Shown one piece after another: positions 1 to 64,000 of a stretch of 64,000 bases of DNA (positions within the stretch are counted from its first letter, which is position 1; each line of letters begins with the position of its first letter). A program made the position numbers and the translations under genes. The notes under the pieces were generated by a model. It was not told the origin of the DNA. It saw only the letters and a program-made list of their open reading frames with translations, and searched no databases. This stretch comes from an uncultured Gammaproteobacteria bacterium (lineage in GTDB: Bacteria; Patescibacteriota; Patescibacteriia; VMEV01; CAYQCH01), in NCBI GenBank assembly GCA_964503955.1, contig CAZDCG010000002.1, forward strand, positions 269,047 to 333,046, written 5' to 3'.

Positions 1-1194
1 CGAGATCTTATTGTTAAGCGTCGCAAAAATCTTTAGCGGTTGTTCCAGGCTGCCAAGGTGTTCGACAGGTTGATGCCCAAGCTTAAGCGACCATCCTTCG
101 TGCATATAGACTTCCAGTTGAGAAAAGGTGGTTTCTCCGTCCGGAACATATACTTTCTCTGTTTCCAGATACTTGATTGCCTCCCCTTCTCTAATCTTCT
201 GAATTTCAAGATCGTTTAGAGCGCTCTGAAGCTGATCCAGCTTTTCCGCGGTTGTCTGAGCTTGCGCAATATTTCTCGCAAGATCATCAAGACTTGAGTC
301 AAGTTCTTTCCCTTCCTCATCGGGCTTTGATTGGCTCGACGGAAGCTGTTCTGGAATGCGCACCTCTTTGGCCTCTACTGGTTTCAATCGAAAAGAATGG
401 ATATGAAGATCAGGGTATTTCTTAAGCTCCTGGTATAAAACCAGGACATTCTGCACTGCAGAGGGGCTCAGGTAACTCTCTCCAAGCTGAGGCTGCTTTT
501 GCTCGGTGTAATCATAGATGATCGGCGTGTCCAGCTTGCGCGCTGCCGCTTCGTCAGGCGCAACAGAGCGGATAACAAGCCCGTTATTATCGAGCGAATA
601 AAATTCGTCTTTATATCCTAGTAATACAGTTGAAAGCTTTTCCTTGATATGGACCGTAACAGATCGAGTAGACCAGTCACGTTCAAAACGTACCTCTTCC
701 ACGCTGACCAGGTCGTTGATTGCCTTGGCAAGCGGTTCAGACCTGAAAAACAGCATGTGGGAACGCCTTATAAGCAGCCATGATCTTTTTGATATCTGTT
801 CATTGACCAGCTCCTCAAGGGTTTCAGCCGGAACATCTTTGGCTCCTTTAACCGATACGGAATCGTAGTAAAAGGTTGTTTTAAAGAAAAGGAAGCCAAA
901 CCATGTGATTGTGATGCTCAGACAGGCAATTTGCGTAATACGTAAACGGCGGCTGCTCATCCATTGAAAAATCGGCAAACGCACGCGTTTTTTCCTGTAC
1001 GGGTTGCTGAATTCCTTTTTTAATACATCTCGTTTCAGGAATGACCGGGTATTAGGTTCGGGGGCTGAACGGCCTTTAACGGGAAGCTGATAAGCGCTGA
1101 TGGTATCGATTTTACGCAAAAGAATTCTTGCCACTACCCAGATGACATTTTGATGACGGTAAAATTTCCTTTTATAACGCGATCTTGGCTTCAT
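1..1194 (-). CDS. Cell division protein FtsQ/DivIB-like (POTRA domain), 3'-partial (runs off window start). Not in supplied ORF track because its stop is off-window
   Basis: Manual reverse-complement translation from ATG at 1194-1192 gives an uninterrupted 398-codon frame to position 1 (MKPRSRYKRK...). It has a basic cytoplasmic N-terminus and one TM helix (ITQIACLSITITWFGFLFF). Downstream is a POTRA-like segment (DSVSVKGAKDVPAETLEELVNEQ...LLIRRSHMLFFRSEPLAKAINDLVSVEEVRFERDWSTRSVTVHIKEKLSTVLLGY...SLDNNGLVI), then a coiled-coil tail. An alternative start is M at 960. Confidence 0.5.
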   Translation of the reverse strand, partial: MKPRSRYKRKFYRHQNVIWVVARILLRKIDTISAYQLPVKGRSAPEPNTRSFLKRDVLKKEFSNPYRKKRVRLPIFQWMSSRRLRITQIACLSITITWFGFLFFKTTFYYDSVSVKGAKDVPAETLEELVNEQISKRSWLLIRRSHMLFFRSEPLAKAINDLVSVEEVRFERDWSTRSVTVHIKEKLSTVLLGYKDEFYSLDNNGLVIRSVAPDEAAARKLDTPIIYDYTEQKQPQLGESYLSPSAVQNVLVLYQELKKYPDLHIHSFRLKPVEAKEVRIPEQLPSSQSKPDEEGKELDSSLDDLARNIAQAQTTAEKLDQLQSALNDLEIQKIREGEAIKYLETEKVYVPDGETTFSQLEVYMHEGWSLKLGHQPVEHLGSLEQPLKIFATLNNKIS

Positions 1195-1196
1195 AA

Positions 1197-2234
1197 TCAG
1201 GTGCGTCGCCACCCAAAACCTCGGCGGACACGGCGCATGGATTCGATCAGGTAGGTGATGAAATAGCGGCCGGACAAGGGTTTGTCATGAGCCGGGACCA
1301 GATAGCGTGCATCCCCTCCAAAACCTTTTTTAAACGTTGTTATGCCATAAAAAGGATGCTTTTTATTATCAGTGTCGATTACTCCCCAAAAGCTATATTC
1401 TTTGCAGCCGCGCCGTTTTGCTTCGAGGATAGCCTGCCATTGGAGAAAATGCGCCACAGGTATTTTGCTTGGAATAGATGCTCCATGATGATAGGAACCC
1501 GCATTTCCATAATACATGATAATGGCTGAGGCTAATGTTTTGCCATCATGCTCGCCATTAAAAACAAGGACCTGATCGTCATTCCGGAACTGTTTAACTT
1601 GTTCGCGATACAGTTCGTCAGGATAAGCAATAAAAGAGTGCCGTTTATGCGTTTCTTTCATGAGCGCAAGAAAGTGGTCCAGTGCTTCCACTTCCGTAGA
1701 CGTATTGATTTTGACTCCGTCTTTTTCCGCCCGTCGTATGAGATTGCGCGTTGTTTTACGCATTTGCTTGAGCAAATCCTGCTCGTCTTGATCAAGATCC
1801 AGCTTCCAGACGAGCTCTGAAAGCATATGAATGGGCGAAATACGGAAGCCGGCTTGCTTTAACATCTCTAATGCCTCCGGTGTCCGTTCCCAGTATGGAG
1901 AAATACGGATAAAATCGAATTTATGCTCTTTCCCCCACTTTGTCAGATAAGCGAAAAGCATAAACACTGCTTCTTTGTTGAGATTGCGCAGAACCGGTCC
2001 ATACGGAATGAAGAGAAAATTACCTCGCCGGGCCCTGATTTGTTCGACAAGGCAGATACCCATCAGCGTGTTCTGCTCATACAATCCAAGGCGCAATGTA
2101 CGGAATCCCAGAGCTTCATTCATCTCGGCGGCATTCCATGATTGGAGAAATGGGGGCAAATCCTGTTCAAGCAGAAAGTGTTCCCAATCAGCTTTATTTT
2201 CGATGGTTTTGATTTGAACACGTTGATTGTTCAT
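1197..2234 (-). CDS. FemAB-family peptidyltransferase (FemX-like, aminoacyl-tRNA-dependent peptidoglycan branch formation)
   Basis: 345-aa ORF with a FemAB-like two-GNAT-lobe layout and length. Its start overlaps the stop of the upstream gene (ATGA overlap), implying translational coupling in a cell-wall operon. Confidence 0.65.
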   Translation of the reverse strand: MNNQRVQIKTIENKADWEHFLLEQDLPPFLQSWNAAEMNEALGFRTLRLGLYEQNTLMGICLVEQIRARRGNFLFIPYGPVLRNLNKEAVFMLFAYLTKWGKEHKFDFIRISPYWERTPEALEMLKQAGFRISPIHMLSELVWKLDLDQDEQDLLKQMRKTTRNLIRRAEKDGVKINTSTEVEALDHFLALMKETHKRHSFIAYPDELYREQVKQFRNDDQVLVFNGEHDGKTLASAIIMYYGNAGSYHHGASIPSKIPVAHFLQWQAILEAKRRGCKEYSFWGVIDTDNKKHPFYGITTFKKGFGGDARYLVPAHDKPLSGRYFITYLIESMRRVRRGFGWRRT

Positions 2235-3469
2235 AGCTCATTTTCAAGCAAAGCAAGAAGTCGGCTGCGTTGCTGTTTGGTGAGTTTTCGATGCGTAGGA
2301 AGGTTGAGGCTTGTCTTTGAGAGTTTCTCTGCTCTGGGACAAGTTCCCATGGCATACCCTATTTTTTCCCACATAACGGGTTTGGGAACGATAACTTGAT
2401 TATACCAGTCTCCAAGAAGAAATCCCTGTTTCTGAAAGCGAAGAATCATATGTTCCGGGTCTTCAACCTGCAAAGCGAATCGCAGGTAGACAGGGCTTGT
2501 TTGCGGCTCAACCTGCTGAAACGGAATAGCTTTCTTTTCACAGAACTCAGTATAAGCTTTTGCGTGCGCTCTTCTGATTTCATTGAGACGATGCAGCTCA
2601 TCCAGCTGCTGTTTCGCTAATCTGGCCATGCTTTGAGGCATCAGATACATTGTTTCTTTTGACGATTCGCTTGCGTACTCTTCAGGAGAATAAACTTTAT
2701 TGAGAAGGCGCAATCTTTGACAGATTCTAATCAGGATTTGTCCTATTTTAACGTTGTTCTGAAGACGGCTGAAAACAGGCATGAAGGCTGCATGGAAGAG
2801 ATTTTGCAATACCCAAAAACGCCGAGGACTTGGTAAATCACTCGTAATTTCTGCCATTCGCCTATGAAGATCCTGATTGTTGACCAGAGCCGCGCCTCCT
2901 GAAATGCTGGAGATGATTTTATCCCTTCCAAAGCTGAAAATGGCAATATCGCCGAATGTTCCGACAAGCCTGTTTTTGAAACTGGCGCCAAGGGCATGCG
3001 CGCAATCTTCGATCAGGTAGAGCTTATGCTCTTTGCAAATGGAAAGCAGCTCTTCGATATTGCCGGGGATTCCAAATGTATGCTGTACGATGATGGCTTT
3101 TGTTTTCTCCGTGATCAATGATCGCACTTGATTTGGGTCAATATTGTATGTCTTATCAATATCGGCAAAAACCGGCTTTGCGCCGTTCCATATCACCGCG
3201 TGAGGGACAACAAGACAAGTATAGCCCTGGAGAATGACTTCATCCCCTTCCCCTATTCCGCAAGCTTGAATGGCGGCGAATAATGCTTCTCTTCCTTTAG
3301 AAAACGCAAATCCTTTGCCTGAAGCTCCGTGCAGATCTTCAAATGCATGAACAAAAGCTTGTACGTGCTTTCCGGGTCGTTTTCGCAGCCAGGAGCCGCT
3401 TGCCAATAGGCGCAATGAGAGGAGTTGCTGCCGGATCGTGCTGTTTGGGGCATGTGAAATGGAAATCAT
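2231..3469 (-). CDS. DegT/DnrJ/EryC1/StrS-family PLP-dependent sugar aminotransferase
   Basis: GDEVILQGYTCLVVPHAVIW...; the SFGRDKIIS segment is the expected Schiff-base lysine motif (S-F-x-x-x-K). 412 aa, with stop/start overlaps to both neighbours. Confidence 0.75.
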   Translation of the reverse strand: MISISHAPNSTIRQQLLSLRLLASGSWLRKRPGKHVQAFVHAFEDLHGASGKGFAFSKGREALFAAIQACGIGEGDEVILQGYTCLVVPHAVIWNGAKPVFADIDKTYNIDPNQVRSLITEKTKAIIVQHTFGIPGNIEELLSICKEHKLYLIEDCAHALGASFKNRLVGTFGDIAIFSFGRDKIISSISGGAALVNNQDLHRRMAEITSDLPSPRRFWVLQNLFHAAFMPVFSRLQNNVKIGQILIRICQRLRLLNKVYSPEEYASESSKETMYLMPQSMARLAKQQLDELHRLNEIRRAHAKAYTEFCEKKAIPFQQVEPQTSPVYLRFALQVEDPEHMILRFQKQGFLLGDWYNQVIVPKPVMWEKIGYAMGTCPRAEKLSKTSLNLPTHRKLTKQQRSRLLALLENEL

Positions 3470-5082
3470 ACGTTCTTGAGATACTGCCGAAGCATGGCAA
3501 GAATTTTTGCGGCTCCCCTTCCCTCAAACAAAATAATGGTCTGGTCATCGCAAAGCTCAGCCAGGCGCTTTAATTCGCTTTGCTGCAAAAGGCGGTCTTG
3601 TGAAAACCCGGCGGCTAAAAGCTCGTGCTCGATGATATCATGCTGCGGGGTGGAAAGAATCATGGCGTAATTCGCTGTTTCAGCGATTTTTCTCGCGATT
3701 CGGCGATGGTCTTCATTCGCTTGATCCCCAAGTTCAATAACCTGGTCAAATACGACGATTTTGCGTTTTGTGGTTAGCATGGCAAGATCAGTCAATGATG
3801 TCAGAATGCCATAGGTGTTTGCATTATACGTGTCATTGATGATCAAGGATCCATTCAATTCCTGGATCTCCATTGTGCCTGGCAGAGTTGGAAGGTTATT
3901 TAACGCAGACTGAATCGTCTCTTGCGGCAAACCGATTGACCTGGCAACGGCAATCGCACCCGCCAGATTTGTCAGATGGCCGCGGCCAAAGATTGGTGCT
4001 TCGTAATCTGCTCCGTCCAACGAAAAGACTGTTTTACCTGAGGCAAAACGAACGCTCTCGGCCTTAAAATCTGATCCTTCAATGACGCTGAACGTTTTTG
4101 GTAGCATATCCCTTCTTGAGAAGGCCTGCATAAGCGGCTGGCTATCTGCATTGGCAAAAATTTGTTTTTCATCGCCTATTGCTTCAACTAATTCAAACTT
4201 CGTTTGTTCTATTTCCGCGAGAGAACCAAACAACGATAAGTGCTGATTGGACAACCCCGTAAGAACACCGTAGGACGGCGAAACCAGCTCGCAAATGCGG
4301 GCAATCTCCCCTTTTCGATAGGCACCCATCTCAACGACAAAAAACTGATGATCCGGGTGAAGCTCATCAATAATTAACTTTGCAATTCCCGCATCCACAT
4401 TCAGGTGTTCAGGTGTTTTTAGCACCTTATGCGTGGACGAGAGCAAGTGCGAAAGGTAATCTTTCATGGTTGTTTTTCCATAGCTGCCGGTGATCCCGAT
4501 GACAACAAGCTTTGGATGCGATTTGATTTTCTGCCGGGCCTTTGCCATTCGTTTTCTCATAAGCAGCAGATTCGGCAAAAAGGCAATGCCAAAGAGCAAA
4601 AGAACAATGAAGGGCTGAAGAATTTCAAGAACAAGCAATTGTTCCGGCCAGAACTGGTATTGATAGGCAATCCATATCTCCAATGCCAGTGCCGCGACAA
4701 AGAGAAACCAGATTTTTTTTGTGAATGCGGGAAGCCTGAGCATTTTTCGGCGGTATTGATGGATGGAATGGAGAACCTGAACAAGGAAAAAGAGGCTTAG
4801 GGCGACAAAAAGCAAATCAAAGACACCTTTTGGACTTGGGATATTGGCGCGGAGCAAGAGCTCCCAGGCGAGAAGAAATCCGATCAGAACTGAACGGTAG
4901 GAAGAAAAAAATAACTTCCAGAAAACAGGGGTCTTCATTTCATCAAAAATTCTGTCCGGACGATACTGCTTTAGCTGGATATAGTGGAGCCAAATCAAAA
5001 TACTGCGTCCAGCTGCGGCGATCCACAGCAGGCTGAATAGAAAAAGCGCGTACTGAAAATAAAGATGAACGAGTTGATTCAT
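3466..5082 (-). CDS. MurF/MurE-like Mur ligase whose canonical N-terminal domain is replaced by a ~170-aa polytopic membrane domain
   Basis: P-loop VVIGITGSYGKTTMKDYL (Mur-ligase GxTGTNGKTT motif) at about residue 195, then INDTYNAN and GRGHLTNLAGAIAVARSIG (MurF/MurE signatures). The N-terminal 180 aa holds about 5 hydrophobic helices (LVHLYFQYALFLFSLLWIAAAG etc.). The 538-codon frame is open throughout, so the fusion is unlikely to be a start-codon artefact. Confidence 0.7.
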   Translation of the reverse strand: MNQLVHLYFQYALFLFSLLWIAAAGRSILIWLHYIQLKQYRPDRIFDEMKTPVFWKLFFSSYRSVLIGFLLAWELLLRANIPSPKGVFDLLFVALSLFFLVQVLHSIHQYRRKMLRLPAFTKKIWFLFVAALALEIWIAYQYQFWPEQLLVLEILQPFIVLLLFGIAFLPNLLLMRKRMAKARQKIKSHPKLVVIGITGSYGKTTMKDYLSHLLSSTHKVLKTPEHLNVDAGIAKLIIDELHPDHQFFVVEMGAYRKGEIARICELVSPSYGVLTGLSNQHLSLFGSLAEIEQTKFELVEAIGDEKQIFANADSQPLMQAFSRRDMLPKTFSVIEGSDFKAESVRFASGKTVFSLDGADYEAPIFGRGHLTNLAGAIAVARSIGLPQETIQSALNNLPTLPGTMEIQELNGSLIINDTYNANTYGILTSLTDLAMLTTKRKIVVFDQVIELGDQANEDHRRIARKIAETANYAMILSTPQHDIIEHELLAAGFSQDRLLQQSELKRLAELCDDQTIILFEGRGAAKILAMLRQYLKNV

Positions 5083-5084
5083 GG

Positions 5085-5870
5085 CTACGTGGTTGATTGC
5101 CGGCGCACAAAAGCGTCTATTTCCTTCGCAAGCTCTTGCGGAATAAGGCGGACCAGATTATGTTTTTGTCCTTGAAATGTCGTAAGCGTGCTGTTTGGAA
5201 TCAAGGCGTGCATTTTCTCCGCGTCGGACAAAGGCGTGGCACCGTCTTCTGTTCCCCACAAAAGCAGGGTTTCAAGCGTGATTTGCGGCAAGAATGGACT
5301 AAGATCTTCTTCCAATACTTTGACAATAGTCTGCTTCATCACGCCTGTGGCATTGAAATAATCTTTCGATCCCGCCAAACGGTACAAGAGTTTCTTTGCT
5401 GCGGTTTCAGCCATTCTGACTCCAGGAAGGCGGAATAGCTTCTTGCCAGCCCGCGCTGCGATCGACAAAGCTTTCCGTTTAGGCGTGCGGTCATTCGTTT
5501 TGATGCCGGCTGATGCGCAGAGAATCAGCTTTTCAATCTGATAGGCGTGGTTGATTGCATACTTGATGGAAACACGTCCGCCAAAAGAATGGCCGAACAG
5601 GATCATGGACTTGATGTTTTTTGCCTCAAGAAATGCATGTACCCAGTCTCGGTAATCGGAAACCTTCCACGCCTGCGGCGGCGGAGGTGTCTGCCCAAAG
5701 CCGGGAAAATCGGGAACAATGACCGTATACCCATGCTTTGCCAATGCAGGTCCAAGCTCCGTGTAATGCGAAGAATCTGCCGGCCATCCATGAAGCATGA
5801 GAATGGTTCTTGAACCATTCCCCCATTCCCGATAATGCGCTTTTGTTCCGTTAACGGCGACACTGGGCAT
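5085..5870 (-). CDS. alpha/beta-fold hydrolase
   Basis: HGWPADSS...GHSFGG nucleophile-elbow (GxSxG) motif. Start trimmed to the internal Met (MPSVAVNG) because the longer ORF (to 5963) would overlap serS by 92 bp. Confidence 0.6.
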   Translation of the reverse strand: MPSVAVNGTKAHYREWGNGSRTILMLHGWPADSSHYTELGPALAKHGYTVIVPDFPGFGQTPPPPQAWKVSDYRDWVHAFLEAKNIKSMILFGHSFGGRVSIKYAINHAYQIEKLILCASAGIKTNDRTPKRKALSIAARAGKKLFRLPGVRMAETAAKKLLYRLAGSKDYFNATGVMKQTIVKVLEEDLSPFLPQITLETLLLWGTEDGATPLSDAEKMHALIPNSTLTTFQGQKHNLVRLIPQELAKEIDAFVRRQSTT

Positions 5871-5871
5871 T

Positions 5872-7158
5872 TTATTGGTTATTAATCGACTCCTTGCCGT
5901 CCATATACGGACGCAGAGCCTGAGGGATATAGATAGACCCGTCTTTTCTTTGATGATTTTCAAGAAGCGGAATCAGAATACGCGGAGTGGCAACAAGCGT
6001 ATTGTTGAGTGTATGGCAAACCTTCATTTCGTCGCCGTCTTTATAGCGGATATTCAGCCGGCGCGCCTGCCAATCGCCCAGATAGGAAGCAGAATGCGTT
6101 TCCCCGTAACTGTTGCGCGACGGCATCCATGTTTCGATGTCATACATGGAGACCTTTCCTGCTCCCATATCTCCCGTCGCGATGCGTAAGACACGATAAG
6201 GCAGCTCCAGGCTCGAGAGGAAATCCTCCGCGTTTTTGACCAGCTGCTCAAGCATATCAAGACCAGCTTCTTCATCCGCTTTCATGATCACAACTTGCTC
6301 AACTTTCTGGAATTGTTTTACGCGATACAGTCCATGCGCATCCTTGCCATAGCTGCCCACTTCCGTGCGGAAACATGCCGTAGCCGCGCAATAGAGGCGA
6401 GGAAGATGGCCAGACTCCAGCACCTCATCCGCGTGATAGCCGCAAAGAGGCACTTCAGACGTGCCGATCAAATAGAACGGCGGCTCTTCACGGTCCGTTT
6501 TCTGATCAAAGACGCGGAATGTTTCAGCTTCGGCAAAGGGAAAATGCCCGCTCCCCTGAAAAAAGCGTTCCTTTGCCAAAACAGGGACGTTTAGTTGCGT
6601 AAAGCCGCGCTGTCGAAGGAATGAAAGCGCGTATTGCTGCAAGGCCGTTTCAAGCTGAGCAGCTTCGTTTTTTAGCACAAATCCCCTTGTCCCCATGAGT
6701 TTGACGCCTCGCTCGACATCAATCAGGTCATGCATGAAACCAAGTTCGATATGGTCCTTGGGGGCAAAATCAAAGTCAGGCTTCTCCCCGACTTCTCTGA
6801 CAACGGTATTTGCTTCTTCACCTCCAACCGGCGCAGACGGATGAGGAATTTGAGGGATACGCAAAAGGAGGTTCTTGTATTCATCATCCACGTTCTGAAG
6901 AGCATCTTTTGCTGCATGCACTCTATTTGCGATTTCCTTCATCTCACTGATCATCGCCGCTTTTTCTTCTCCTTTTGCTGAGGCGATATTGTCCGAAGCC
7001 CTGTTTTGGACGGCCTTTAGCTCCTCGTATTCTTTAAGCAGATTTCGTCTTGATTCATCCAACTCCAGAAATCTGGACAGATCCAGTTCAATGTTCTTTT
7101 TGGAGATCGCATCTTCTACAAGCTCCCGATGTTCCCGGACAAAGCGAATGTCTAGCAT
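5872..7158 (-). CDS. serS: Seryl-tRNA synthetase
   Basis: N-terminal coiled-coil arm MLDIRFVREH...LDESRRNLLKEYEELKAVQNRASDNIA and class-II core (FRTEVGSYGKDAHGLYRVKQFQKVE; GDMGAGKVSMYDIETWMP). Start set at MLDIRF by homology to the canonical SerRS N-terminus; the 53-codon upstream extension in the ORF track is treated as leader. Confidence 0.9.
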   Translation of the reverse strand: MLDIRFVREHRELVEDAISKKNIELDLSRFLELDESRRNLLKEYEELKAVQNRASDNIASAKGEEKAAMISEMKEIANRVHAAKDALQNVDDEYKNLLLRIPQIPHPSAPVGGEEANTVVREVGEKPDFDFAPKDHIELGFMHDLIDVERGVKLMGTRGFVLKNEAAQLETALQQYALSFLRQRGFTQLNVPVLAKERFFQGSGHFPFAEAETFRVFDQKTDREEPPFYLIGTSEVPLCGYHADEVLESGHLPRLYCAATACFRTEVGSYGKDAHGLYRVKQFQKVEQVVIMKADEEAGLDMLEQLVKNAEDFLSSLELPYRVLRIATGDMGAGKVSMYDIETWMPSRNSYGETHSASYLGDWQARRLNIRYKDGDEMKVCHTLNNTLVATPRILIPLLENHQRKDGSIYIPQALRPYMDGKESINNQ

Positions 7159-7166
7159 ATATGAGC

Positions 7167-7205
7167 AAAAAGCTCGGGAAACGTGTGATATTTCGAGCTT
7201 TTTTG
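7167..7205. promoter_or_regulatory. Hairpin (A5-GCTCG-17 nt loop-CGAGC-T6) 8 nt upstream of serS start codon; possible leader attenuator or bidirectional terminator
   Basis: caaaaagctcg ggaaacgtgtgatattt cgagcttttttg is a stem extensible by A:T pairs, with an A-tract on one side and a T-tract on the other. No Shine-Dalgarno lies between it and the serS ATG. Confidence 0.25.
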
Positions 7206-7295
7206 CGGAAAAATGTGGATGTATCTTACCAGAATTGCCCTGATTTGCCCAGAAATACTTGACATTTAATAAGAAATATGATACAAAATATTTCT

Positions 7296-7300
7296 GGAGG
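7296..7300 (+). promoter_or_regulatory. Shine-Dalgarno GGAGG for small plus-strand gene
   Basis: GGAGG 4 nt upstream of ATG at 7305. A TTGACA at 7258-7263 with an AT-rich downstream region could be a -35/-10 promoter. Confidence 0.35.
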
Positions 7301-7304
7301 TCAA

Positions 7305-7532
7305 ATGAAGAAGTCACGCAAGTATCTGGCTGGGTTTCTGGCTCTTTCGTCCATTCCGATGCTTGGGTTCACCTGGATCCTAAGCATGCACATGATTATC
7401 TTCGCCGGCTTTATCCTCATGGGACCTAAGGAGGAGAAGCTTGGCGAGTCGGTCACGAGGGCCGGCCGGTGGTGGCTTAATATGTCTCTCATCGCTCTGG
7501 CTGGTGTCATCCTGATGAGCCTGCTGCGATGA
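7305..7532 (+). CDS. Small (75 aa) two-TM membrane protein, hypothetical; only plus-strand gene in the window
   Basis: MKKSRKYLAGFLALSSIPMLGFTWILSMHMIIFAGFILMG...WWLNMSLIALAGVILMSLLR. It has a basic N-terminus, two hydrophobic helices, an RBS and a downstream hairpin+T-tract. It lies in the only gap (7159-7601) between minus-strand genes. Confidence 0.4.
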   Translation: MKKSRKYLAGFLALSSIPMLGFTWILSMHMIIFAGFILMGPKEEKLGESVTRAGRWWLNMSLIALAGVILMSLLR

Positions 7533-7550
7533 GCCGGCTGATCAACACCA

Positions 7551-7605
7551 TACTCCGCTTTTGCTCCGTCCTCCCCGGACCTGCGAAAGCGGAGTTTTGC
7601 GTTAT
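7551..7605 (+). terminator. Imperfect long hairpin followed by TTTTG; candidate intrinsic terminator for the small plus-strand gene
   Basis: actccgctttt...aaagcggagtttt with an inner gtcc/ggac stem. Confidence 0.3.
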
Positions 7606-8024
7606 GAAAGCGATTGCCACTCCTCTTCCCTCAGCTTGGACGTTTTGTATAATTCAGGATGATACGCCTCAAGACGCACAATCCGTGCATGGATTCCTCG
7701 CGCTTTCAACTCGCTTTCCAGTTGATCGGTAAACGCTCTCTGATCATACCCAAGCGCGATGATGTCCGGGTTGATTGTTTCGATGATTCTGTACTTATCA
7801 TCCGGATCTCCCAGGTAGGCGGCTTTTACCAGCGGGTGGTTTTCAACCATGTTTTTTCTCTCTGTCTGGCTGAAACGAGGTTGTTTCTGTTTCACTTTAC
7901 GAACCGTGGAATCAAGCGCGATCACGGCATGAAGCTCATTACCAAGAGCTGCTGCCTGGGCAAAAAAATTCTCGTGGCCGGGATGAATACCGTCAAATGT
8001 GCCGAAGACAAGCACTTTTTTCAT
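7602..8024 (-). CDS. Cytidylyltransferase-fold nucleotidyltransferase (closest resemblance to archaeal-type FAD synthetase RibL / TagD-like)
   Basis: FGTFDGIHPGHENFF (HxGH nucleotidyltransferase motif), then ALDSTVRKVKQKQPRFSQTERKNMVE...PDIIALGYDQ, recalled as RibL-like. 140 aa. Confidence 0.55.
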   Translation of the reverse strand: MKKVLVFGTFDGIHPGHENFFAQAAALGNELHAVIALDSTVRKVKQKQPRFSQTERKNMVENHPLVKAAYLGDPDDKYRIIETINPDIIALGYDQRAFTDQLESELKARGIHARIVRLEAYHPELYKTSKLREEEWQSLS

Positions 8025-8029
8025 ACAAT

Positions 8030-9526
8030 CTACTCCTCCTTGATGGACTGAGGGCGCATCATCGGGAAAAAGACCACATCGCGAATCGAATCCTGATTCG
8101 ACAAAATCATAAAGAGGCGGTCGATCCCCACCCCGAAACCGGCTGTTGGCGGCATGCCATGTTCAAGCGCATTAAGAAAATCTTCATCAATCATCTGCGC
8201 TTCCTTGTCCCCTGCTTCGCGCAGCTTCATTTGCGCTTCAAAGCGTTCCCGCTGATCCAGCGGATCATTCAACTCTGCAAACCCGTTTCCAACTTCTGCG
8301 CCCATAATAAGCACCTGATGGCGCTGGACGATGGAAGGATCAACTTCGCTTCGTTTCGCCAGCGGAGAAATCTCCACCGGATGATTCACAAGAAAGCAAG
8401 GTTGAATCAGCTGAGGGCGGATCATCTTTTTGTACACCTGATCCACAAGGCGGCCGTAGCCGGCAGCTGGGTCGATTTCAATAGGGATGTTCTTTTCTTT
8501 AATAGCCGAGCGTAATGCGGCCACATCTTTGGTTTGCGCCAAATCAATCCCGGCATGCTTGAGGAACAGTGATCGATAATCCAGACGCGGCCAATTGCCG
8601 GAGAAATCAAGCATGGTTCCCTGGGATTCAATGGTCAGCGTTCCAAAGGTTTGCTGGATAATATGCTGATACATCTTCTCCACCAGGTCCATGAGCTGAT
8701 CATTGTTTGCATAAGCCCAATAAAATTCCATCAAGGTGAATTCCTGCAAATGCTGGGTGCTTACGCCTTCATTTCGAAACACTTTGCCGATTTCAAATAC
8801 CCGTTCAAAGCCGCCCACGATAAGGCGCTTCAAGTGCAGCTCAAGTGAAATGCGCAAATACAGATCGATGTCCAATGCATTATGATGCGTGATAAACGGC
8901 TCTGCTTCTGCGCCGCCGGGGACTTGTTCAAGCGTGGGAGTTTCAACTTCGAGAAATCCTTTGCCGGCCAGAAATGCCCTGAGATGCTGAACGAAGGCCG
9001 AACGTGTTTCGAAGAGTTTTCTTACCTCTTCGTTGACAATCAGATCGACATAGCGGTGCCGATAACGGTATTCCTCATCTTTAAGACCGTGGAATTTGTC
9101 GGGTAATGGCTTTAGGGCCTTTGAAAGAAGACGGAATGCGGAAACCTGAAGGGTTTTTTCCTCCGTTTTTGTTGTAAACAATGTACCGGTAGCCTCGAGA
9201 AAATCCGCCACATCGTTCTGTTTGAGCAATGCGTATTGCTCTTCTCCAAGCTCCTTTTTGCTGAAGAAAAGCTGTATCTCACCGCTTGCATCTTCTATTC
9301 GGGCGAATGTTGATCCTCCATGGCGGCGTAAAAGACGAATACGTCCTGCAACGGTAACAGAAGCCTGCTGTTTTGAAAGCTGGTCAAAGGATTCAAGCAC
9401 CTGCTCGATCATATACGATCGATTGCTTGAAGCCGGATATGGATCAATACCAGCAGAACGGAGATCCTCTACTTTTTTGATGCGCATCAGACGTTCATCA
9501 TTGACGGCAGATTGATCATTGGACAT
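8030..9526 (-). CDS. lysS: Lysyl-tRNA synthetase, class II
   Basis: N-terminal OB anticodon-binding domain (VTVAGRIRLLRRHGGSTFARIEDASGEIQLF) and class-II catalytic core (FRNEGVSTQHLQEFTLMEFYWAY; GFGVGIDRLFMIL). Confidence 0.9.
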   Translation of the reverse strand: MSNDQSAVNDERLMRIKKVEDLRSAGIDPYPASSNRSYMIEQVLESFDQLSKQQASVTVAGRIRLLRRHGGSTFARIEDASGEIQLFFSKKELGEEQYALLKQNDVADFLEATGTLFTTKTEEKTLQVSAFRLLSKALKPLPDKFHGLKDEEYRYRHRYVDLIVNEEVRKLFETRSAFVQHLRAFLAGKGFLEVETPTLEQVPGGAEAEPFITHHNALDIDLYLRISLELHLKRLIVGGFERVFEIGKVFRNEGVSTQHLQEFTLMEFYWAYANNDQLMDLVEKMYQHIIQQTFGTLTIESQGTMLDFSGNWPRLDYRSLFLKHAGIDLAQTKDVAALRSAIKEKNIPIEIDPAAGYGRLVDQVYKKMIRPQLIQPCFLVNHPVEISPLAKRSEVDPSIVQRHQVLIMGAEVGNGFAELNDPLDQRERFEAQMKLREAGDKEAQMIDEDFLNALEHGMPPTAGFGVGIDRLFMILSNQDSIRDVVFFPMMRPQSIKEE

Positions 9527-9536
9527 AGATCTGATT

Positions 9537-9559
9537 GAGAAAACCGCCCTGTCGGGCGG
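9537..9559 (-). terminator. GC-rich hairpin (ccgccc-tgtc-gggcgg) + UUUUCUC downstream of greA stop and 10 nt upstream of lysS ATG
   Basis: Seen on minus strand. Proximity to the lysS start implies partial termination or attenuation rather than a hard stop. Confidence 0.4.
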
Positions 9560-9588
9560 CCGAACGGGATCACGGATAAACCATTCGG

Positions 9589-10056
9589 TCAGCTAACGGA
9601 AAGAATCTGAAACGTCTGCGTTCCCGCAGGAGTTTCCACCTCTACCTTATCACCTTTTTTATGATTTAGAAAAGCCTTGCCTAGAGGCGATTCATGCGAA
9701 ATCAGACCGGCAATCGGATCCGCCTCTTCGGATCCAACTATGGTAAAGGTCTTTTGAGATCCATTGAATTTAACCTTCACGGTTGCTCCAATGCTTATAA
9801 TCCCTGAATCATCGCTTTTCTTTATAATTTCGCTGTTTTTAAGAATATTCTTGATTTCAGCAATCCGGCCGACAACAAAAGCCTGCTCTTCCTTTGCATC
9901 GCTGTATTCCGCGTTCTCAGAAAGATCGCCCATCTTAATGGCTTCTTCAATGCGAACGGTCACGGCTTTTTGCTGCTCCATCAGTGTTTCAAGTTCTTTT
10001 GCCAGCTTTTCTCTGCCTGCTTCCGTTAGGTAATGGGTATCCGTCATAAAATCCAT
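9589..10056 (-). CDS. greA: Transcription elongation factor GreA
   Basis: LTEAGREKLAKELETL...MGDLSENAEYSDAKEEQAFVVGRIAEIKNIL. Coiled-coil plus FKBP-like C-terminal domain. Confidence 0.85.
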   Translation of the reverse strand: MDFMTDTHYLTEAGREKLAKELETLMEQQKAVTVRIEEAIKMGDLSENAEYSDAKEEQAFVVGRIAEIKNILKNSEIIKKSDDSGIISIGATVKVKFNGSQKTFTIVGSEEADPIAGLISHESPLGKAFLNHKKGDKVEVETPAGTQTFQILSVS

Positions 10057-10178
10057 TTTTAGTCAATGGTGTTCAAATATAAGCAATAAGATACGTGAGT
10101 GGGCTTCTACTGTCAATTGTTCCTTATCCACAGAATCATCAAATTTTGTCAACCCTCTCTAACAAATTTGTCTGAAAC

Positions 10179-12215
10179 TCAACGAATCTCGTTGCTTCTA
10201 TTTGCGATCCACCACGCCAAAATGTCACGCGTAATTGATACGGTGATGGCGGAGCCGTCTTCTCCTTCCTCCACAAGAACGACAAAAGCAATCTGGGGGT
10301 TCTCGTTTGGAGCGTATCCGGCAAACCAGGCATGCGGATCCTTTTGCGAATGCCATTGCGCCGTACCTGTTTTTCCAGAAACTTCGATGGGCAAAGAATC
10401 GAGCGCTCGTCCGGTCCCTCGATTCACAACGCGCGCGAGAGCTGCTTGCATCACGTCAAATGCTTTTTGGCTGAACATGGCTTCGCTTAAAATAACCGGT
10501 GTTTCTTCGCCAATCATGGTTCCAGATGCGTCGGTATATCCGCGGACAAGATGCGGTTTATATAATGTCCCCCCATTCGCCAAAGCTGAATAGACGGCTG
10601 CCATCTGCAACGGAGTAACAAGCAGGTCTCCTTGTCCGATGGCGAGATGGTACGTATCCCCGATATACCATCGCTCGCCTTTCGCTTCTTCTTTCCATTC
10701 TCTGGATGGGAGAAATCCCGGTTTTTCTCCGGGCAAATCAATGCCCAGAGGCTGGGAGAGGCCGAAGCGTCTTGCATATTCCGTGATTCGATCAACTCCC
10801 AACCCTTCAAATTCCCCATATCCTCCTCCGATCATGTAGAAATAGGTATTCACGGAATCAGCAATCGCATGGTAGATATTTGTCTGTCCATGTCCGCCGG
10901 CTCTCCAGTCTGGAAAAAACCAAAGATTAATGCGCAATCCTCCCGTAGAAAGAAAGCTCGTATGTTCTGAAACAATCCCCTCCTGCAGGGCCGCGCCGGC
11001 AACAATCGGCTTAAAAGTAGAGCCGGAAGGGTACTCGCCGGAAATGGCGCGATGAATGAGCGGACGATCCGGATCTTCAATCAAAGCAGCATAATCCTGT
11101 GCGCTGATGCCGCCTGAAAAGAGATTATTATCATAGGTGGGCAAACTCACCATCGATAGAATCTCTCCATTATTGGGATTTAAGATTACGGCTGCCGCTC
11201 GCGTTTTACCGGCTTTATCAAGATGCTCCTGAATAATGGATTCGGCGGCCCGCTGGAATTCAACATCCAAAGTGGTAATAATCCCCGTTCCGTCTACCGG
11301 TGATTTCTGGCTGAGAATCTGCCTTTGCTGGCCTTTGGCATTCACTTCCTGCGACTGATAGCCAAATTCTCCCCGGAGTGTGTTTTCGTACATGAATTCC
11401 AGGCCGGTTCTTCCGACAACATCATTGAACAGATAGCCGTCATCTTTTAATTCAGCGTATTCCCCTTCACGCAAAGGAGATAAATATCCAAGGATATGAG
11501 ATAGGCTTTTTACTGGCGGATAAACGGTTGTATCATTGGGATCTTTAAATAATGGCCCTTCGGTCAGATACTCTCTTTTTGCCTGCTGGTCGACATTGAT
11601 TGCAGGTTTATCGCTGCTCCAAATTTGCAGCAAAATGGCCATATCGCGCTTTAAGCTGGATGCGACGATCAACTCTTTATCGCTTTTAAGCGAATCCTGA
11701 TACACCGTCTCTATTTGCGCCAGAAATTCCTCTAGCGAATCAGTGCGATATTCCCGTAAATAGCCTGCAAATAACTCGGAAAGCAATGCGCGGCGCTCCT
11801 CATGGTCAGCAGGGAGATATTTGGGAAGAATGGTCACAATCGTTTCAGGAACATTGCGCACGAGCGGCAACGAATAACGGTCATAGATTAATCCGCGGTC
11901 TGAGCGTACGTGAATGGTTCGGAGACGGTTGCGGTCGGCATCATCAGCGTATTCGGCTCCTCGCACAATCTGCAGCTGCGCCGCGCGTGAAAGAATCGCC
12001 GTGCAAAAGATAAGAATGACACCAAATGCCGCGGCGAAGCGCTTAAACGTAAGCACATTTCCAAGATAGCCGTCGGTTTCACCATAGAAACGGACATGGT
12101 CGTCTTCAACATCAGGACGGATAAATCCATCTTCGATCCATTCAGTGCGCTTCCGGCCGCGAAGCCGTAATGTCCGCTTGGGCAGTTCTTGAACGCGGAA
12201 GAGATCATCGGCCAT
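10179..12215 (-). CDS. mrdA: Penicillin-binding protein 2 (elongasome transpeptidase)
   Basis: SxxK active site (STFKPIV), SGN and KTG(T) motifs (SGKTGTAQ), N-terminal TM. Start trimmed to MADDLFRVQ because the longer ORF overlaps mreD by 146 bp. Genomic context mreBCD-pbp2. Confidence 0.8.
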   Translation of the reverse strand: MADDLFRVQELPKRTLRLRGRKRTEWIEDGFIRPDVEDDHVRFYGETDGYLGNVLTFKRFAAAFGVILIFCTAILSRAAQLQIVRGAEYADDADRNRLRTIHVRSDRGLIYDRYSLPLVRNVPETIVTILPKYLPADHEERRALLSELFAGYLREYRTDSLEEFLAQIETVYQDSLKSDKELIVASSLKRDMAILLQIWSSDKPAINVDQQAKREYLTEGPLFKDPNDTTVYPPVKSLSHILGYLSPLREGEYAELKDDGYLFNDVVGRTGLEFMYENTLRGEFGYQSQEVNAKGQQRQILSQKSPVDGTGIITTLDVEFQRAAESIIQEHLDKAGKTRAAAVILNPNNGEILSMVSLPTYDNNLFSGGISAQDYAALIEDPDRPLIHRAISGEYPSGSTFKPIVAGAALQEGIVSEHTSFLSTGGLRINLWFFPDWRAGGHGQTNIYHAIADSVNTYFYMIGGGYGEFEGLGVDRITEYARRFGLSQPLGIDLPGEKPGFLPSREWKEEAKGERWYIGDTYHLAIGQGDLLVTPLQMAAVYSALANGGTLYKPHLVRGYTDASGTMIGEETPVILSEAMFSQKAFDVMQAALARVVNRGTGRALDSLPIEVSGKTGTAQWHSQKDPHAWFAGYAPNENPQIAFVVLVEEGEDGSAITVSITRDILAWWIANRSNEIR

Positions 12216-12753
12216 ATGGATGCGTGACGATAAAGTATGATCGGAACCGCTTGCTGGTGAAAGAAACGGCAAGATATCCCAGAGAATAGAGCGCGGCAAG
12301 GCCGAACAGATTATAAAGAAGATATATCCACCACTCCGCCGTATGCACAAACGAAAATGACGCGCTGGGGGTAAAACGCAAAAGCAGGCTTAACAGCGCG
12401 AAGACCAGGTAGTACATCAGCCAGCCGGTTACTCCAAGCGTGACCACGGTATAGATGGATCTATTGGTGAATACGCGTTCAAATAACGCATCAACAATGA
12501 AAAGAACCGCTAATCCTGTCATGAGCGGGAGAAAAAACATGGATGATGAAGTAAGAGCAATGAGCATGGTCGAGGTCAAATAAAAGAGCATGGCAAGGCT
12601 GCGGCTGACGATTACCAATAAAAAAAGCGAAACAGCGAGTGTCAGATTCGCCTGAGAAAGCGGCCCGCCAAGCGCTGGCAGCAAAGCAACATCAAATGCT
12701 GCCGTTATGAGAACAGCTGCCGCTGCCATGAATGCCAGGAGCAAGTACTTCAT
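12205..12753 (-). CDS. mreD: Rod shape-determining protein MreD (polytopic membrane)
   Basis: 182-aa protein with 5-6 hydrophobic helices, positioned between mreC and PBP2. Confidence 0.5.
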   Translation of the reverse strand: MKYLLLAFMAAAAVLITAAFDVALLPALGGPLSQANLTLAVSLFLLVIVSRSLAMLFYLTSTMLIALTSSSMFFLPLMTGLAVLFIVDALFERVFTNRSIYTVVTLGVTGWLMYYLVFALLSLLLRFTPSASFSFVHTAEWWIYLLYNLFGLAALYSLGYLAVSFTSKRFRSYFIVTHPYGR

Positions 12754-12754
12754 A

Positions 12755-13570
12755 TTACGTTTGATTCAGAATAACGGCGACATGCAGAAGCTGTTGATAG
12801 TCGGTGATTGGACGTAATACAGCTGACTGGAACAAATCATTCGGTTCAGAAAGAATTTCCTCCACTTCTCCAATCAACAGTCCTCTGGGAATGGCCGGCT
12901 CAAGACCCGAAGTGATGACAAGCTGCCCGCTCGCAAGGATTTCTCCTTGCGGGATTTGATCAAGAATAAGGCTGAGTCCCCGCTCGCCTCTTGCTATCTT
13001 GCTCGATGGCGCCCCTCCGCTGATGGTGACAGCGACGCGGCTTTCACTGTCAGTCAGAAGACGGGCTGTTGAAGTTCTGGATAGAACTTCGTCGATTTTC
13101 GCGATCATAATACCTTCTTCAACAACAACGGCTTGATTTTCCACGATTCCGTCGCGCCGGCCGGCGTTTAAAATGAGGATAGATGGATTTTCCGGATCTC
13201 TGCCAACCACGCGGGCAATGGTTCTTGGCAATTTATTAGTTTCCGTTTCAAAGTAATCCAGAAGCTGACGAAGAGTGGCATTTTCCTGCTGAGCTGATTG
13301 CAGATTCGCGATTTGCTGCTTCAGCTCGAGATTTTCCGTTCGCAGGCGTTCATTCTCCGTCTCAAGCATTTCCCTGTCGCCAGGACCGGAGAAAACAGCG
13401 GATATCCGATTTCCAGCAGAGTAAAAAGCGCCGTACACTGGCGCTGTCACACCTGAAGCAAAAGAGGATAAACCGGCATCGAGCTGAAAGAGTTTAAGAA
13501 AAGCATAAACCAGCAGTATCGCTCCGGCTAAAATGATAATCCCTGTTGTTTTGGGGAGCCGTGGAGTCAT
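12755..13570 (-). CDS. mreC: Rod shape-determining protein MreC
   Basis: N-terminal TM, coiled coil (LETENERLRTENLELKQQIANLQSAQQENATLRQ), C-terminal beta domains, adjacent to mreB. Confidence 0.75.
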   Translation of the reverse strand: MTPRLPKTTGIIILAGAILLVYAFLKLFQLDAGLSSFASGVTAPVYGAFYSAGNRISAVFSGPGDREMLETENERLRTENLELKQQIANLQSAQQENATLRQLLDYFETETNKLPRTIARVVGRDPENPSILILNAGRRDGIVENQAVVVEEGIMIAKIDEVLSRTSTARLLTDSESRVAVTISGGAPSSKIARGERGLSLILDQIPQGEILASGQLVITSGLEPAIPRGLLIGEVEEILSEPNDLFQSAVLRPITDYQQLLHVAVILNQT

Positions 13571-13585
13571 AGCTTGCCGGCATTA

Positions 13586-14641
13586 TTAGCGGATAATGGA
13601 TTCCTGCTGCGTTGAAGCAAGGATAAGCTCAGACATGCCTTCCAAATCTTCAAGGATAATCCCGGTACCGCGCACGACGCAGGTTGCGGGATCATCAGCT
13701 ACTTGAACAGGAATGCTCATGGCTTCTGCCAGGGCCTGGTCAATCCCTTTAAGCTGAGCTCCAGCGCCAAATAGCGTAATTCCACGCTGGTAGATATCCG
13801 CCACAAGCTCAGGAGGCGTGCTTTCAAGCGTTGCTTTGACATTTTCCATCAGAAAGCGGAGCGTTCTGCTCGTGGCATGACGCACTTGTCCGTCGGTAAT
13901 CGATACTTCCTTTGGAAGGCCGGAAATCAGATTTCTTCCTCGTACTTTCATGTCCAGCGACTCCGGCAACGGCATGGCGGATCCGATTTTGATTTTTGCC
14001 TGTTCCGCCATGCTTGATCCAAGAAGCATATTGAATTCATGGCGGGCGAACTGGATAATGTCATGATCAAACTGAGAGCTTGCCAGATGCAGGCTTTTCC
14101 AGGTCACAACGCCGCTGAGCGAAATGACGGCGATTTCAACTCTCCCCCCGCCGATATCAATGACCATGGTTCCATGCGGTTCCTGAATCGGCAGACGCGC
14201 GCCAATCGCGCCGGCAATGATTTGCTCGGTCAGCAAAACTTCGCGCGCTCCGGCTCCAAGCACGGCATCTTCAACAGCTTTTTTCTCTACTTCCGTCAGG
14301 TCCAGAGGAATTGCCACAAGAATCCGGGGACGCGGCAGAAAATTGAATTGTTCTGAGTGGATTTTGTCAATGAAATACCGGATCATCTTTTCACAAACTT
14401 CAAAATCCGAGATGATTCCCTCCTGCAGCGGTGAAACGACCTCTATATGGGAAGGTGTTTTCCCCATCATTTTCTCGGCTTCCTTTCCCACCGCGAGAAT
14501 CTGATCAGTTTTCGTATTCAATGCGACAACGGACGGCTCATTGATCAAAATACCCCGGTCTTTCACGTAAATCAGGGTATTCTTTGTTCCTAAATCGATG
14601 CCGATATCACGCGAGAATCGGCCTAAAAGCCGGTTGATCAT
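13586..14641 (-). CDS. mreB: Actin-like rod-shape protein MreB (copy 1)
   Basis: IGIDLGTKNTLIYVKDRGILINEPSVVA...MVIDIGGGRVEIAVISLSG is the canonical MreB signature. Confidence 0.9.
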   Translation of the reverse strand: MINRLLGRFSRDIGIDLGTKNTLIYVKDRGILINEPSVVALNTKTDQILAVGKEAEKMMGKTPSHIEVVSPLQEGIISDFEVCEKMIRYFIDKIHSEQFNFLPRPRILVAIPLDLTEVEKKAVEDAVLGAGAREVLLTEQIIAGAIGARLPIQEPHGTMVIDIGGGRVEIAVISLSGVVTWKSLHLASSQFDHDIIQFARHEFNMLLGSSMAEQAKIKIGSAMPLPESLDMKVRGRNLISGLPKEVSITDGQVRHATSRTLRFLMENVKATLESTPPELVADIYQRGITLFGAGAQLKGIDQALAEAMSIPVQVADDPATCVVRGTGIILEDLEGMSELILASTQQESIIR

Positions 14642-15912
14642 AAACCACGGTTATCGTTCTTAAGAAGTGACTGCATGCGTGCGGCAACTTCGTTTAGAGA
14701 AATAGTATCAGCCTGCTCGGAATTGCGTTCTTTGTATTCAACTTTTCCAGCGGTTTTCTTGCTGATAATCAGGCGTACCGGCATGCCAAGCAAGTCCGCG
14801 TCCGACAATTTCGCGCCATTGGACGAGGATCGATTATCATAGAGCACCTCAATGCCAGCGCTTTGCAGCGTTTCATATGCCTGATCCGCCTGTTCAAGCA
14901 AGTCTTTATCGTCTCCTAATACCACCAGATGAGCATGGAATGGCGCCACGGTAATCGGCCAATTCAATCCTTTTTCATCAGCTGTTGCCTCAACCAGTGC
15001 ACCCATGGTTCTTGTAACACCGATTCCATAGCATCCCATCACCGGGTATTTGCGTTCTCCGTCTTCATCGGTATAAGTCAGTTCAAAATCCTTCGCAAAT
15101 TTTGTCCCAAGGTCAAAAATATTGCCGGCTTCAATCGCCTTGACCGCTTCAACCGTTTTGCCGCAATTCGGACAAGGCTCCCCTGGTTTCACCGTGGCAA
15201 TTTCATCATTCTGCGCGAACCCGCAGGCTCGGCAAAGGTGGATGGTGTCTTCACCTGCTTCGGTAATAATCTGGAATTCGTGAGAGTGCTTGTCGGTAAA
15301 ACTTCCTCCGCCTGATTCCGTTACCAGCACTTCGGAAAACCCGCAGCGCTTATACACGTTCAAATAGGCTTGAATTGCTTTTTTATAGTATTGGGCGCGG
15401 TCTTCTTCTGTTCGATGAAAGCTGTACAGATCTTTCATGATAAACTCTCGTCCTCGCAAAAGTCCGGATTTCGCGCGGGCTTCATCTCTGAACTTCGTTT
15501 GGATTTGATAAATACCAACCGGTAAATCACGATAAGACTGAATAAAACGCTTTGCCAAAGGAACAACGATCTCTTCATGCGTTGGTCCGATTGCGTATTC
15601 CCATGTTCCCCATCGGCTTTTCGTCTTAAACAAAGCATCGTACACTTCGTCAGCCCAGCGGCCCGTTGTTTCCCAGTTGGCCTTTGGATGCAAAGAAGGC
15701 ATCAGAACTTCCTGAGCGCCGATCGCGTTCATTTCCTCCCGGACAATGCTCGTAATTTTGCTGAGGACGCGGAGTCCAAGCGGAAGATAGGAGTACACGC
15801 CGGCTGTCAGTTTATCGATATATCCGGCGCGCAAAAGCAGCTGAGCGTTTTTGCTTACTTCTTCGGCTGAGACATCCTTGGTCGTTTTTGTGAAGAGCTG
15901 AGAGAGTTTCAT
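14638..15912 (-). CDS. proS: Prolyl-tRNA synthetase (short form without editing insertion)
   Basis: Class-II motifs (FRDEARAKSGLLRGREFIMKDLYSF; CYGIGVTRTMGALVE), 424 aa, a CxxC...CPNCG zinc-like segment. Confidence 0.8.
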   Translation of the reverse strand: MKLSQLFTKTTKDVSAEEVSKNAQLLLRAGYIDKLTAGVYSYLPLGLRVLSKITSIVREEMNAIGAQEVLMPSLHPKANWETTGRWADEVYDALFKTKSRWGTWEYAIGPTHEEIVVPLAKRFIQSYRDLPVGIYQIQTKFRDEARAKSGLLRGREFIMKDLYSFHRTEEDRAQYYKKAIQAYLNVYKRCGFSEVLVTESGGGSFTDKHSHEFQIITEAGEDTIHLCRACGFAQNDEIATVKPGEPCPNCGKTVEAVKAIEAGNIFDLGTKFAKDFELTYTDEDGERKYPVMGCYGIGVTRTMGALVEATADEKGLNWPITVAPFHAHLVVLGDDKDLLEQADQAYETLQSAGIEVLYDNRSSSNGAKLSDADLLGMPVRLIISKKTAGKVEYKERNSEQADTISLNEVAARMQSLLKNDNRGL

Positions 15913-15921
15913 ACAAAATGG

Positions 15922-17037
15922 CTAGTTGAAGACAGAACCGATCGCGTTAAGAATGGAACCTCCGTATGTGGCTAGATCTTTAACCGTGATAAAGACAATC
16001 AAGGCCATCAAAAGCGTGAATCCAAGTATATGGATCCAGTTTTCAAGCCCTACGCGCATTTTTCTGCCGCGCACTTTCTCAAAAATAATCAGTGCAAGGC
16101 GGCCACCGTCAAGCGCGGGAATAGGCAAAATGTTGATAACAGCCAGATTAAGCGACAACAAAGCCGTAAACTGAAGCAGCTGCACGATCCCCTGTTTTGC
16201 GACTTCGCCTGTCATGACAGCAATGCCGACCGGTCCTGCCACGTCCGCCTGAACACCCTGTCCGGTCACGAGTTTGCCAATCAATTGTCCGAAACCAGCA
16301 ACAATCAACCAAAGGAGCTCGGCGACTTTTGCCAGGCCCACAAATGGCGCCAAATACCAAGGATAAGAGACCGTACCGGTTTCAAGCAAAGCAACGCCGA
16401 TGCCGGGCTTTCCTGTTTCCTGGAGTTCTACCGGGGTAATCTCAAAGGCAAGCTCTTGACCATCACGCTCAATCAGAATCTGGCTGACAGATCCGCTTTC
16501 AGCTGATGCAAAGATTGAAGTCATCTCATCGGTTGTCCCCACGGCAGTTCCATTCACGGAACGGATGATATCTCCGGCCTGAATTCCAGCGTTCTTTGCC
16601 GGACTGCCTTCAACGGGTTCAACAACCTGGAGGGTTCGGTCTTCAATCCGCGCGAATCGGGAAATCTCGCTGTCCTGCGGCAAGGCGGTGCGGGCTCCCA
16701 TAGCAAGGACAAGACTGATAAGCACATACCCCAGAAAAACATTCATCAAGACTCCGGCACTGACAATGAGGATTTTTTGGCCGAATGTTCGATGTGAAAA
16801 ACTGCGCGGATGTTCCGGTTCATTCCCGTTTTCGCCTTTGATTTTCACGTAGCCGCCAAGCGGCAGCAGATTAATCGCGTATCGTGTTTCACCCTTGGTT
16901 CTGGAAAAGAGTCTTGGGGGGAAACCGATGCCGAATTCTTCGACATAGCAGCCGGATCTTTTTGCGGCAATAAAGTGACCCAGCTCATGCACAAGCACGA
17001 GCAGGCCAAGGACAAGAATGAAAATGAGAAGAGTCAT
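15922..17037 (-). CDS. rseP: RIP metalloprotease RseP (site-2 protease) with PDZ domain
   Basis: HELGHFIAAKR (HExxH in TM1), a PDZ segment (GSPAKNAGIQAGDIIRSVNG), a C-terminal LDGG motif. Confidence 0.85.
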   Translation of the reverse strand: MTLLIFILVLGLLVLVHELGHFIAAKRSGCYVEEFGIGFPPRLFSRTKGETRYAINLLPLGGYVKIKGENGNEPEHPRSFSHRTFGQKILIVSAGVLMNVFLGYVLISLVLAMGARTALPQDSEISRFARIEDRTLQVVEPVEGSPAKNAGIQAGDIIRSVNGTAVGTTDEMTSIFASAESGSVSQILIERDGQELAFEITPVELQETGKPGIGVALLETGTVSYPWYLAPFVGLAKVAELLWLIVAGFGQLIGKLVTGQGVQADVAGPVGIAVMTGEVAKQGIVQLLQFTALLSLNLAVINILPIPALDGGRLALIIFEKVRGRKMRVGLENWIHILGFTLLMALIVFITVKDLATYGGSILNAIGSVFN

Positions 17038-17046
17038 GTCAATGCG

Positions 17047-17619
17047 TTAAATGGTCATGATGCGCTCGGCTTTTTTCTCGGCGAGCTCATTGATTTCATC
17101 AACTTTCTGACCGGTAAAATCCTCCAGCTGTTTAAGGTAACGGAACTTGTCGTCTTCGGTGATCTCTTTTTCCTTTTCCGAATGAAGAATAGATTCTTTG
17201 ACCTTGTCTCGAACCTGGCGGATCGTGACGCGGGCCTTTTCTGCTTTTTGATTGAGAATCTTAACAAGATCTTTGCGGTTTTCTTCTGTCATTGGAGGCA
17301 TTGGGATGCGTACTACTTCCCCGTCATTTACGGGGGTATAGCCAAGGTTCGCTGAAGTAATCGCTTTCTCAATGGGTTTAAGAAGACTTTTATCCCAAGG
17401 AGCGATCATGATGGTTTTGGTATCCGGAGTCGTAATAGTCGCAAGCTGTTTGATCGGCATCATGGTTTCGTAGCTTTCAACAAGAACGCTGTCGATCAGC
17501 TCAGGATTGGCCTGGCCGGTTCTCATTTGCGAAAGTTCCTGCTTAAAATGTTCGATTGATGCGGAAAAAAGCGGTTTTTGAGCGTCGATGAATGGATTCA
17601 TAAGCCAAGATTGGATCAT
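17047..17619 (-). CDS. frr: Ribosome recycling factor
   Basis: Typical RRF sequence (SVLVESYETMMPIKQLATITTPDTKTIMIAPWDKSLLKPIEKAI...GEVVRIPMPPMTEENRKDLVKI). The true start may be the Met at about 17601. Confidence 0.9.
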   Translation of the reverse strand: MIQSWLMNPFIDAQKPLFSASIEHFKQELSQMRTGQANPELIDSVLVESYETMMPIKQLATITTPDTKTIMIAPWDKSLLKPIEKAITSANLGYTPVNDGEVVRIPMPPMTEENRKDLVKILNQKAEKARVTIRQVRDKVKESILHSEKEKEITEDDKFRYLKQLEDFTGQKVDEINELAEKKAERIMTI

Positions 17620-17632
17620 TAGTGTTGCCTTA

Positions 17633-18655
17633 TTATAGCGTAATTGCGCCTAAAAACAACTCCTGGGGTGTTTTCGGATGAATAAGGAGGGTGCGCGGAA
17701 CAAGGGTTCTTGGGAACGGGATGGTTTGCCATGACTGCCCCGCATTATCCGACTTATAAAGCACGGCCTGGTTTGCGTAGTAAATGATCGAAGGATTTTG
17801 CGGGTCCATGCCAAGAACGAGCGGAAGGAGTCTGGAATCATCCAGAAGAAGGTTCAATTTTGACCAGTTATTTCCCCCGTTCAACGAGCGGTAGAGACCG
17901 TCGCGCCCCAGTAAAAGCAGTTGGTCAGGATCATTCGCATGCGCGATCAGATCATTGAGCAATACCGTATTGCTGTAGACATAGGTCGAACTTTTTACAG
18001 GCATTTCAAGCGTTTTCCAGTTTCGTCCGTAATCTGAAGAGGAGTGGATCGAAAGCGTCGTCAGCGCGTAGATGATGGTCCCTGTCGGGATGAGCTTGAG
18101 CACAGGATGCTCGAATGTATAGACATTCTGCCAGGTGGTGCCGAAATTATCACTGCGAATGAGCGTTCCATTCGTCAGGGCGGCCATGATTGATCCCTCA
18201 TTGCGGCGGTCAAAAGCAATGTCGGAAATGGATGCGGTTGAAGGATTCGTATAAATCAGTTTCCAGCTCTCTCCCCCGTCGCTGGTTAAGAAAATCTGAT
18301 CATCGCGCGCGGCCACAACAGTCAAGTCATCCATGGATGAGATATCAATTGTTTGCACGCGTCCGGAGGTTGTGACAGGAAACCAGGTTACTCCGCGATC
18401 CTCGGTTTTAAAAATGCCTCGATCCTGCGTAGCGGCGAAAAGCAAGTCCGGATTTTCAAATGACTGTACCAGATCAAGAATATCGCTTGAAGCAAGCGTT
18501 CCGGCGCGGCCCTGAAAAGAAATAAGGCTCCTCTGTTCCCATGTCTGGCCGGCATCGGGTGAATACCAAATTCCTCCGGACGCGGGCGTAAAGCAGCTCA
18601 CTCCCAAGAGAGGCAGCAGCAAAATACTAAGCATTCTTACTCGGGCAACGTTCAT
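17633..18655 (-). CDS. Secreted BNR/Asp-box repeat beta-propeller protein (Ycf48-like / sialidase-like), probable lipoprotein
   Basis: Signal peptide ending LLGVSC; six SxDxGxxW repeats (SPDAGQTWE, SDGGESWK, SDNFGTTWQ, SDYGRNWK, LNGGNNWS, SDNAGQSWQ). Confidence 0.65.
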   Translation of the reverse strand: MNVARVRMLSILLLPLLGVSCFTPASGGIWYSPDAGQTWEQRSLISFQGRAGTLASSDILDLVQSFENPDLLFAATQDRGIFKTEDRGVTWFPVTTSGRVQTIDISSMDDLTVVAARDDQIFLTSDGGESWKLIYTNPSTASISDIAFDRRNEGSIMAALTNGTLIRSDNFGTTWQNVYTFEHPVLKLIPTGTIIYALTTLSIHSSSDYGRNWKTLEMPVKSSTYVYSNTVLLNDLIAHANDPDQLLLLGRDGLYRSLNGGNNWSKLNLLLDDSRLLPLVLGMDPQNPSIIYYANQAVLYKSDNAGQSWQTIPFPRTLVPRTLLIHPKTPQELFLGAITL

Positions 18656-19515
18656 AGGGAAATAGCAAAATGCTCTAAACGCGCGCGCAGATTCACATGA
18701 AAACCCAGATCGCGGCGGATTTCTTCGAGCAGATCAATGGATTGAACAAGTTTTTGATTCAGCATTATGTTCTTTTGTCCGGCCTGTTCAATCAGCTGAT
18801 CGCGTAAAAATTCTTGCCAATAAATGAGCCTGCGATCCCAGACAATGGATGCCTGCGCATGCGGCGTTTTCTTTTTGAAGTGTTCCGCGATGATATTGAT
18901 GCGATCGCCGGCAGACAGACCTAAAAAATCGCTGAATAGTTGCTTTTCCGTCTCACGCTCCTCATTGTCTGAATCTGCTGCCTGCTGGACAAGTTCAATG
19001 ACCTGGCAGCGGCTGATGATGGTCGGCAATAGTCTGGAAGGCCGGTGGCTTGTCAGAAAGAAAACCGCGGAAGCCGGCGGTTCCTCAAGCGTTTTCAGGA
19101 ATGCATTGGCCGCCCCCACGGACAATTCATGCGCGTCTTCAAGGAGAACAAATTTTTTCGTGCCAAGAGACGGTGAACGGTAGACATCTTTTAACATGTC
19201 GCGCATCTGTTCGATGGAAATAAGATGCTTTTCTTCCTCTCGAACAATGGATATCACATCAGGATGCGTGCCAAGTTCGTGTTGTCTGCATCCAACGCAT
19301 GAACCGCATGGTTTGTTTTGCTGTGTCTTAGAAGATGCAAACAGCGAGGCAGACGGTTGAGGATCGCAAATCCATGATCGGACGATTTGCCTGATAAGCG
19401 CCTCTTTCCCTGTTGATCGTGCGCCAAGAAATAAAAAAGCATGAGCGCCGATCCGGCCGGGATCGCGCTGAGTAAAAAGATTGAACAATGCTGAATGAAC
19501 CGATGATTCATTCAT
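18652..19515 (-). CDS. holB: DNA polymerase III delta-prime subunit-like AAA+ clamp-loader protein
   Basis: P-loop FLFLGARSTGKEAL, zinc module CGSCVGCRQHELGTHPDV, SRC-like TSHRPSRLLPTIISRCQ. Confidence 0.7.
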   Translation of the reverse strand: MNESSVHSALFNLFTQRDPGRIGAHAFLFLGARSTGKEALIRQIVRSWICDPQPSASLFASSKTQQNKPCGSCVGCRQHELGTHPDVISIVREEEKHLISIEQMRDMLKDVYRSPSLGTKKFVLLEDAHELSVGAANAFLKTLEEPPASAVFFLTSHRPSRLLPTIISRCQVIELVQQAADSDNEERETEKQLFSDFLGLSAGDRINIIAEHFKKKTPHAQASIVWDRRLIYWQEFLRDQLIEQAGQKNIMLNQKLVQSIDLLEEIRRDLGFHVNLRARLEHFAISL

Positions 19516-19517
19516 AG

Positions 19518-20543
19518 TTATTTCGTCGCCAAGACGCTTCTCTTGTACGAATCAAGGTTTTCAAGCGCGATGCCGGTTCCTTTGACCACGCAAAGCAAGG
19601 AATCATCCGCCACATAGGCCGGCACGCCGGTTGCTCGCGTGAACAGCTTGTCGATATTGCGCAAAAGACTGCTTCCTCCAGAAAAAATCATTCCTTTATC
19701 CATGACATCCGCGGAAAGCTCAGGGGGGGTTTTTTGCAAAACGTCCTTGGCGGCCTGGATAATCCCCTCAAGCTGAGGCTGGATTGCTTCCGTAATATCG
19801 TCTGAACTGATACGAATGGTTTTAGGCAGGCCGGTAATCATATCTCTTCCACGGACATCCGTGTAGAGCTTTTCATCAAGATACAAGGCGGAACCGATCT
19901 TTATTTTCACCTGCTCGGCTGTCTGCTCCCCAATCGCCAGGCCGTATTTTTTTCTGATAAATTCAGCAACGGCTTGATCCAGACGATTCCCCCCGATGCG
20001 TACGGAGGTTGAAGCCACAATGCCGCCAAGGGAGATAACCGCGACTTCTGCCGTTCCGCCCCCGATATCAACAATCATATGGCCCGAAGCGCCTCCAATC
20101 GGGATATTGGCTCCGATCGCGGCAGCGACAGGCTCTTTGATGATATAGGCGGCCTTTGCTCCTGCGGCAATAGTGGCATCAATAACCGCGCGCCGTTCCG
20201 TTGACGTAATACCCGCAGGCACGGCCACCATCACCTCAGGCCGGAAAACACGAAGACCTCCAAGAGCCTTATTGATGAAATATCGAAGCATGGCTTCCGT
20301 GGTTTTATAGTCGGCAATCACGCCGTCTTTAAGCGGGCGCGACGCGACAATGGTTTCAGGCGTTCGGCCAAGCATTTCCTTTGCTTCAGCTCCCACGGCC
20401 AGCACTTTCTTATCCAGCGTGGAAATGGCCACTACGGAAGGCTCATTGATAACAATGCCTCGCTTTGGGATATAGACGAGGACATTGGTGGTACCAAGAT
20501 CAATGCCGATTTTTTTGATGAATAGCGACATATCAGTCCGCAA
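19518..20543 (-). CDS. Actin-like MreB paralog (copy 2; Mbl/MreBH-like)
   Basis: IGIDLGTTNVLVYIPKRGIVINEPSVVA...MIVDIGGGTAEVAVISLGG. A full-length MreB, roughly half identical to copy 1 by eye. Confidence 0.85.
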   Translation of the reverse strand: MRTDMSLFIKKIGIDLGTTNVLVYIPKRGIVINEPSVVAISTLDKKVLAVGAEAKEMLGRTPETIVASRPLKDGVIADYKTTEAMLRYFINKALGGLRVFRPEVMVAVPAGITSTERRAVIDATIAAGAKAAYIIKEPVAAAIGANIPIGGASGHMIVDIGGGTAEVAVISLGGIVASTSVRIGGNRLDQAVAEFIRKKYGLAIGEQTAEQVKIKIGSALYLDEKLYTDVRGRDMITGLPKTIRISSDDITEAIQPQLEGIIQAAKDVLQKTPPELSADVMDKGMIFSGGSSLLRNIDKLFTRATGVPAYVADDSLLCVVKGTGIALENLDSYKRSVLATK

Positions 20544-22401
20544 ATCTTATCACATAATCTCTGTCTTGATCGAGTTCGTCAATAATCCGTATACCAGTCT
20601 GATTTTCCGTTGAATAGTCAAGATCTGAAGGCGCAATCGAAATGAGGCGCTTTCCCTGATTTAACGAAATGCGGTACTGATGCGGCTGGGTTCCCGGCTG
20701 TTTTTTCACCGTGAGCGCGTAACGGTGTTCCGTCTTAATCCGATCCTGCAGCCATGGTGGCAGCAGATACGTCAGTTCGGCATAACGCTCCTGCCCAGGC
20801 TCTACGGAAACAAATCCGGCAAAGACGGTTTTATCAAATTCAGCATAAACTTGAGGAGCGACATAGGAGAAAGACTTATCCTGATCCACAAATCCGGTTG
20901 ATTGGATTAATTCGCTTCCTATCGGTACATAGACGCGGACATAGGTACGGTAGCGTGTTGTTCTATAATCAAAGAATCCATTATTTTTGTAGGTCAGACG
21001 CAGCGTTGCTTCGTATTGGCCGTCTTGGCGCTCGCGCACCTGATAGGTTCTTAGACGGTCAACCAAACGGTCGGTTTTTAATGCTCCGATATTCGCATCC
21101 ACGACATAGAGGAAGTCCGTTTCCGATTGCGGAATAGAACCATCCCATTTGTGATCTGTGATGAATGCATTCAAGCCGCTGTCTTTGCTATACAGAAGGA
21201 TTTCACGGCGCGAGAGCGATTGCAAAAAAGCATTGACCACGGCCTGAGCCCCTGCTTCATCAAGATTGAGCACATGATCCTTCAGCACCAAAGAAAGATC
21301 GTTGATGATGGATTTTCGATCCTCCTCGCTGATGCCGATGCGCCAGAACTCCTGTTCAACCCGGTATTGAATCGCGTCAATAAGATTTTCCGGCGTAAAG
21401 GTGATCCCTCCAACAGTCAACGGGCCGGTAATTTCTAATAGTCGCTGGACGATATAAGGCGTTATTGCAATAACCGTATCGATGGAATCATCTCCGGTTG
21501 CCTCCTTATACATGCGTAAAATCTGCTCAGCCGAGCTCGGAAAATCCGGCGACCAGTTCGCATCGCGCAGATACAGCCATTGAACATTCGCGTATCGCTG
21601 AAGAGGCAACGGTGCGGGGATCGTTTCTTTTCCAAGCAATTGGCCATCGACACGGTAAACATCATCGGTGTAGAAGGTGGTAATCTGTCCTTTATCAAAG
21701 CTGATTCGGCCAATGGTTCCAATAAAACCGCCCGTAGGCCGCAGTTCATGCGGATTCTGCAGAAGAACAAGAATATCATGAGGCTGGCCGCTTCCCAGGA
21801 CAAACGGAATCTGTTCAAGATAAGGCTTTATCGCCAGGAATTGATCAGCAAGCTGTTGCAGGCGTGATATAAGTTCGATCAAATCCGATTGAAGGTGTTC
21901 CGGAGCAAGCTGGAGATGAAGGTTTTCAGCCTGTGAAGTGGCATTGACAAGATGGTCTCCAGCCGCAAGCACATCATCATACACATCAAGCAAAAGAGCC
22001 GGAGCGCTGCGAAAATCAAGCGTGTCAAACGAAATCGTGCGAGATAGATTATTTTTCGACAATTCAAAAACCACGGTATTGATTGAGGCAGCAAGAGTTG
22101 TCCCCGCCTTAAGACCTTCTCTATACACCCCGTAATCTGCCCGTACCACCGGTATACCCGCCATCCAGAACGATGGTTTGCGCAGGCGCTCTGCCCGGTC
22201 AAGGGAAGCTTGCAGATCGGCTAAATCCCGCAAGGCGCCGTTGATATCTGACGAGGATAAATCCGCGACAACAGATTCCGCGAGATGCTTGGCTTGAATC
22301 GCGGTGCGGAAACTGAGCGCGAGCAGAACCAAGCTGGCAGTAAGATAAACCGCCAGGATCATAATTGCTGCCATCAATAATGATTTCTTCGCAGATGTCA
22401 T
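20533..22401 (-). CDS. Large membrane-anchored extracytoplasmic protein of unknown function (possibly DUF4012-like) heading a surface-polysaccharide locus
   Basis: A 622-aa frame with N-terminal TM (LLMAAIMILAVYLTASLVLLAL) and no recognisable catalytic motif. It overlaps the downstream GT2 gene and upstream mreB2. The DUF4012 assignment is recollection only. Confidence 0.4.
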   Translation of the reverse strand: MTSAKKSLLMAAIMILAVYLTASLVLLALSFRTAIQAKHLAESVVADLSSSDINGALRDLADLQASLDRAERLRKPSFWMAGIPVVRADYGVYREGLKAGTTLAASINTVVFELSKNNLSRTISFDTLDFRSAPALLLDVYDDVLAAGDHLVNATSQAENLHLQLAPEHLQSDLIELISRLQQLADQFLAIKPYLEQIPFVLGSGQPHDILVLLQNPHELRPTGGFIGTIGRISFDKGQITTFYTDDVYRVDGQLLGKETIPAPLPLQRYANVQWLYLRDANWSPDFPSSAEQILRMYKEATGDDSIDTVIAITPYIVQRLLEITGPLTVGGITFTPENLIDAIQYRVEQEFWRIGISEEDRKSIINDLSLVLKDHVLNLDEAGAQAVVNAFLQSLSRREILLYSKDSGLNAFITDHKWDGSIPQSETDFLYVVDANIGALKTDRLVDRLRTYQVRERQDGQYEATLRLTYKNNGFFDYRTTRYRTYVRVYVPIGSELIQSTGFVDQDKSFSYVAPQVYAEFDKTVFAGFVSVEPGQERYAELTYLLPPWLQDRIKTEHRYALTVKKQPGTQPHQYRISLNQGKRLISIAPSDLDYSTENQTGIRIIDELDQDRDYVIRFAD

Positions 22402-23216
22402 GACTGTTGCGCTTTAACCGCTCGCCTGTATTTCAGGAGATAACGGAACCAATCTTTGATATGAATGCGGGTCGCTTTCTGTGTGAGGCTCTTCATGCCG
22501 GACTTATGAGCCGATTCTCTATTATAGTAGTGAATTGCGCGCGCGTCAGCATAGTAAAAGACCTGCCAGCCATGCTCCCAGCAGCGGCGGCACCAATCGA
22601 CATCGGTGAAGTACAGAAAAAACCGTTCATCAAGCAGCCCGATTTTATCAAGCGTTTCTCTACGCGCGACAAGACAGGAGCCTTGCACCCAATCGACGGG
22701 GCGGCTTGTTTCGCGGTTCCAATCCTCCATGAGGAAATGCGATACATGAGAACGCACAAAGGAAAGGACATTGAGCAGCTGGCTGCGTTGGTACAAGGGA
22801 GTCAAAAGTGAATGAAAACGCCATGCTCCCGCCTGGATCGTGCCGTTTGGATAACGCAGCTGAACCGTGCTCATGCCAATCTCCGGTTTTTGATCAAGAA
22901 ATGAGATCCATTGATCAAAGATCGGTTCAAGAAAGACCACATCGGGATTCAAGATCATAACGTATCTCCCCCGCGCTTCCCGCAACCCCGCATTGTTTCC
23001 TGCGGCATGTCCCAGATTCGCGCCTGTTTGAATAAAACGCACCTGCGGAAAGTGAGACGTGACGATTTCCTCGCACCGGTCCTGCGATCCGTTATCCACG
23101 ACAATAACCTCGATGTTAAGGTTTGTTTGATGATCAAAAATACTCTTAAGGCAGTTTTTCACCAGCCCGTCCATTTTGTAACTGAGGATGACAATGGAGA
23201 GATCCGGTCTAGACAT
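22398..23216 (-). CDS. Family-2 glycosyltransferase
   Basis: LSIVILSYKMDGLVKNCLKSI...IEVIVVDNGSQD is the GT-A N-terminal signature with DxD. Confidence 0.75.
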   Translation of the reverse strand: MSRPDLSIVILSYKMDGLVKNCLKSIFDHQTNLNIEVIVVDNGSQDRCEEIVTSHFPQVRFIQTGANLGHAAGNNAGLREARGRYVMILNPDVVFLEPIFDQWISFLDQKPEIGMSTVQLRYPNGTIQAGAWRFHSLLTPLYQRSQLLNVLSFVRSHVSHFLMEDWNRETSRPVDWVQGSCLVARRETLDKIGLLDERFFLYFTDVDWCRRCWEHGWQVFYYADARAIHYYNRESAHKSGMKSLTQKATRIHIKDWFRYLLKYRRAVKAQQS

Positions 23217-24177
23217 ATCGGCGTTTGATCATGACAGGCAATGCTTTCAGCGTTTGCGGCAGAATGGATAATGTATCGCGTTCGAACAGAGCGAGGTAAA
23301 AGAGTTTTATCAATTCATATGGAAAGACGAGCGGTAGTGCGACCAGCGGCACCTGTTTGAAAAGAAAGAAGAGATGATTACGATACGAATTTAATGAAAT
23401 ATACTGCGCCCGTTGCTTGCGATGCGCACGCATGGTCGCGAGGTTCGCTTCCGCACGGCCTGTTCTGCGATGATAGGCAATCGCTCCAGCTTCAAACCAG
23501 GCTGAATACCCGCGTGATTGAAGTCTTCCGGCTAAATCAACGTCTTCTTTGTACATGAAAAAATGCTCGTCAAAATATTCCGGATACGATCGGTCTGTTC
23601 TTGGATGGGCGATGTTCTCAAGCGCTGCTTTTTTATAGAGGGCGCAAGCGCCGCTAATCCCCCAAACGGGGCCGGAATGCAGATTGCATTCAGACAGCGG
23701 CTTGCCGGCATATTGGTCGATGACTTTGTAGTACGGAAGCTTTATCATGCCGGCTGAATCGATTTCAGGATTTTCGTTTTTTGAGCGAAGCAGCAATGGG
23801 CCAATAGAGGCAACTGAACCGTCCGCTGTACGCGACATGAGTTTTTCAAGCATATCCGCTTCAAGCACGGCATCTTGATTCAGCACCAGCACCCAAGATG
23901 ATTTTGCTGCGTGAATAGCTTTATTGTGCGCTCGGCCAAACCCTTCATTGCCGGTATTTTTGATAAGAGAAACGGACGGAAATCCTTCCTCAATTATGGC
24001 AATGGTATGATCGGCCGACGCATTGTCAACGATGATAATTTCATCCGGTTGCCGTGTTTGCGCGTACAATGAATCAAGACATGGCTTGATATCATGCTCG
24101 GCATTATAGGTGACGATGGTGACAGCAACAGTCGGCTTCATATCATTTGCGTACTTTTTCCGTAACCCAAAATCCAA
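23209..24177 (-). CDS. Family-2 glycosyltransferase
   Basis: VAVTIVTYNAEHDIKPCLDSL...EIIIVDNASAD, GT-A fold. Confidence 0.75.
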   Translation of the reverse strand: MDFGLRKKYANDMKPTVAVTIVTYNAEHDIKPCLDSLYAQTRQPDEIIIVDNASADHTIAIIEEGFPSVSLIKNTGNEGFGRAHNKAIHAAKSSWVLVLNQDAVLEADMLEKLMSRTADGSVASIGPLLLRSKNENPEIDSAGMIKLPYYKVIDQYAGKPLSECNLHSGPVWGISGACALYKKAALENIAHPRTDRSYPEYFDEHFFMYKEDVDLAGRLQSRGYSAWFEAGAIAYHRRTGRAEANLATMRAHRKQRAQYISLNSYRNHLFFLFKQVPLVALPLVFPYELIKLFYLALFERDTLSILPQTLKALPVMIKRRYV

Positions 24178-25672
24178 GATAATTCCCCGTCATCAAACGG
24201 GTTTGAGCGGCAGTAGCAGGAAATGCCCCCCAGATAATCAAGGTAATCGGCAGAGCGGCCCATTGGACAATCATCCAAAGATGTTTGATGCGCGAATGAT
24301 GGCTCGGGCGAGGAGGAAGCAGGAGCAGACTGAAAAATCCGCTTACAAAAATACCGACCATGCTCAACCCCAGCAGGTTTTCAAGAATAAAAGGACTTGC
24401 CTGCGCAAGCGCGGTTTGCTGAACCTGGGCTGGAGCCACCCAGAAAGGGAGATATCCAAGAATGGCAAGAACGATAGGTACGGTCGCCCATGAATACATA
24501 CCTTCCGTGAGATTCCAGAGATACTTGATTTTCTTTTGAAACGGAATCCCATGATCCCGCTTAAAGAAGTGCCAGACCATATATGGAAAATGTTCCGTTC
24601 CATAGGCCCATCGCCGCTGCTGCTTGTACAGGTTTTGAAAAGCGCGGGTATAGGTTTTCGCCTGTACCGTATCCATGGAAATCGGTACATACATTGGCGT
24701 TACCGTAAAATCTCCGCTATAGCGTATAAAACACTGCAGGAAAATGCGGGAATCATCGGTGACGATATCACGCTGCCAGAATCCCGCGTCAACCAGGGCT
24801 TGCATGCTCATGGCATGAGAGGAAAAAGTAAAAAGGCGGTCCGGACGGGCAAGATCGGTCATCAGCCAAAAGGTGGTGCCAAAAGCAGCAACACGCGTGA
24901 AAAAAGGCGCATCCCAGATATTATTATTGTACAAAACCACCGGTTGATACGCCGTTCTTGTCGGATTTGGATGCGTGAGAAACTTGTATGCCAGCGCGCT
25001 GAAATACTGTTCATGAACGACTGTGTCAACGTCGAAATACGAGACAATGACCTTGTCATAAGCAATGCCGCGCTCGTCCAGCAAATCCTTGGCGATATGC
25101 CCGGCCCAATGCGCATTTGCCCCCTTCCCTTTCATTTCTCCGGCAATGCCGTCGGGATGCTCCGTGATCTCAATATGCAAAAAGTCGTTCTTGTACTTCT
25201 CGTAAATGCGCCGCGGAACATCTTTTGTTTCCTGCGAAGCGCGTTCCTCTTTGCTGATCACAATGATCATTTTTGACTTGTCGTACTTTGCGCTTTTATA
25301 GGATTGAATGGATGAATCAAGCACTTCAAACGGCTCCTCATATGTTGGCAGAATGATCAGGTGGTATAACTCGTCCGCTCCTGCCATTTGAGGAACGATC
25401 TTGCTCCAGTCTTGCGCGGAATCCTGGCGATAGCGTCTCCAGCCAACGAAAATAAAGAGGACGAAGTACAAAACACGCAGGAGCCAGAGCAGCGCAAAGA
25501 CAAGGATAAATGAAATAACCCAAAGCGGCTTGATAAAACTAAGCACGATTGTGCCAAGAAACGTGCTCCAGATAAGCATTCCAGGAATCATTTCCAGGAG
25601 TCTATATTGTCGTATCGGATCGATGAGCATGTTAAAACCCGCTAGAAAGCTGATAAAGCCCCGCGATGACAA
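24143..25672 (-). CDS. Processive membrane-embedded GT2 polysaccharide synthase (cellulose/chitin/PNAG-synthase-like)
   Basis: LIILPTYEEP (PTYNE-like motif), DVD (DxD), QQRRWAYG (QxxRW processivity motif). TM helices lie at both termini. Confidence 0.7.
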   Translation of the reverse strand: MSSRGFISFLAGFNMLIDPIRQYRLLEMIPGMLIWSTFLGTIVLSFIKPLWVISFILVFALLWLLRVLYFVLFIFVGWRRYRQDSAQDWSKIVPQMAGADELYHLIILPTYEEPFEVLDSSIQSYKSAKYDKSKMIIVISKEERASQETKDVPRRIYEKYKNDFLHIEITEHPDGIAGEMKGKGANAHWAGHIAKDLLDERGIAYDKVIVSYFDVDTVVHEQYFSALAYKFLTHPNPTRTAYQPVVLYNNNIWDAPFFTRVAAFGTTFWLMTDLARPDRLFTFSSHAMSMQALVDAGFWQRDIVTDDSRIFLQCFIRYSGDFTVTPMYVPISMDTVQAKTYTRAFQNLYKQQRRWAYGTEHFPYMVWHFFKRDHGIPFQKKIKYLWNLTEGMYSWATVPIVLAILGYLPFWVAPAQVQQTALAQASPFILENLLGLSMVGIFVSGFFSLLLLPPRPSHHSRIKHLWMIVQWAALPITLIIWGAFPATAAQTRLMTGNYLGFWVTEKVRK

Positions 25673-26046
25673 GCGTGACGAGGGTAATGAACTGGCACAG
25701 AAGCGTGACGAGAATAATGAGCAGTCTGCGCTTCCTTGCCAGCAAAATGGGCAGAAAGATGCCCATTAAGAAGGTGGAAATGAGAGATAAAGGGATTCCA
25801 ACGCGCCAGAGCGACGTTTCAAATTGCAGAAGGCCCTGGTTATACGGCGATCCAAAGATCTTATTGATCAAATAGACAATCAGAAAACCTGCAAGAACTG
25901 AGAGGACATAACTGAAAACAACCGGCCAAAATACGGGAGATTTGACTGGCTGTACGCGTCTGGCGGTGTCTACGACACGCTCAACGACGGGAGGTTGTTC
26001 TATTGCGGGTAAATCAAGCTGAGGTTGTTCCTGTGTTCTCATCATA
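25632..26046 (-). CDS. Small polytopic membrane protein, hypothetical (3 TM)
   Basis: Start taken at the MMRTQEQ internal Met to avoid overlapping the synthase. Hydrophobic helices VFWPVVFSYVLSVLAGFLIVYLI, IPLSLISTFLMGIFLPILLA, LIILVTLLCQFITLVTLVIAGL. Confidence 0.4.
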
Positions 26047-26222
26047 GAATCAGCCTTATTTGGGCCGATGACCAAAGAATACCATAGCGGAGACATTAAA
26101 TCAAGCCAGATTTATTAGTCTTTTGTCAAATAGTATTTGGCTCGCTGATTGAATAAGCCCCCGCCGGGAAGGGGCCGAAATCGGCCATACCTCATCGATT
26201 CCGGCGAGGGCAAGAGTGAGAT

Positions 26223-26870
26223 CTACTCAATGATGATATCAAGAATCTTTATGTCTTCAAGCGGGTGGTCATTCGCATTGGTTTCAACGGCTGAGATGCG
26301 GTCAACAACGTCCATGCCTTCAACGATTTCGCCAAAGACCGCGTGCTTGCCGTCAAGCCATGGAGTTGCTTCCGCGGTAATGATAAAGAACTGGCTGCCA
26401 TTTGTATTTGGCCCGGCATTCGCCATAGAAATCATTCCGCGGACATTTTTGTGTCCGTTGAATTCATCGTCGAATTTGTAGCCTGGATCGCCCATACCAT
26501 GCAAATGCCATTCATCGGGATTGGTTCGGGTATTTGGATCCCCACCCTGAATCATGAAATCCGGGATCACGCGGTGAAAGAGAATGCCGTCGTAAAAATC
26601 TTCATTGGCCAGCTTCACGAAATTCGCCACGGTATTTGGGGTTGCTTCTTCAAAAAGCTGGATGCGGATATCCCCCATATTGGTTTTCATGACGGCGACA
26701 GGTCCTGCTTTGCTGGTTGATTTTACGGTTGTCTCTTCATTCATAGAAGTTGGCGGCGGCGTGACCTGCGATGTCTCACCGGCAGAATCGTAATAATAAG
26801 AATTGGAAGTCTGATTGCATGATGCGCCTGCGAAAACAAGCAGAGCAAGCATTGGGAACAAATATTTCAT
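26223..26870 (-). CDS. Cyclophilin-type peptidyl-prolyl cis-trans isomerase, secreted/lipoprotein
   Basis: Signal peptide with LLVFAGASC; cyclophilin core FHRVIPDFMIQGGDP...GMISMANAGPNTNGSQFFI. Confidence 0.85.
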   Translation of the reverse strand: MKYLFPMLALLVFAGASCNQTSNSYYYDSAGETSQVTPPPTSMNEETTVKSTSKAGPVAVMKTNMGDIRIQLFEEATPNTVANFVKLANEDFYDGILFHRVIPDFMIQGGDPNTRTNPDEWHLHGMGDPGYKFDDEFNGHKNVRGMISMANAGPNTNGSQFFIITAEATPWLDGKHAVFGEIVEGMDVVDRISAVETNANDHPLEDIKILDIIIE

Positions 26871-26978
26871 ACTCTGTTAACGGGTTAATGTGTTAGCGGG
26901 TTAACGAGTTGATTCTCCTTTCCCGCCGGGACAAAGCCCACGGCGCGCAAGGAATACACTATAACCTACATCTCTAAC

Positions 26979-28571
26979 CTATTTTTTCATCCCCTTCCCT
27001 CTGAGGAGACGGTGATAGGTGATGGCAAAGCGATGGGCTTCATCGCGGATCCGGCGCAAGAGCAGCAAGCCGGGCTCTTTCTGCGAGAGCTTCATCGGTT
27101 TTTCATTTTCTACACGATAGATTTCTTCTTCGCGTTTGGCAAGGCCGATAACGGGGATGCGCAGATTCAATTCTGTTAAAACATCCCAGGCGGCGTTCAG
27201 CTGCCCTCTCCCGCCATCGATAACAATCAGATTTGGGAGTTCTTTCTTTTCGGCAAGAAGCCTCGTATATCTGCGTCGCACGATTTCCGCCATGGAGGCA
27301 AAATCATCCTGCTGATGAACGGTTTTTATCTTGAACCGGCGGTAATTAGATTTGTCCGGTTCTCCTCCGCGGAATTGGACCATGGACCCCACATTAAACT
27401 GTCCTTGAATGGTTGAAATATCAAAGCACTCGATAACATATGGGATGCCTGTCAAATGCAAATGATCACGCAAATTGATCAAGGCGCGGTCTTCCTGATC
27501 GGTAGCATACAGGAGGTTTTTATAGACAAGATCAAGTAATTTCTTCTGTTCGCCCCGTTGCGGAACAACAATAGACACCTTTTTGCCCTTTAATTTGGTT
27601 AAATAGGCCTGCATCAGCTCATGTTCCTTAAAAAGCCTGGGCACAAGCAGGCGGTCAGGAATGGCATTCGTCTGATAATACTGGCGGACAAAGGATTCAA
27701 TCACTTCCTCCTGTTCTTCAAAGGTAAATTCCTGCTTGCCTGTCACCTGCCCTTTATCAACCTTAAAGAGCTGAACATAGACTTTATCCCCCACGGACAG
27801 CCAATGCATAATATCTTCATCAAACGCACGATGCATGGCCATTTTTTGGCGTTGGGAGAACTGCTTGAGCGATTGTATTTGATCTCGCCGCTGCTTTGCC
27901 TGCTCATATTGCTTATTGGAGGAAAACCCCTTCATTTCCTGTTCCAGGCGCTTGATCACGGATTTTGTTCGTCCCTGCAAAACGGAGACGGCAGCGCTGA
28001 TATTCTGCCCATAGAGCGTTTTTGAGATATTCCCCACGCATGGCGCGTCGCAATTGCCGATATAGAATTGCAGACAGACTGTTCTTGGAAGCTTTGCTCC
28101 GCATGTTCTGACCTTGAAAATGGATCGAAGCAGGCGCGCTGAATTTTCACGGGCCGTACCATCCGTGAACGGTCCAAAATATCGTGCGCCGTCCGGTTCT
28201 TTCTGGCGGACCGTTAGCAATCGGGGAAAATCCTCATTTGTAATTTTCAGGTACGCGTAACGCACCCCGTCTTTCAGATCGATATTATACGGGGGTTTAT
28301 GCTGGCGTATCAGCCTTGACTCAAGAATCAAGGCTTCTACCTCCGTATCCGTGACAAAGAATTCGATATGAGCGATTTCTTTGACGAGCAAGGCTGTTTT
28401 GTCCTGATGCTTCTTGCTGAAATACGAACTTACACGCTTGCGCAGCTGCTTCGCTTTTCCGATATACAGAAGTCTCCCTCGGGCATCTTTATAGAGATAG
28501 ACTCCGGGCTTGATCGGAATTTCTTTGATTTGTTGTTTCAGGACGGACTGCATGCCTGTACCTTGCCTCAA
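26979..28571 (-). CDS. uvrC: Excinuclease ABC subunit C, short form lacking C-terminal (HhH)2 domain
   Basis: GIY-YIG (GVYLYKDARGRLLYIGKAKQLRKRVSSYF), RNaseH-like endonuclease motifs (IDGGRGQLNAA; IGLAKREEEI; RDEAHRFAI). It ends right after that domain at 530 aa. Confidence 0.8.
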   Translation of the reverse strand: MRQGTGMQSVLKQQIKEIPIKPGVYLYKDARGRLLYIGKAKQLRKRVSSYFSKKHQDKTALLVKEIAHIEFFVTDTEVEALILESRLIRQHKPPYNIDLKDGVRYAYLKITNEDFPRLLTVRQKEPDGARYFGPFTDGTARENSARLLRSIFKVRTCGAKLPRTVCLQFYIGNCDAPCVGNISKTLYGQNISAAVSVLQGRTKSVIKRLEQEMKGFSSNKQYEQAKQRRDQIQSLKQFSQRQKMAMHRAFDEDIMHWLSVGDKVYVQLFKVDKGQVTGKQEFTFEEQEEVIESFVRQYYQTNAIPDRLLVPRLFKEHELMQAYLTKLKGKKVSIVVPQRGEQKKLLDLVYKNLLYATDQEDRALINLRDHLHLTGIPYVIECFDISTIQGQFNVGSMVQFRGGEPDKSNYRRFKIKTVHQQDDFASMAEIVRRRYTRLLAEKKELPNLIVIDGGRGQLNAAWDVLTELNLRIPVIGLAKREEEIYRVENEKPMKLSQKEPGLLLLRRIRDEAHRFAITYHRLLRGKGMKK

Positions 28572-28603
28572 AATGCTCGCAAGGGCAAGGAATAAATGAT
28601 CTG

Positions 28604-31600
28604 CTAGCTTCTGCGCAATCCGATATCTCCTTTCACGCTCTCCCCTTCTTTCTGAATACTGATTTGCGTAGGAAGCGGCTGGCGATCCTTTGGCGCTTCA
28701 ACGATTTCCGATTGAGTGAATCCCGGTTTTTCAGCCTTTAATACATATTTCCCCGGTTCAGGAGCAAAACGGAAACGTCCTTGATAATCCGACAGCCTTG
28801 ATGCAACCACTTTGCCAAAAGCCGGATCAATCAGCTGGAGATTGACCAGCGGCAATGGCGCATTGGTGGCGATATCGTAGACAGTTCCCCAGGCTTTTTC
28901 AGGCTTATGACGCAAGGTAAGCTGAAGCATGAAAAGAAGGATATACGCGGCCGACAAAATCCAGTTGACGGGATTTTCCGGAACAGCTGCCACGACCATC
29001 ACAGAAGCAAGCGATCCAACAAAGAGTAATGGCAAGGCAAGGAATTGACCGGCTTTCTGCAATGAGAGCCAAAGTTTCTTGAAGAGGCTGGCTGTCTGCC
29101 ATTTTTGCTCTGCATTAACAGGATCCATTGGCAGGTCAGGTACAACCAATTCCGTTGTTTGGTCGGTGATATCAACACCTCCCATGTAAACATGATCATA
29201 CTGCCCATCCTGACTGGTTCCAGTAACAATCGACGACGGGAAGGTATATTGCGGCTTTTTCACTTCAATGCGGTATGAACCAGGTTCAAGCAAAGCATCG
29301 TATTTGCCTTGTTTGTCCGTCACAAAGGTGGAAACGAGACGTTCTGAAGCACCGTCTTTCTTGTATAAGCGGACAATCGCCAAAGCAAGCGGATCTTTCG
29401 TGATAGCATCATACGCGATGCCGAAGAATCGCTGCTGCCCTTTCTTCCTTCTTCCCACTAGACCAACAAGATACGTGATCGCGTGATAGAGCAAGGTTGG
29501 CAAGTACGGAAGGTATCCCCACAAAGGAGCCGACGAGATGACAACCACGGGAGCGGCAACGGCTAATGTCTGCTGGATTTCTTCTTCTCGTTGTTCAACA
29601 ACGCGCTGCACTTCCTTGGTCACTGTCTTGATAGCCGTAACAAGCTCGCTTGAAGAAACAACGGTTTCAAAATCCGTTTGTACCTCTCCTTCTTTGGCGA
29701 TTGTCAGGGTGAATTCTCCTACTTGCACGCGCTCACTGCGCAAATCACCGGCCACGGCAATCGCCTCTACGCTGACACGCAAAGGTTCACCCGGTTGAGC
29801 TCCAAGCTGCTGAGCGCTGACATAAGCCTGCCAGACTCCGTTTGTATCGCTGACGGCCGATACGCTGATGAGTCCGTTGAAAATGAGGGTCACAACAGAA
29901 TTCGGCTCGCTTGTGCTTCCTGAGAATGCGATGCCTTCTTCCTGCTGATCAGCAAGTCCGTCAATCAGGACGGTCCGCGAGTCGTCTGTAACTTCAATAT
30001 TGAAGCTTTGACCATCGGTTGAAACGGTGGTTTGCGCGGGGCTTGGCATTGACGGACTTTGCGGCTCCGGCTGATTCAAAGAATCAATAAGCTGCTGCAA
30101 ATATTGCGGTGAAAGGCCGTCCTCTGTTGGTTCTGGGATTGGCCGAGGAAGTACCTCAGGCTGAGATTCAGGTTCCTGATCTGGTTCCGGTTCGTTCTTC
30201 GGCGTGATCAATGAAGCAATATCGACCTCAAAGTCTGCAATATTGCTGTAAATGGGTTCGGTGATTCCGGCATGATTCACGCTTGCCTGCAGCTGGATAA
30301 GAGGATTTGCCTGGGCAAGGACAGCGCTCGCTTCACTTGCCGAGAAATCATGCAAGAGAGCTGCGGTATCCAAGGCAATCTCAAATCGGATTGCGTGAGA
30401 TTGTCCCGGCTCAAGCATTGCCCAAGAGGCAGAGATGCCGTTTTGATTCGCCAGTCCGGGATCAGCTGCACCGGTTTCAGAACTTAAAGTACCATCGACT
30501 CTCAATGAACGGGGCGTATAGCTCACGTATTTAGGCAATGGAACATTTAGAATCACCTGATGAGCGTTCTTTGCGCCAGCATTACGAACGGAAGCTTCAA
30601 CAAGAATGCTCTGATGCGGCACAACAATGCCAGGTAGCTCATTTTCTGAAAGCGTCATCAAACGAATAGTCGGCAAGACGACGATCTCATCAGCCGACAA
30701 GGCTGGAATATGGATCATGCTGCTCCAGTCCGTGATCACGCCGTCAGCATTTCTGGCTCGCACACGCACTGAATACTCTTGGTCACCTTCAAGATTGCTA
30801 AAGGTATGGCTTGTCGTCTGAATCCAGTCTGATAATTGTGCTTGTGTCTGGCCGAGTACCGATACAAGCTCGAATTGAATAGCGCTTTGATTTGTCGTCA
30901 GATTGTTTATTGCTTCAACAACGGAAACCTCTACATTTGTATCCGTGCGAGAAGTTACTATCGGTGTTGGCTCAGGCATCCAAGTATAAACGTCAGGATA
31001 TACTCCGCTAGGAGTTCCCATGGATGATCCCAGATACGCAGCGATCTTGCGACCAGATATGAGTGTGTTGTGCCCCAATCCTTCTTCAGTTAATTGACGG
31101 GCCTGTGGCGAAGCAATCGTCGCAATGATTCGATTTTGAGCATCAAGCAGGTGAAACCCCTCGTGATTTGATCCCGCATAACTCCATTCATATTGCACGC
31201 GGTCATGGCTCAGCACGGTTGCCTCACCAAGATTCGGAATGTTCAAAGACTGGTGTTGAATGACCTGAGCTGGTGTCCCCTGACTCGATGAAGGTGGCGT
31301 TGCTCCATCTGGATAGTAAATTCGCGTTATGTATCCGTCTTCAGCGGACGTGGAAGCGATCTGATCACTGAACGGAGTTCCGGTTTGTGAAAGGGATGGA
31401 TATGCAGCTGATTCCAGATCTGAGTCGATTGTCTCTGAAGCGAAATAAATATTGTCACCTTCGATGATAAGCGAAGAGGCTACCTGCGCATCGCCAATTC
31501 GCGTTCCGTAAACCAAATCGGAACTTCCATTGCCATCTAGACTGAAACGGAGCAAACCAAATCCATCCTGATTGATATTGTTGCTGTAAGCACCGGCTGT

Positions 31601-34600
31601 AATTGGGAAGGTCGCATCGATTACTCTCAGCATGTACAAATCATCATTTCTTAAGAAGGCGGAGCTGCAGTTGCCTCCGTAGGAGCCATACACAAGATCA
31701 GCCGCGCCATTTCCGCCCGGATCGAGAACAAACATGTAACCATCGTCATCCGAAGTTGATTTATACGCGCCAGCCGTGATTGTCATGTCTCCGGAACCAT
31801 TGCTTCCACATCCGTAGATGTGCCCGGTAGATTCATGATGAATTACCGCCATAACAACCTCCTGATCGTTCCCCCCCATAAAGGTCGAATAGAGAAGGTC
31901 TGATGATCCGTTCCCGGAAGGATCCAGAACAGAAACAACCCCTTCGGTCCCAAACCCGGCTTTGACGGTATCAAACGCGCCAACGGTAACAGGATACGAA
32001 CCAGTATCTGAATACCCCGCCAGGTAGACAATGCCGTCATGGACATCAATACTTCTTAAAGCTTCAAATCCGCCTCCGCCCAAATATGTGGAGTATAAGA
32101 GATCATTTGCGCCGTTTCCGGCCAGATCAAGAACCATCACATAGAAGTCGATGCTGCCGTTTTGAGTAGTATCATAAGCTCCAGCCGTAGTGGGAAGATT
32201 CAATTGTGCAGGGCCGACTGCATACACAAGACCGTTTTCCACTCGAATTTCATCTCCTCCGATGATCCCGCGAGGCATAAGCCTTGTTGAATACTCCAAA
32301 ACAGATGCGTCGTTGTTGAAACGAAGGATAAATGCACCCGCATCCGCTGTGTTATCGAACGGAACTCCGCCTCCGTCCGCAATATATGGAATATCTGTTG
32401 AATGAGTCTCTCCAATGAGATAAATCTTGTCATCAGCAAAATCAAGAGAATTCAAGAGTGTTGTAGCATTTCCACCAAAGTAAGTTGCAAACTGCAAATC
32501 TCCGGCTCCGTTGCCATCAAGACTGAAGGCAGCGACATAAGAGTGGTCCGTACTATCGAACGTCTCATCATAAACTCCGGCAGTAACTGGAAAATCTACT
32601 GAGTCCGTTGATCCTGCTACGTAGACAATTCCATTCTCAACATCAAAACCGTTGACGGAATCACCCGCGCTTCCTCCAAAATAGGTTGAATAGTTTAGAT
32701 AAGGGGCGCCAGAATCCTGGATAAAACTTCCCATCGTCGTCCAATCAGATTGCGTTGTGCCGTTGTCATTTCGCGCGCACCAGTACTTTATTCCGTTCGA
32801 CAACGTGCTTACTCGCAAATACGTTATTGCATTCTTCGTGTTTGTGGCAGAGCTTGTCCCAGAGGCTTCTATATTTACATTTGCAAGACAATCCGCCGCG
32901 CTTCCACTGGAAACACGGAATTGCGTCGTACCCGTGAGCACCGAGTGAGTATAGTTAGACGCTAATATCACTACCCCTGCGCGAGTGGCCCCTTCATCTG
33001 GATAAACACGCGTCGGGGCTTCGGGAGGAACGGTCGCCGGGTCTAGTTCCGAATCAACCTCAAAGGAGATGAAAAAGGCTTCTGTTCCGCCATTGGCAAC
33101 AACGTCATAGGCATCACCACCGGTTGCAAAGGCAACAAAATCAGCAGAGTTGGTAATACCAGCCAGGGACAAATTTACCCCGTCATAATGCAGGGAATAA
33201 ACGGAATCTGCGCCCTCCCCGTCTAATTGAGTCGAAAAAGTCAGATCGTTTTGCCCATTGCCGGACGGATCCAGGATAGCCAAGAAGGCAGCGGAATCCG
33301 TGATGGATTCACCCGTCGATGTTACAAAATCGGAGCTGTTGGTTTCCCCTGCAATCGCAATGGAACCGGACGGTAATACCACGATTCCGTACGCGGCTTC
33401 ATCGGCGTCTCCGCCTATGAACGTTGAATACACTAAATCGTCGCCGCCATTGGAAGAAGGATCGATGATCACCGCGACTGCTTCAGAATTGCCGTTAAAT
33501 GATGAGCTGTACGCACCGGCTGTCGTTGGAAAGTTAGTTGAGTTGGTTAAGCCGGCAATATAGGCGATTCCTTGATCCACCTCCAGATCAAGCATGTCTT
33601 CATTGTCATCGCCTCCTAAGAAAGTTGAATATACCAGATCCCCCGACCCGTTGCCCGAAGGATCAATAATGGTAAGCGTGTCATCAAAAGGCCCGCCGCC
33701 ATAGGTGGTCTGCATCGCCTGGGCAGTCGTCGGAAAATTTGAATCGGTCGTGTAGCCAAGAATATACGCGTTGCCAGAATCAACCTCCACATCAACCGCG
33801 TCACTGGAACCGGTGCCAGTTCCAACGATGGTAGCGTACTGCAAATCAGCTGCTCCGTTACCATCAGGACTTATCAGGGCCAAAAAGATATCCGTCATCC
33901 CGTTTGCAGACTCATCATAGGCGCCGGATGTCGTCGGAAAGTCACTGCTTAGAGTAGAACCGGCGACGTAAATAATCCCACCGCCTACGTCAATTCCTCC
34001 AATATAATCGTCTTCTGCTAGCGTCCCCCCAATATACGTTGAATAGAGAAGATTCGAACCATCGGCCGCGAGACGGAATACAAATCCATCAAGAGCACCG
34101 GCATCGCTTGTAGAATCATATGCGCCAAGGCTTGTTGGAAAGTCGGCGGACGCGGTTGTACCGGCCGCGTAGACCTCGCCAGCAACAACTTTTATGCGAA
34201 GACTGCGGTGATCTCCAAAAGGTGATGCTGCATCCGTATCGGTACCGCCGATATACGTTGCATAGATCAAATCAGCATCCCCAGCCCCATCCGGCGAGAT
34301 TTTTGCGACGAACACATCGTTTGTACCGGCTAAAGATGTATCGTACGCCCCAAGTGTTGCGGGAAAATCAGCGGATGCTGTGCCGCCTGACACATAGATA
34401 TCTCCGCCCTCGACCGATATTGCGCTTGCCCAGTCATCATCCGAACCGCCTAAAAACGTTGAGTAGCTTACCCCGGCAGGGTGCAATAAATTTACCGTGA
34501 ACTCGCCCATTGAGGTCCAATCAGTCTGTTCCGTGCCATTGTCGTTGCGCGCGCACCAATAGTAGGTTTCACCATGAACAAGCCCGGAGGCTTCAAAGGT

Positions 34601-37600
34601 CGTTGGCTGATCCAATGATTCTGTGACGGCGCTTGTACCAAAATCAACAATATCAACACCGTTCACGCAATTAACCAACGAAGAGCTGCTGATTCTGTAT
34701 TCAGTGGTGCCCGTTTGAGCAGAATCTGTATACCAGGCGGAAAGGACAGGAGTTGATCTTGTGACCACAACCTGATCTTGCGGATAAATAATAAGCGGAT
34801 CCTGAAGCCCCTGCGCAGCGATGCGATACGCGACAAATTCACCTGTTGACGCGCGGTAGCCGGTTACATAGGCAAGGCTCGGGTCAATTGCGTCAATCGC
34901 ACTGTAAAACCCGGCCTCCGAATCGTCTCCATCAGGCTCGATATGAGTTGTGATATCCCAGGTATCACCGCCGTCTATCGAGAAAAAATATTGGAAGTCT
35001 AGATTGTTAGGAGCGGCTGCAAAGATATGGTCCGCGTCAGTCGCATCGATAGAAGGCCATTCAAAGAATCCCCCGGTACTGTCAATCACGCTGGTTTCCC
35101 ATGTCGCTCCTCCATCCGTTGTCTTCGCAAACATCAATGTTTGATCGGTATCATTTGTATAAACAGCATAAGCCGTAAGCTCGTCGATAACTTTGATCGC
35201 ATGTCCAAAACCGACATCTCCAACCGTATCAACATCGTTCAGAGTCCAGTTTGCGCCTCCATTGGTCGTTACAGCGGATTGGAGATCGCCATCCAAATCG
35301 TCACGATACAAAAGATAGATCGTGTTTTCATCAAATGCGTCGATCGCGTGCGGTGAGGTAATGTAGCCTGGCCCGACGGCGACCTCGGTTAAATCTCCGC
35401 CTGCATTTGTGGTAGACGTCACGTAAACCTGCCCATCCGCCTGTTTTGAATACGCAACAAAGAACGTATTGTCATCCACAACCGTAATGGCAGTATAGGA
35501 ATCAACATCATCGTCTTCATGTATGCCGATATAGGAGTCATCCGTTGTCCAAACCCAAACCTCGCTTAAAGGCCCGCCTCCGTCCCACGCATATGAAATA
35601 TAAGCAGTTCCGGAAGCAGTCGCGTCGATAGAGGTTGCGAAAACATCTGCATCAAAATCGAATTGATCCCAGGAGAATCCCCCGTTTTCAGAGAAGGCAA
35701 AGTATCCTTGACCGTTGTCTTCATCACGATAAGACGCGTAAAGATTATCCTCGTCGATCGCGACCATATCACTATCCGTCCCCGCGATATTGCCTCGTTG
35801 ATCAATGACAACTTCCGTCCAATTGCTTGTATCGATAGGGGTGGTATTTGTTTCATTCGACACGTCTCCCGTCCCAATCGCGTTTACCGCATAAACGACA
35901 AAGGTGTAATCGATGCCATTCACAAGGCCTGTTACGGTCGATTCCGGGATATCGCTGATACCGTCATCAAATACAGTGGCATTGCCCGGCCAGCCAGATG
36001 TTTCTCCGTATTCTATTACGTAATCTGTTATTGGTGATCCCCCGTCATTAGGCTCTGACCAGGTCAAGACTGCTTTACCGTTTCCAGGAGCGCCATCCAA
36101 ATCCGTGATAGCGGCGGGTGCGAATTGTCCTCCCATCCAGATTTCAAACGTTCCGGGCGCGCCCTCATGGATAGAAACCATGTCTAGCACACCATTTTTA
36201 TCCAAGTCCGCAAGCGCAGCATCAGTGCCGTGTTCTGCAACAGGAATCTGCCCTTTTGCGGAAAAATCAGGTGCCGCAGCAGAGTTGTTTAGTAAAATTT
36301 CATACCAACCATCGTTGAAACCGGGATTTGTGAATGCAACGATATCGGGATCATCGTCTCCATCAAGATCCCCTGATATGATCTCGCGGATACCATCGTT
36401 AAAAATGACATCAGGCTGAGACCAGGTAAATGAAGCACTCCCGTCGTTGGTACCAAAACTCAATGCGTCATTGGCAATGAGAAAATGATTGAAATCATCA
36501 GCGAGCAGGAACTGGTCCACAACAACATGATCCGTTGTTCCGAAATTGGCATCCGTTGAGTTGAAAGCAAAATTCGCGCTCCCGTCATTAAGCAAATATC
36601 CAACAGCATCGGTTGTCGCTCCCCCTTCGATAATGAGGTCAAGATCGTAGTCATTATCAAGATCAGCGGCATAGATCTCCAAAGAGGATGCCGTTACGGC
36701 ATAAGCCGCATCATATACCAGCTGGCTGCCATTATTGAGAAAGACAATGACATTTCCTGAAAAATACTGACTCACGGCAAAATCCATGAGCCCGTCTCCA
36801 TTGAAATCACCGGCAGCAACATCACCGAATGATACGTTATTCCCGCCCAGATCCACGGTCATCTCTGAATTGAAGTTCCCGCTGCCATCGTTCAAATGAA
36901 TTTCAATATCATTGCTTAAGTGAACGAAGATGATATCTAAATAGTCATCATCATTCATTGGAGCCAGTGAGATGTTGCGACCCTGAAGCCCCGGCTCTGA
37001 TATCACGATATCCACGGGAGAAGCAAAACCGCCAAGCCCGTCGCCAAGCCAGCGTTCCAGCCCTCCATTCATGTTAGAGATCACAAGGTCGAGATTGCCG
37101 TCTCCGTTCAAATCTCCTAATTTTACGTCGCTTGGACGCACGCCAAGACTTTGATCATTGTTGAACAATGTAGAGGAAGCATGTCCGAAATTCGCAAAAC
37201 CATTAGGCACGTTGACGGTATAGGTGAAGATATACGGGCCGTCTAACGGATCTCCCGTGGCGGCGGACAGGATCGCATTCGTAAGGGTGACGCTTACTTT
37301 TTCCCCTGCAAAATCAAATCCATCAGTTGGAGTAAACTGAACGGTTGTGTCTCCATTGCTGAACGCAAAATTTCCCAAGCTTCTGCGTCCCGTCTGGTTT
37401 CCAATCACCACAAAACTATCAGCCGTAATACTTGCCTGATCGACTGCTTCAGAAAAATCAACCGTGATGGGTGAATTGAAAGCAACACCGTTCGCGTGCA
37501 ATGACGGGGTGGTCGAAACAACAGATGGAATACCGGCGACAAAGACGGATGCCCTGACTCCAACTGCTTTATCGGATTGATATTGAGCAAGAAAGTATGA

Positions 37601-37660
37601 TGAGCATGCCAACAGAACGACAATAAACAGACTCGCTGTAAGAGCAAAGTATTTTCTCAT
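28604..37660 (-). CDS. Giant secreted surface protein 1 (3018 aa). Domain order: signal peptide, Big-like, FG-GAP/VCBS, FN3, BNR-like, SBBP-like beta-propeller repeats, FN3/DUF11-like, Pro-rich linker, Ig-like, TM, CarboxypepD_reg-like, 2TM, CarboxypepD_reg-like
   Basis: Single uninterrupted 9-kb frame. N-terminal signal peptide MRKYFALTASLFIVVLLAC. FG-GAP-like DLNGDGNLDLV/GDFNGDGLMDFAV. FN3-like VLTWSEPNDGGSPITDYVIEYG. BNR-like SENGGFSWDQ/TNGGANWT/TDGGATWE. Dozens of [Y]STFLGGSDDDWASAISVEGGDIYVSGGTASADFPATLGAYD repeats. C-terminal anchor module shared with the four downstream paralogs. Confidence 0.8.
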   Translation of the reverse strand: MRKYFALTASLFIVVLLACSSYFLAQYQSDKAVGVRASVFVAGIPSVVSTTPSLHANGVAFNSPITVDFSEAVDQASITADSFVVIGNQTGRRSLGNFAFSNGDTTVQFTPTDGFDFAGEKVSVTLTNAILSAATGDPLDGPYIFTYTVNVPNGFANFGHASSTLFNNDQSLGVRPSDVKLGDLNGDGNLDLVISNMNGGLERWLGDGLGGFASPVDIVISEPGLQGRNISLAPMNDDDYLDIIFVHLSNDIEIHLNDGSGNFNSEMTVDLGGNNVSFGDVAAGDFNGDGLMDFAVSQYFSGNVIVFLNNGSQLVYDAAYAVTASSLEIYAADLDNDYDLDLIIEGGATTDAVGYLLNDGSANFAFNSTDANFGTTDHVVVDQFLLADDFNHFLIANDALSFGTNDGSASFTWSQPDVIFNDGIREIISGDLDGDDDPDIVAFTNPGFNDGWYEILLNNSAAAPDFSAKGQIPVAEHGTDAALADLDKNGVLDMVSIHEGAPGTFEIWMGGQFAPAAITDLDGAPGNGKAVLTWSEPNDGGSPITDYVIEYGETSGWPGNATVFDDGISDIPESTVTGLVNGIDYTFVVYAVNAIGTGDVSNETNTTPIDTSNWTEVVIDQRGNIAGTDSDMVAIDEDNLYASYRDEDNGQGYFAFSENGGFSWDQFDFDADVFATSIDATASGTAYISYAWDGGGPLSEVWVWTTDDSYIGIHEDDDVDSYTAITVVDDNTFFVAYSKQADGQVYVTSTTNAGGDLTEVAVGPGYITSPHAIDAFDENTIYLLYRDDLDGDLQSAVTTNGGANWTLNDVDTVGDVGFGHAIKVIDELTAYAVYTNDTDQTLMFAKTTDGGATWETSVIDSTGGFFEWPSIDATDADHIFAAAPNNLDFQYFFSIDGGDTWDITTHIEPDGDDSEAGFYSAIDAIDPSLAYVTGYRASTGEFVAYRIAAQGLQDPLIIYPQDQVVVTRSTPVLSAWYTDSAQTGTTEYRISSSSLVNCVNGVDIVDFGTSAVTESLDQPTTFEASGLVHGETYYWCARNDNGTEQTDWTSMGEFTVNLLHPAGVSYSTFLGGSDDDWASAISVEGGDIYVSGGTASADFPATLGAYDTSLAGTNDVFVAKISPDGAGDADLIYATYIGGTDTDAASPFGDHRSLRIKVVAGEVYAAGTTASADFPTSLGAYDSTSDAGALDGFVFRLAADGSNLLYSTYIGGTLAEDDYIGGIDVGGGIIYVAGSTLSSDFPTTSGAYDESANGMTDIFLALISPDGNGAADLQYATIVGTGTGSSDAVDVEVDSGNAYILGYTTDSNFPTTAQAMQTTYGGGPFDDTLTIIDPSGNGSGDLVYSTFLGGDDNEDMLDLEVDQGIAYIAGLTNSTNFPTTAGAYSSSFNGNSEAVAVIIDPSSNGGDDLVYSTFIGGDADEAAYGIVVLPSGSIAIAGETNSSDFVTSTGESITDSAAFLAILDPSGNGQNDLTFSTQLDGEGADSVYSLHYDGVNLSLAGITNSADFVAFATGGDAYDVVANGGTEAFFISFEVDSELDPATVPPEAPTRVYPDEGATRAGVVILASNYTHSVLTGTTQFRVSSGSAADCLANVNIEASGTSSATNTKNAITYLRVSTLSNGIKYWCARNDNGTTQSDWTTMGSFIQDSGAPYLNYSTYFGGSAGDSVNGFDVENGIVYVAGSTDSVDFPVTAGVYDETFDSTDHSYVAAFSLDGNGAGDLQFATYFGGNATTLLNSLDFADDKIYLIGETHSTDIPYIADGGGVPFDNTADAGAFILRFNNDASVLEYSTRLMPRGIIGGDEIRVENGLVYAVGPAQLNLPTTAGAYDTTQNGSIDFYVMVLDLAGNGANDLLYSTYLGGGGFEALRSIDVHDGIVYLAGYSDTGSYPVTVGAFDTVKAGFGTEGVVSVLDPSGNGSSDLLYSTFMGGNDQEVVMAVIHHESTGHIYGCGSNGSGDMTITAGAYKSTSDDDGYMFVLDPGGNGAADLVYGSYGGNCSSAFLRNDDLYMLRVIDATFPITAGAYSNNINQDGFGLLRFSLDGNGSSDLVYGTRIGDAQVASSLIIEGDNIYFASETIDSDLESAAYPSLSQTGTPFSDQIASTSAEDGYITRIYYPDGATPPSSSQGTPAQVIQHQSLNIPNLGEATVLSHDRVQYEWSYAGSNHEGFHLLDAQNRIIATIASPQARQLTEEGLGHNTLISGRKIAAYLGSSMGTPSGVYPDVYTWMPEPTPIVTSRTDTNVEVSVVEAINNLTTNQSAIQFELVSVLGQTQAQLSDWIQTTSHTFSNLEGDQEYSVRVRARNADGVITDWSSMIHIPALSADEIVVLPTIRLMTLSENELPGIVVPHQSILVEASVRNAGAKNAHQVILNVPLPKYVSYTPRSLRVDGTLSSETGAADPGLANQNGISASWAMLEPGQSHAIRFEIALDTAALLHDFSASEASAVLAQANPLIQLQASVNHAGITEPIYSNIADFEVDIASLITPKNEPEPDQEPESQPEVLPRPIPEPTEDGLSPQYLQQLIDSLNQPEPQSPSMPSPAQTTVSTDGQSFNIEVTDDSRTVLIDGLADQQEEGIAFSGSTSEPNSVVTLIFNGLISVSAVSDTNGVWQAYVSAQQLGAQPGEPLRVSVEAIAVAGDLRSERVQVGEFTLTIAKEGEVQTDFETVVSSSELVTAIKTVTKEVQRVVEQREEEIQQTLAVAAPVVVISSAPLWGYLPYLPTLLYHAITYLVGLVGRRKKGQQRFFGIAYDAITKDPLALAIVRLYKKDGASERLVSTFVTDKQGKYDALLEPGSYRIEVKKPQYTFPSSIVTGTSQDGQYDHVYMGGVDITDQTTELVVPDLPMDPVNAEQKWQTASLFKKLWLSLQKAGQFLALPLLFVGSLASVMVVAAVPENPVNWILSAAYILLFMLQLTLRHKPEKAWGTVYDIATNAPLPLVNLQLIDPAFGKVVASRLSDYQGRFRFAPEPGKYVLKAEKPGFTQSEIVEAPKDRQPLPTQISIQKEGESVKGDIGLRRS

Positions 37661-37765
37661 AGATCGCGGCCTTCAAAGATCATGCATTACAAATTCATTA
37701 TAGCAAATGGGAACAACTATTTATGCACAAATAGATGCGGTATAGACAAGATAGGCGTATCTGAA

Positions 37766-40700
37766 TCAGTCATTCATGCGTCTGAGCGCGAGATCTCCTT
37801 TGACTGTTTCACCTTCTTTTCGGATATCAATTTCGCTTTCCAGCAATGCACGCGACTCTTTTTCTTCAACCACTTCCGTTTGCGCGTATCCTTCCTTCTC
37901 TGCCTTTAACACGTATTTCCCCGGTTCAGGCGCGAACCGGAAACGTCCTTGATAATCGGATAGCCTTGATGCAACCACTTTGCCGAATGCCGGATCAATC
38001 AGCTGGAGATTGACCAGCGGCAAAGGCGCATTTGTAGCGATATCGTAGACGGTTCCCCAGGCTTTTTCAGACTTTTGACGTAATTTCAGCTGCAAGAGGA
38101 ACATCAACACATAAGCGGCTGACAGAATCCAATTAATTGGATTTTCGGGAACCGCTGCCACAACAACGACAGATGCAAGCGAACCGACAAAAAGCAATGG
38201 AAGCGCGAGGAAATGGCCGGCTTTTTGGAATGAAAGCCAGATTTTCTTGAACACGTTGGCCGTCTGCCACTTCTGTTCCATATTGACCGGATCCATAGGC
38301 AGATCTGGGACAATCAGCTCGGTTGTCTGGTCAGTGATTTCAATTCCTCCCTGGTACACATGGTCATATTTTCCGTCCTGCGTAATGCCTGACACAATCG
38401 ATGACGGGAAGGTATATTGCGGCTTTTTCACTTCGATGCGGTATGAACCAGGTTCTAAAAGCGCGTCATATTTACCTTGTTTATCCGTCACAAACGTGGA
38501 AACAAGACGTTCAGCATCATGTTCTTTCTTATAGAGGCGGATGATTGCTAAAGCCAAAGGATCCTTGGTAATCGCGTCATAAGCCACGCCGAAGAATCGC
38601 TGCTGACCTTTCTTCCTTCTTCCCACTAGACCGACAAGATACGTGATCGCGTGATAGAGCAAGGTTGGAAGATATGGGAGATAGCCCCATAAAGGAGCCG
38701 ACGAGATGACAACCACGGGAGCGGCAACTGTTAATGTTTGCTGGATTTCTTCTTCACGATCCTGAATGATCTCTTCAACCTTGTTTGTAACAGCGTTTAT
38801 GAACGCGGATAATTCATTTGGAGCCGCAATTGTCTCAAAATCCGCTTCAACGATTTGTTCATTCGCTCCACGTTCAACCGTGAAGCCACCAACACTCACC
38901 CGATCGCTAAGCAAATTCCCCTTAGACGCAATCACCTGAACAGAAACATTGACTCTTTCCCCTGGGAGCAGTCCAAGTTGCTCCGCGCTCACATAGGTTT
39001 GCCAGAATCCCTCGTCATCACTGACGACGATAACGGTAATATTACCATTGAAGATAAGGGTTACCGTGCTATTCGGCTGGCTGGTTGTTCCTGAAAATTC
39101 GATCTGGCCATTGCCAACGCGCGCGATGCCTGTCACCAGCAGAGCTTCTTGTTCCTCTTCTCCTTGCTCTCGTACCACTTCAAGGGTGAAGCTTTCGCCG
39201 TCGCTTGAAACCGTTGTTATTGTTTGAGGCTCTGGTGCTGCCGGTTCCTCTAAATCATCAACGGATATGCCGATCTCATCTTCGATGAGACGGTCCACAA
39301 CCTGACCCACTTGCCCAACCTCTTCCTGCGTTGGCGCAGGGACAGATTCCTGCTCAACAGGCTTCTCTTTGGCCGGTTCAGATATTTCTTCATCAAGAAC
39401 AGGCAATGCTTCAACATCCTCAGGTTGCTCCGTGGTTTCTTCTTCAATAGGCTCGTCAACAGGCTCTTCCTCAACGGGTTGCTCTTCCACTGGCTCATCA
39501 ATAGGTTCCTCTTCTGCAGGTTCTTCATCGTTTGACTCGTCTGCAGGCGACTGCTGATTTTGTTCATTCTGCTGCTGAATCTGCTGGCGCTGCTGCTGGC
39601 TTATCCCATCGCTTTGCGAAGGAGCAGGAGCTGGGGATCCCATTGTGAAACTGTCCGCTGATGTTGAGTATTCCCCTTCCGTGTCGTTGTCATCCCAGAA
39701 TTTGATCCGCACATAATAAGTTGAGCCGTCTTGCGCAAGGGCTGCTCCGCCAAAATTGATATTTTGGCTTCGATTGCCATCAACACAATCGGCCATTGAT
39801 TGCTTGCCGCTATCCCAGATGATGCTTGCAAATGTTGAATCGGTATCATCTACCTGGACACGATACGCATTCATAACATCGCCGATATCGGGGTCATTGC
39901 AGATCGCGCTAAAAACAGGATTTGTGCTTGTAATCCCCGTAGGATTGCTTGATCCCGATTGCGCGTCCGTATCATGGATGAAAATTTCCGTCGGTGCTGA
40001 AGGAGCGGAAAAATTCGCGGGTTCAGGGAGATCAAATGCAGCAACGAATCCGTCATTTCCTCCTCCCCCGGTACCAAATACAACCGCCCCCCCTTCGGTT
40101 TCCAGATCCGGTGAAGACGTATAAGCGGAGACATAGAATCGATCGTTAGAAAGATCCAGATACGCTCCGGCATCAGATTCACTTCCACTCCCCCCAAAAT
40201 ACGTTGCGTGCACGAGGTCGGAGAGCCCTCCCCCAACAGCATTGAATCTGCCAATAATCAGATCTTTTATTCCGCCGGCATGCGTCGTTGAAAATGCATC
40301 GCTCGTCACAGGGAAACTGTCACCTCCTGATCCCAAGAATGTGAGGAGACTGTGTTCGCTTAAATGAAGTTCACCGCACCATTCGCTTTTCGTCCCCCCA
40401 AGATAGGTTCCATAGATCAAATCTTCTTCTCCATTTCCATTAAGCGACATGCGGTAAAAAAACATATCTCCATTTCCGCCGGCATTGATCTTGCTATACG
40501 CATTATTCGTTGTAGGCAGATCAGTCGAATGTGATGTTCCACAGACATAGACTTCCTGCGTTTGCTGATTTACTGCTGCGCTGAAAGCTGAATCATAATC
40601 ATCCGTTCCGCCAATGAAGGTGCCATAAGCAAGAGAAGTAACCGAGGTGCCAGACGGGTCGATTTTGAGCAGAAATCCATCGCCGTTCACATTATCAAGA

Positions 40701-43700
40701 TCAGCATCAAATGCGCCGGCAGTGACTGCGGGGAAATCTGAAGAATATGTTTCTCCTACCACATACACATAATCGCTGTCAGCCGTAATCCCCCACGTAT
40801 CATCAACGTCGCTCCCTCCCGCATAACTTGAATAAACAAGTGAAGAAGCTCCGCTGACTGTTGTATCGATGAGGGCAATAAAAACATCACCATTGATTTC
40901 ATCTTCTGTTGTGTCAAAGGCATTTGCGGTGAGCGGAAAATCAGTTGAATACGTGGATCCGGAGACAGCAACAAGGCCGTCGGATGCATGCATGGATTTC
41001 CAAAACATGAATTCAGACCCGGAGCCGCCAAGGTAGGTTGCAAAGAGCACCGTATCCAGATCTTCATTCAGCTTAGCAACATAAGCATCACCTAAAGGGT
41101 CGGGAGTCATATCATGGCCCGCTATGTCTGGAATATGGGTTGAGACAAAGAAATCAGTAGAAGAACTGATCCCAGCGATATAGACATTCCCATTCTCATC
41201 AACACGCCCCGCGCTTGCACCATCATTACCGTCACCCCCAAAATACGTGGAAACGAGTATCCCAGTCCCCTGTTCGTTGAGTTTAAAAACGACGATATCA
41301 TTCGTACCGGCCAATGCAGGCTGCATCGCGCTAGCAACAGGAAAATCGGCAGATGAACTGGATCCGATGGCGATAATATTTCCTTGCGTGTCAACCCCCA
41401 CTCCCGCCAGCTGATCTCCATCACTGCCTCCAAGCTGTGTGGCTACGGGAAGAGAGGCTGCCGGAGAAAATGAACCAAAAGCAAGCTTCATGGCAAAGGT
41501 ATCGAAGTTTGTTGTATTGTTCTGAGTTTCATCATAAGCACCAGCTGTTGTTTGATAGCCGGCGGAACTGGTTTGGCCTCCGATATAGATGTCACCATTG
41601 CCATCAATGGCCATATCCCAAGCGCTTGTTGAACCGGATCCTCCAAAATATGAGGAAAAGAGCAGATCTGAGCTTCCATTCCCACCAGGGTCCAGCTTCA
41701 CGATGACACCGTTGCTGCTCGTTTCAAATGTGGAATCAAACGCGTCCGGAGTCACAGGAAAGTTCGAAGATGTTCCGCTCGAGGTTCTTCCGGTTACGTA
41801 GATACTTCCGCTGCTATCAACGGCAACAGCCTCTGCATTGTCATTGGAGGCAGAGCTGCTTATATATGTTGAATAAACAAGGTCATTTGTTCCATTCCCT
41901 CCCGGATTCAGCCTTGCAATAACCCAATCCTCACCGCTTTCGTATGATTCGTCATACGCGCCAGCGGTCACAGGAAAGTTATTGGATTGCGTGGATCCCG
42001 CAAGGTATATGTCTCCGTTCGATCCGTGAAAAACACCACCAGCAGTGTCCCTTGCCGTACCTCCAAGAAATGTCGAATAGATCAGATCAGTCGCGCCTGA
42101 TCCTGCAGGATTGATAATTGTGACAAATAGATCAAAATTTCCGTTATGCGACGTATCAAAGGCATTTACCGATGTAGGAAAATCCACGGAACTCGTCTCG
42201 CCGAATAAAATTGCCCGGCCGCTGCCGTCTATTGCCACGTCAGCGATAAATTCATAGTCGCTGTCCGGCCCGAGAAATGTGGAATACGCCAAAGATGCAG
42301 CACCGCTCTGAGATGTATCGATTAAGGACAAAAACGCGTCCCAATTGGAATTATCACCTGTTTCGTCGTAGGCATTTGCGGTGACCGGAAATTCAAGGCT
42401 CCCTACTTCACCGACAAGATAGGCTACCCCTGCATCCGTGACATCCATGGAATAGGCATATTCCCAGTCGCTATTGCCACCAAGCACGGTTGAATAGATG
42501 AATGCAGCCCCGGACGGAGATAAGACGCTCAGAACCGCGTCACCGGAAAAATCAGGGGTGGAGGCTTGAAACTCATTAAGAACAGGATAATCCGTATCGC
42601 AGGTGCCTCCCGTAACATATGCATTGCCCGCAGCATCAACCTTTCCTTTTGTCAGATAGGTAGCACAATCCGTTCCTCCAATATAGGTCGCATAAACCAA
42701 ATCAGATACTCCATTCCCCTCCGGTGAGAGCTTTGCCACAAACCCGACTGATCCGCTCGGAGGAATCGTGTCTTGCGCTGAACCAGGCGTTGCAGGAAAG
42801 TCATCACTGTCCGTTTCCCCGAATAGGTAAATATTGCCGTTTGAGTCAACGTCAATACCGTAGGCAAAGTCAGATCCGTTGGCACCGCCAAGAACCGTGC
42901 TGTATTCAAGCAATGACGGTACGGACACCGTAAAGCTGCCCATGAATGAAAAGTCGCCATTATTACTTTCAAATTCACCATCGGATGTTCTCACACACCA
43001 ATAATACGTTGTTCCATCCGAAAGACCTGAAGCAATAAAAGATGCATTTTGGTTACTCGATACCGTAGAGCTGCTGCCGCTTGCCACAACACCGGCCCCA
43101 TCAGAGAGACAATCCGCTTCCCCGGTGGAACTAATGCGAAAATCGACAACAAGCTCTGATCCGGCATCGTCATCTAAAGCCTTCGCAACCAATTGAATCG
43201 ATGTATTGGTAACCGTTGTCCCATCCGTTGGAGACACAACGGTTGATTCGCGAGGCGCGCCGTTTCGTGTGGTCATGGCAAAGACGAGTCCATCATATAC
43301 TCCACCGAGGAAATTCGGACGCACCGAGCCATTTGTGCCCATCCCGACGGAATTAACACGTCCTGCGCCATAGATTGTCTGTGTTGTGTCATCCACCACG
43401 ATGGCTCGTCCTTGATCGGCACCCGCACCACCAAAGAGCCGATGATAACTTGAATAGAGCAAGGTGTCGCCCGCCGGGTTGACCTTGACGACGACAAAAT
43501 CTCCCTCAGCATTTTCAACGGTATTTGGGGTCGGCTGCGCAGCATTTGCCGTTACAGGGAATCGTTGCGCGTGAAGGTTTGATTGACCGATCGCGTAAAC
43601 ATTTCCCGCGGAATCAGCATCAACTCCATAAAACCAATCGCTGGCTCCGCCGCCAAACAGACTTGACCAGACAAGTGAATTTTCTCCTGTCGTTGTTGTA

Positions 43701-45478
43701 TTGAATTTCGCAATAAACGCGTCTCTCCCCCCATGAACGCCCGCAGCCGAGTACGCATCCGGAAAGTTTCCACTCAGAGGATTTTTTGTAGGAAAGCCGG
43801 TCACTGCCGTTCCTGCAAGGTACACATGTCCGGCATTCAAAGGGTCTGGCACAACACCGTATGCTATCTCAGCACCTTCCTCAGTGCCTAGATAACTAAT
43901 GTACTGAATAACTCCAGTGGAATTTGTTTTTATCAGGAGAGCATAACCAGATATCCCGATTGCTGCCGTTTGGTATCCGTTTTCAGGGAATACATCCGTC
44001 ACATTCGCAGTGGTCGTTCCTACGACATAGATATTTCCGCTATCGTCCACCTCAACATCGTATGGCACTCCGCTGATAAACTGCCTCGCGAATATTCTCC
44101 CGGTACCGGTTGAATTGATTTTGACGATGGATACGCCAAACCCCTCCTCTCCGGTTGTATGCCAGTCTTCATCCCACGAATCATCCTCCGCCAGAATTGC
44201 ATTTCCTACAGAGTCAATCGCCAATGCGTCTGCTGATCCATGAGTATAGGTTGAAAAAATAAGCGCATCGCCGTCAGCATCAAGACGTGTTAAAAATCCA
44301 TTGCTGTTAAAATCTTCTCCGATGACTCCAGGCGTCATTGGAAACGAGTCGCTTGTGGTTGTTCCTGAAATATACACGGATCCATCTGAATGAACCGCAA
44401 TTCCTGTTGCATCTTCCGCTTTGGTTGTACCTAAATACGTTGCGTAGACAAATGATGTTCCAGTGGAATTCAACTTCAAGACGAAGACATCATGATCTCC
44501 CGCGAAATTTTCCTGATAATGCCCGCTTGTCGGCGTAAGATTAGTTGAAGTCGTTTTTCCTACAACATAGAGATCTCCTGATGTATCGCGCACCATGTCA
44601 ATAATCTCGTCGTCAATATTTCCCCCAACATAGGTAGACCAGGCCACATAAGGATCGATGATCAACTCATACGATGCATCATATTCACCCAATGCGAATC
44701 CATACGAACTGTCGTCAATGATTTGATAAGAAGATTCCACCGGTTTCTTTTCTCCGTTAATCAATTGATACGTTTCCGGAGGTTTGATTCCCAGATTTCC
44801 CTGCGCCGTTTGCAGCACCAATGTTCCATCAGGATTGAGAGAAATTTTGTCGACTCCTTCAATCAATAGTTGAATTTGCGAAGGATCCGCATAAGGAGAT
44901 ACAAGATATTCGTATTTCAGCTGAGATGATTTCCCACTGTAAACAAGATCAATGCCGTCATAAAGATTCTCATAACGAATTTTTCCGAAGGTCGAAGCAC
45001 CCTGCACCCATTTATCCGGATCATTGCCAATGAAATAATTAACCTTGCCCTCTTGCTCTTCTTCTCCAGCAATCGTCACTGCACCATTGGCATTCATGAA
45101 TTTCTGGCGAATAACCGTAGTTGATACAGTATCCTCAGTTTCCCTGCTTTCTCTTTTTTTCGCAGCCCGCTCGCGCGGAGAAAGAATTTGCGAATCCTCA
45201 GAAGCTGACCGCTCGGTAATGCTGAACACAACCTCCTCAGGCGTGAAAAAAATAGATGTACCGCCGTTTCGGACGAGATATTTCACAACCTCGTCCACTT
45301 GACCGCGGTTTTCCTGAAAACTAAGTGCCAGCCCGTTCAAAAGCTGTTTGACCTGTTCCTCTGAGACAGGAGTCTCTTCGGGTGTAAACAATGATTCATT
45401 TTTATAAAGATACGCAACGGCAAATACAAAAACGATTAGAGCAAACGCTCCAATGATCCATTTGATATGTTTGTTCAT
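37766..45478 (-). CDS. Giant surface protein 2 (2570 aa). Domain order: N-terminal signal anchor, ENRGQ domain, SBBP-like repeats, uncharacterised FSAIC module, acidic E/P linker, Ig-like, shared C-terminal 3-TM/CarboxypepD_reg anchor
   Basis: N-terminal TM IIGAFALIVFVFAVAYLY, then LSFQENRGQVDEVVKYLV (the ENRGQ domain, also in gene 4). Many xSTYxGGxxxDxxxGIxVDxxGNxYIxGxTxSxDFPxT repeats. The C-terminal ~450 aa is near-identical to gene 3. Confidence 0.8.
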   Translation of the reverse strand: MNKHIKWIIGAFALIVFVFAVAYLYKNESLFTPEETPVSEEQVKQLLNGLALSFQENRGQVDEVVKYLVRNGGTSIFFTPEEVVFSITERSASEDSQILSPRERAAKKRESRETEDTVSTTVIRQKFMNANGAVTIAGEEEQEGKVNYFIGNDPDKWVQGASTFGKIRYENLYDGIDLVYSGKSSQLKYEYLVSPYADPSQIQLLIEGVDKISLNPDGTLVLQTAQGNLGIKPPETYQLINGEKKPVESSYQIIDDSSYGFALGEYDASYELIIDPYVAWSTYVGGNIDDEIIDMVRDTSGDLYVVGKTTSTNLTPTSGHYQENFAGDHDVFVLKLNSTGTSFVYATYLGTTKAEDATGIAVHSDGSVYISGTTTSDSFPMTPGVIGEDFNSNGFLTRLDADGDALIFSTYTHGSADALAIDSVGNAILAEDDSWDEDWHTTGEEGFGVSIVKINSTGTGRIFARQFISGVPYDVEVDDSGNIYVVGTTTANVTDVFPENGYQTAAIGISGYALLIKTNSTGVIQYISYLGTEEGAEIAYGVVPDPLNAGHVYLAGTAVTGFPTKNPLSGNFPDAYSAAGVHGGRDAFIAKFNTTTTGENSLVWSSLFGGGASDWFYGVDADSAGNVYAIGQSNLHAQRFPVTANAAQPTPNTVENAEGDFVVVKVNPAGDTLLYSSYHRLFGGAGADQGRAIVVDDTTQTIYGAGRVNSVGMGTNGSVRPNFLGGVYDGLVFAMTTRNGAPRESTVVSPTDGTTVTNTSIQLVAKALDDDAGSELVVDFRISSTGEADCLSDGAGVVASGSSSTVSSNQNASFIASGLSDGTTYYWCVRTSDGEFESNNGDFSFMGSFTVSVPSLLEYSTVLGGANGSDFAYGIDVDSNGNIYLFGETDSDDFPATPGSAQDTIPPSGSVGFVAKLSPEGNGVSDLVYATYIGGTDCATYLTKGKVDAAGNAYVTGGTCDTDYPVLNEFQASTPDFSGDAVLSVLSPSGAAFIYSTVLGGNSDWEYAYSMDVTDAGVAYLVGEVGSLEFPVTANAYDETGDNSNWDAFLSLIDTSQSGAASLAYSTFLGPDSDYEFIADVAIDGSGRAILFGETSSVDFPTSVNAFDTSHNGNFDLFVTIINPAGSGATDLIYSTFLGGTARDTAGGVFHGSNGDIYLAGSTQSNNFPVTAGAYDESYESGEDWVIARLNPGGNGTNDLVYSTYISSSASNDNAEAVAVDSSGSIYVTGRTSSGTSSNFPVTPDAFDSTFETSSNGVIVKLDPGGNGSSDLLFSSYFGGSGSTSAWDMAIDGNGDIYIGGQTSSAGYQTTAGAYDETQNNTTNFDTFAMKLAFGSFSPAASLPVATQLGGSDGDQLAGVGVDTQGNIIAIGSSSSADFPVASAMQPALAGTNDIVVFKLNEQGTGILVSTYFGGDGNDGASAGRVDENGNVYIAGISSSTDFFVSTHIPDIAGHDMTPDPLGDAYVAKLNEDLDTVLFATYLGGSGSEFMFWKSMHASDGLVAVSGSTYSTDFPLTANAFDTTEDEINGDVFIALIDTTVSGASSLVYSSYAGGSDVDDTWGITADSDYVYVVGETYSSDFPAVTAGAFDADLDNVNGDGFLLKIDPSGTSVTSLAYGTFIGGTDDYDSAFSAAVNQQTQEVYVCGTSHSTDLPTTNNAYSKINAGGNGDMFFYRMSLNGNGEEDLIYGTYLGGTKSEWCGELHLSEHSLLTFLGSGGDSFPVTSDAFSTTHAGGIKDLIIGRFNAVGGGLSDLVHATYFGGSGSESDAGAYLDLSNDRFYVSAYTSSPDLETEGGAVVFGTGGGGNDGFVAAFDLPEPANFSAPSAPTEIFIHDTDAQSGSSNPTGITSTNPVFSAICNDPDIGDVMNAYRVQVDDTDSTFASIIWDSGKQSMADCVDGNRSQNINFGGAALAQDGSTYYVRIKFWDDNDTEGEYSTSADSFTMGSPAPAPSQSDGISQQQRQQIQQQNEQNQQSPADESNDEEPAEEEPIDEPVEEQPVEEEPVDEPIEEETTEQPEDVEALPVLDEEISEPAKEKPVEQESVPAPTQEEVGQVGQVVDRLIEDEIGISVDDLEEPAAPEPQTITTVSSDGESFTLEVVREQGEEEQEALLVTGIARVGNGQIEFSGTTSQPNSTVTLIFNGNITVIVVSDDEGFWQTYVSAEQLGLLPGERVNVSVQVIASKGNLLSDRVSVGGFTVERGANEQIVEADFETIAAPNELSAFINAVTNKVEEIIQDREEEIQQTLTVAAPVVVISSAPLWGYLPYLPTLLYHAITYLVGLVGRRKKGQQRFFGVAYDAITKDPLALAIIRLYKKEHDAERLVSTFVTDKQGKYDALLEPGSYRIEVKKPQYTFPSSIVSGITQDGKYDHVYQGGIEITDQTTELIVPDLPMDPVNMEQKWQTANVFKKIWLSFQKAGHFLALPLLFVGSLASVVVVAAVPENPINWILSAAYVLMFLLQLKLRQKSEKAWGTVYDIATNAPLPLVNLQLIDPAFGKVVASRLSDYQGRFRFAPEPGKYVLKAEKEGYAQTEVVEEKESRALLESEIDIRKEGETVKGDLALRRMND
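38559..39920. repeat. Copy A of ~1.36-kb near-identical direct repeat (inside giant gene 2)
   Basis: Sequence identity with 46327-47665 begins at ggatccttggtaatcgcgtcataagccacgcc and ends at ...agatcgcgct. Copy A carries an extra 18 bp (ctcaacgggttgctcttc, about 39466-39483) and a few SNPs. The identical antisense ORFs 38855-39094 and 46623-46862 in the ORF track confirm it. Confidence 0.85.
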
Positions 45479-45539
45479 AGATATCCTGTCAACATCATGC
45501 GTTCATTGTAACAGACAGAGACCAGAGATCAACACGTGA

Positions 45540-48500
45540 TCAAAAGAGTCGCATCGGAATATCACCGCTGATTGTCTGGTTCTCCTTTTCAATCACCAGC
45601 TCGCCGGAAATCATACGGTGGTTTTTCGCGCCTTCAACCACTTCCGCCTGCGCATAGCCATCCTTTTCCGCTCTCACGACATACTTCCCAGGCTCAGGCG
45701 TGAATCGGAAACGTCCTTGATAATCAGAAAGACGGGAGGCAACAACTTTGCCAAAGGCAGGATCAATCAACTGGAGGTTCACAAGCGGCAAAGGCGCGTT
45801 TGTTGCAATATCGTAAACAATTCCCCACGCTTTTTGCGGTTTTTGACGCAATTTTAACTGCAGCAGGAACATCAACACGTAAGCGACGGACAAAATCCAG
45901 TTGATTGGATTCTCAGGAACTGCCGCCACGACAACAACGGAGACAAGCGACCCGGCAAAAAGCAGCGGCAAAGCCAGGAAATTGCCGGCTTTCTGCAATG
46001 AGAGCCAAAGTTTCTTGAAGATATTCGCTGTTTCCCACTTCAGTTCTGCGTTGACGGGGTCCAGCGGCAAGTCAGGGACAACCAGTTCAGTTGTCTGATC
46101 GGTGATCTCAATTCCCCCTTGGTACACATGGTCGTAAGCACCATCTTCCGAGGTCTCTGAAACGATGGATGATGGGAAGGAGTACTGGGGTTTCTTCACG
46201 TCAATGCGATACGAGCCTGGTTCAAGCAGAAAGTCGTACTTCCCTTGTTTGTCGGTAACGAAAGTAGAAACCAGGCGTTCAGACGCATTTTCTTTTTTAT
46301 AAAGACGGACGATCGCAAGAGCTAGAGGATCCTTGGTAATCGCGTCATAAGCCACGCCGAAGAATCGCTGCTGACCTTTCTTCCTTCTTCCCACTAGACC
46401 GACAAGATACGTGATCGCGTGATAGAGCAAGGTTGGAAGATATGGGAGATAGCCCCATAAAGGAGCCGACGAGATGACAACCACGGGAGCGGCAACTGTT
46501 AATGTTTGCTGGATTTCTTCTTCACGATCCTGAATGATCTCTTCAACCTTGTTTGTAACAGCGTTTATGAACGCGGATAATTCATTTGGAGCCGCAATTG
46601 TCTCAAAATCCGCTTCAACGATTTGTTCATTCGCTCCACGTTCAACCGTGAAGCCACCAACACTCACCCGATCGCTAAGCAAATTCCCCTTAGACGCAAT
46701 CACCTGAACAGAAACATTGACTCTTTCCCCTGGGAGCAGTCCAAGTTGCTCCGCGCTCACATAGGTTTGCCAGAATCCCTCGTCATCACTGACGACGATA
46801 ACGGTAATATTACCATTGAAGATAAGGGTTACCGTGCTATTCGGCTGGCTGGTTGTTCCTGAAAATTCGATCTGGCCATTGCCAACGCGCGCGATGCCTG
46901 TCACCAGCAGAGCTTCTTGTTCCTCTTCTCCTTGCTCTCGTACCACTTCAAGGGTGAAGCTTTCGCCGTCGCTTGAAACCGTTGTTATTGTTTGAGGCTC
47001 TGGTGCTGCCGGTTCCTCTAAATCATCAACGGATATGCCGATCTCATCTTCGATGAGACGGTCCACAACCTGACCCACTTGCCCAACCTCTTCCTGCGTT
47101 GGCGCAGGGACAGATTCCTGCTCAACAGGCTTCTCTTTGGCCGGTTCAGATATTTCTTCATCAAGAACAGGCAATGCTTCAACATCCTCAGGTTCCTCCA
47201 TGGTTTCTTCTTCAATAGGCTCGTCAACAGGCTCTTCCACTGGCTCATCAATAGGTTCCTCTTCTGCAGGTTCTTCATCGTTTGACTCGTCTGCAGGCGA
47301 CTGCTGATTTTGTTCATTCTGCTGCTGAATCTGCTGGCGCTGCTGCTGGCTTATCCCATCGCTTTGCGAAGGAGCAGGAGCTGGGGATCCCATTGTGAAA
47401 CTGTCCGCTGATGTTGAGTATTCCCCTTCCGTGTCGTTGTCATCCCAGAATTTGATCCGCACATAATAAGTTGAGCCGTCTTGCGCGAGGGCTGCTCCGC
47501 CAAAATTGATATTTTGGCTTCGATTGCCATCAACACAGTCGGCCATTGATTGCTTGCCGCTATCCCAGAGGATGCTTGCAAATGTTGAATCGGTATCATC
47601 GACCTGGACACGATACGCATTCATCACATCGCCGATATCGGGGTCATTGCAGATCGCGCTGAAAACCGGGGTTCCGGCTGTAAGGTCTATTGGATTTGAT
47701 AAGCCAGCCTGAGCATTTGTATTGTTGGCAAACAGGTTGGTCGGAGCTGTCGGCGCGGAGTTGGTGGCGCCAGCGCCTGCAAAATCGATACGCATGATCA
47801 ATCCCTTATCGAAACTTCCGTCAACCGTGGTCTGAAACGGAGTACCTGTCGCGGAGAATGCTTCTAAAGAATACGCCTGCATGTACCCGCCCAGATAGAC
47901 GATATCTCCTTGAACATCAACCCCCCGGAAATGCTCATCAGTACCATCCACGCCAAAAATTGAAGCGTAAATAAGATCATTAACACCGTTTCCTCCGGGA
48001 TTCAGGCGCAGGAGGTACGCATCTTGGCTAAAAAACACCTCGTTTCCATAGGTTGTCGCAGGCGTGACAAGAGGGTTGTTATCGCTGGTTGATCCGACCA
48101 GGTAGACATCTGTACCGTCGAAAGCGATGTTATTAAAGCTCTGACTGATGAAAGTCGAATATTCTAAGGCCCCTGTACCAGCAACGGCGGTGTCAAATTT
48201 AATCAGATAACCTTCACTGAACCCAGTGAAACTTGTGTCGTAAGCACCCACGGTTGTGGGGAAACCCGAACCGCCCGTATTGCCAACCACATATATCTCA
48301 CCCGTTGTTCGATCAAATGCCGCGCCGGTTACGCTTTCGCTGCTTGTTGTGCCCAGGAATGACAGGTATTGCATGTCTGTTGATCCTCCACCTGCCGGGT
48401 CAAGGCGCCCAAAAACGGTATCCAAGCTACCGTTGTGCGTTGAATCATATCCTCCAGGTAATGACGGAAAGTTGGATGAGAATGCGTCGAGGGTGAAATA

Positions 48501-51500
48501 GATCAGTCCGTCAATAGACGCCATTTTGGGGGCAAATTCATATACCGATCCGCCAATGTATGTTGAGTATTGAAGATCGGCAGCACCATTCCCAGCAGGA
48601 TCAAGCACGACGATAACCGAATCACGGATGCCTCCATTGTATGTTGTGTCATACGCGCCTGCCGTCACCGGGAAATTTGAGGTGTTCGCGTAGCCGCCCA
48701 GATACATCACTCCATCCACAACATCTTCAATATTGATCAAATCCGACGATGTGCTGCCAATGTAAGTGGAATATTCCAGCGTTGTTCCCACGCTGTCCAA
48801 ACGAAGCGCAAATCCGTCGTCAGCGCCGTTATGCGTCGTGTCATACGCCCCGAGTGTTGTCGGGAAATTAGTAGAGTTCCCCCATCCAGCAATGTAGATA
48901 TCTGTGCCGTCATGGATGATCGACCAGCTCTGCTCATTGCCTGTGCCGCCGATGTATGTCAGAAAAACCATGTCATCTGCTCCAGCGCCGTTGAACTGGA
49001 TCCCCCCAACAAGGACATCCGTGTTCGTATTATAAGTCGTATCATAACTGCCCACGGTTACAGGAATATCAGTTGAATTTGTCTTCCCCGTGAAATACAT
49101 CGTATCACCTTCAAAATCCACATCGTAAATAAAATCCTGGCCAGTTCCTCCGAGATAGCTGATGTAGTTTGGATACGGAGCCGTATGATCTTTGACGAAA
49201 GAACCCATTGCGGTCCAAGCAGACTGTTGCGTGCCATCATTGTTACGAGCGCACCAGTAGTATGTTGCATCAGGCAGGTTGCCTGTTTGATACATGGTCG
49301 GCTGCAAGATTCCTGTTGTGGTTGCGCTGGAACCAGAATCGACCACGTTAACATTGTTAACACAATCCGTGGTGCTGGAAGTTGAAACCCGGTAATCCGT
49401 TGTACCTACTGAGACATCATGCTCATACCACACAGACAAAAACACTTTCCCCGCGCGGACAGCACCATCATCGGGGAACCGCAAGATCGGCGCCACTGGC
49501 GGATTCGGCACCCCGTCAGCAAAGGTGATGCGCGTAATAACAGCATCAGTACCGCCATTGTAGGAAAAGTCATACGGATCACCCCCAACAGCCATTACTG
49601 GATAACTGTGTGATGTCATCTCCCCTGTAAAAATCAAGGACTCCGTTGACGGATCAAAAACCATACCATCATTCGCAGGCTGGGCAAACGAGTTCGGGTC
49701 ATTAGATTCGATCAAGCTGGCATAAACCAAATCATTAATGCCGTCACCAGCCGGTTCAAGTTTCATAACACCAAATGCTGATTGGGTTGAGGTCAAAACA
49801 GCATCAAAAGCGTTATCCGTGGTTGTCAGCCCGCTTCCGACTCGGCCGAATAGATAAATGAACCCTGCATTGTATTCCAGACCAAAGCCGAGCAATCCAT
49901 TGGTAAAGGTTCCATAAACAAGGTCAGATGCCCCTGTTCCGGCAGGGTTGAGGGCCAAAATGAAGCCGTCAGATGATCCTGGGTACGTGCTCACATATGA
50001 ACCGGCTGTAACTGGAAAATCAGAGGAATTTGTAAATCCAGTTGCGTACACGATGCCGCTGTTAACGGAGACACCACGGATCACTTCATTGGCCCCATTG
50101 CCGCCGACATAACTGCCGTATGTCAGATCTGAAGCGCCCGTTCCCGCAGGATTCAAACGGCCAATGTAACTGTCCCGGCCTGTATTATCTGTTGTATCGA
50201 GCGCTCCTGCTGTTGTAGGCATGTTCGTAGCAGACGTGTACATACCGAAATAGATGATGCCACTTGCGACATCCAGCGTTTCAATCGATTCGTCTGACGA
50301 ATTACCGCCGAAATATGTCGAGTACACCAAATCCGCAGATCCAGCGCCATCCGGACTCAAGCGGAACAGGAAGCCATCAGTTGAAGTATCAATAGCAGTA
50401 TCGAATGCCCCTGCCGTTGTTGGCAGCGAGCTTCCTGTGACATTTCCAGCAACATAGACATCTCCGCCGTCAATATCCATGTCGGTAGGCTGTATATTGT
50501 TCCCTGTTCCTACATAGGTACTGTACCCCAGCGTGTCTCCGGAAAGATTCAAGGTCGTCACTGTAGCGAGCAAATCTGATGCAGCATTCGTCGTATCATA
50601 AGCTCCACCCGTGGTTGGGTAATCCGTGGAATCGGATGATCCTGCGATATAAATAGTGGTCGCATCTACTTTGATGCTGCGGCCGTAATCATCAACGTCG
50701 CCTCCGATGAATGTTGAAAATACCAGGTCTGTCGCTCCCGTTGCCTGAGGATCGATTGCAACGACATACGCATCAACTTCGGCATTGAACGTCGTGTCGT
50801 AGCCCGCGCTTGTAGGAAAATCCGTCGATGAAGTGCCACCGGTCACATAGATAATCCCGTCGCTTCCTAAAGCAATCCCCATGGGAGATTCAGAACTTGA
50901 TCCGCCCAAATACATCGAATAATTAATGGCCGGCGTTGTGAGATCGACCGTAAACGATCCCATTTCCGCCCAATTGCTTGTCCATGAATTCACATCTTCA
51001 TTCTGCGCGCACCAGTAGTAGGTGTTGCCGTCAGCGATGGAGGATTCAACAACAATGCCCGTTGCTTCGTTTAAGCGGGTTGTCTCGTTGCTGCTAGCTG
51101 TATAAACGATGTTCGTGTCATTGACGCAATCCGCAAGGGAGCTGCTGCTTACGCGATAATTGGTTACGCCAAGATCGAGGTCGGCTACATACTGCGCGGA
51201 CAAGTATGGTTTGAGAGGAACCGTCGCGTTGTCAGCAGGCAGGACCTGAACAGGATCAGCGACAGGGATACAGTCTCCGCCAGGTCCAGAGGGATAAGTG
51301 TTGCCGTCGAAGTTCGCACTGAACACCGGCTGTCCGATTCCGTCATTGTAGGAATAAAAGACATCAACACCAGAACCGCTGTCATGCTGCGCGCCGGCAC
51401 CAGAAAAACGAGATCCAAAGGAGACATTGAAGTTTGAACCACCGTTGGAGTCCGCATCGTCAATCAACACCCCTCCAATTTCCCAAATACTGTCACCGGT

Positions 51501-53048
51501 AAACGCGTCGAAATTCTGCGCGTACAGCCCTGTGTCCGCGCCAGATTCATCGGTCCACAATAAGTATGGGCCGTAATAATCGTCAGCAATGATCTGAAAA
51601 TCACCAATGCTTGTTCCCGTGATCGTCTGGTTACAGGACCAGTTGCGGCTTTCACCGTCCGTATCGAAATCAAATACTTCAATGGTATTCCCCAAGCTGT
51701 AAGCTGCGTAGGCTTCATCGAAATAATCTGCGGAAATTCCGGTAACAGATTCGCTTGTGACAACCAGACGATCCCCGCGCGTATCCCAATCGAATGAAAT
51801 ATTCCCGTCTGAATCAATGCGCTGCCCGTAAATCCCCTCTTCTCCAGACTCGTCGTCTGCCCAAATGATAATAATGCCATCATTTCCGTCTCCGATCGCA
51901 ACGCCGGAGTACTTTAACGATGTGGTGTTTGTTGATACGACTTGTTCCCCCGCGCCGCTGTTCCATGTCGCGTCCAGACCAGCTGATGTGTAGCGCTCAA
52001 CAACGCCGTGTCCGTAATCAAACGTGTCGAGATTTTCCCCCAAGTCGCTCAACACGAGGACCCCATTGCCCGATGTGGCCACCATGTCGGCCGTGTTTGG
52101 GGTAAGTGTGATCGGATAGCCTACACTGACAGCTCCGGCGAATGTTACATGGTAAAGTGTTGGCGTCGTAAATGAAAACGTATCGCCAATCGTCAGCAAG
52201 ACAAAGGCCCCGCCCGCCTCATCCGGAACGACATCAAGGAATCCATTGACTGAATGAAAATTGGCGAAGCTGCCCAGTCCTGATAGCAGCGTATCCCAGA
52301 CGATGGCACCGTTGCTGCTCAGCTTCGCAAGATAAATGTCATAGCTCGACGAACCACTGTCATCTTCGCCATAAACAACAAACATGTTGCTGGAACTGTC
52401 GGACGCGATTCCCATAGCCAAATCGCCCACGCCAGCGCTGCTCAACAAGGTGTTACTATCTGTGTTTGTATTCCGCACGATGGCAAACTGTTCATCTGTG
52501 TCAGGGTTGTACAGAGTCGCCGCAACGAAATTCAGCGATGTATCCGACACCTTTTTGATTCCCGTAATTTCGCTTGTTCCTGTTGCTGGGCCACACTGCA
52601 CGTACATTTCACGATAGAGACCACCAATAGGATCGCTGCAAGAGACACTGTTCGTACACGTCGGACATTCAAGACAAGTGTTCGTCAGACCCGCACAAAT
52701 ACCCGCCTGCGGCGCGCCATCACAATAAACAGCAGTGCGGTCACCACTGGTATCAGTTACCTGGCTTGCGCCTGGATGCGCAAGCATACAGACCGTATCA
52801 TCGATCTGTGTGTAACCTAAACATTCTAATCCCAGCGATGCACAAACCTCATCCCCCGTGTCCTCTCCAGCTAACGTTGAAGTGACGACGTAATAATCTG
52901 CACCATTCGTTCCGGTAAACGGTCCGGTGACAGCCGCGATCACCTGCGCCCAGCTATTGAAAGCCTGTTGCGGAAAGAAGCGTACCCAAGCCATGGCCAG
53001 AATCACTATAGAAAAAAATGCAACAAGAACGATTCTGTTTCGCGACAT
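45540..53048 (-). CDS. Giant surface protein 3 (2502 aa). Domain order: signal anchor, Cys-rich module, SBBP-like repeats, FSAIC module, acidic linker, Ig-like, shared C-terminal anchor
   Basis: N-terminal MSRNRIVLVAFFSIVILAMAW, then a cysteine-rich stretch (about 17 Cys in ~110 aa; CASLGLECLGY...CLECPTCTNSVSC). YYWCAQN/YYWCARN modules, SBBP-like repeats, and a C-terminal region ~99% identical at DNA level to gene 2 over ~1.36 kb. Confidence 0.8.
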   Translation of the reverse strand: MSRNRIVLVAFFSIVILAMAWVRFFPQQAFNSWAQVIAAVTGPFTGTNGADYYVVTSTLAGEDTGDEVCASLGLECLGYTQIDDTVCMLAHPGASQVTDTSGDRTAVYCDGAPQAGICAGLTNTCLECPTCTNSVSCSDPIGGLYREMYVQCGPATGTSEITGIKKVSDTSLNFVAATLYNPDTDEQFAIVRNTNTDSNTLLSSAGVGDLAMGIASDSSSNMFVVYGEDDSGSSSYDIYLAKLSSNGAIVWDTLLSGLGSFANFHSVNGFLDVVPDEAGGAFVLLTIGDTFSFTTPTLYHVTFAGAVSVGYPITLTPNTADMVATSGNGVLVLSDLGENLDTFDYGHGVVERYTSAGLDATWNSGAGEQVVSTNTTSLKYSGVAIGDGNDGIIIIWADDESGEEGIYGQRIDSDGNISFDWDTRGDRLVVTSESVTGISADYFDEAYAAYSLGNTIEVFDFDTDGESRNWSCNQTITGTSIGDFQIIADDYYGPYLLWTDESGADTGLYAQNFDAFTGDSIWEIGGVLIDDADSNGGSNFNVSFGSRFSGAGAQHDSGSGVDVFYSYNDGIGQPVFSANFDGNTYPSGPGGDCIPVADPVQVLPADNATVPLKPYLSAQYVADLDLGVTNYRVSSSSLADCVNDTNIVYTASSNETTRLNEATGIVVESSIADGNTYYWCAQNEDVNSWTSNWAEMGSFTVDLTTPAINYSMYLGGSSSESPMGIALGSDGIIYVTGGTSSTDFPTSAGYDTTFNAEVDAYVVAIDPQATGATDLVFSTFIGGDVDDYGRSIKVDATTIYIAGSSDSTDYPTTGGAYDTTNAASDLLATVTTLNLSGDTLGYSTYVGTGNNIQPTDMDIDGGDVYVAGNVTGSSLPTTAGAFDTAIDTSTDGFLFRLSPDGAGSADLVYSTYFGGNSSDESIETLDVASGIIYFGMYTSATNMPTTAGALDTTDNTGRDSYIGRLNPAGTGASDLTYGSYVGGNGANEVIRGVSVNSGIVYATGFTNSSDFPVTAGSYVSTYPGSSDGFILALNPAGTGASDLVYGTFTNGLLGFGLEYNAGFIYLFGRVGSGLTTTDNAFDAVLTSTQSAFGVMKLEPAGDGINDLVYASLIESNDPNSFAQPANDGMVFDPSTESLIFTGEMTSHSYPVMAVGGDPYDFSYNGGTDAVITRITFADGVPNPPVAPILRFPDDGAVRAGKVFLSVWYEHDVSVGTTDYRVSTSSTTDCVNNVNVVDSGSSATTTGILQPTMYQTGNLPDATYYWCARNNDGTQQSAWTAMGSFVKDHTAPYPNYISYLGGTGQDFIYDVDFEGDTMYFTGKTNSTDIPVTVGSYDTTYNTNTDVLVGGIQFNGAGADDMVFLTYIGGTGNEQSWSIIHDGTDIYIAGWGNSTNFPTTLGAYDTTHNGADDGFALRLDSVGTTLEYSTYIGSTSSDLINIEDVVDGVMYLGGYANTSNFPVTAGAYDTTYNGGIRDSVIVVLDPAGNGAADLQYSTYIGGSVYEFAPKMASIDGLIYFTLDAFSSNFPSLPGGYDSTHNGSLDTVFGRLDPAGGGSTDMQYLSFLGTTSSESVTGAAFDRTTGEIYVVGNTGGSGFPTTVGAYDTSFTGFSEGYLIKFDTAVAGTGALEYSTFISQSFNNIAFDGTDVYLVGSTSDNNPLVTPATTYGNEVFFSQDAYLLRLNPGGNGVNDLIYASIFGVDGTDEHFRGVDVQGDIVYLGGYMQAYSLEAFSATGTPFQTTVDGSFDKGLIMRIDFAGAGATNSAPTAPTNLFANNTNAQAGLSNPIDLTAGTPVFSAICNDPDIGDVMNAYRVQVDDTDSTFASILWDSGKQSMADCVDGNRSQNINFGGAALAQDGSTYYVRIKFWDDNDTEGEYSTSADSFTMGSPAPAPSQSDGISQQQRQQIQQQNEQNQQSPADESNDEEPAEEEPIDEPVEEPVDEPIEEETMEEPEDVEALPVLDEEISEPAKEKPVEQESVPAPTQEEVGQVGQVVDRLIEDEIGISVDDLEEPAAPEPQTITTVSSDGESFTLEVVREQGEEEQEALLVTGIARVGNGQIEFSGTTSQPNSTVTLIFNGNITVIVVSDDEGFWQTYVSAEQLGLLPGERVNVSVQVIASKGNLLSDRVSVGGFTVERGANEQIVEADFETIAAPNELSAFINAVTNKVEEIIQDREEEIQQTLTVAAPVVVISSAPLWGYLPYLPTLLYHAITYLVGLVGRRKKGQQRFFGVAYDAITKDPLALAIVRLYKKENASERLVSTFVTDKQGKYDFLLEPGSYRIDVKKPQYSFPSSIVSETSEDGAYDHVYQGGIEITDQTTELVVPDLPLDPVNAELKWETANIFKKLWLSLQKAGNFLALPLLFAGSLVSVVVVAAVPENPINWILSVAYVLMFLLQLKLRQKPQKAWGIVYDIATNAPLPLVNLQLIDPAFGKVVASRLSDYQGRFRFTPEPGKYVVRAEKDGYAQAEVVEGAKNHRMISGELVIEKENQTISGDIPMRLF
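46327..47665. repeat. Copy B of ~1.36-kb near-identical direct repeat (inside giant gene 3), 7768 bp downstream of copy A
   Basis: Same as copy A. It encodes FSAIC-module end + acidic EP linker + Ig-like domain + TM1 + start of first CarboxypepD_reg-like domain. Confidence 0.85.
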
Positions 53049-53133
53049 AAGTTCGTGAGTGTAAAGTCAATTCTATACACAGATTATAGCATGGATGAGA
53101 AATACTCTCCGCTGACTTATCCCCTGAATATGC

Positions 53134-53160
53134 AAAAAAAGAGCAGCGATTTCGCTGCTC
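53134..53160 (-). terminator. Intrinsic terminator immediately 3' of giant gene 4: perfect 8-bp GC-rich stem (GAGCAGCG/CGCTGCTC), 4-nt loop, U7 tract on minus strand
   Basis: aaaaaaa gagcagcg attt cgctgctc read on the minus strand gives hairpin + UUUUUUU. Also A/T-flanked on plus, so it is bidirectional in form. Confidence 0.6.
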
Positions 53161-53167
53161 TTTTCTC

Positions 53168-56100
53168 TTAGCCTCGTGATGTCATCGGTACATCGCCCGT
53201 AATACGCTCATTTGTCTTTTGGACCTCGATTTCAGGGGGGATCGGGTGATGTTGATCATCTGGTGCTTCAACAACTTCCCGGACCTGCTCATAGCCTGGC
53301 TTGTTTGCCTTGATGACATACTTGCCTGGTTCCGGCATGAAGCTGTACCGGCCCTGGTAGTCAGTCAGCCGGCTGGTAACGACCTTTCCATACTGCGGAT
53401 CAATGAGCTGGACAGTTGCCAATGGCAGCACGGCGTTCGTAGCTAGATCGTACACGACACCCCATGCTTTTTGGGCATGCACACGAAGTTCAAGCTGAGC
53501 AGACAACATGCCTACATACACAATCGCAAGCAGCCAGTTGATCCAGTTATCTGGAACCGTAATGACAACCAGAATACTTGCGAGCGAGCCGATGAAGAGA
53601 ACAGGAACAGCGAGGTAGTTGCCCACTTTTTGCAGCAGCATCCAGAGTTTTTTGAGGCCGCTGCTGAGCTGCCACTGGCGCTGCGCATTGACCGGATCAA
53701 GAGGAACGTCAGGAATAACCAAGTCTTGTTCCTGCACAATTATTCCCTGTTCATTGCTGTACGCATGATAATTGCCGCCAATTTCAGAGGTCACGATTTG
53801 GCTTGGGAACGTGTATGTCGGTTTGGTCACTTCAAGTCGGTAGTTGGCAGGTTCGAGAAGCGCTTCATACCTGCCCTGCTTGTCGGAAACCTGCGTAGAA
53901 ACGAGCTTGTTGGTTTCCTTGTTGTAGATACGGATGATAGCAAGTGCTAATGGCTGCTTGGTAATGCTGTCGTAGACAGTGCCGTAAAAACGGCGGTCTT
54001 GTTTCTTCTTGCGGCCGAGAAGGCCGATCAAATACGTGAAGAAGTGATACAACAGCGTCGGCACATATGGCAGGTATCCCCACAAAGGCGCGCTGGCGAC
54101 GAGCACTACCGGAGCCGTGACAGAAAGACTTGTCTGGATTGTCTGCTGTTGTTCCTCAATAACCTGCTGAACCTGTTGTACAGCACCGATAAAGCCGGTT
54201 GTTTTCACGTCGACATCAGTGAAATCGGTCGTGATCACGTCCTCGGTCAAGCGCGTTACGTTGACCAGACCGACAACAACTTGTTCGCTGCGAAGTTCAC
54301 CTTTGGCAGCGATTGCTTCAACACGGATCTGACGTGACTGGCCTGGAAGCAAGCCGATATCATCAGCACTAACAAATGTACGCCATTGCCCGGATGCATC
54401 ACTTGTGACGATCATCGTGACAGTGTCATTGATGATGATTGTTACTGTTGTAAATGGCTCAGTAGTCGTACCACTGAATTCAACCCCATCACCATTTGTC
54501 ACCGCGTTTCCGCTCACTCCCAGAAAAGCCGTGCCTCCCTGCGTTTCCAACTCAAACGTTCCCGGGCCGGTGGTCACGTCCGTGTTACCAACCTGCGGTG
54601 ATGGTTGCGTTGGCTGGCTCGGCTTGTCCGGCTGTAGAATATCCTCGATAACGACCACTTCTTCTTTTGTTGGTGGCGCAACCGGCTCTTCCACCACATC
54701 CTCTGTTGTAACAAAGGAGTTCAACTCTGGTTCCGCAACAACAATGTTGCTGTAGGTCGGCTCGGTCGTGGAATCTTCACTTGCAATTGCCTGCAACTGC
54801 AGCTGAGGGCCGGCAGCAGCCAGAGCTTCGCGAATTTCACTCGTGTCACCTGATTCCACGCTGATGTTTTGCAGCAGCTGGAATAGATCTTCTCTGGTAA
54901 CGACAGGGGCGCGTAAGGGCTCCTTAGGCAGTCGATTTTCGTCAATCTGTGAGTCATCATCGAGAAAATCGCGAAGCATGGACTGCGTGTCAAAGGCCAG
55001 GATGAAAGAAAGCGTGTGACCAAAACCGAAGTCCAGTGTCGGCCAAATGCCAGCAACTGTTTCCTGTGTAAACTGCCCGGCATCCCCATCTGGAATTTCG
55101 CTGTTGCGTACGCCGTTTACTCGCAAAGAACCTGGAATGTAGCTCAAATACGGAGGCAATGGAACAGTTAATAACACATTGCGAGCCTGCAACGCGCCAT
55201 TATTAAGAATGTGTGCCTTCACATACAAAAGCTCATTTGGATTCACCGGACCGCTTATGCTACGGCCGTCAGCTGTTGTTACTTGGAGGTCTACAAGCAA
55301 TTCTATCGGCGCCTGAAACTCCTGCGCGCTGATCATGACATTATTGCTCCAGTCAGTTTCTACTCCGTCGTAGTTGCGCGCTCTCACGCGAGCATAATAA
55401 GCCTGGTCACGATCGGTGTTTTCAAAGACATAGGTACTGGCCTGGATCCAGTCACTTGCAATGATTGCGGAACCTGATACAGAATCCGCCGGCATGAGTT
55501 CGAACTGAACCGCGCTTTGACCTGAGGTCAAGTGATTGAGTTCTTCCGTAACCCCGACACGAATACGATCATCTACGCGTGAAATCTGAGTCAGTGTGAC
55601 GGAAGTCATATGCGTGTAGACCGATGGGAAAGTCTGACTGGAGGTCCCGCGCGTTGATCCGACAAAAGCGGCAACGCGACGTCCTTCAATCAAGGTGTTA
55701 TGAGGCAAACCACTTTCAACGACAGTGCGAACCTGTGCTTCATTAACGATCTCAAGAATGGTTTGTTGCTGATCAAGCAGGTAAAAGCCGCTGTGACCCG
55801 TTGTTGAGTAGCCCCATTCATACTGCACGCGGTCATGACCGGTCGTGCGCACGCTAACGATGGTTGGCGTGGAAAGCGACTGTGTCTGGATGCGCTGGAT
55901 GGAAGACCCGCCTCCTCCACCGCCTCCTCCGCCACAGCCGGCGCCAGCACTAGAAGGGATTTCCGTAGAAAAACCGAAGCCGTCATTGCCCCCAAAAGCA
56001 ACGGAGCTAAAATACCCACCAGAAACCGGCATATCTGACGACGTTGTCTCACCCGCTACGTACAGTACATTGGTGTCTGCAACATATGTCGCGCCTTGGT

Positions 56101-59100
56101 CATATTCCTCTCCGGATCCGCCAAAGTAGGACGCATAAACCAAATCACAAGCTCCATTTCCCTCAGGCGCAAACCGGCCAGCGACATAATCGAAACTCCC
56201 GGCGTTTATGTCTTGGTATGCATTGTCAGTCACAGGAAATCCTGATTCATAACTACCGGAGAATACCAGCGTATCCCCATCCAACGTCATTTCCGTGCAC
56301 CAGCCGTCGCCGGCTCCGCCGAGGAAAGATCCATACACTAGATCATCAGCGCCGTTTCCCCCAAGCGTAAGCTGATAGATAAACATGTCTCCAGAGCCAT
56401 TATGCGTTTCATCAAACGATCCTGCGGTGGTGACAAATGCAGGGTCATAGGTCATGCCACATACGAAGAGATCGCCAGACGGGCTTTCTGCAACCACATC
56501 GTAGGCACCATCATAATCATTATCGCTGCCGACGATCGTTCCATACACAAGAGATGTAACATCGGTTCCGGTTGGATCGATTTTCAGGACGAACCCATCG
56601 GCATTCACGGTATCGACAGTCGTGTCGAAGGCTCCTGCCGTCAAAGCCGGAAAATCAGCGGAAGCGGTTTCCCCCGCGATATAGATATTTCCGTTGTCGT
56701 CAAAATTGATGCCGCTGATCAGATCGTTCCCACTGCCTCCCACATACGTGCTGTAAAGCAGAGATGCCATGCCAGTTTCATTCGTATCGATCTTCATGAT
56801 GAAACCGTCGTTATTGGCAAGATCTCCCGTGGAATCAAAAGCATTTCCTGTCAGAGGTAGATCTGCGGATGTTGTTCTCCCGGCCAGATACACAATGCCG
56901 TTGTCGTCGACACGCATGCTTTTCCAGCCCATTTCATCTTCCCCGCTTCCTCCGACATAGGTGCCGAAGAGGACTTCATCAAGATCCGCGTTGAGTTTGG
57001 CCAAATACACATCATCATTCCCTGAATACGTCATGTCAAAACCTGAAGTATTCGGGGTATGGGTTGCAAACACATCAGCGGAGCTTGTCGCGCCGGCGAT
57101 ATAGACGTTTCCTGATGCATCTACGCGTCCCGCACGGACTGGGTCATGATCTGAGCCCCCGAAATAGGTAGCGACTAAGACACTGCTTCCGTCTGCTGAC
57201 AATTTGGCCAGAATGCCATCTTGCATGCCAGATAAATCTTCTTGCAAACCGGCATCTGCAGGGAAATCCGCAGAAAAAGTCGTACCGATCATGATGATAT
57301 TGTCAGATGTATCAAGACCGATGCCTAACAGTTGGTCATTTGCGTTTCCGCCAAAATACGTGGCAAATCCATCATACCCATCTCCCATGGTGAACATAGC
57401 TTCTTCTGTTGAAAACGGACCTTCCGTGCCCTCGTCATCCCAGAACTTGATGCGCCAATAGTAGGTTGCCCCATCATCCGCAAGTGGTGTGCCTCCGTAG
57501 GTGATATCCGCGCTTCTCGCGCCGCTTGCGCAATCAGCCATTGCTGTTCCGGAAGCCCCTGAGTCCCAAAGCACCGAACTGAAATCGTTGTCGTTATCAA
57601 CTTGAATACGGTACTTATTGAGCGTATCTCCCACATTATCGTTACAAATCGCGCTGAAAGCGGGGGTGGGATGCAAAATCCCGGTTGGGTTTGCGGATCC
57701 TTGCTGAGCGTCGGTATCGTCTACGTATAAATCGGTCGGCTCTGAAGGAGACGTATTCGGCACCGCCATGGTAAATGCATTGGTAGATAACGGATCCTCG
57801 CTCCATACGCCGACCAACCCTTCATCATCCCAGAAACGAATACGCCAATAGTACGTGGTGCCGTCTAATAACAAAGGATCCCCGCCATAATGAATGTCCT
57901 GGCTGCGGCTTCCCGCAACGCAATCCGCCATAGCCGTACCAAGAGCGCCGCTGTCCCAGATGGTTGAACTAAAATCATTTTGATCATCCACCTGGATTTG
58001 GTAGAGGTTCATGATATCCCCAGGATTGCCGTCGCGGCAGATCGCGCTGAATGCCGGTGTCGTATCGGCAATTCCTGCGGGGTTTGAGGCGCCCGCCTGC
58101 GCTGAATCATTGTTGCTATAGAGATCGATAGGAGCTGACGGAGCAATATTCTCCGGAGCCAAAGCCAGCTTCACGAAATAGGCATCAGCCCCTCCTGACT
58201 TTGCAGACTGAAAGACACCGGCAGTTGATGGAAAATTCGGATCGTTGGTATTTCCTGTGATATAGAAATTTCCGGCATCGTCCAGAGCAACTCCCATGCC
58301 ATTATCTGTTCCAGTGCTACCAAAGTACGTTGAATAGATTAGATCATCAGCGCCTTGGCTGCCAGGATGAAGCTTAACAATGACAAGTGATAACGGATCA
58401 CTGGAAAAAGCGCCATCAGTGGTAGGGAATGCTAGGCTGTTTGATTTTCCTTGAAAATAGACAACACCGTCCGTATGCACACGAAGGTCAATACACCAGT
58501 CATTGTTGACATCTCCAATAAGTGTTCCATAGGAGAGATCAGCATTTCCGTTACCTGCGGTATTGAACTTCATCACGAAGGCATCCCCCGCTCCGCTCAA
58601 AGATGTAGCATAAGCACCTGCGGTCGTAGGAAAATCAGAAGAGTTTGTTTCTCCACAAGTGAATACATCTCCATCCGGCCCCATGGCAACCCCGTACGCA
58701 TAGTCCCATCCATTGCTTCCACCGATCATTGTGCTATAAGCCAGTGATGTGATGTTCGTCCCATTAGGATCGATCCGTATAAGAAATGCATCACAGTTTG
58801 AGTCGTCAACCGTTGTATCAAATGCCCCAGCGGTCGTTACGAAATCAGCTGAACAGGTATCTCCCGTTACGTAGACATGCCCGTTTTCATCAAAAACCGT
58901 GGTCCAGCTCTCATCAAAGCCTGATCCTCCAACGTAGGATGAATAGACCAAGGATGCCGCGCCAGACTGAGTCGTATCAATGATCGTGATAAATGCGTCC
59001 CCATTATATGATTCATCCGGCCCATCCCCTACGGTATCAAAAGCATTGGGTGTAAGCACAAAGTCTGATGAATATGTAATTCCTGTGATCGCCACGCGAC

Positions 59101-62100
59101 CATTTGTGGGGTGCACGGAAAGACCGCCAAACCACCAGAAGTCCTCATAGTCAGAACCACCGACATATGTCGTAAACAAAACAGTATCGATATCTTCATT
59201 TAGCTTGACGACATACACATCAGCCAAATCCGTGTCAGGAGTTGTATCAAATCCTTGAATCACTCCGGGATACTTGGTGGAGAATGTGTCGCTTGCATAA
59301 CTTGCTCCTCCAATATAGACATTTCCATTCTCATCAACAGCTCCATTTGATGGATAGTCATCCGAATTACCACCGAGATAGGTTGAAACAAGTGCGGTGC
59401 CTGCCGTAGAATCAAGTTTTGTGATAAAAATGATGTGATCCGAGCCGGGGTTCGTTGCCTGGATGGGATTTACCATCGGAAAATTAGTTGAACTGGTCCG
59501 CCCCATCACAACCGGGTTTCCATTCGTGTCAAATCCAATCGCATTGCCAATATCTTGACCAGAACCTCCTAAAAAAGTGCCGTAAGAAATAACCTCTACA
59601 AGATCAACCGTGAATGTGCCCATCGGGGTCCAATCCCCTGTAAGATCCTCATCGTCCCCCTGCGCGCACCATGCATAGGAATTCCCATCCACAAGGGCTC
59701 CACTGACAACGGTTGCATCTGTAAATGCACTCACGACCTGGCTGCTTCCTGAAAAAACGATATTGATATCATTCACGCAGTCTGTGGTTGTACCGCTTGA
59801 AACGCGAACATGGATTAAACCAGAATCCTTTGCGTCGAAGTCGCGGAAATTGGCAACCAGAGAAGGGGTGAGTGAAATTACATTCGCTCCGTTGCTGGGA
59901 GACACCAGAACGGGGGCGGATGGAGCCTCATTCTTTGTACTGGCCTTGATGATGATACCATCCCAACTGCCACCCCGATGAGTTGGCTGGATCACACCGC
60001 TGGTCGCCATCCCTCCGGAGTTGGTGGAACCGACGATATAAGCGACTTCATTATCATCAACAAAAAGTCCGCCACCGCTATCGTATCCATACCCTCCGCT
60101 CATAACATAAAAAGACGAAAAGATCAGATCACCATCAGAGCTCAGCTTTGTCAGAAGAATATCGGTGAATGCACGGGGCTTTGTCCAAATTGCATCAGCC
60201 GTCGTAGGAAAATCATCTGAACTGCTTGCCCCTACTGCGTAAATATTTCCTGATGCATCCAAGGTAACAGCACTAAAACTCTCATCTTCAGCTCCGCCAA
60301 CATACGTCGAGAAAAGCAGGGATCCCGCTCCGCTGCTATTTGTATTAAATTTAGCAATGAAGGCTTCTTGGCCCCCATTATATGTGTTGTCATACGCATT
60401 AACGGTTGGGAATCCCGATACGGTCGTATAGCCAGCAATCACAGCCTCGCCACTATCATTGGCCGCAATTCCGTATGCAAATGAAACCGAGGCCGTGTTC
60501 ACACCGAGGGCGGAAGAATACATTAAAGAAGAACCTGTAGAATCAAAACGAGCAATAAAAGCATCTGATGATGAATTTTCTGTTGCAGCCATGTAACGGC
60601 CTGCGGTGGTTGGAAATGTCGCGTCGCGGGTTTCTCCAGCAATATAAATCGTGTTGCTTGAATCAAGCGCAATGTCATACGCCGCATCAACTCCTTCGCC
60701 ACCCAGATAGGTCGCGAACAAAAGTGCAGATCCTGCCGAATTCATCTTGGCGACAAATACGTCCGAATCACCACCATTATAAGTACTGTCATAAACGCCT
60801 AAAGATATTGGAAAGTTCCCCCAAAGCATATCCTCGCTGGATCCTGTTGAACCCGTGATATAGATGCTGCCAGAATCATCAACGGCAACGGCACGTATTG
60901 TTTCAGGCAAATCGCCACCAAACGCCGTTGAAAAGGATAAAGAATTACCATCGGCAGACAATTTGGTAATGAAGCCGTCAGTGTTCAACGTGTCAGACGG
61001 TGTTGTATCATAAGCGCCTACCGTTGTGGGGAAATCTTGAGAATTCGTCCAGCCGCCAATGATGAGCTCACCGCTATCGAGAAGGACAATATCAAGTGCC
61101 AAATCACTTTTTGCACCCCCCAGATAGGTTGAATAGATGACCGGTGAAGTGGCCGTGGAATTGATTTTGACGACGAAGGCATCTCGGGAACCGCCAAAGG
61201 TTTCGTCATAATGTCCCGCGACAGAAAACCAGTTGGTGGAGTACGTTTCCCCTGCAATGTACGCATTCCCGTCATCATCCACTTGAACAGAATAAGCATA
61301 ATCATTCGCGTTTCCTCCAAGATAGGTGCTGTAGTAGACACGAGGATCAATGACGAGCTCATGAGCAGGGTCATAGCTTCCAAGTTTAAACCCGTAGCTT
61401 AAAATGCCGTTCAGCTGATATTCAACCTCAACAGGCACTTTCTCTCCGTTAATCATCTGATAAGCTTCAGGTTTTTTGATGCCTATATCGCCGAAGTCAG
61501 AAACAAGGGCCAAGGAACCGTCTTCGGCGATCCGTAAACGATCGATTCCTTCAAATGAAACACCGATGGGCGATGGATCAGCGTTGGGCGCGACATGGTA
61601 ATCGAATTTAAGAGCACCGTCTTTGCCTGAGTAGACGAGATCAATCCCTTCGTAGAGCTGATTGTATCGAATCCTTTCGTATGTCGGCACGTTCTTTTGC
61701 CACTTGGTGGGATCATTGCCAAGCAAATAATTTACGACCCCCGGCATCTGCGCTTCGCTTGTAATTTCGGAATTCTTATTCGCACCATTAAATACCTGTT
61801 TAATAGCAAGTGTTTCCACTTTTTCATCATCCCGATTCTCCGGCCTTTTTCGCCGAGGTTCACGCTCTATGTCCTCTTCCTCCTGAGAAATACGTCGCGT
61901 CAAGGCATACATGACATGGTCCGGCGCAAAAAAGATCGTTTGCCCCTGATTTTTGACCAAAAACTTCACTACCTCATCCACCTGTCCTCGATTCTCTTGA
62001 AAACTGAGCGAGAGCCCGCTCAAGAGCTGTTGAACCTGATCATCAGAAACAGGTGCCGCTTGTTTGTCGAAAGTCAGACGTTCACTTTTGTACAGATACC

Positions 62101-62182
62101 CAATCACAAAAACGATAGCCAAAATGACTATCGCCGCCAACCACGCGAAGATGTTTTTTCTGAAAAATCTGTGGGCTTTCAT
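53168..62182 (-). CDS. Giant surface protein 4 (3004 aa). Domain order: signal anchor, ENRGQ domain, SBBP-like repeats, tandem pair of FSAIC modules, SBBP-like repeats, poly-Gly hinge, FN3/DUF11-like mid-region (shared with gene 1), Ig-like, diverged C-terminal anchor
   Basis: The N-terminal 300 aa is about half identical to gene 2 by eye (LSFQENRGQVDEVVKFLV). Internal GGGGGGGGG run. The mid-region (HDRVQYEWGY...DWSNNV...LNNGALQARNVLLTVPLPPYLSY) is homologous to gene 1. The C-terminal TM/CarboxypepD_reg module is roughly 60% identical to the others by eye. Confidence 0.8.
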   Translation of the reverse strand: MKAHRFFRKNIFAWLAAIVILAIVFVIGYLYKSERLTFDKQAAPVSDDQVQQLLSGLSLSFQENRGQVDEVVKFLVKNQGQTIFFAPDHVMYALTRRISQEEEDIEREPRRKRPENRDDEKVETLAIKQVFNGANKNSEITSEAQMPGVVNYLLGNDPTKWQKNVPTYERIRYNQLYEGIDLVYSGKDGALKFDYHVAPNADPSPIGVSFEGIDRLRIAEDGSLALVSDFGDIGIKKPEAYQMINGEKVPVEVEYQLNGILSYGFKLGSYDPAHELVIDPRVYYSTYLGGNANDYAYSVQVDDDGNAYIAGETYSTNWFSVAGHYDETFGGSRDAFVVKINSTATSPVIYSTYLGGAKSDLALDIVLLDSGELIIGGWTNSQDFPTTVGAYDTTPSDTLNTDGFITKLSADGNSLSFSTAFGGDLPETIRAVAVDDSGSIYITGSTGSSEDMLWGNFPISLGVYDSTYNGGDSDVFVAKMNSAGSALLFATYLGGEGVDAAYDIALDSSNTIYIAGETRDATFPTTAGRYMAATENSSSDAFIARFDSTGSSLMYSSALGVNTASVSFAYGIAANDSGEAVIAGYTTVSGFPTVNAYDNTYNGGQEAFIAKFNTNSSGAGSLLFSTYVGGAEDESFSAVTLDASGNIYAVGASSSDDFPTTADAIWTKPRAFTDILLTKLSSDGDLIFSSFYVMSGGYGYDSGGGLFVDDNEVAYIVGSTNSGGMATSGVIQPTHRGGSWDGIIIKASTKNEAPSAPVLVSPSNGANVISLTPSLVANFRDFDAKDSGLIHVRVSSGTTTDCVNDINIVFSGSSQVVSAFTDATVVSGALVDGNSYAWCAQGDDEDLTGDWTPMGTFTVDLVEVISYGTFLGGSGQDIGNAIGFDTNGNPVVMGRTSSTNFPMVNPIQATNPGSDHIIFITKLDSTAGTALVSTYLGGNSDDYPSNGAVDENGNVYIGGASYASDTFSTKYPGVIQGFDTTPDTDLADVYVVKLNEDIDTVLFTTYVGGSDYEDFWWFGGLSVHPTNGRVAITGITYSSDFVLTPNAFDTVGDGPDESYNGDAFITIIDTTQSGAASLVYSSYVGGSGFDESWTTVFDENGHVYVTGDTCSADFVTTAGAFDTTVDDSNCDAFLIRIDPNGTNITSLAYSTMIGGSNGWDYAYGVAMGPDGDVFTCGETNSSDFPTTAGAYATSLSGAGDAFVMKFNTAGNGNADLSYGTLIGDVNNDWCIDLRVHTDGVVYFQGKSNSLAFPTTDGAFSSDPLSLVIVKLHPGSQGADDLIYSTYFGSTGTDNGMGVALDDAGNFYITGNTNDPNFPSTAGVFQSAKSGGADAYFVKLALAPENIAPSAPIDLYSNNDSAQAGASNPAGIADTTPAFSAICRDGNPGDIMNLYQIQVDDQNDFSSTIWDSGALGTAMADCVAGSRSQDIHYGGDPLLLDGTTYYWRIRFWDDEGLVGVWSEDPLSTNAFTMAVPNTSPSEPTDLYVDDTDAQQGSANPTGILHPTPAFSAICNDNVGDTLNKYRIQVDNDNDFSSVLWDSGASGTAMADCASGARSADITYGGTPLADDGATYYWRIKFWDDEGTEGPFSTEEAMFTMGDGYDGFATYFGGNANDQLLGIGLDTSDNIIMIGTTFSADFPADAGLQEDLSGMQDGILAKLSADGSSVLVATYFGGSDHDPVRAGRVDASGNVYIAGATSSADVFATHTPNTSGFDMTYSGNDDVYLAKLNADLDEVLFGTYVGGSGEDEMGWKSMRVDDNGIVYLAGRTTSADLPLTGNAFDSTGDLANNDGFIMKIDTNETGMASLLYSTYVGGSGNDLISGINFDDNGNIYIAGETASADFPALTAGAFDTTVDTVNADGFVLKIDPTGTDVTSLVYGTIVGSDNDYDGAYDVVAESPSGDLFVCGMTYDPAFVTTAGSFDETHNGSGDMFIYQLTLGGNGADDLVYGSFLGGAGDGWCTEMTLDGDTLVFSGSYESGFPVTDNAYQDINAGSFDYVAGRFAPEGNGACDLVYASYFGGSGEEYDQGATYVADTNVLYVAGETTSSDMPVSGGYFSSVAFGGNDGFGFSTEIPSSAGAGCGGGGGGGGGSSIQRIQTQSLSTPTIVSVRTTGHDRVQYEWGYSTTGHSGFYLLDQQQTILEIVNEAQVRTVVESGLPHNTLIEGRRVAAFVGSTRGTSSQTFPSVYTHMTSVTLTQISRVDDRIRVGVTEELNHLTSGQSAVQFELMPADSVSGSAIIASDWIQASTYVFENTDRDQAYYARVRARNYDGVETDWSNNVMISAQEFQAPIELLVDLQVTTADGRSISGPVNPNELLYVKAHILNNGALQARNVLLTVPLPPYLSYIPGSLRVNGVRNSEIPDGDAGQFTQETVAGIWPTLDFGFGHTLSFILAFDTQSMLRDFLDDDSQIDENRLPKEPLRAPVVTREDLFQLLQNISVESGDTSEIREALAAAGPQLQLQAIASEDSTTEPTYSNIVVAEPELNSFVTTEDVVEEPVAPPTKEEVVVIEDILQPDKPSQPTQPSPQVGNTDVTTGPGTFELETQGGTAFLGVSGNAVTNGDGVEFSGTTTEPFTTVTIIINDTVTMIVTSDASGQWRTFVSADDIGLLPGQSRQIRVEAIAAKGELRSEQVVVGLVNVTRLTEDVITTDFTDVDVKTTGFIGAVQQVQQVIEEQQQTIQTSLSVTAPVVLVASAPLWGYLPYVPTLLYHFFTYLIGLLGRKKKQDRRFYGTVYDSITKQPLALAIIRIYNKETNKLVSTQVSDKQGRYEALLEPANYRLEVTKPTYTFPSQIVTSEIGGNYHAYSNEQGIIVQEQDLVIPDVPLDPVNAQRQWQLSSGLKKLWMLLQKVGNYLAVPVLFIGSLASILVVITVPDNWINWLLAIVYVGMLSAQLELRVHAQKAWGVVYDLATNAVLPLATVQLIDPQYGKVVTSRLTDYQGRYSFMPEPGKYVIKANKPGYEQVREVVEAPDDQHHPIPPEIEVQKTNERITGDVPMTSRG

Positions 62183-62244
62183 GCTTGTATTTTATCTAAA
62201 TCATTCCCGATTTGAAAGAACAGATATGCACAGCTTTGAATGCG

Positions 62245-64000
62245 CTATGCCTGCCGTAACCCAAGATCACCCTTGATACTTTCCCCCTCTCTTTCAATGA
62301 TGATTTGCGATGGCAGCGTCTGACGATCTTTTGGAGCTTCTATCGTCTCTGATTGCTGAAATCCTGGTTTTTCCGCCTTCAACACATATTTTCCAGGCTC
62401 AGGAGCGAATCGGAACCGGCCCTGGTAATCGGATAGCCTTGAAGCGACGACTTTGCCGAATGCCGGATCAATCAGCTGAAGATTCACCAGAGGCAAAGGC
62501 GCATTGGTGACGATATCGTAAACAATCCCCCAAGCCTTTTCAGGCTTTTGACGGAGTTTCAGCTGCAACAAGAACATCAGCACGTAAGCGACGGACAAAA
62601 TCCAGTTGATTGGATTCTCAGGGACTGCCGCCACAACAACAACTGACGCAAGCGAACCCACAAAAAGCAATGGAAGCGCGAGGAAATGGCCTGCTTTCTG
62701 CAATGTGAGCCACAATTTCTTTAAGATATTTGCTGTCTGCCACTTCTGTTCCGCATTGATTGGGTCCATTGGCAAGTCCGGAACAATCAATTCAGTTGTT
62801 TGGTCCGTAATCTCAATGCCACCCTGGTAGACATGGTCATACTGTCCGTCTTGTGAGATACCTGACAGAATCGATGACGGGAAAGTATATTCTGGCTTCT
62901 TGACCTCAATGCGGTATGAACCAGGTTCGAGAAGCGCATCATACTTTCCTTGTTTATCCGTCACAAACGTAGAAACGAGACGTTCAGATTCACCATCTTT
63001 CTTGTAGAGACGGATGATTGCCAAGGCGAGCGGATCTTTTGTAATCGCATCATAAGCCACACCAAAGAAGCGCTGCTGGCCTTTCTTGCGTCTTCCAATC
63101 AAGCCGACAAGATATGTAATCGCGTGATACAGCAAGGTTGGCAGGTATGGGAGATACCCCCATAAAGGAGCGGATGAGATGACCACCACGGGAGCGGCAA
63201 CCGTCAATGTTTGCTGGATTTGCTCCTCATTGCGTTCAACCGTTTTCACAAGCTCTTTGACCGCAAGACGAACGGCAGTAAGGGCCTGACTTGATGAGAC
63301 AATAGATGAAAATTCGGCAAGGACAGAACCGTCTGCAGCATGGGAGAGAACAAAATCTCCGACATGGACAATTTCGCTTCGCGTGTCATTGACAGAAGCC
63401 ACGGCATCGATTCTGACCGTTTGATCCATTCCAAGGTCTATGCCAAGCTGTTCAGCGCTGACATAAGTTTGCCAGAACCCTGAGGCATCTGTACGAACAA
63501 TAACAGAAACACCATTATTGAAGATTAATGTCATAACCGTGTCCGGCTGAGATGACCGGCCAATAAACTCAATCTGATCTCCTGTAACACGAGCGGATCC
63601 TGTCACTTCAAAAATCGTTCTACGGCCATTATCGGCCTCGCTCACGGCAATAGCGAAACTCTTTCCGTCGCTTGAGCTTTGTGTTGACACCTCCCGGCCC
63701 TGATCAAGCCCTGCCCCACCATTTCCAATCATTCCCCCTATTTCGCTGGTTTCTTCGCCAATGAGTTGATGAATTCCATCAATTTGGCTTGTTTCATCTG
63801 CCGTTGGCGGCAAAACAGGTTCTTGATCAGCGGGCAGCATCACCGGCGGTTCTGGAGCCACAGGGAACGATGACAGGTCTACAAATAATATTTTTTGGGA
63901 TATCACAACTGACTCGGTCTCCTGCGCGCTAACACTTGCCTGTAAGATGTACGCTGCAATTTCGCTCTCGCCATCCTGCAATTGAGTTTGTTTCAGATCA
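62245..64000 (-). CDS. Giant surface protein 5, 5'-partial (frame open to window end; ORF-track start at 63981 is an in-frame TTG, not the real start). Ig-like + shared C-terminal 3-TM/CarboxypepD_reg anchor
   Basis: The reverse-complement frame stays open through 64000 (...DLKQTQLQDGESEIA...). No signal peptide in the visible part. The C-terminal 470 aa is highly similar to genes 1-3 (e.g. WGIVYDIVTNAPLPLVNLQLIDPAFGKVVASRLSDYQGRFRFAPEPGKYVLKAEKPGF). Confidence 0.75.
   Translation of the reverse strand, partial: DLKQTQLQDGESEIAAYILQASVSAQETESVVISQKILFVDLSSFPVAPEPPVMLPADQEPVLPPTADETSQIDGIHQLIGEETSEIGGMIGNGGAGLDQGREVSTQSSSDGKSFAIAVSEADNGRRTIFEVTGSARVTGDQIEFIGRSSQPDTVMTLIFNNGVSVIVRTDASGFWQTYVSAEQLGIDLGMDQTVRIDAVASVNDTRSEIVHVGDFVLSHAADGSVLAEFSSIVSSSQALTAVRLAVKELVKTVERNEEQIQQTLTVAAPVVVISSAPLWGYLPYLPTLLYHAITYLVGLIGRRKKGQQRFFGVAYDAITKDPLALAIIRLYKKDGESERLVSTFVTDKQGKYDALLEPGSYRIEVKKPEYTFPSSILSGISQDGQYDHVYQGGIEITDQTTELIVPDLPMDPINAEQKWQTANILKKLWLTLQKAGHFLALPLLFVGSLASVVVVAAVPENPINWILSVAYVLMFLLQLKLRQKPEKAWGIVYDIVTNAPLPLVNLQLIDPAFGKVVASRLSDYQGRFRFAPEPGKYVLKAEKPGFQQSETIEAPKDRQTLPSQIIIEREGESIKGDLGLRQA

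Follow-up and report, generated by a model that had tools for sequence, protein, structure and literature searches.

Layout and module composition of the array

The window, i.e., the complete stretch of 64,000 nt that was analysed, harbors, in tandem, at least five genes for giant cell-surface proteins of a Patescibacteria (CPR) bacterium. As to the taxon, those SerRS matches that bear a name belong to Patescibacteria, Parcubacteria, Kerfeldbacteria or Peregrinibacteria. Four complete genes (encoding 2502-3018 aa) and one cut gene are arranged head-to-tail on the minus strand: gene 1 (gD, 28604..37660, 3018 aa), gene 2 (gC, 37766..45478, 2570 aa), gene 3 (gB, 45540..53048, 2502 aa), gene 4 (gA, 53168..62182, 3004 aa) and gene 5 (gP, 62245 to beyond 64000), of which the last 584 aa alone, comprising pre-anchor and anchor, lie within the window. 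The intergenic spacers of this same-strand array measure 61-119 nt, and all four complete genes possess an ATG start, an N-terminal hydrophobic export segment and a full anchor. According to a module map built from tile BLAST as well as Pfam and family HMMs, each protein starts with an N-terminal export/anchor segment, continues with a distal head that is lineage-specific and a stalk made up of Ig/FN3-like sandwiches, and ends in a C-terminal membrane anchor. The distal heads are of the types DUF7948 plus SBBP propellers, Cys-rich head plus propellers, and Big_5/FG-GAP/FN3 plus propellers; the parts of the stalk are an Ig_Rha78A_N-like domain, a 'mid' region and a pre-anchor.

The sequence-only reading, i.e., an initial inspection of this DNA, had proposed that genes 2 and 4 share an N-terminal domain of some 300 aa, about half identical, which genes 1 and 3 lack. 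In BLASTP, genes 2 and 4 were 50.5% identical over 289 aa (E 8e-91), and the same query gave only E > 0.3 in genes 1 and 3. The common N-terminus is composed of the hydrophobic segment and Pfam DUF7948 (PF25778), which occurs in the window in genes 2 (44639..45478, minus strand, aa 1-280, E 3e-65) and 4 (61328..62182, minus strand, aa 1-285, E 2e-63) only. Both genes also passed the gathering scores for PF25778 and PF06739 (220.7 and 143.6 bits for gene 2, 214.9 and 136.7 bits for gene 4), and the propellers of genes 1 and 3 were recognised only through BLAST to these two genes. The shared domain was therefore real, but its extent had been underestimated, as genes 2 and 4 are colinear across about 1800 aa; they are old colinear paralogues. 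In gene 2, signal/anchor segment, DUF7948 and SBBP propellers are followed by one Ig_Rha78A_N-like domain, an acidic linker, pre-anchor and anchor, the E/P-rich linker standing where the mid region would be. Gene 4 proceeds from DUF7948 and propellers to a tandem pair of Ig domains (aa 1342-1600); next come a further propeller block (aa 1600-2050), which duplicates aa 900-1200, the mid region, pre-anchor and anchor.

The remaining heads were also described correctly at the outset. Gene 1, said to start with Big-like, FG-GAP/VCBS and FN3 domains, displays Big_5, FG-GAP_3 and fn3 matches exceeding the Pfam cut-offs; behind the signal/anchor segment, this head (aa 1-930) is followed by propellers in the form of two SBBP-like super-repeats (aa 931-2090), mid region, pre-anchor and anchor, and an Ig module is absent. 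Gene 3, said to start Cys-rich, contains 10 Cys within its first 300 aa, and its N-terminus yielded no Pfam match and no similarity to other window genes. Its Cys-rich head (aa 1-550) precedes two propeller super-repeats, Ig domain, acidic linker, pre-anchor and anchor, and is 69% identical to that of P0004, a protein from another metagenome.

The mid region is, as claimed, common to genes 1 (30209..31285, minus strand, aa 2126-2484) and 4 (54716..55915, minus strand, aa 2090-2489), with 38% identity (E 1e-77), and absent from genes 2 and 3: the family HMM matched genes 1 and 4 (iE 5e-144 and 3e-166, respectively) and no other window gene. In the AlphaFold model of gene 4, the mid region consists of FN3/Ig-like beta-sandwiches, three in tandem, with a disordered tail behind them, and Foldseek matched the mid-region model to FN3 tandems. 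Of the proposed composition 'FN3 + DUF11-like', the FN3 part is thus supported by AlphaFold and Foldseek, but the DUF11 repeat match stayed under its cut-off. P0002, P0003 and P0004 all have the mid region, as do the complete relatives from the MAGs CAYHTI, CAYGRO and CAYQCH without exception; of about ten close relatives outside the window, none lacks it. The Ig_Rha78A_N-like domain with its FSAIC motif, in turn, turned out not to be private to genes 2 and 3; it is present in genes 2, 3 and 4, and gene 4 carries two tandem copies (57383..58159, minus strand) with an FSAIC motif in each.

The C-terminal anchor of 330 aa was rightly seen as common to all five genes (minus strand; 28607-29596, 37769..38758, 45543-46532, 53171-54160 and 62248-63237 for genes 1 to 5). 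In the AlphaFold model it is ordered as TM1, a transthyretin-like sandwich, a TM2-TM3 hairpin and a further transthyretin-like sandwich. The sandwiches are CarboxypepD_reg-like, with the invariant motifs PLWGYLPY and KAWG.VYD, and the alignment of the five window proteins with three relatives shows a mean column identity of 73%. The whole module is covered by no Pfam or NCBIfam model, and matches were restricted to the sandwich domains. A sortase-anchored Gram-positive surface protein of the MSCRAMM or pilin type was considered and rejected, as each C-terminus finishes with a folded beta-sandwich that follows three TM helices, and the anchor alignment lacks an LPXTG-type sorting signal with hydrophobic segment and basic tail; the sandwich fold alone resembles SdrD B and SpaA domains.

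Histories of heads and anchors

To compare the modules, neighbour-joining trees on corrected p-distances were calculated with relatives from other genomes included, for the propellers with three full-length close relatives (P0002, P0003 and P0004). The propeller groupings cross genomes: gene 3 joined P0004 with 100% bootstrap in both super-repeats, gene 1 joined P0003 with 100% and 95% in the two super-repeats, and gene 4 joined P0002 with 98%. The head lineages are old, with orthologues in other genomes. The anchor tree conflicts with these groupings, as it placed genes 1, 2, 3 and 5 in one clade (100%), leaving out the propeller partners P0003 and P0004, and gene 4, whose anchor belongs to another lineage than the remaining four, with P0002 and P0003 (93%). 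Correspondingly, the anchors of genes 1, 2, 3 and 5 are 81-87% identical to each other and 50-55% identical to those of P0003 and P0004. The head of gene 3 is 69-71% identical to that of P0004 (dN 0.22) and the anchor 54% (dN 0.44), while towards gene 1 the propeller of gene 3 is 39% identical (dN 0.64) and the anchor 81% (dN 0.14).

Within this genome, homogenisation has affected the anchors of genes 1, 2, 3 and 5. The homogenised block begins abruptly at TM1, where nucleotide identity among the four genes amounts to 88-90%; identity among the window paralogues is 37-45% in the pre-anchor, as against 81-87% in the anchor. Synonymous sites are saturated except in these four anchors and in the recent tract described below, and outside that tract dS is saturated or about 0.5-2. 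Since dS in the four anchors ranges from 0.5 to saturated, the homogenisation is ancient and rare and not ongoing. Quartet topologies within these anchors are supported by near-equal numbers of sites (26/25/21), and a PHI-type test was weakly significant (p = 0.03); therefore, the older homogenisation is not separable into individual tracts.

A near-identical block of genes 2 and 3, from the FSAIC motif to TM1, had been noticed at the outset and was verified. The only differences between the two copies (38558..39916, aa about 1855-2307 of gene 2, and 46326..47666, aa about 1795-2241 of gene 3, both minus strand) are 8 substitutions and an 18-nt indel in 1.36 kb (1359 nt), and a run of 869 nt is perfect. 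In gene 2, the tract takes in the C-terminal two thirds of the Ig domain and runs on through acidic linker, pre-anchor and TM1 into the first residues of anchor beta-sandwich 1. Its flanks in the two genes are about 30% identical at the amino acid level upstream and about 75% at the nucleotide level downstream. Within the tract dS is 0, and dS of the flanking pre-anchor is saturated in other gene pairs. The borders are sharp, with divergence climbing gradually at the 5' end, and both lie inside domains, one at the Ig domain's FSAIC motif, the other at the start of the first anchor beta-sandwich. Copying of this 1.36-kb tract between the two genes took place very recently. The Ig tree, which bears on the donor of the tract, reached 35% support.

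Exchange between neighbouring paralogues and alternative explanations

The results probably reflect heads and anchors of different history, with old heads on one anchor and neighbouring paralogues exchanging DNA by homologous recombination. Such exchange would proceed by ordinary homologous recombination between neighbours, in the form of non-reciprocal gene conversion and possibly unequal crossing-over, and may be seeded at conserved DNA islands, for instance the Ig domain's FSAIC motif or the TM1/anchor region. The outcome would be a repertoire of distinct binding heads on a common anchor, new head-stalk combinations arising only occasionally. The proposed cassette shuffling between tandem paralogues is accordingly upheld as far as exchange is concerned, but not as a movement of cassettes cut at module borders, since the homology-driven tract ends fall within domains. 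The patterns of presence and absence on which it was originally based (DUF7948 shared by genes 2 and 4, the mid region by genes 1 and 4) do not in themselves call for shuffling, either; they fit vertical descent and loss, because gene 4 has every shared module and the close relatives all have the mid region. Both modules would thus have been inherited and not shuffled. As the mid region is general among close relatives, its lack in genes 2 and 3 looks like a single deletion, which may then have spread via the conversion tract.

These observations are also what would be expected from plain duplication and divergence, with differential domain loss or gain from a gene-4-like ancestor and without any exchange between paralogues. 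In addition, the module identities of gene 4 to the other window genes are all similar (about 38-57%), and synonymous sites are saturated in nearly every comparison. However, this scenario gives no account of anchors that are highly similar among genes 1, 2, 3 and 5 while the heads are closer to other genomes, nor of a tract with dS = 0 and sharp borders in otherwise strongly diverged genes, and it is contradicted by conflicting splits with 100% support. We therefore regard it as very unlikely. The module trees are incongruent, hence the history is not one of duplication and divergence alone, as the sequence-only reading had maintained on different grounds. That the near-identical tract is an assembly artefact, one repeat copy having been threaded into genes 2 and 3 so that their common loss of the mid region would be unreal, appears extremely improbable. 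The contig stems from a metagenome, the perfect 869-nt repeat exceeds what short-read inserts often resolve, and no independent copy was found by exact-protein look-ups for genes 3 and 4 or in a metagenome scan for the gene 3 junction. However, the copies differ, the 18-nt indel is in frame, both copies retain long intact reading frames with unique flanks joined in frame, and gradual 5' divergence is expected of nested or patch-repaired conversion; moreover, the deeper incongruence of heads and anchors is independent of the tract.

The locus had further been likened to antigenic-variation repertoires. A programmed or high-frequency variation system, i.e., an antigenic-variation or contingency locus in which the anchor and the Ig motif serve as handles for re-assorting heads and stalks, would be consistent with the closely spaced same-strand array, the conserved 3' handle at TM1, one very recent exchange and large surface proteins in a lineage thought to be host-attached (PMC8080830). 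The likeness does not hold up, however: all four complete genes are full reading frames with starts and export segments, truncated silent cassettes are lacking, and self-BLASTN of the region from 28 to 64 kb revealed only six DNA repeats, all of them anchor or tract matches, and no further partial copies. Pfam identified no recombinase, invertase or reverse transcriptase in 20 neighbouring genes (28 kb downstream), related arrays in three other genomes contain no recent tracts (best nucleotide identity 64-72%), and the mostly high dS indicates that exchange happens only rarely in evolutionary time. This makes a programmed system quite improbable. A diversity-generating retroelement target was likewise dismissed, as the neighbours scanned encode no RT domain and the region holds no extra near-repeats. 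It also seems unlikely, if somewhat less so, that the array has recombination handles built into it, in the form of the conserved anchor and Ig FSAIC island, which re-assort heads and stalk lengths in a host-dependent cell, with the anchor as a CPR mounting system; if they did, host or ligand range would shift at the population level, e.g., by dropping the three-sandwich mid region.

Comparison with known surface protein systems

Exchange between neighbouring paralogues at this locus is a new example of a known process, as gene conversion and concerted evolution in adhesin families are textbook. In the bab and hom genes of Helicobacter pylori, grouping is between strains for the ligand-binding 5' and middle parts and within the strain for the 3' membrane-anchoring part, chimeric genes arise by intragenomic RecA-type gene conversion, and the 3' parts of babA/babB and homA/homB evolve in concert (PMC3960876). 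The window genes exhibit the same pattern as babA/babB/babC and homA/homB, with heads grouping across genomes and anchors within the genome, and three features of concerted evolution are present: one segment closer within the genome, other segments orthologous across genomes, and a tract of near-zero dS. They differ in that bab and hom proteins comprise about 700 aa with a beta-barrel outer-membrane anchor at dispersed loci, as opposed to 2500-3000 aa, a helical membrane anchor and a tandem array, and in that bab/hom conversion has been observed in real time and is coupled to phase variation, whereas one recent event is read from sequence here. For the yeast FLO adhesin genes, the abstract of PMC3512402 describes ectopic recombination between surface paralogues that leads to chimeric alleles and new head/stalk combinations. 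The FLO genes, however, are eukaryotic and often subtelomeric, their recombination is driven by internal tandem repeats, and they are without a shared membrane anchor of the kind found in the window. Segmental non-reciprocal copying between related sequences also alters surface proteins in Neisseria (pilE/pilS) and Borrelia (vlsE). The same is reported for MgPa/MgPar of Mycoplasma genitalium (PMC2169797). Such programmed systems combine a single expression site with silent partial cassettes and show high-frequency switching, whereas the window contains complete genes throughout and exchange is rare.

CPR/Patescibacteria are mostly uncultured and seem to live attached to other cells; giant surface proteins of theirs are prime candidates for host recognition. 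Judging from their domain types, the window proteins probably function as adhesins in attachment to a host cell or substrate. Giant membrane and surface proteins of CPR bacteria, e.g., of Vampirococcus lugosii, abound in beta-propeller, integrin/FG-GAP, fibronectin and DUF11-type domains, and a role in host recognition and attachment has been proposed for them (PMC8080830). By this description, they resemble the window proteins in size, membrane location and domain types; a tandem paralogue array, a shared C-terminal anchor module and inter-paralogue recombination are not mentioned in the excerpted passages on them. The locus shows a surface repertoire of old, distinct heads on one anchor with neighbouring copies still exchanging DNA, and offers a handle on how reduced CPR genomes diversify their cell surface. 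Single-tree analysis or whole-protein clustering of such families misleads, because heads and anchors differ in history.

The anchor, with two beta-sandwiches for which a cytoplasmic location is predicted, may constitute a large, uncharacterised system by which CPR mount giant surface proteins, comprising at least 749 clusters. A profile search recovered 749 cluster representatives at E <= 1e-30; among the matches listed, the module sits at the C-terminus or close to it, in proteins of about 300-3600 aa whose upstream modules vary. In this wider family, proteins with the same type of head may have or lack propellers, Ig domain and mid region. About 3670 proteins containing DUF7948 and SBBP repeats (PF25778 and PF06739) were recovered. 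Their main sources are MAGs (Acidobacteria-type, Thorarchaeota and others), and their C-terminal modules are of many kinds; both models are matched by genes 2 and 4, whereas genes 1 and 3 are without DUF7948. Among the best 120 of these proteins listed, the window anchor occurs in three only, P0002-P0004. One anchor homologue is annotated as 'Parcubacteria group bacterium'.

Composition of the gene array and its host

The stretch from 28604 to 64000 is occupied by giant open reading frames on the minus strand, four of them complete and a fifth represented by its 3' end, separated by spacers of 61-119 nt: gene 1 (gD, 28604-37660, 3018 aa), gene 2 (gC, 37766-45478, 2570 aa), gene 3 (gB, 45540-53048, 2502 aa), gene 4 (gA, 53168-62182, 3004 aa) and gene 5 (gP, from 62245 to beyond 64000), of which only the last 584 aa lie within the window. 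The remaining 28 kb carry housekeeping genes on the same strand, including those for UvrC, a cyclophilin, three GT2 glycosyltransferases, DUF4012, two MreB proteins, MreC, PBP2, several tRNA synthetases, a Mur ligase and FemAB. Two full MreB paralogues (13586-14641 and 19518-20543) occur together with MreC and PBP2 in a small-genome CPR bacterium. All ORFs with a family assignment across the 64 kb lie on the minus strand, and the cumulative GC skew falls over most of the window.

The named homologues of the window's seryl-tRNA synthetase (SerRS) belong to Patescibacteria, Parcubacteria, Kerfeldbacteria or Peregrinibacteria, and one homologue of the shared C-terminal anchor is annotated as 'Parcubacteria group bacterium', indicating that the host is a CPR/Patescibacteria bacterium. 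The MAGs CAYHTI01, CAYGRO01 and CAYQCH01 are labelled 'uncultured Gammaproteobacteria bacterium'. On a contig of 162,946 bp lies a SerRS with 66% identity to that of the window, and the named SerRS relatives are all of Patescibacteria type; the label is probably wrong. The host also occurs in the Logan assemblies SRR11843816 and SRR11843834, where the contigs span merely 3-8 kb around its SerRS.

The modules of the five genes were mapped by Pfam, BLAST of 100-aa tiles, module BLAST with negative controls, and family HMMs. All five end in a pre-anchor segment followed by the anchor. Gene 1 begins with a Big_5/FG-GAP/fn3 head (aa 1-930), followed by two propeller super-repeats and the mid region, and has no Ig_Rha78A_N-like (Ig) domain. 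Gene 2 has a DUF7948 head, propellers and one Ig domain. Gene 3 has a Cys-rich head without Pfam match (aa 1-550), two propeller super-repeats and one Ig domain, and in both genes 2 and 3 an acidic linker replaces the mid region. Gene 4 combines a DUF7948 head, propellers with an extra block, two Ig domains and the mid region. The head, propellers and Ig domain of gene 5 fall outside the window, and no mid region was detected within its 584 aa.

An earlier sequence-only reading had proposed that different pairs of these genes share different modules, and this observation is borne out, with the quoted motifs found where they were placed. The DUF7948 head is common to genes 2 and 4 (E 8e-91; other genes E > 0.3) and the mid region to genes 1 and 4 (E 1e-77; other genes E > 0.3). 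The similarity of genes 2 and 4 had been limited to some 300 N-terminal residues, but the two are colinear over about 1800 aa. The block shared by genes 2 and 3 begins at the FSAIC motif, which lies inside the Ig domain, but the FSAIC/Ig module is not private to these two genes: gene 4 has it twice. The mid region had been described as FN3 plus DUF11-like; its structure model contains three tandem beta-sandwiches matching FN3 tandems, whereas the DUF11-repeat match stayed below its cut-off.

Gene 4 also contains an internal segmental duplication (56100-59500, aa about 900-2050), in which a propeller block at aa 900-1200 and another at aa 1650-1930 (44-58% identity) enclose the two tandem Ig domains in the order X-Ig-Ig-X', with X' nearest to aa 1350-1750 of gene 2 (52-59%). 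Each propeller super-repeat of genes 1-4 is 590 aa long and comes directly after a marker segment of some 100 aa (e.g., aa 752-850 of gene 2); these segments weakly match the Ig-module HMM (iE 1e-3 to 0.3) and may represent a diverged Ig-like spacer.

A recent tract shared by genes 2 and 3

The codon alignment of genes 2 and 3 displayed a sharp three-part identity pattern. Over the first ~1800 aa the proteins are about 30% identical and third codon positions are near random; identity then jumps suddenly to about 100% at the nucleotide level, and falls to about 75% in the rest of the anchor. The two copies of the near-identical tract (38558-39916 in gene 2, 46326-47666 in gene 3, both on the minus strand) are set apart by 8 substitutions and an 18-nt indel that keeps the reading frame, and their last 869 nt are identical. 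For this pair the tract has a dS of 0, whereas every other pair is saturated over that segment. It opens at the FSAIC motif within the Ig domain and extends some 67 aa into the anchor, closing directly past the first transmembrane segment (TM1), so that its borders are conserved sequence islands and not domain boundaries. Borders of this kind bear the mark of homologous gene conversion and are not what cassettes with defined ends would leave. The Ig tree (35% support) and the pre-anchor tree (72%) are too weak to decide which gene was the donor.

No independent copy of the tract was found by exact-protein look-ups of genes 4 and 3 or by a metagenome scan with a 41-nt string over the gene 3 junction. 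The copies are known from this one assembly; that they differ by 8 substitutions and an indel, and that each joins its unique flanks in frame, speaks for both being real.

Conflicting histories of heads and anchors

Among the matches listed in a search with gene 4, only three proteins were close family members: P0002 and P0003, in tandem on one 81.9-kb contig, and P0004, on a 12.7-kb contig. An anchor-based genome scan identified more arrays in three MAG species, CAYHTI, CAYGRO and CAYQCH, and array copy number ranges from 2 to at least 5. Tile maps showed P0004 to be the orthologue of gene 3 across head and first propeller (57-82% identity), but with an Ig domain and the mid region; P0003 is colinear with the gene 1 propellers (50-60%) but has an Ig domain, and P0002 resembles gene 4. 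None of the related arrays contained recent tracts. None of the 11 flanking window proteins was matched in the related loci; either the genomic surroundings differ from array to array or the flanks retrieved were too short. Identity of gene 3 to P0004 drops at about aa 1290 from ~71% (head and first propeller) to ~50% (second propeller), and this change (aa 1162-1740, 47829-49565) could represent another old breakpoint or a change of rate. Some 1 kb downstream of the final gene in the CAYGRO array, 94 nt from the anchor 3' end recur at 87% identity (locus L004, 10887-10980 and 11967-12060), and may be the remnant of a lost copy.

Module trees were constructed by neighbour-joining with bootstrap. 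In the propeller tree, the super-repeats group with their orthologues in other genomes: both repeats of gene 3 with those of P0004 (100% each), the first and second repeats of gene 1 with those of P0003 (100 and 95%), and gene 4 with P0002 (98%). The anchor tree instead unites genes 1, 2, 3 and 5 (100%), gene 4 with P0002 and P0003 (93%), and P0004 with L005a, an anchor from a MAG locus (92%). Divergences follow the same division: gene 3 and P0004 are 69-71% identical in head/propeller (dN 0.22) and 54% in the anchor (dN 0.44), and genes 3 and 1 are 39% (dN 0.64) and 81% identical (dN 0.14), respectively. These patterns fit no single tree, and the congruence of module trees that would have contradicted the sequence-only reading was therefore not obtained. 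The same pattern is known from babA/babB and homA/homB, where the 5' end and middle are similar between strains and the 3' end within a strain (PMC3960876).

The homogenised block starts abruptly at TM1: pre-anchors within the window share only 37-45% identity and are not more alike than those compared across genomes, and the anchors share 81-87%. The anchor of gene 4 has escaped homogenisation and keeps to its orthologue lineage. Among the four homogenised anchors dS ranges from 0.5 to saturated, indicating that homogenisation is old. Within them, four-taxon site patterns are star-like (26/25/21 sites for the three topologies) and a PHI-type test gave a weak p = 0.03, and we make no claim for individual older tracts. 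The DUF7948 tree joins genes 2 and 4 (73%), as opposed to gene 4 with P0002 (98%) in the propellers; this conflict hints at a second exchange within the genome but is not robust, and the exchange is not claimed.

The mid region is present in every complete relative, and its absence from genes 2 and 3 is thus derived. As the missing region falls inside the identical tract, the loss would most simply be one deletion shared by conversion.

The proposed exchange of sequence between paralogues, with separate histories of heads and anchors, is thus upheld; cassette shuffling and the likeness to antigenic variation are not. The module presence/absence patterns highlighted in the sequence-only reading do not alone require shuffling, and nothing indicates a programmed antigenic-variation system. 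The process is most probably homology-driven gene conversion and 3' concerted evolution, plus module loss. Three further systems were considered and rejected: a diversity-generating retroelement (DGR), as the 20 neighbouring genes scanned against Pfam gave no reverse transcriptase domain and the region has no additional near-repeats; sortase anchoring, as the alignment has no tail of LPXTG type; and a silent-cassette system, as all four complete genes have start codons, export segments and full anchors. Adhesin families are well known to evolve in this way, and the array adds a new instance among giant CPR surface proteins whose anchor is uncharacterised.

The anchor module and its wider family

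The 330-aa anchors lie on the minus strand at 28607-29596 (gene 1), 37769-38758 (gene 2), 45543-46532 (gene 3), 53171-54160 (gene 4) and 62248-63237 (gene 5), and no model in Pfam or NCBIfam spans the module in full. Queried with a profile built from the window's anchors, a word-indexed protein search gave only 24 matches, mostly fragments, but an exhaustive HMM search revealed a far larger family, with 5053 cluster representatives at E <= 1e-3, of which 749 reach E <= 1e-30. Among the matches listed, the proteins are about 300-3600 aa long and carry the anchor at their C-terminus or close to it. The best 143 representatives include gene 1-like and gene 3-like heads, with or without propellers, Ig or mid region, indicating that re-assortment of modules typifies the family over long time scales.

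In the AlphaFold model of the anchor (pLDDT 79.8), TM1 is followed by a beta-sandwich, and a TM2-TM3 hairpin then leads to another. Both sandwiches resemble transthyretin-like domains, SpaA pilin and the SdrD B domain. They are of the transthyretin/CarboxypepD_reg-like type, and the hairpin contains a PENP loop. Basic clusters follow TM1 and TM3 (RRKKGQQR, RQKSEK) and acidic residues precede TM1, so that by the positive-inside rule both sandwiches are predicted to be cytoplasmic. This would place them on the side opposite the giant ectodomain, which is unusual for a transthyretin-like fold.

Follow-up and report, generated by a model that had tools for sequence, protein, structure and literature searches.

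The question raised by this locus is how two neighbouring giant genes, saturated at synonymous sites where their tails adjoin the segment concerned, came to share around 1.36 kb of internal sequence in almost identical form. The window (the whole stretch of DNA analysed, 64,000 nucleotides in length) contains five giant paralogs in tandem (g1 to g5), of which the four with their 5' ends in the window are full-length, with start codons and signal-anchors. The two genes concerned are the following:

37766 to 45478, minus strand: giant gene 2 (g2), 2570 aa, described from the ORF list, Pfam, the N-terminus and hydropathy
45540 to 53048, minus strand: giant gene 3 (g3), 2502 aa

In g2, a signal-anchor is followed by DUF7948, SBBP beta-propeller repeats, Ig_Rha78A_N, an acidic linker, an Ig-like domain, and a conserved membrane-anchor tail. 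The ectodomain of g3 is a distant paralog of that of g2 (53.6% amino acid identity in BLASTP over the whole length, shared segment included), and g3 has the same arrangement of Ig_Rha78A_N, linker, Ig-like domain, and anchor. In the favoured explanation, the five tandem genes are old paralogs: purifying selection maintains the C-terminal membrane-anchor module that they share, and their ectodomains are deeply diverged. Composition across the region is unremarkable.

By self-BLAST, a MAFFT sliding window, and a base-by-base list of differences, the shared segment (hereafter the tract) was delimited as follows, with its longest perfect part taken from maximal exact matches:

38558 to 39919, minus strand: putatively converted tract, g2 copy, 1362 bp (codons 1854-2307)
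46326 to 47669, minus strand: putatively converted tract, g3 copy, 1344 bp
38558 to 39426, minus strand: perfect 869-bp core, equal to 46326-47194

The copies lie 7768 bp apart (7750 bp beyond an indel) and agree at 1335 of 1344 aligned bases (99.3%; 98.0% with indel columns counted). The second longest perfect run comprises 256 bp (39481-39736). Identity in the tract is well above that of the homologous flanks, and a perfect run of 869 bp has a chance probability of ~1e-101, given the flank identity of 76.5%. The near-identical repeat between g2 and g3 that an earlier note on this DNA had described is thus confirmed, its coordinates being off by just 1-4 bases, and the "handful of SNPs" beside one 18-bp indel amounts to nine SNPs and one in-frame indel; a "perfect 1.4-kb repeat", as also claimed, shrinks to the 869-bp core.

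Read in the coding direction, the tract starts at P1854-VFSAIC of g2, within the Pfam match to Ig_Rha78A_N (1843-1947), runs through the acidic, Q-rich linker, the Ig-like domain, a helical stalk, and the first hydrophobic segment, and ends after P2307, around 10 residues into the first CarboxypepD_reg-like domain; the same succession, from the FSAIC start through acidic linker, Ig-like domain, and hydrophobic segment into that last domain, had been given by the earlier note and holds. The coding content of the 869-bp core extends from within the linker over Ig-like domain and stalk to the first hydrophobic segment, and includes the motif RRKKGQQR. An AlphaFold2 model of tract plus tail has a mean pLDDT of 49 and is confident for the Ig-like domain only, and a PDB sequence search gave no match.

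The flanks on either side are far more divergent than the tract:

37864 to 38557, minus strand: 3' flank of g2 (anchor tail), apparently unconverted, 76.5% identical (531/694) to g3 45632-46325
39920 to 40399, minus strand: 5' flank of g2, apparently unconverted, at most 55% nucleotide identity to g3

At the 3' edge of the tract, identity falls abruptly from 100% to ~72% within a few bases; in the flank beyond, synonymous sites are saturated between g2 and g3, and exact matches of at least 20 bp are absent. In the 5' flank, identity is 54.5% over 39920-40018 and ~36% farther out; the proteins nevertheless remain collinear without a shift in register, over the start of the same Ig domain and the last propeller repeats. 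The 85-90% identity previously assumed for the flanks is therefore too high on both sides, and so is the same range assumed for the other paralog pairs, which are 77.5-83% identical in self-BLAST, and this over the ~0.9-kb tail only. Both ends of the tract lie inside homologous domains, in register and in the same codon phase, with protein homology continuing beyond them. Because of these two in-register boundaries, a single unequal crossover, which cannot yield them, is rejected, and a segmental duplication is likewise excluded; the position of both ends within homologous domains further indicates that the exchange was guided by homology.

Substitution estimates (Nei-Gojobori) show a similarly sharp contrast. 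In the first part of the tract (part A, 38558-39460), none of 213 synonymous sites differs between g2 and g3, with two nonsynonymous differences, and in the second (part B) dS is 0.07. Synonymous sites have thus been homogenised within the tract. In the adjoining tail, on the other hand, pS is 0.74 (saturated, dS > 3) with a dN of 0.08, and dN reaches 0.47 in the 33 codons upstream of the tract. Since synonymous identity in the tract stands against saturation alongside it, selection at the protein level cannot explain the identity, and the saturated flanks also lead us to reject a recent duplication of the whole gene. The relationships among the paralogs conflict between tract and flank: in the tail, g2 is nearest to g1 and g5 (dS 1.06 and 1.10, vs 3.2 to g3), whereas in the tract g2 equals g3. 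A run-length permutation test found 57 concordant variable sites in succession (p <= 2e-4).

Selection at the nucleotide level, by which an embedded RNA, regulatory element, or overlapping gene, for instance, would keep the copies identical, has a practically negligible probability. Nothing specific speaks for it, the several plus-strand ORFs of 51-122 aa that overlap the tract region being what chance predicts, and promoter- and terminator-like sites are no commoner than in shuffled sequences. The corresponding segments of g1, g4, and g5 match the tract at 37-89%, and at only 37-66% over most of its length; the absence of any change at 213 synonymous sites beside saturated ones is unlike the constraint exerted by a local element. 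Across the family, the nucleotide sequence is not constrained: the tandem tails of a related MAG locus (L001) have just 66% identity, and no Rfam family matches in the window.

Judged from the sequence, around 1.36 kb has very probably been copied between these adjacent giant genes by recent non-reciprocal homologous exchange, i.e., gene conversion. The proposal of a recent gene conversion within the family, made in the earlier note, is thus borne out by the synonymous sites, the incongruent relationships, the permutation test, and the two in-register boundaries. We infer that the exchange was non-reciprocal; gene conversion would be formally equivalent to a double crossover. The overwritten membrane-proximal segment would reach from Ig_Rha78A_N, most of which it includes, to the first hydrophobic segment, with acidic linker, Ig-like domain, and stalk in between, and no dedicated machinery would be implied. 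The phenomenon is well known and an ordinary kind of event, and involves no new mechanism or system.

An error of assembly or polishing, in which the tract of one paralog was copied into the other, whose true version would be diverged or absent, or in which strain polymorphisms were misallocated between collapsed copies, is very unlikely, even though some circumstances would favour it. The window is matched by contigs from metagenomes and SRA runs only, and its source is thus apparently uncultured; the exact repeat of 869 bp exceeds the resolution of short reads; and at least three strains, 98.9-100% identical, occur in public runs (SRR11843816, same strain, 100% over 1447 bp; SRR11843834, 99.6%; SRR19086438, 98.9%), such that mixed-strain data are plausible. 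Against such an error, the boundaries are codon-exact and in register, both genes are intact, and the copies were resolved as distinct, keeping nine SNPs and the indel. Reads are mis-mapped in polishing only where the copies already resemble each other, which would not produce the step from 100% to ~72%, and a de Bruijn collapse would break or delete the 7.8-kb interval rather than duplicate a block. The window contains no N characters. Logan contigs of the strain itself or of very close ones, found via neighbouring housekeeping genes, are short and end at or before the tail of g1, those of the 98.9-99.6% strains lying outside the giant genes; the contigs perhaps break there because the paralog tails have exact runs of at least 31 bp in common.

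The differences that remain inside the tract bear on whether one event suffices. In g2 coordinates, the nine SNPs are situated at 39427, 39432, 39737, 39788, 39820, 39851, 39875, 39911, and 39917, and two features can be distinguished:

39463 to 39480, minus strand: 18-bp in-frame insertion in g2 relative to g3, 6 codons (QPVEEE)
39737 to 39919, minus strand: the tract's 5' (N-terminal) transition zone, with 7 SNPs over 183 bp (96.2% identity)

The insertion is located in the acidic linker, which exhibits an imperfect 12-nt periodicity, and the SNPs at 39427 and 39432, both nonsynonymous, adjoin it; this indel and its two neighbouring SNPs would most simply be due to later slippage and mutation. 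The remaining seven of the nine SNPs fall within the last 183 bp of the tract (binomial P = 2.4e-5), all of them with A/T in g2 and G/C in g3. Such crowding suggests nested, i.e., at least two, events or patchy repair, and not the single event implied by the earlier note. The zone, with its 3.8% divergence, may be the remnant of an older and longer tract partly overwritten by a younger one, or may reflect patchy repair of a heteroduplex.

A history of this kind could extend much further back. If a fixed "homogenisation domain" had long been evolving in concert, the tract would have been converted repeatedly since the origin of g2 and g3, the flanks would have escaped long ago, and their divergence would now block any extension of the tract. 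We regard this as a tentative possibility of some weight, which refines gene conversion as the main explanation without contradicting it. The graded divergence within the tract, which is 0% before rising to 3.8% in the final 183 bp, is in line with it, as is the lack of exact matches of at least 20 bp between the flanking tails of g2 and g3, which places them below the minimal pairing length (~23-27 bp in E. coli recombination). If g2 and g3 had once been as dissimilar over most of the tract as the other paralogs are, the source of homology at its 5' end would be puzzling, a difficulty that speaks, among other things, for repeated homogenisation rather than a single event. Between g1 and g2, dS is lower in the part coding for TM1 (0.55) than in the tail (1.06). 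Short runs of excess identity in other paralog pairs are weak (uncorrected p 0.0002-0.014), and could instead reflect uneven constraint along the sequence.

In outline, the tandem array of five surface-protein genes, variable in their ectodomains and constant in their anchor, is reminiscent of contingency loci, and a system of programmed variation might be considered, i.e., a diversity-generating retroelement or cassettes of the pilE/pilS or vlsE type with the repeat as recombination handle. We consider this highly improbable: among the scanned ORFs of at least 150 aa, none contains a reverse-transcriptase, recombinase, or transposase domain, and it is the constant region that was exchanged, not the variable one. 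A diversity-generating retroelement with its TR/VR pair is rejected, as the scanned ORFs have no RT domain, the 1.36-kb repeat is ~10 times as long as a template repeat (about 100-150 bp), and the mismatches are mixed (G/C, G/A, A/G, T/G, A/C) instead of adenine-specific. A mobile element or terminal repeat is rejected as well, since a transposase or integrase domain is lacking from the scanned ORFs and the repeat is in frame and encodes domains of the host protein. Antigenic variation by cassettes, as in Neisseria pilE/pilS, Borrelia vlsE, and Mycoplasma genitalium MgPa, relies on one expression site and silent partial cassettes, and it is the variable region that is exchanged. Such systems resemble the present locus in recombining paralogous surface-protein sequences, tandem or nearby, in a non-reciprocal manner; in the latter, however, the four genes with 5' ends in the window are complete, none being a silent cassette, and conserved stalk and anchor were exchanged, so that a silent-cassette locus is rejected.

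Closer parallels are found among other bacterial paralogs. Gene conversion of this kind is known for tufA and tufB in Salmonella. Conversion and concerted evolution are furthermore described for the rRNA operons of E. coli (PMC8022953) and for cases across prokaryotes (PMC6053082). Common features are two copies per genome, near-identity including synonymous sites, diverged flanks, incongruent relationships, and a presumed homology-dependent mechanism of the RecA type. Despite this general similarity, only an internal segment of 1.36 kb within genes of 7.5-7.7 kb is affected here, the partners are adjacent direct repeats instead of dispersed copies, and the flanks are saturated at synonymous sites, which makes the contrast extreme. 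In the PE/PPE and ESX loci of M. tuberculosis, gene conversion is reported from multigene families of surface antigens, for which the blind spot of short-read assembly is stressed (PMC13061034, PMC12046097). These families equally are surface or secreted proteins with repeats, have tracts of hundreds of bp to kb, and suffer from the same blind spot; there, however, conversion is reported as a source of antigen diversity, whereas here the conserved membrane-proximal stalk and anchor were converted and the variable ectodomains remained untouched.

Relatives of these genes are distant. Exact look-ups of the g1, g2, and g3 proteins found no identical protein on record, and a genome-contig search with tract and tail of g2 gave no match. 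With the alignment of the five paralogs, the genome-contig search yielded four MAG loci (52-55% amino acid identity); a metagenome search yielded 80 loci (23-35%) and a protein search five matches (at most 52%), the nearest family members retrieved being 51-55% identical in amino acids. A concatenated query of the g2 and g3 ectodomains was dominated by distant SBBP-repeat proteins, and no large identical fragment was seen among its matches.

All exact matches of at least 20 bp between g2 and g3 fall inside the tract, which is therefore the only place where the two genes can recombine again, and the 869-bp core is the predicted main substrate for further recombination of the RecA type. Counted from the stop codon of its own gene, each copy lies in codon phase 0. 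Recombination in the tract would cause either an in-frame deletion, with the ectodomain of g3 fused to the tail of g2, or the reciprocal three-gene duplication; the deletion product predicted earlier (g3 ectodomain, tract, g2 tail) is correct for genes on the minus strand. There is a slim chance that the tract constitutes a maintained recombination "hinge", with repeated homogenisation keeping a long perfect repeat between neighbouring giant genes. If so, the population could continually generate in-frame chimeras of ectodomain and anchor, deletions, and duplications, and this uncultured bacterium, which may be host-attached, would vary in the copy number and repertoire of its giant surface proteins.

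For practical purposes, 38558-39919 and 46326-47669 should be masked in trees and ortholog sets, because the tract dates the exchange and not the duplication. The perfect direct repeat of 869 bp makes the earlier warning of collapse or chimeras in short-read assembly reasonable; it constitutes a hazard for short-read assembly and binning, and a predictable site of in-frame deletion or duplication. Very probably, the locus is a clean case of gene conversion with well-defined limits, located within the very large genes of a tandem array that encodes surface proteins of an uncultured bacterium, and the membrane-proximal module would accordingly appear to be interchangeable between paralogs with very different ectodomains.

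The giant surface-protein genes lie in tandem, as given by the ORF list:

28604-37660, minus strand: g1, 3018 aa
37766-45478, minus strand: g2, 2570 aa
45540-53048, minus strand: g3, 2502 aa
53168-62182, minus strand: g4, 3004 aa
62245 to window end, minus strand: g5, partial

Ordinary chromosomal genes follow downstream of the array:

minus strand: uvrC, cyclophilin, GT2 glycosyltransferases, DUF4012, two mreB, mreC, PBP2
minus strand, also: greA, several class II aminoacyl-tRNA synthetases (including lysyl- and seryl-type), frr, M50 protease, holB
13586-14641 and 19518-20543, minus strand: the mreB paralogs

All ORFs examined across the window (1-64000) are situated on the minus strand; tRNA and Rfam searches of the 64 kb gave zero matches, and the sequence contains no N (GC 48.7%). 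The four complete proteins (g1 to g4) possess an N-terminal signal-anchor and large, divergent ectodomains, with DUF7948 and SBBP beta-propeller repeats in g2 and g4 and with FG-GAP, fn3 and Big_5 domains in g1. Downstream of g4, the g3-g4 spacer (53049-53167) exhibits a GC-rich hairpin and then a T-run on the coding strand (…AAAAAAAGAGCAGCGATTTCGCTGCTCTTTTCTC, plus strand). At 61 bp the g3-g2 spacer is short, and a weak promoter-like match lies at 45532-45505; g3 and g2 may constitute a transcription unit separate from g4.

All five giant proteins have in common a C-terminal module of around 340 aa, consisting of a hydrophobic segment (APVVVISSAPLWGYLPYLPTLLYHAITYLVGLVG), RRKKGQQR, a CarboxypepD_reg-like domain, a two-helix hydrophobic hairpin and a second CarboxypepD_reg domain:

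37766-38800, minus strand: g2 copy of the module, with equivalent tails (C-terminal membrane-anchor ends) in g1, g3, g4 and g5

The positive-inside rule predicts that both transthyretin-like domains face the cytoplasm, an unusual location for this fold; the AlphaFold2 model of tract and tail is poor, so that the topology is not readable from it. Related tails are found at at least 80 metagenome loci (23-35% identity).

Concerning g2 and g3, self-BLAST of 28-64 kb yielded an alignment of 2056 bp at 90.8%, an exception among the paralog pairs, whose homology is otherwise confined to tails of around 0.9-1 kb (77.5-83%). In a sliding window, g2/g3 identity is 71-81% at 37861-38555, 97-100% at 38556-39855 and at most 50% past 39956. 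The base-by-base difference list resolves the near-identical tract as follows:

38558-39919, minus strand: tract, g2 copy
46326-47669, minus strand: tract, g3 copy
38558-39462: tract segment, 99.78% identity
39481-39736: tract segment, 100% identity
39737-39919: tract segment, 96.2% identity
37864-38557: 3' flank, 76.5% identity
39920-40018: 5' flank, 54.5% identity
39920-40220: 5' flank, ungapped, about 36% identity

All three approaches confirm the near-identical g2/g3 repeat reported in an earlier note, whereas the flank identity of 85-90% stated there is wrong in view of the listed values, and the repeat is not perfect: the copies differ by nine SNPs (two at 39427 and 39432, seven further between 39737 and 39917) and an 18-bp insertion in g2 relative to g3 (39463-39480), the longest exact runs being 869 and 256 bp. 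No further copy of the tract was found in the window; outside g2/g3, matches are limited to its first 200 nt, which code for TM1, the first hydrophobic segment of the tail (g1 89%, g5 86%).

In g2 the tract corresponds to residues 1854-2307. It starts with PVFSAIC, eleven residues inside a Pfam Ig_Rha78A_N match (1843-1947), and continues with a Q-rich, acidic linker, in which the indel lies within an imperfect 12-nt periodicity; this in-frame indel (QPVEEE) leaves both genes intact. An Ig-like beta-sandwich follows (model residues 232-363, pLDDT 72-83), the sole confident part of the otherwise poor AlphaFold2 model, with a weak, sub-threshold resemblance to Ca_tandemer. The last part encodes a helical stalk, the first hydrophobic segment and RRKKGQQR, and the tract ends after P2307, with around ten residues of the first CarboxypepD_reg-like domain included.

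The tract is very probably the product of gene conversion between g2 and g3 within the tandem family, because five lines of evidence from the sequence agree. By Nei-Gojobori estimates, synonymous differences number 0/213 and nonsynonymous 2/690 in 38558-39460, and dS is 0.07 in 39482-39919. The adjoining g2/g3 tail shows a pS of 0.74 (saturated, dS > 3) and a dN of 0.08, and the 33 codons upstream of the tract a dN of 0.47. Saturated pS with low dN in the tail, against unchanged or nearly unchanged synonymous sites in the tract, argues for an ancient paralogous tail, evidently under purifying selection at the protein level, and a recently copied tract. The relationships are incongruent as well: in the tail g2 is nearer to g1 and g5 (dS 1.06 and 1.10) than to g3 (3.2), whereas in the tract g2 equals g3, with g1 and g5 only 37-89% identical to it. 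Within the tract part alignable across g1, g2, g3 and g5, g2 and g3 share a run of 57 consecutive concordant variable sites (permutation p <= 2e-4). Both boundaries are in register and at codon phase 0, and the protein alignment remains collinear past the 5' boundary (187 aa across it, 44% identical). A single unequal crossover predicts identity up to the gene end and the intergenic spacer, which was not observed. Finally, the family is under no general constraint at the nucleotide level: two tandem tails in the related MAG locus L001 are just 66% identical.

An assembly or polishing artefact is unlikely: identity drops from 100% to about 72% in a codon-exact step, and each copy has kept differences of its own. 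Selection at the nucleotide level is rejected by the absence of an Rfam match and of family-wide nucleotide constraint. The scanned ORFs contain no RT domain, and the mismatches are not adenine-specific, which rejects a DGR; transposase and recombinase domains are likewise absent from them, which rejects a mobile element. Cassette antigenic variation is rejected by the missing recombinase domains and by the completeness of the four genes with 5' ends in the window. Gene-conversion tracts of this kind are well known from multigene families of bacteria (PMC6053082, PMC8022953, PMC13061034, PMC12046097).

The 3' tract end (towards the stop codons) is abrupt. At the opposite, 5' (N-terminal) end, the final 183 bp contain seven of the nine SNPs (binomial P = 2.4e-5), and six of these seven differences are synonymous. 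This clustering speaks for nested tracts that differ in age or for patchy heteroduplex mismatch repair there. On the plus strand, g2 has A or T and g3 has G or C at each of these seven SNPs (39737-39919 vs 47487-47669); GC3 for the genes overall is 0.44 (g2) and 0.50 (g3). The bias could have survived from before the conversion or have arisen through biased repair, seven sites being too few to judge. Outside the tract, every exact match between g2 and g3 is shorter than 20 bp. Efficient pairing in E. coli reportedly needs at least around 23-27 bp, and exact matches below that length would explain why homogenisation stops short of the tail.

Exact runs of 38, 35 and 26 bp connect g1 with g2/g3 in the TM1-coding part, and other pairs among the tails of g1, g2, g3 and g5 show short runs of excess identity (uncorrected permutation p 0.0002-0.014); such patches may be traces of older small exchanges across the array. 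One g1-g2 patch reaches 93% around 37973-38062 (35-bp exact run), and a g3-g5 patch has a 42-bp exact run at 45876. Two distantly related loci also carry direct repeats of high identity. In L046, 11285-12379 recurs at 19077-20167 (1095 bp, 89.5%); the repeat comprises the upstream spacer and the first approximately 340 codons of a 2546-aa gene located after a family member, and its second copy is situated just beyond the end of that gene, at the expected start of a following one. L009 contains a tandem repeat (13502-14781 vs 14852-16131, 1280 bp, 98.9%). Arrays of this type may often be partly homogenised.

Among the tails, those of g1, g2, g3 and g5 cluster together within the genome (79-85% aa), and that of g4 groups with proteins from MAGs and metagenomes (62-65% aa). 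Exact protein look-ups and genome-contig, metagenome and protein searches retrieved no close relative carrying these genes. The nearest MAGs bear the label 'uncultured Gammaproteobacteria'; in one related locus (L002), a 515-aa ORF follows the giant gene at the place held by uvrC after g1. Matches to the neighbouring housekeeping genes (23566-28708) were found in Logan contigs of three SRA runs:

SRR11843816 (L085): 100%, 1447 bp
SRR11843834 (L087): 99.6%, 3001 bp, ending 105 nt into the g1 tail
SRR19086438 (L086): 98.9%, 3849 bp

Several strains of the organism, identical or very close to this one, have therefore been publicly sequenced.

Recombination within the tract would remove 7.77 kb and join the g3 ectodomain to the g2 tail; the earlier note had named this chimera correctly, and it would be in frame, both copies being at codon phase 0. 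The reciprocal event would yield an additional, third gene, in which the g2 ectodomain is joined to the g3 tail.
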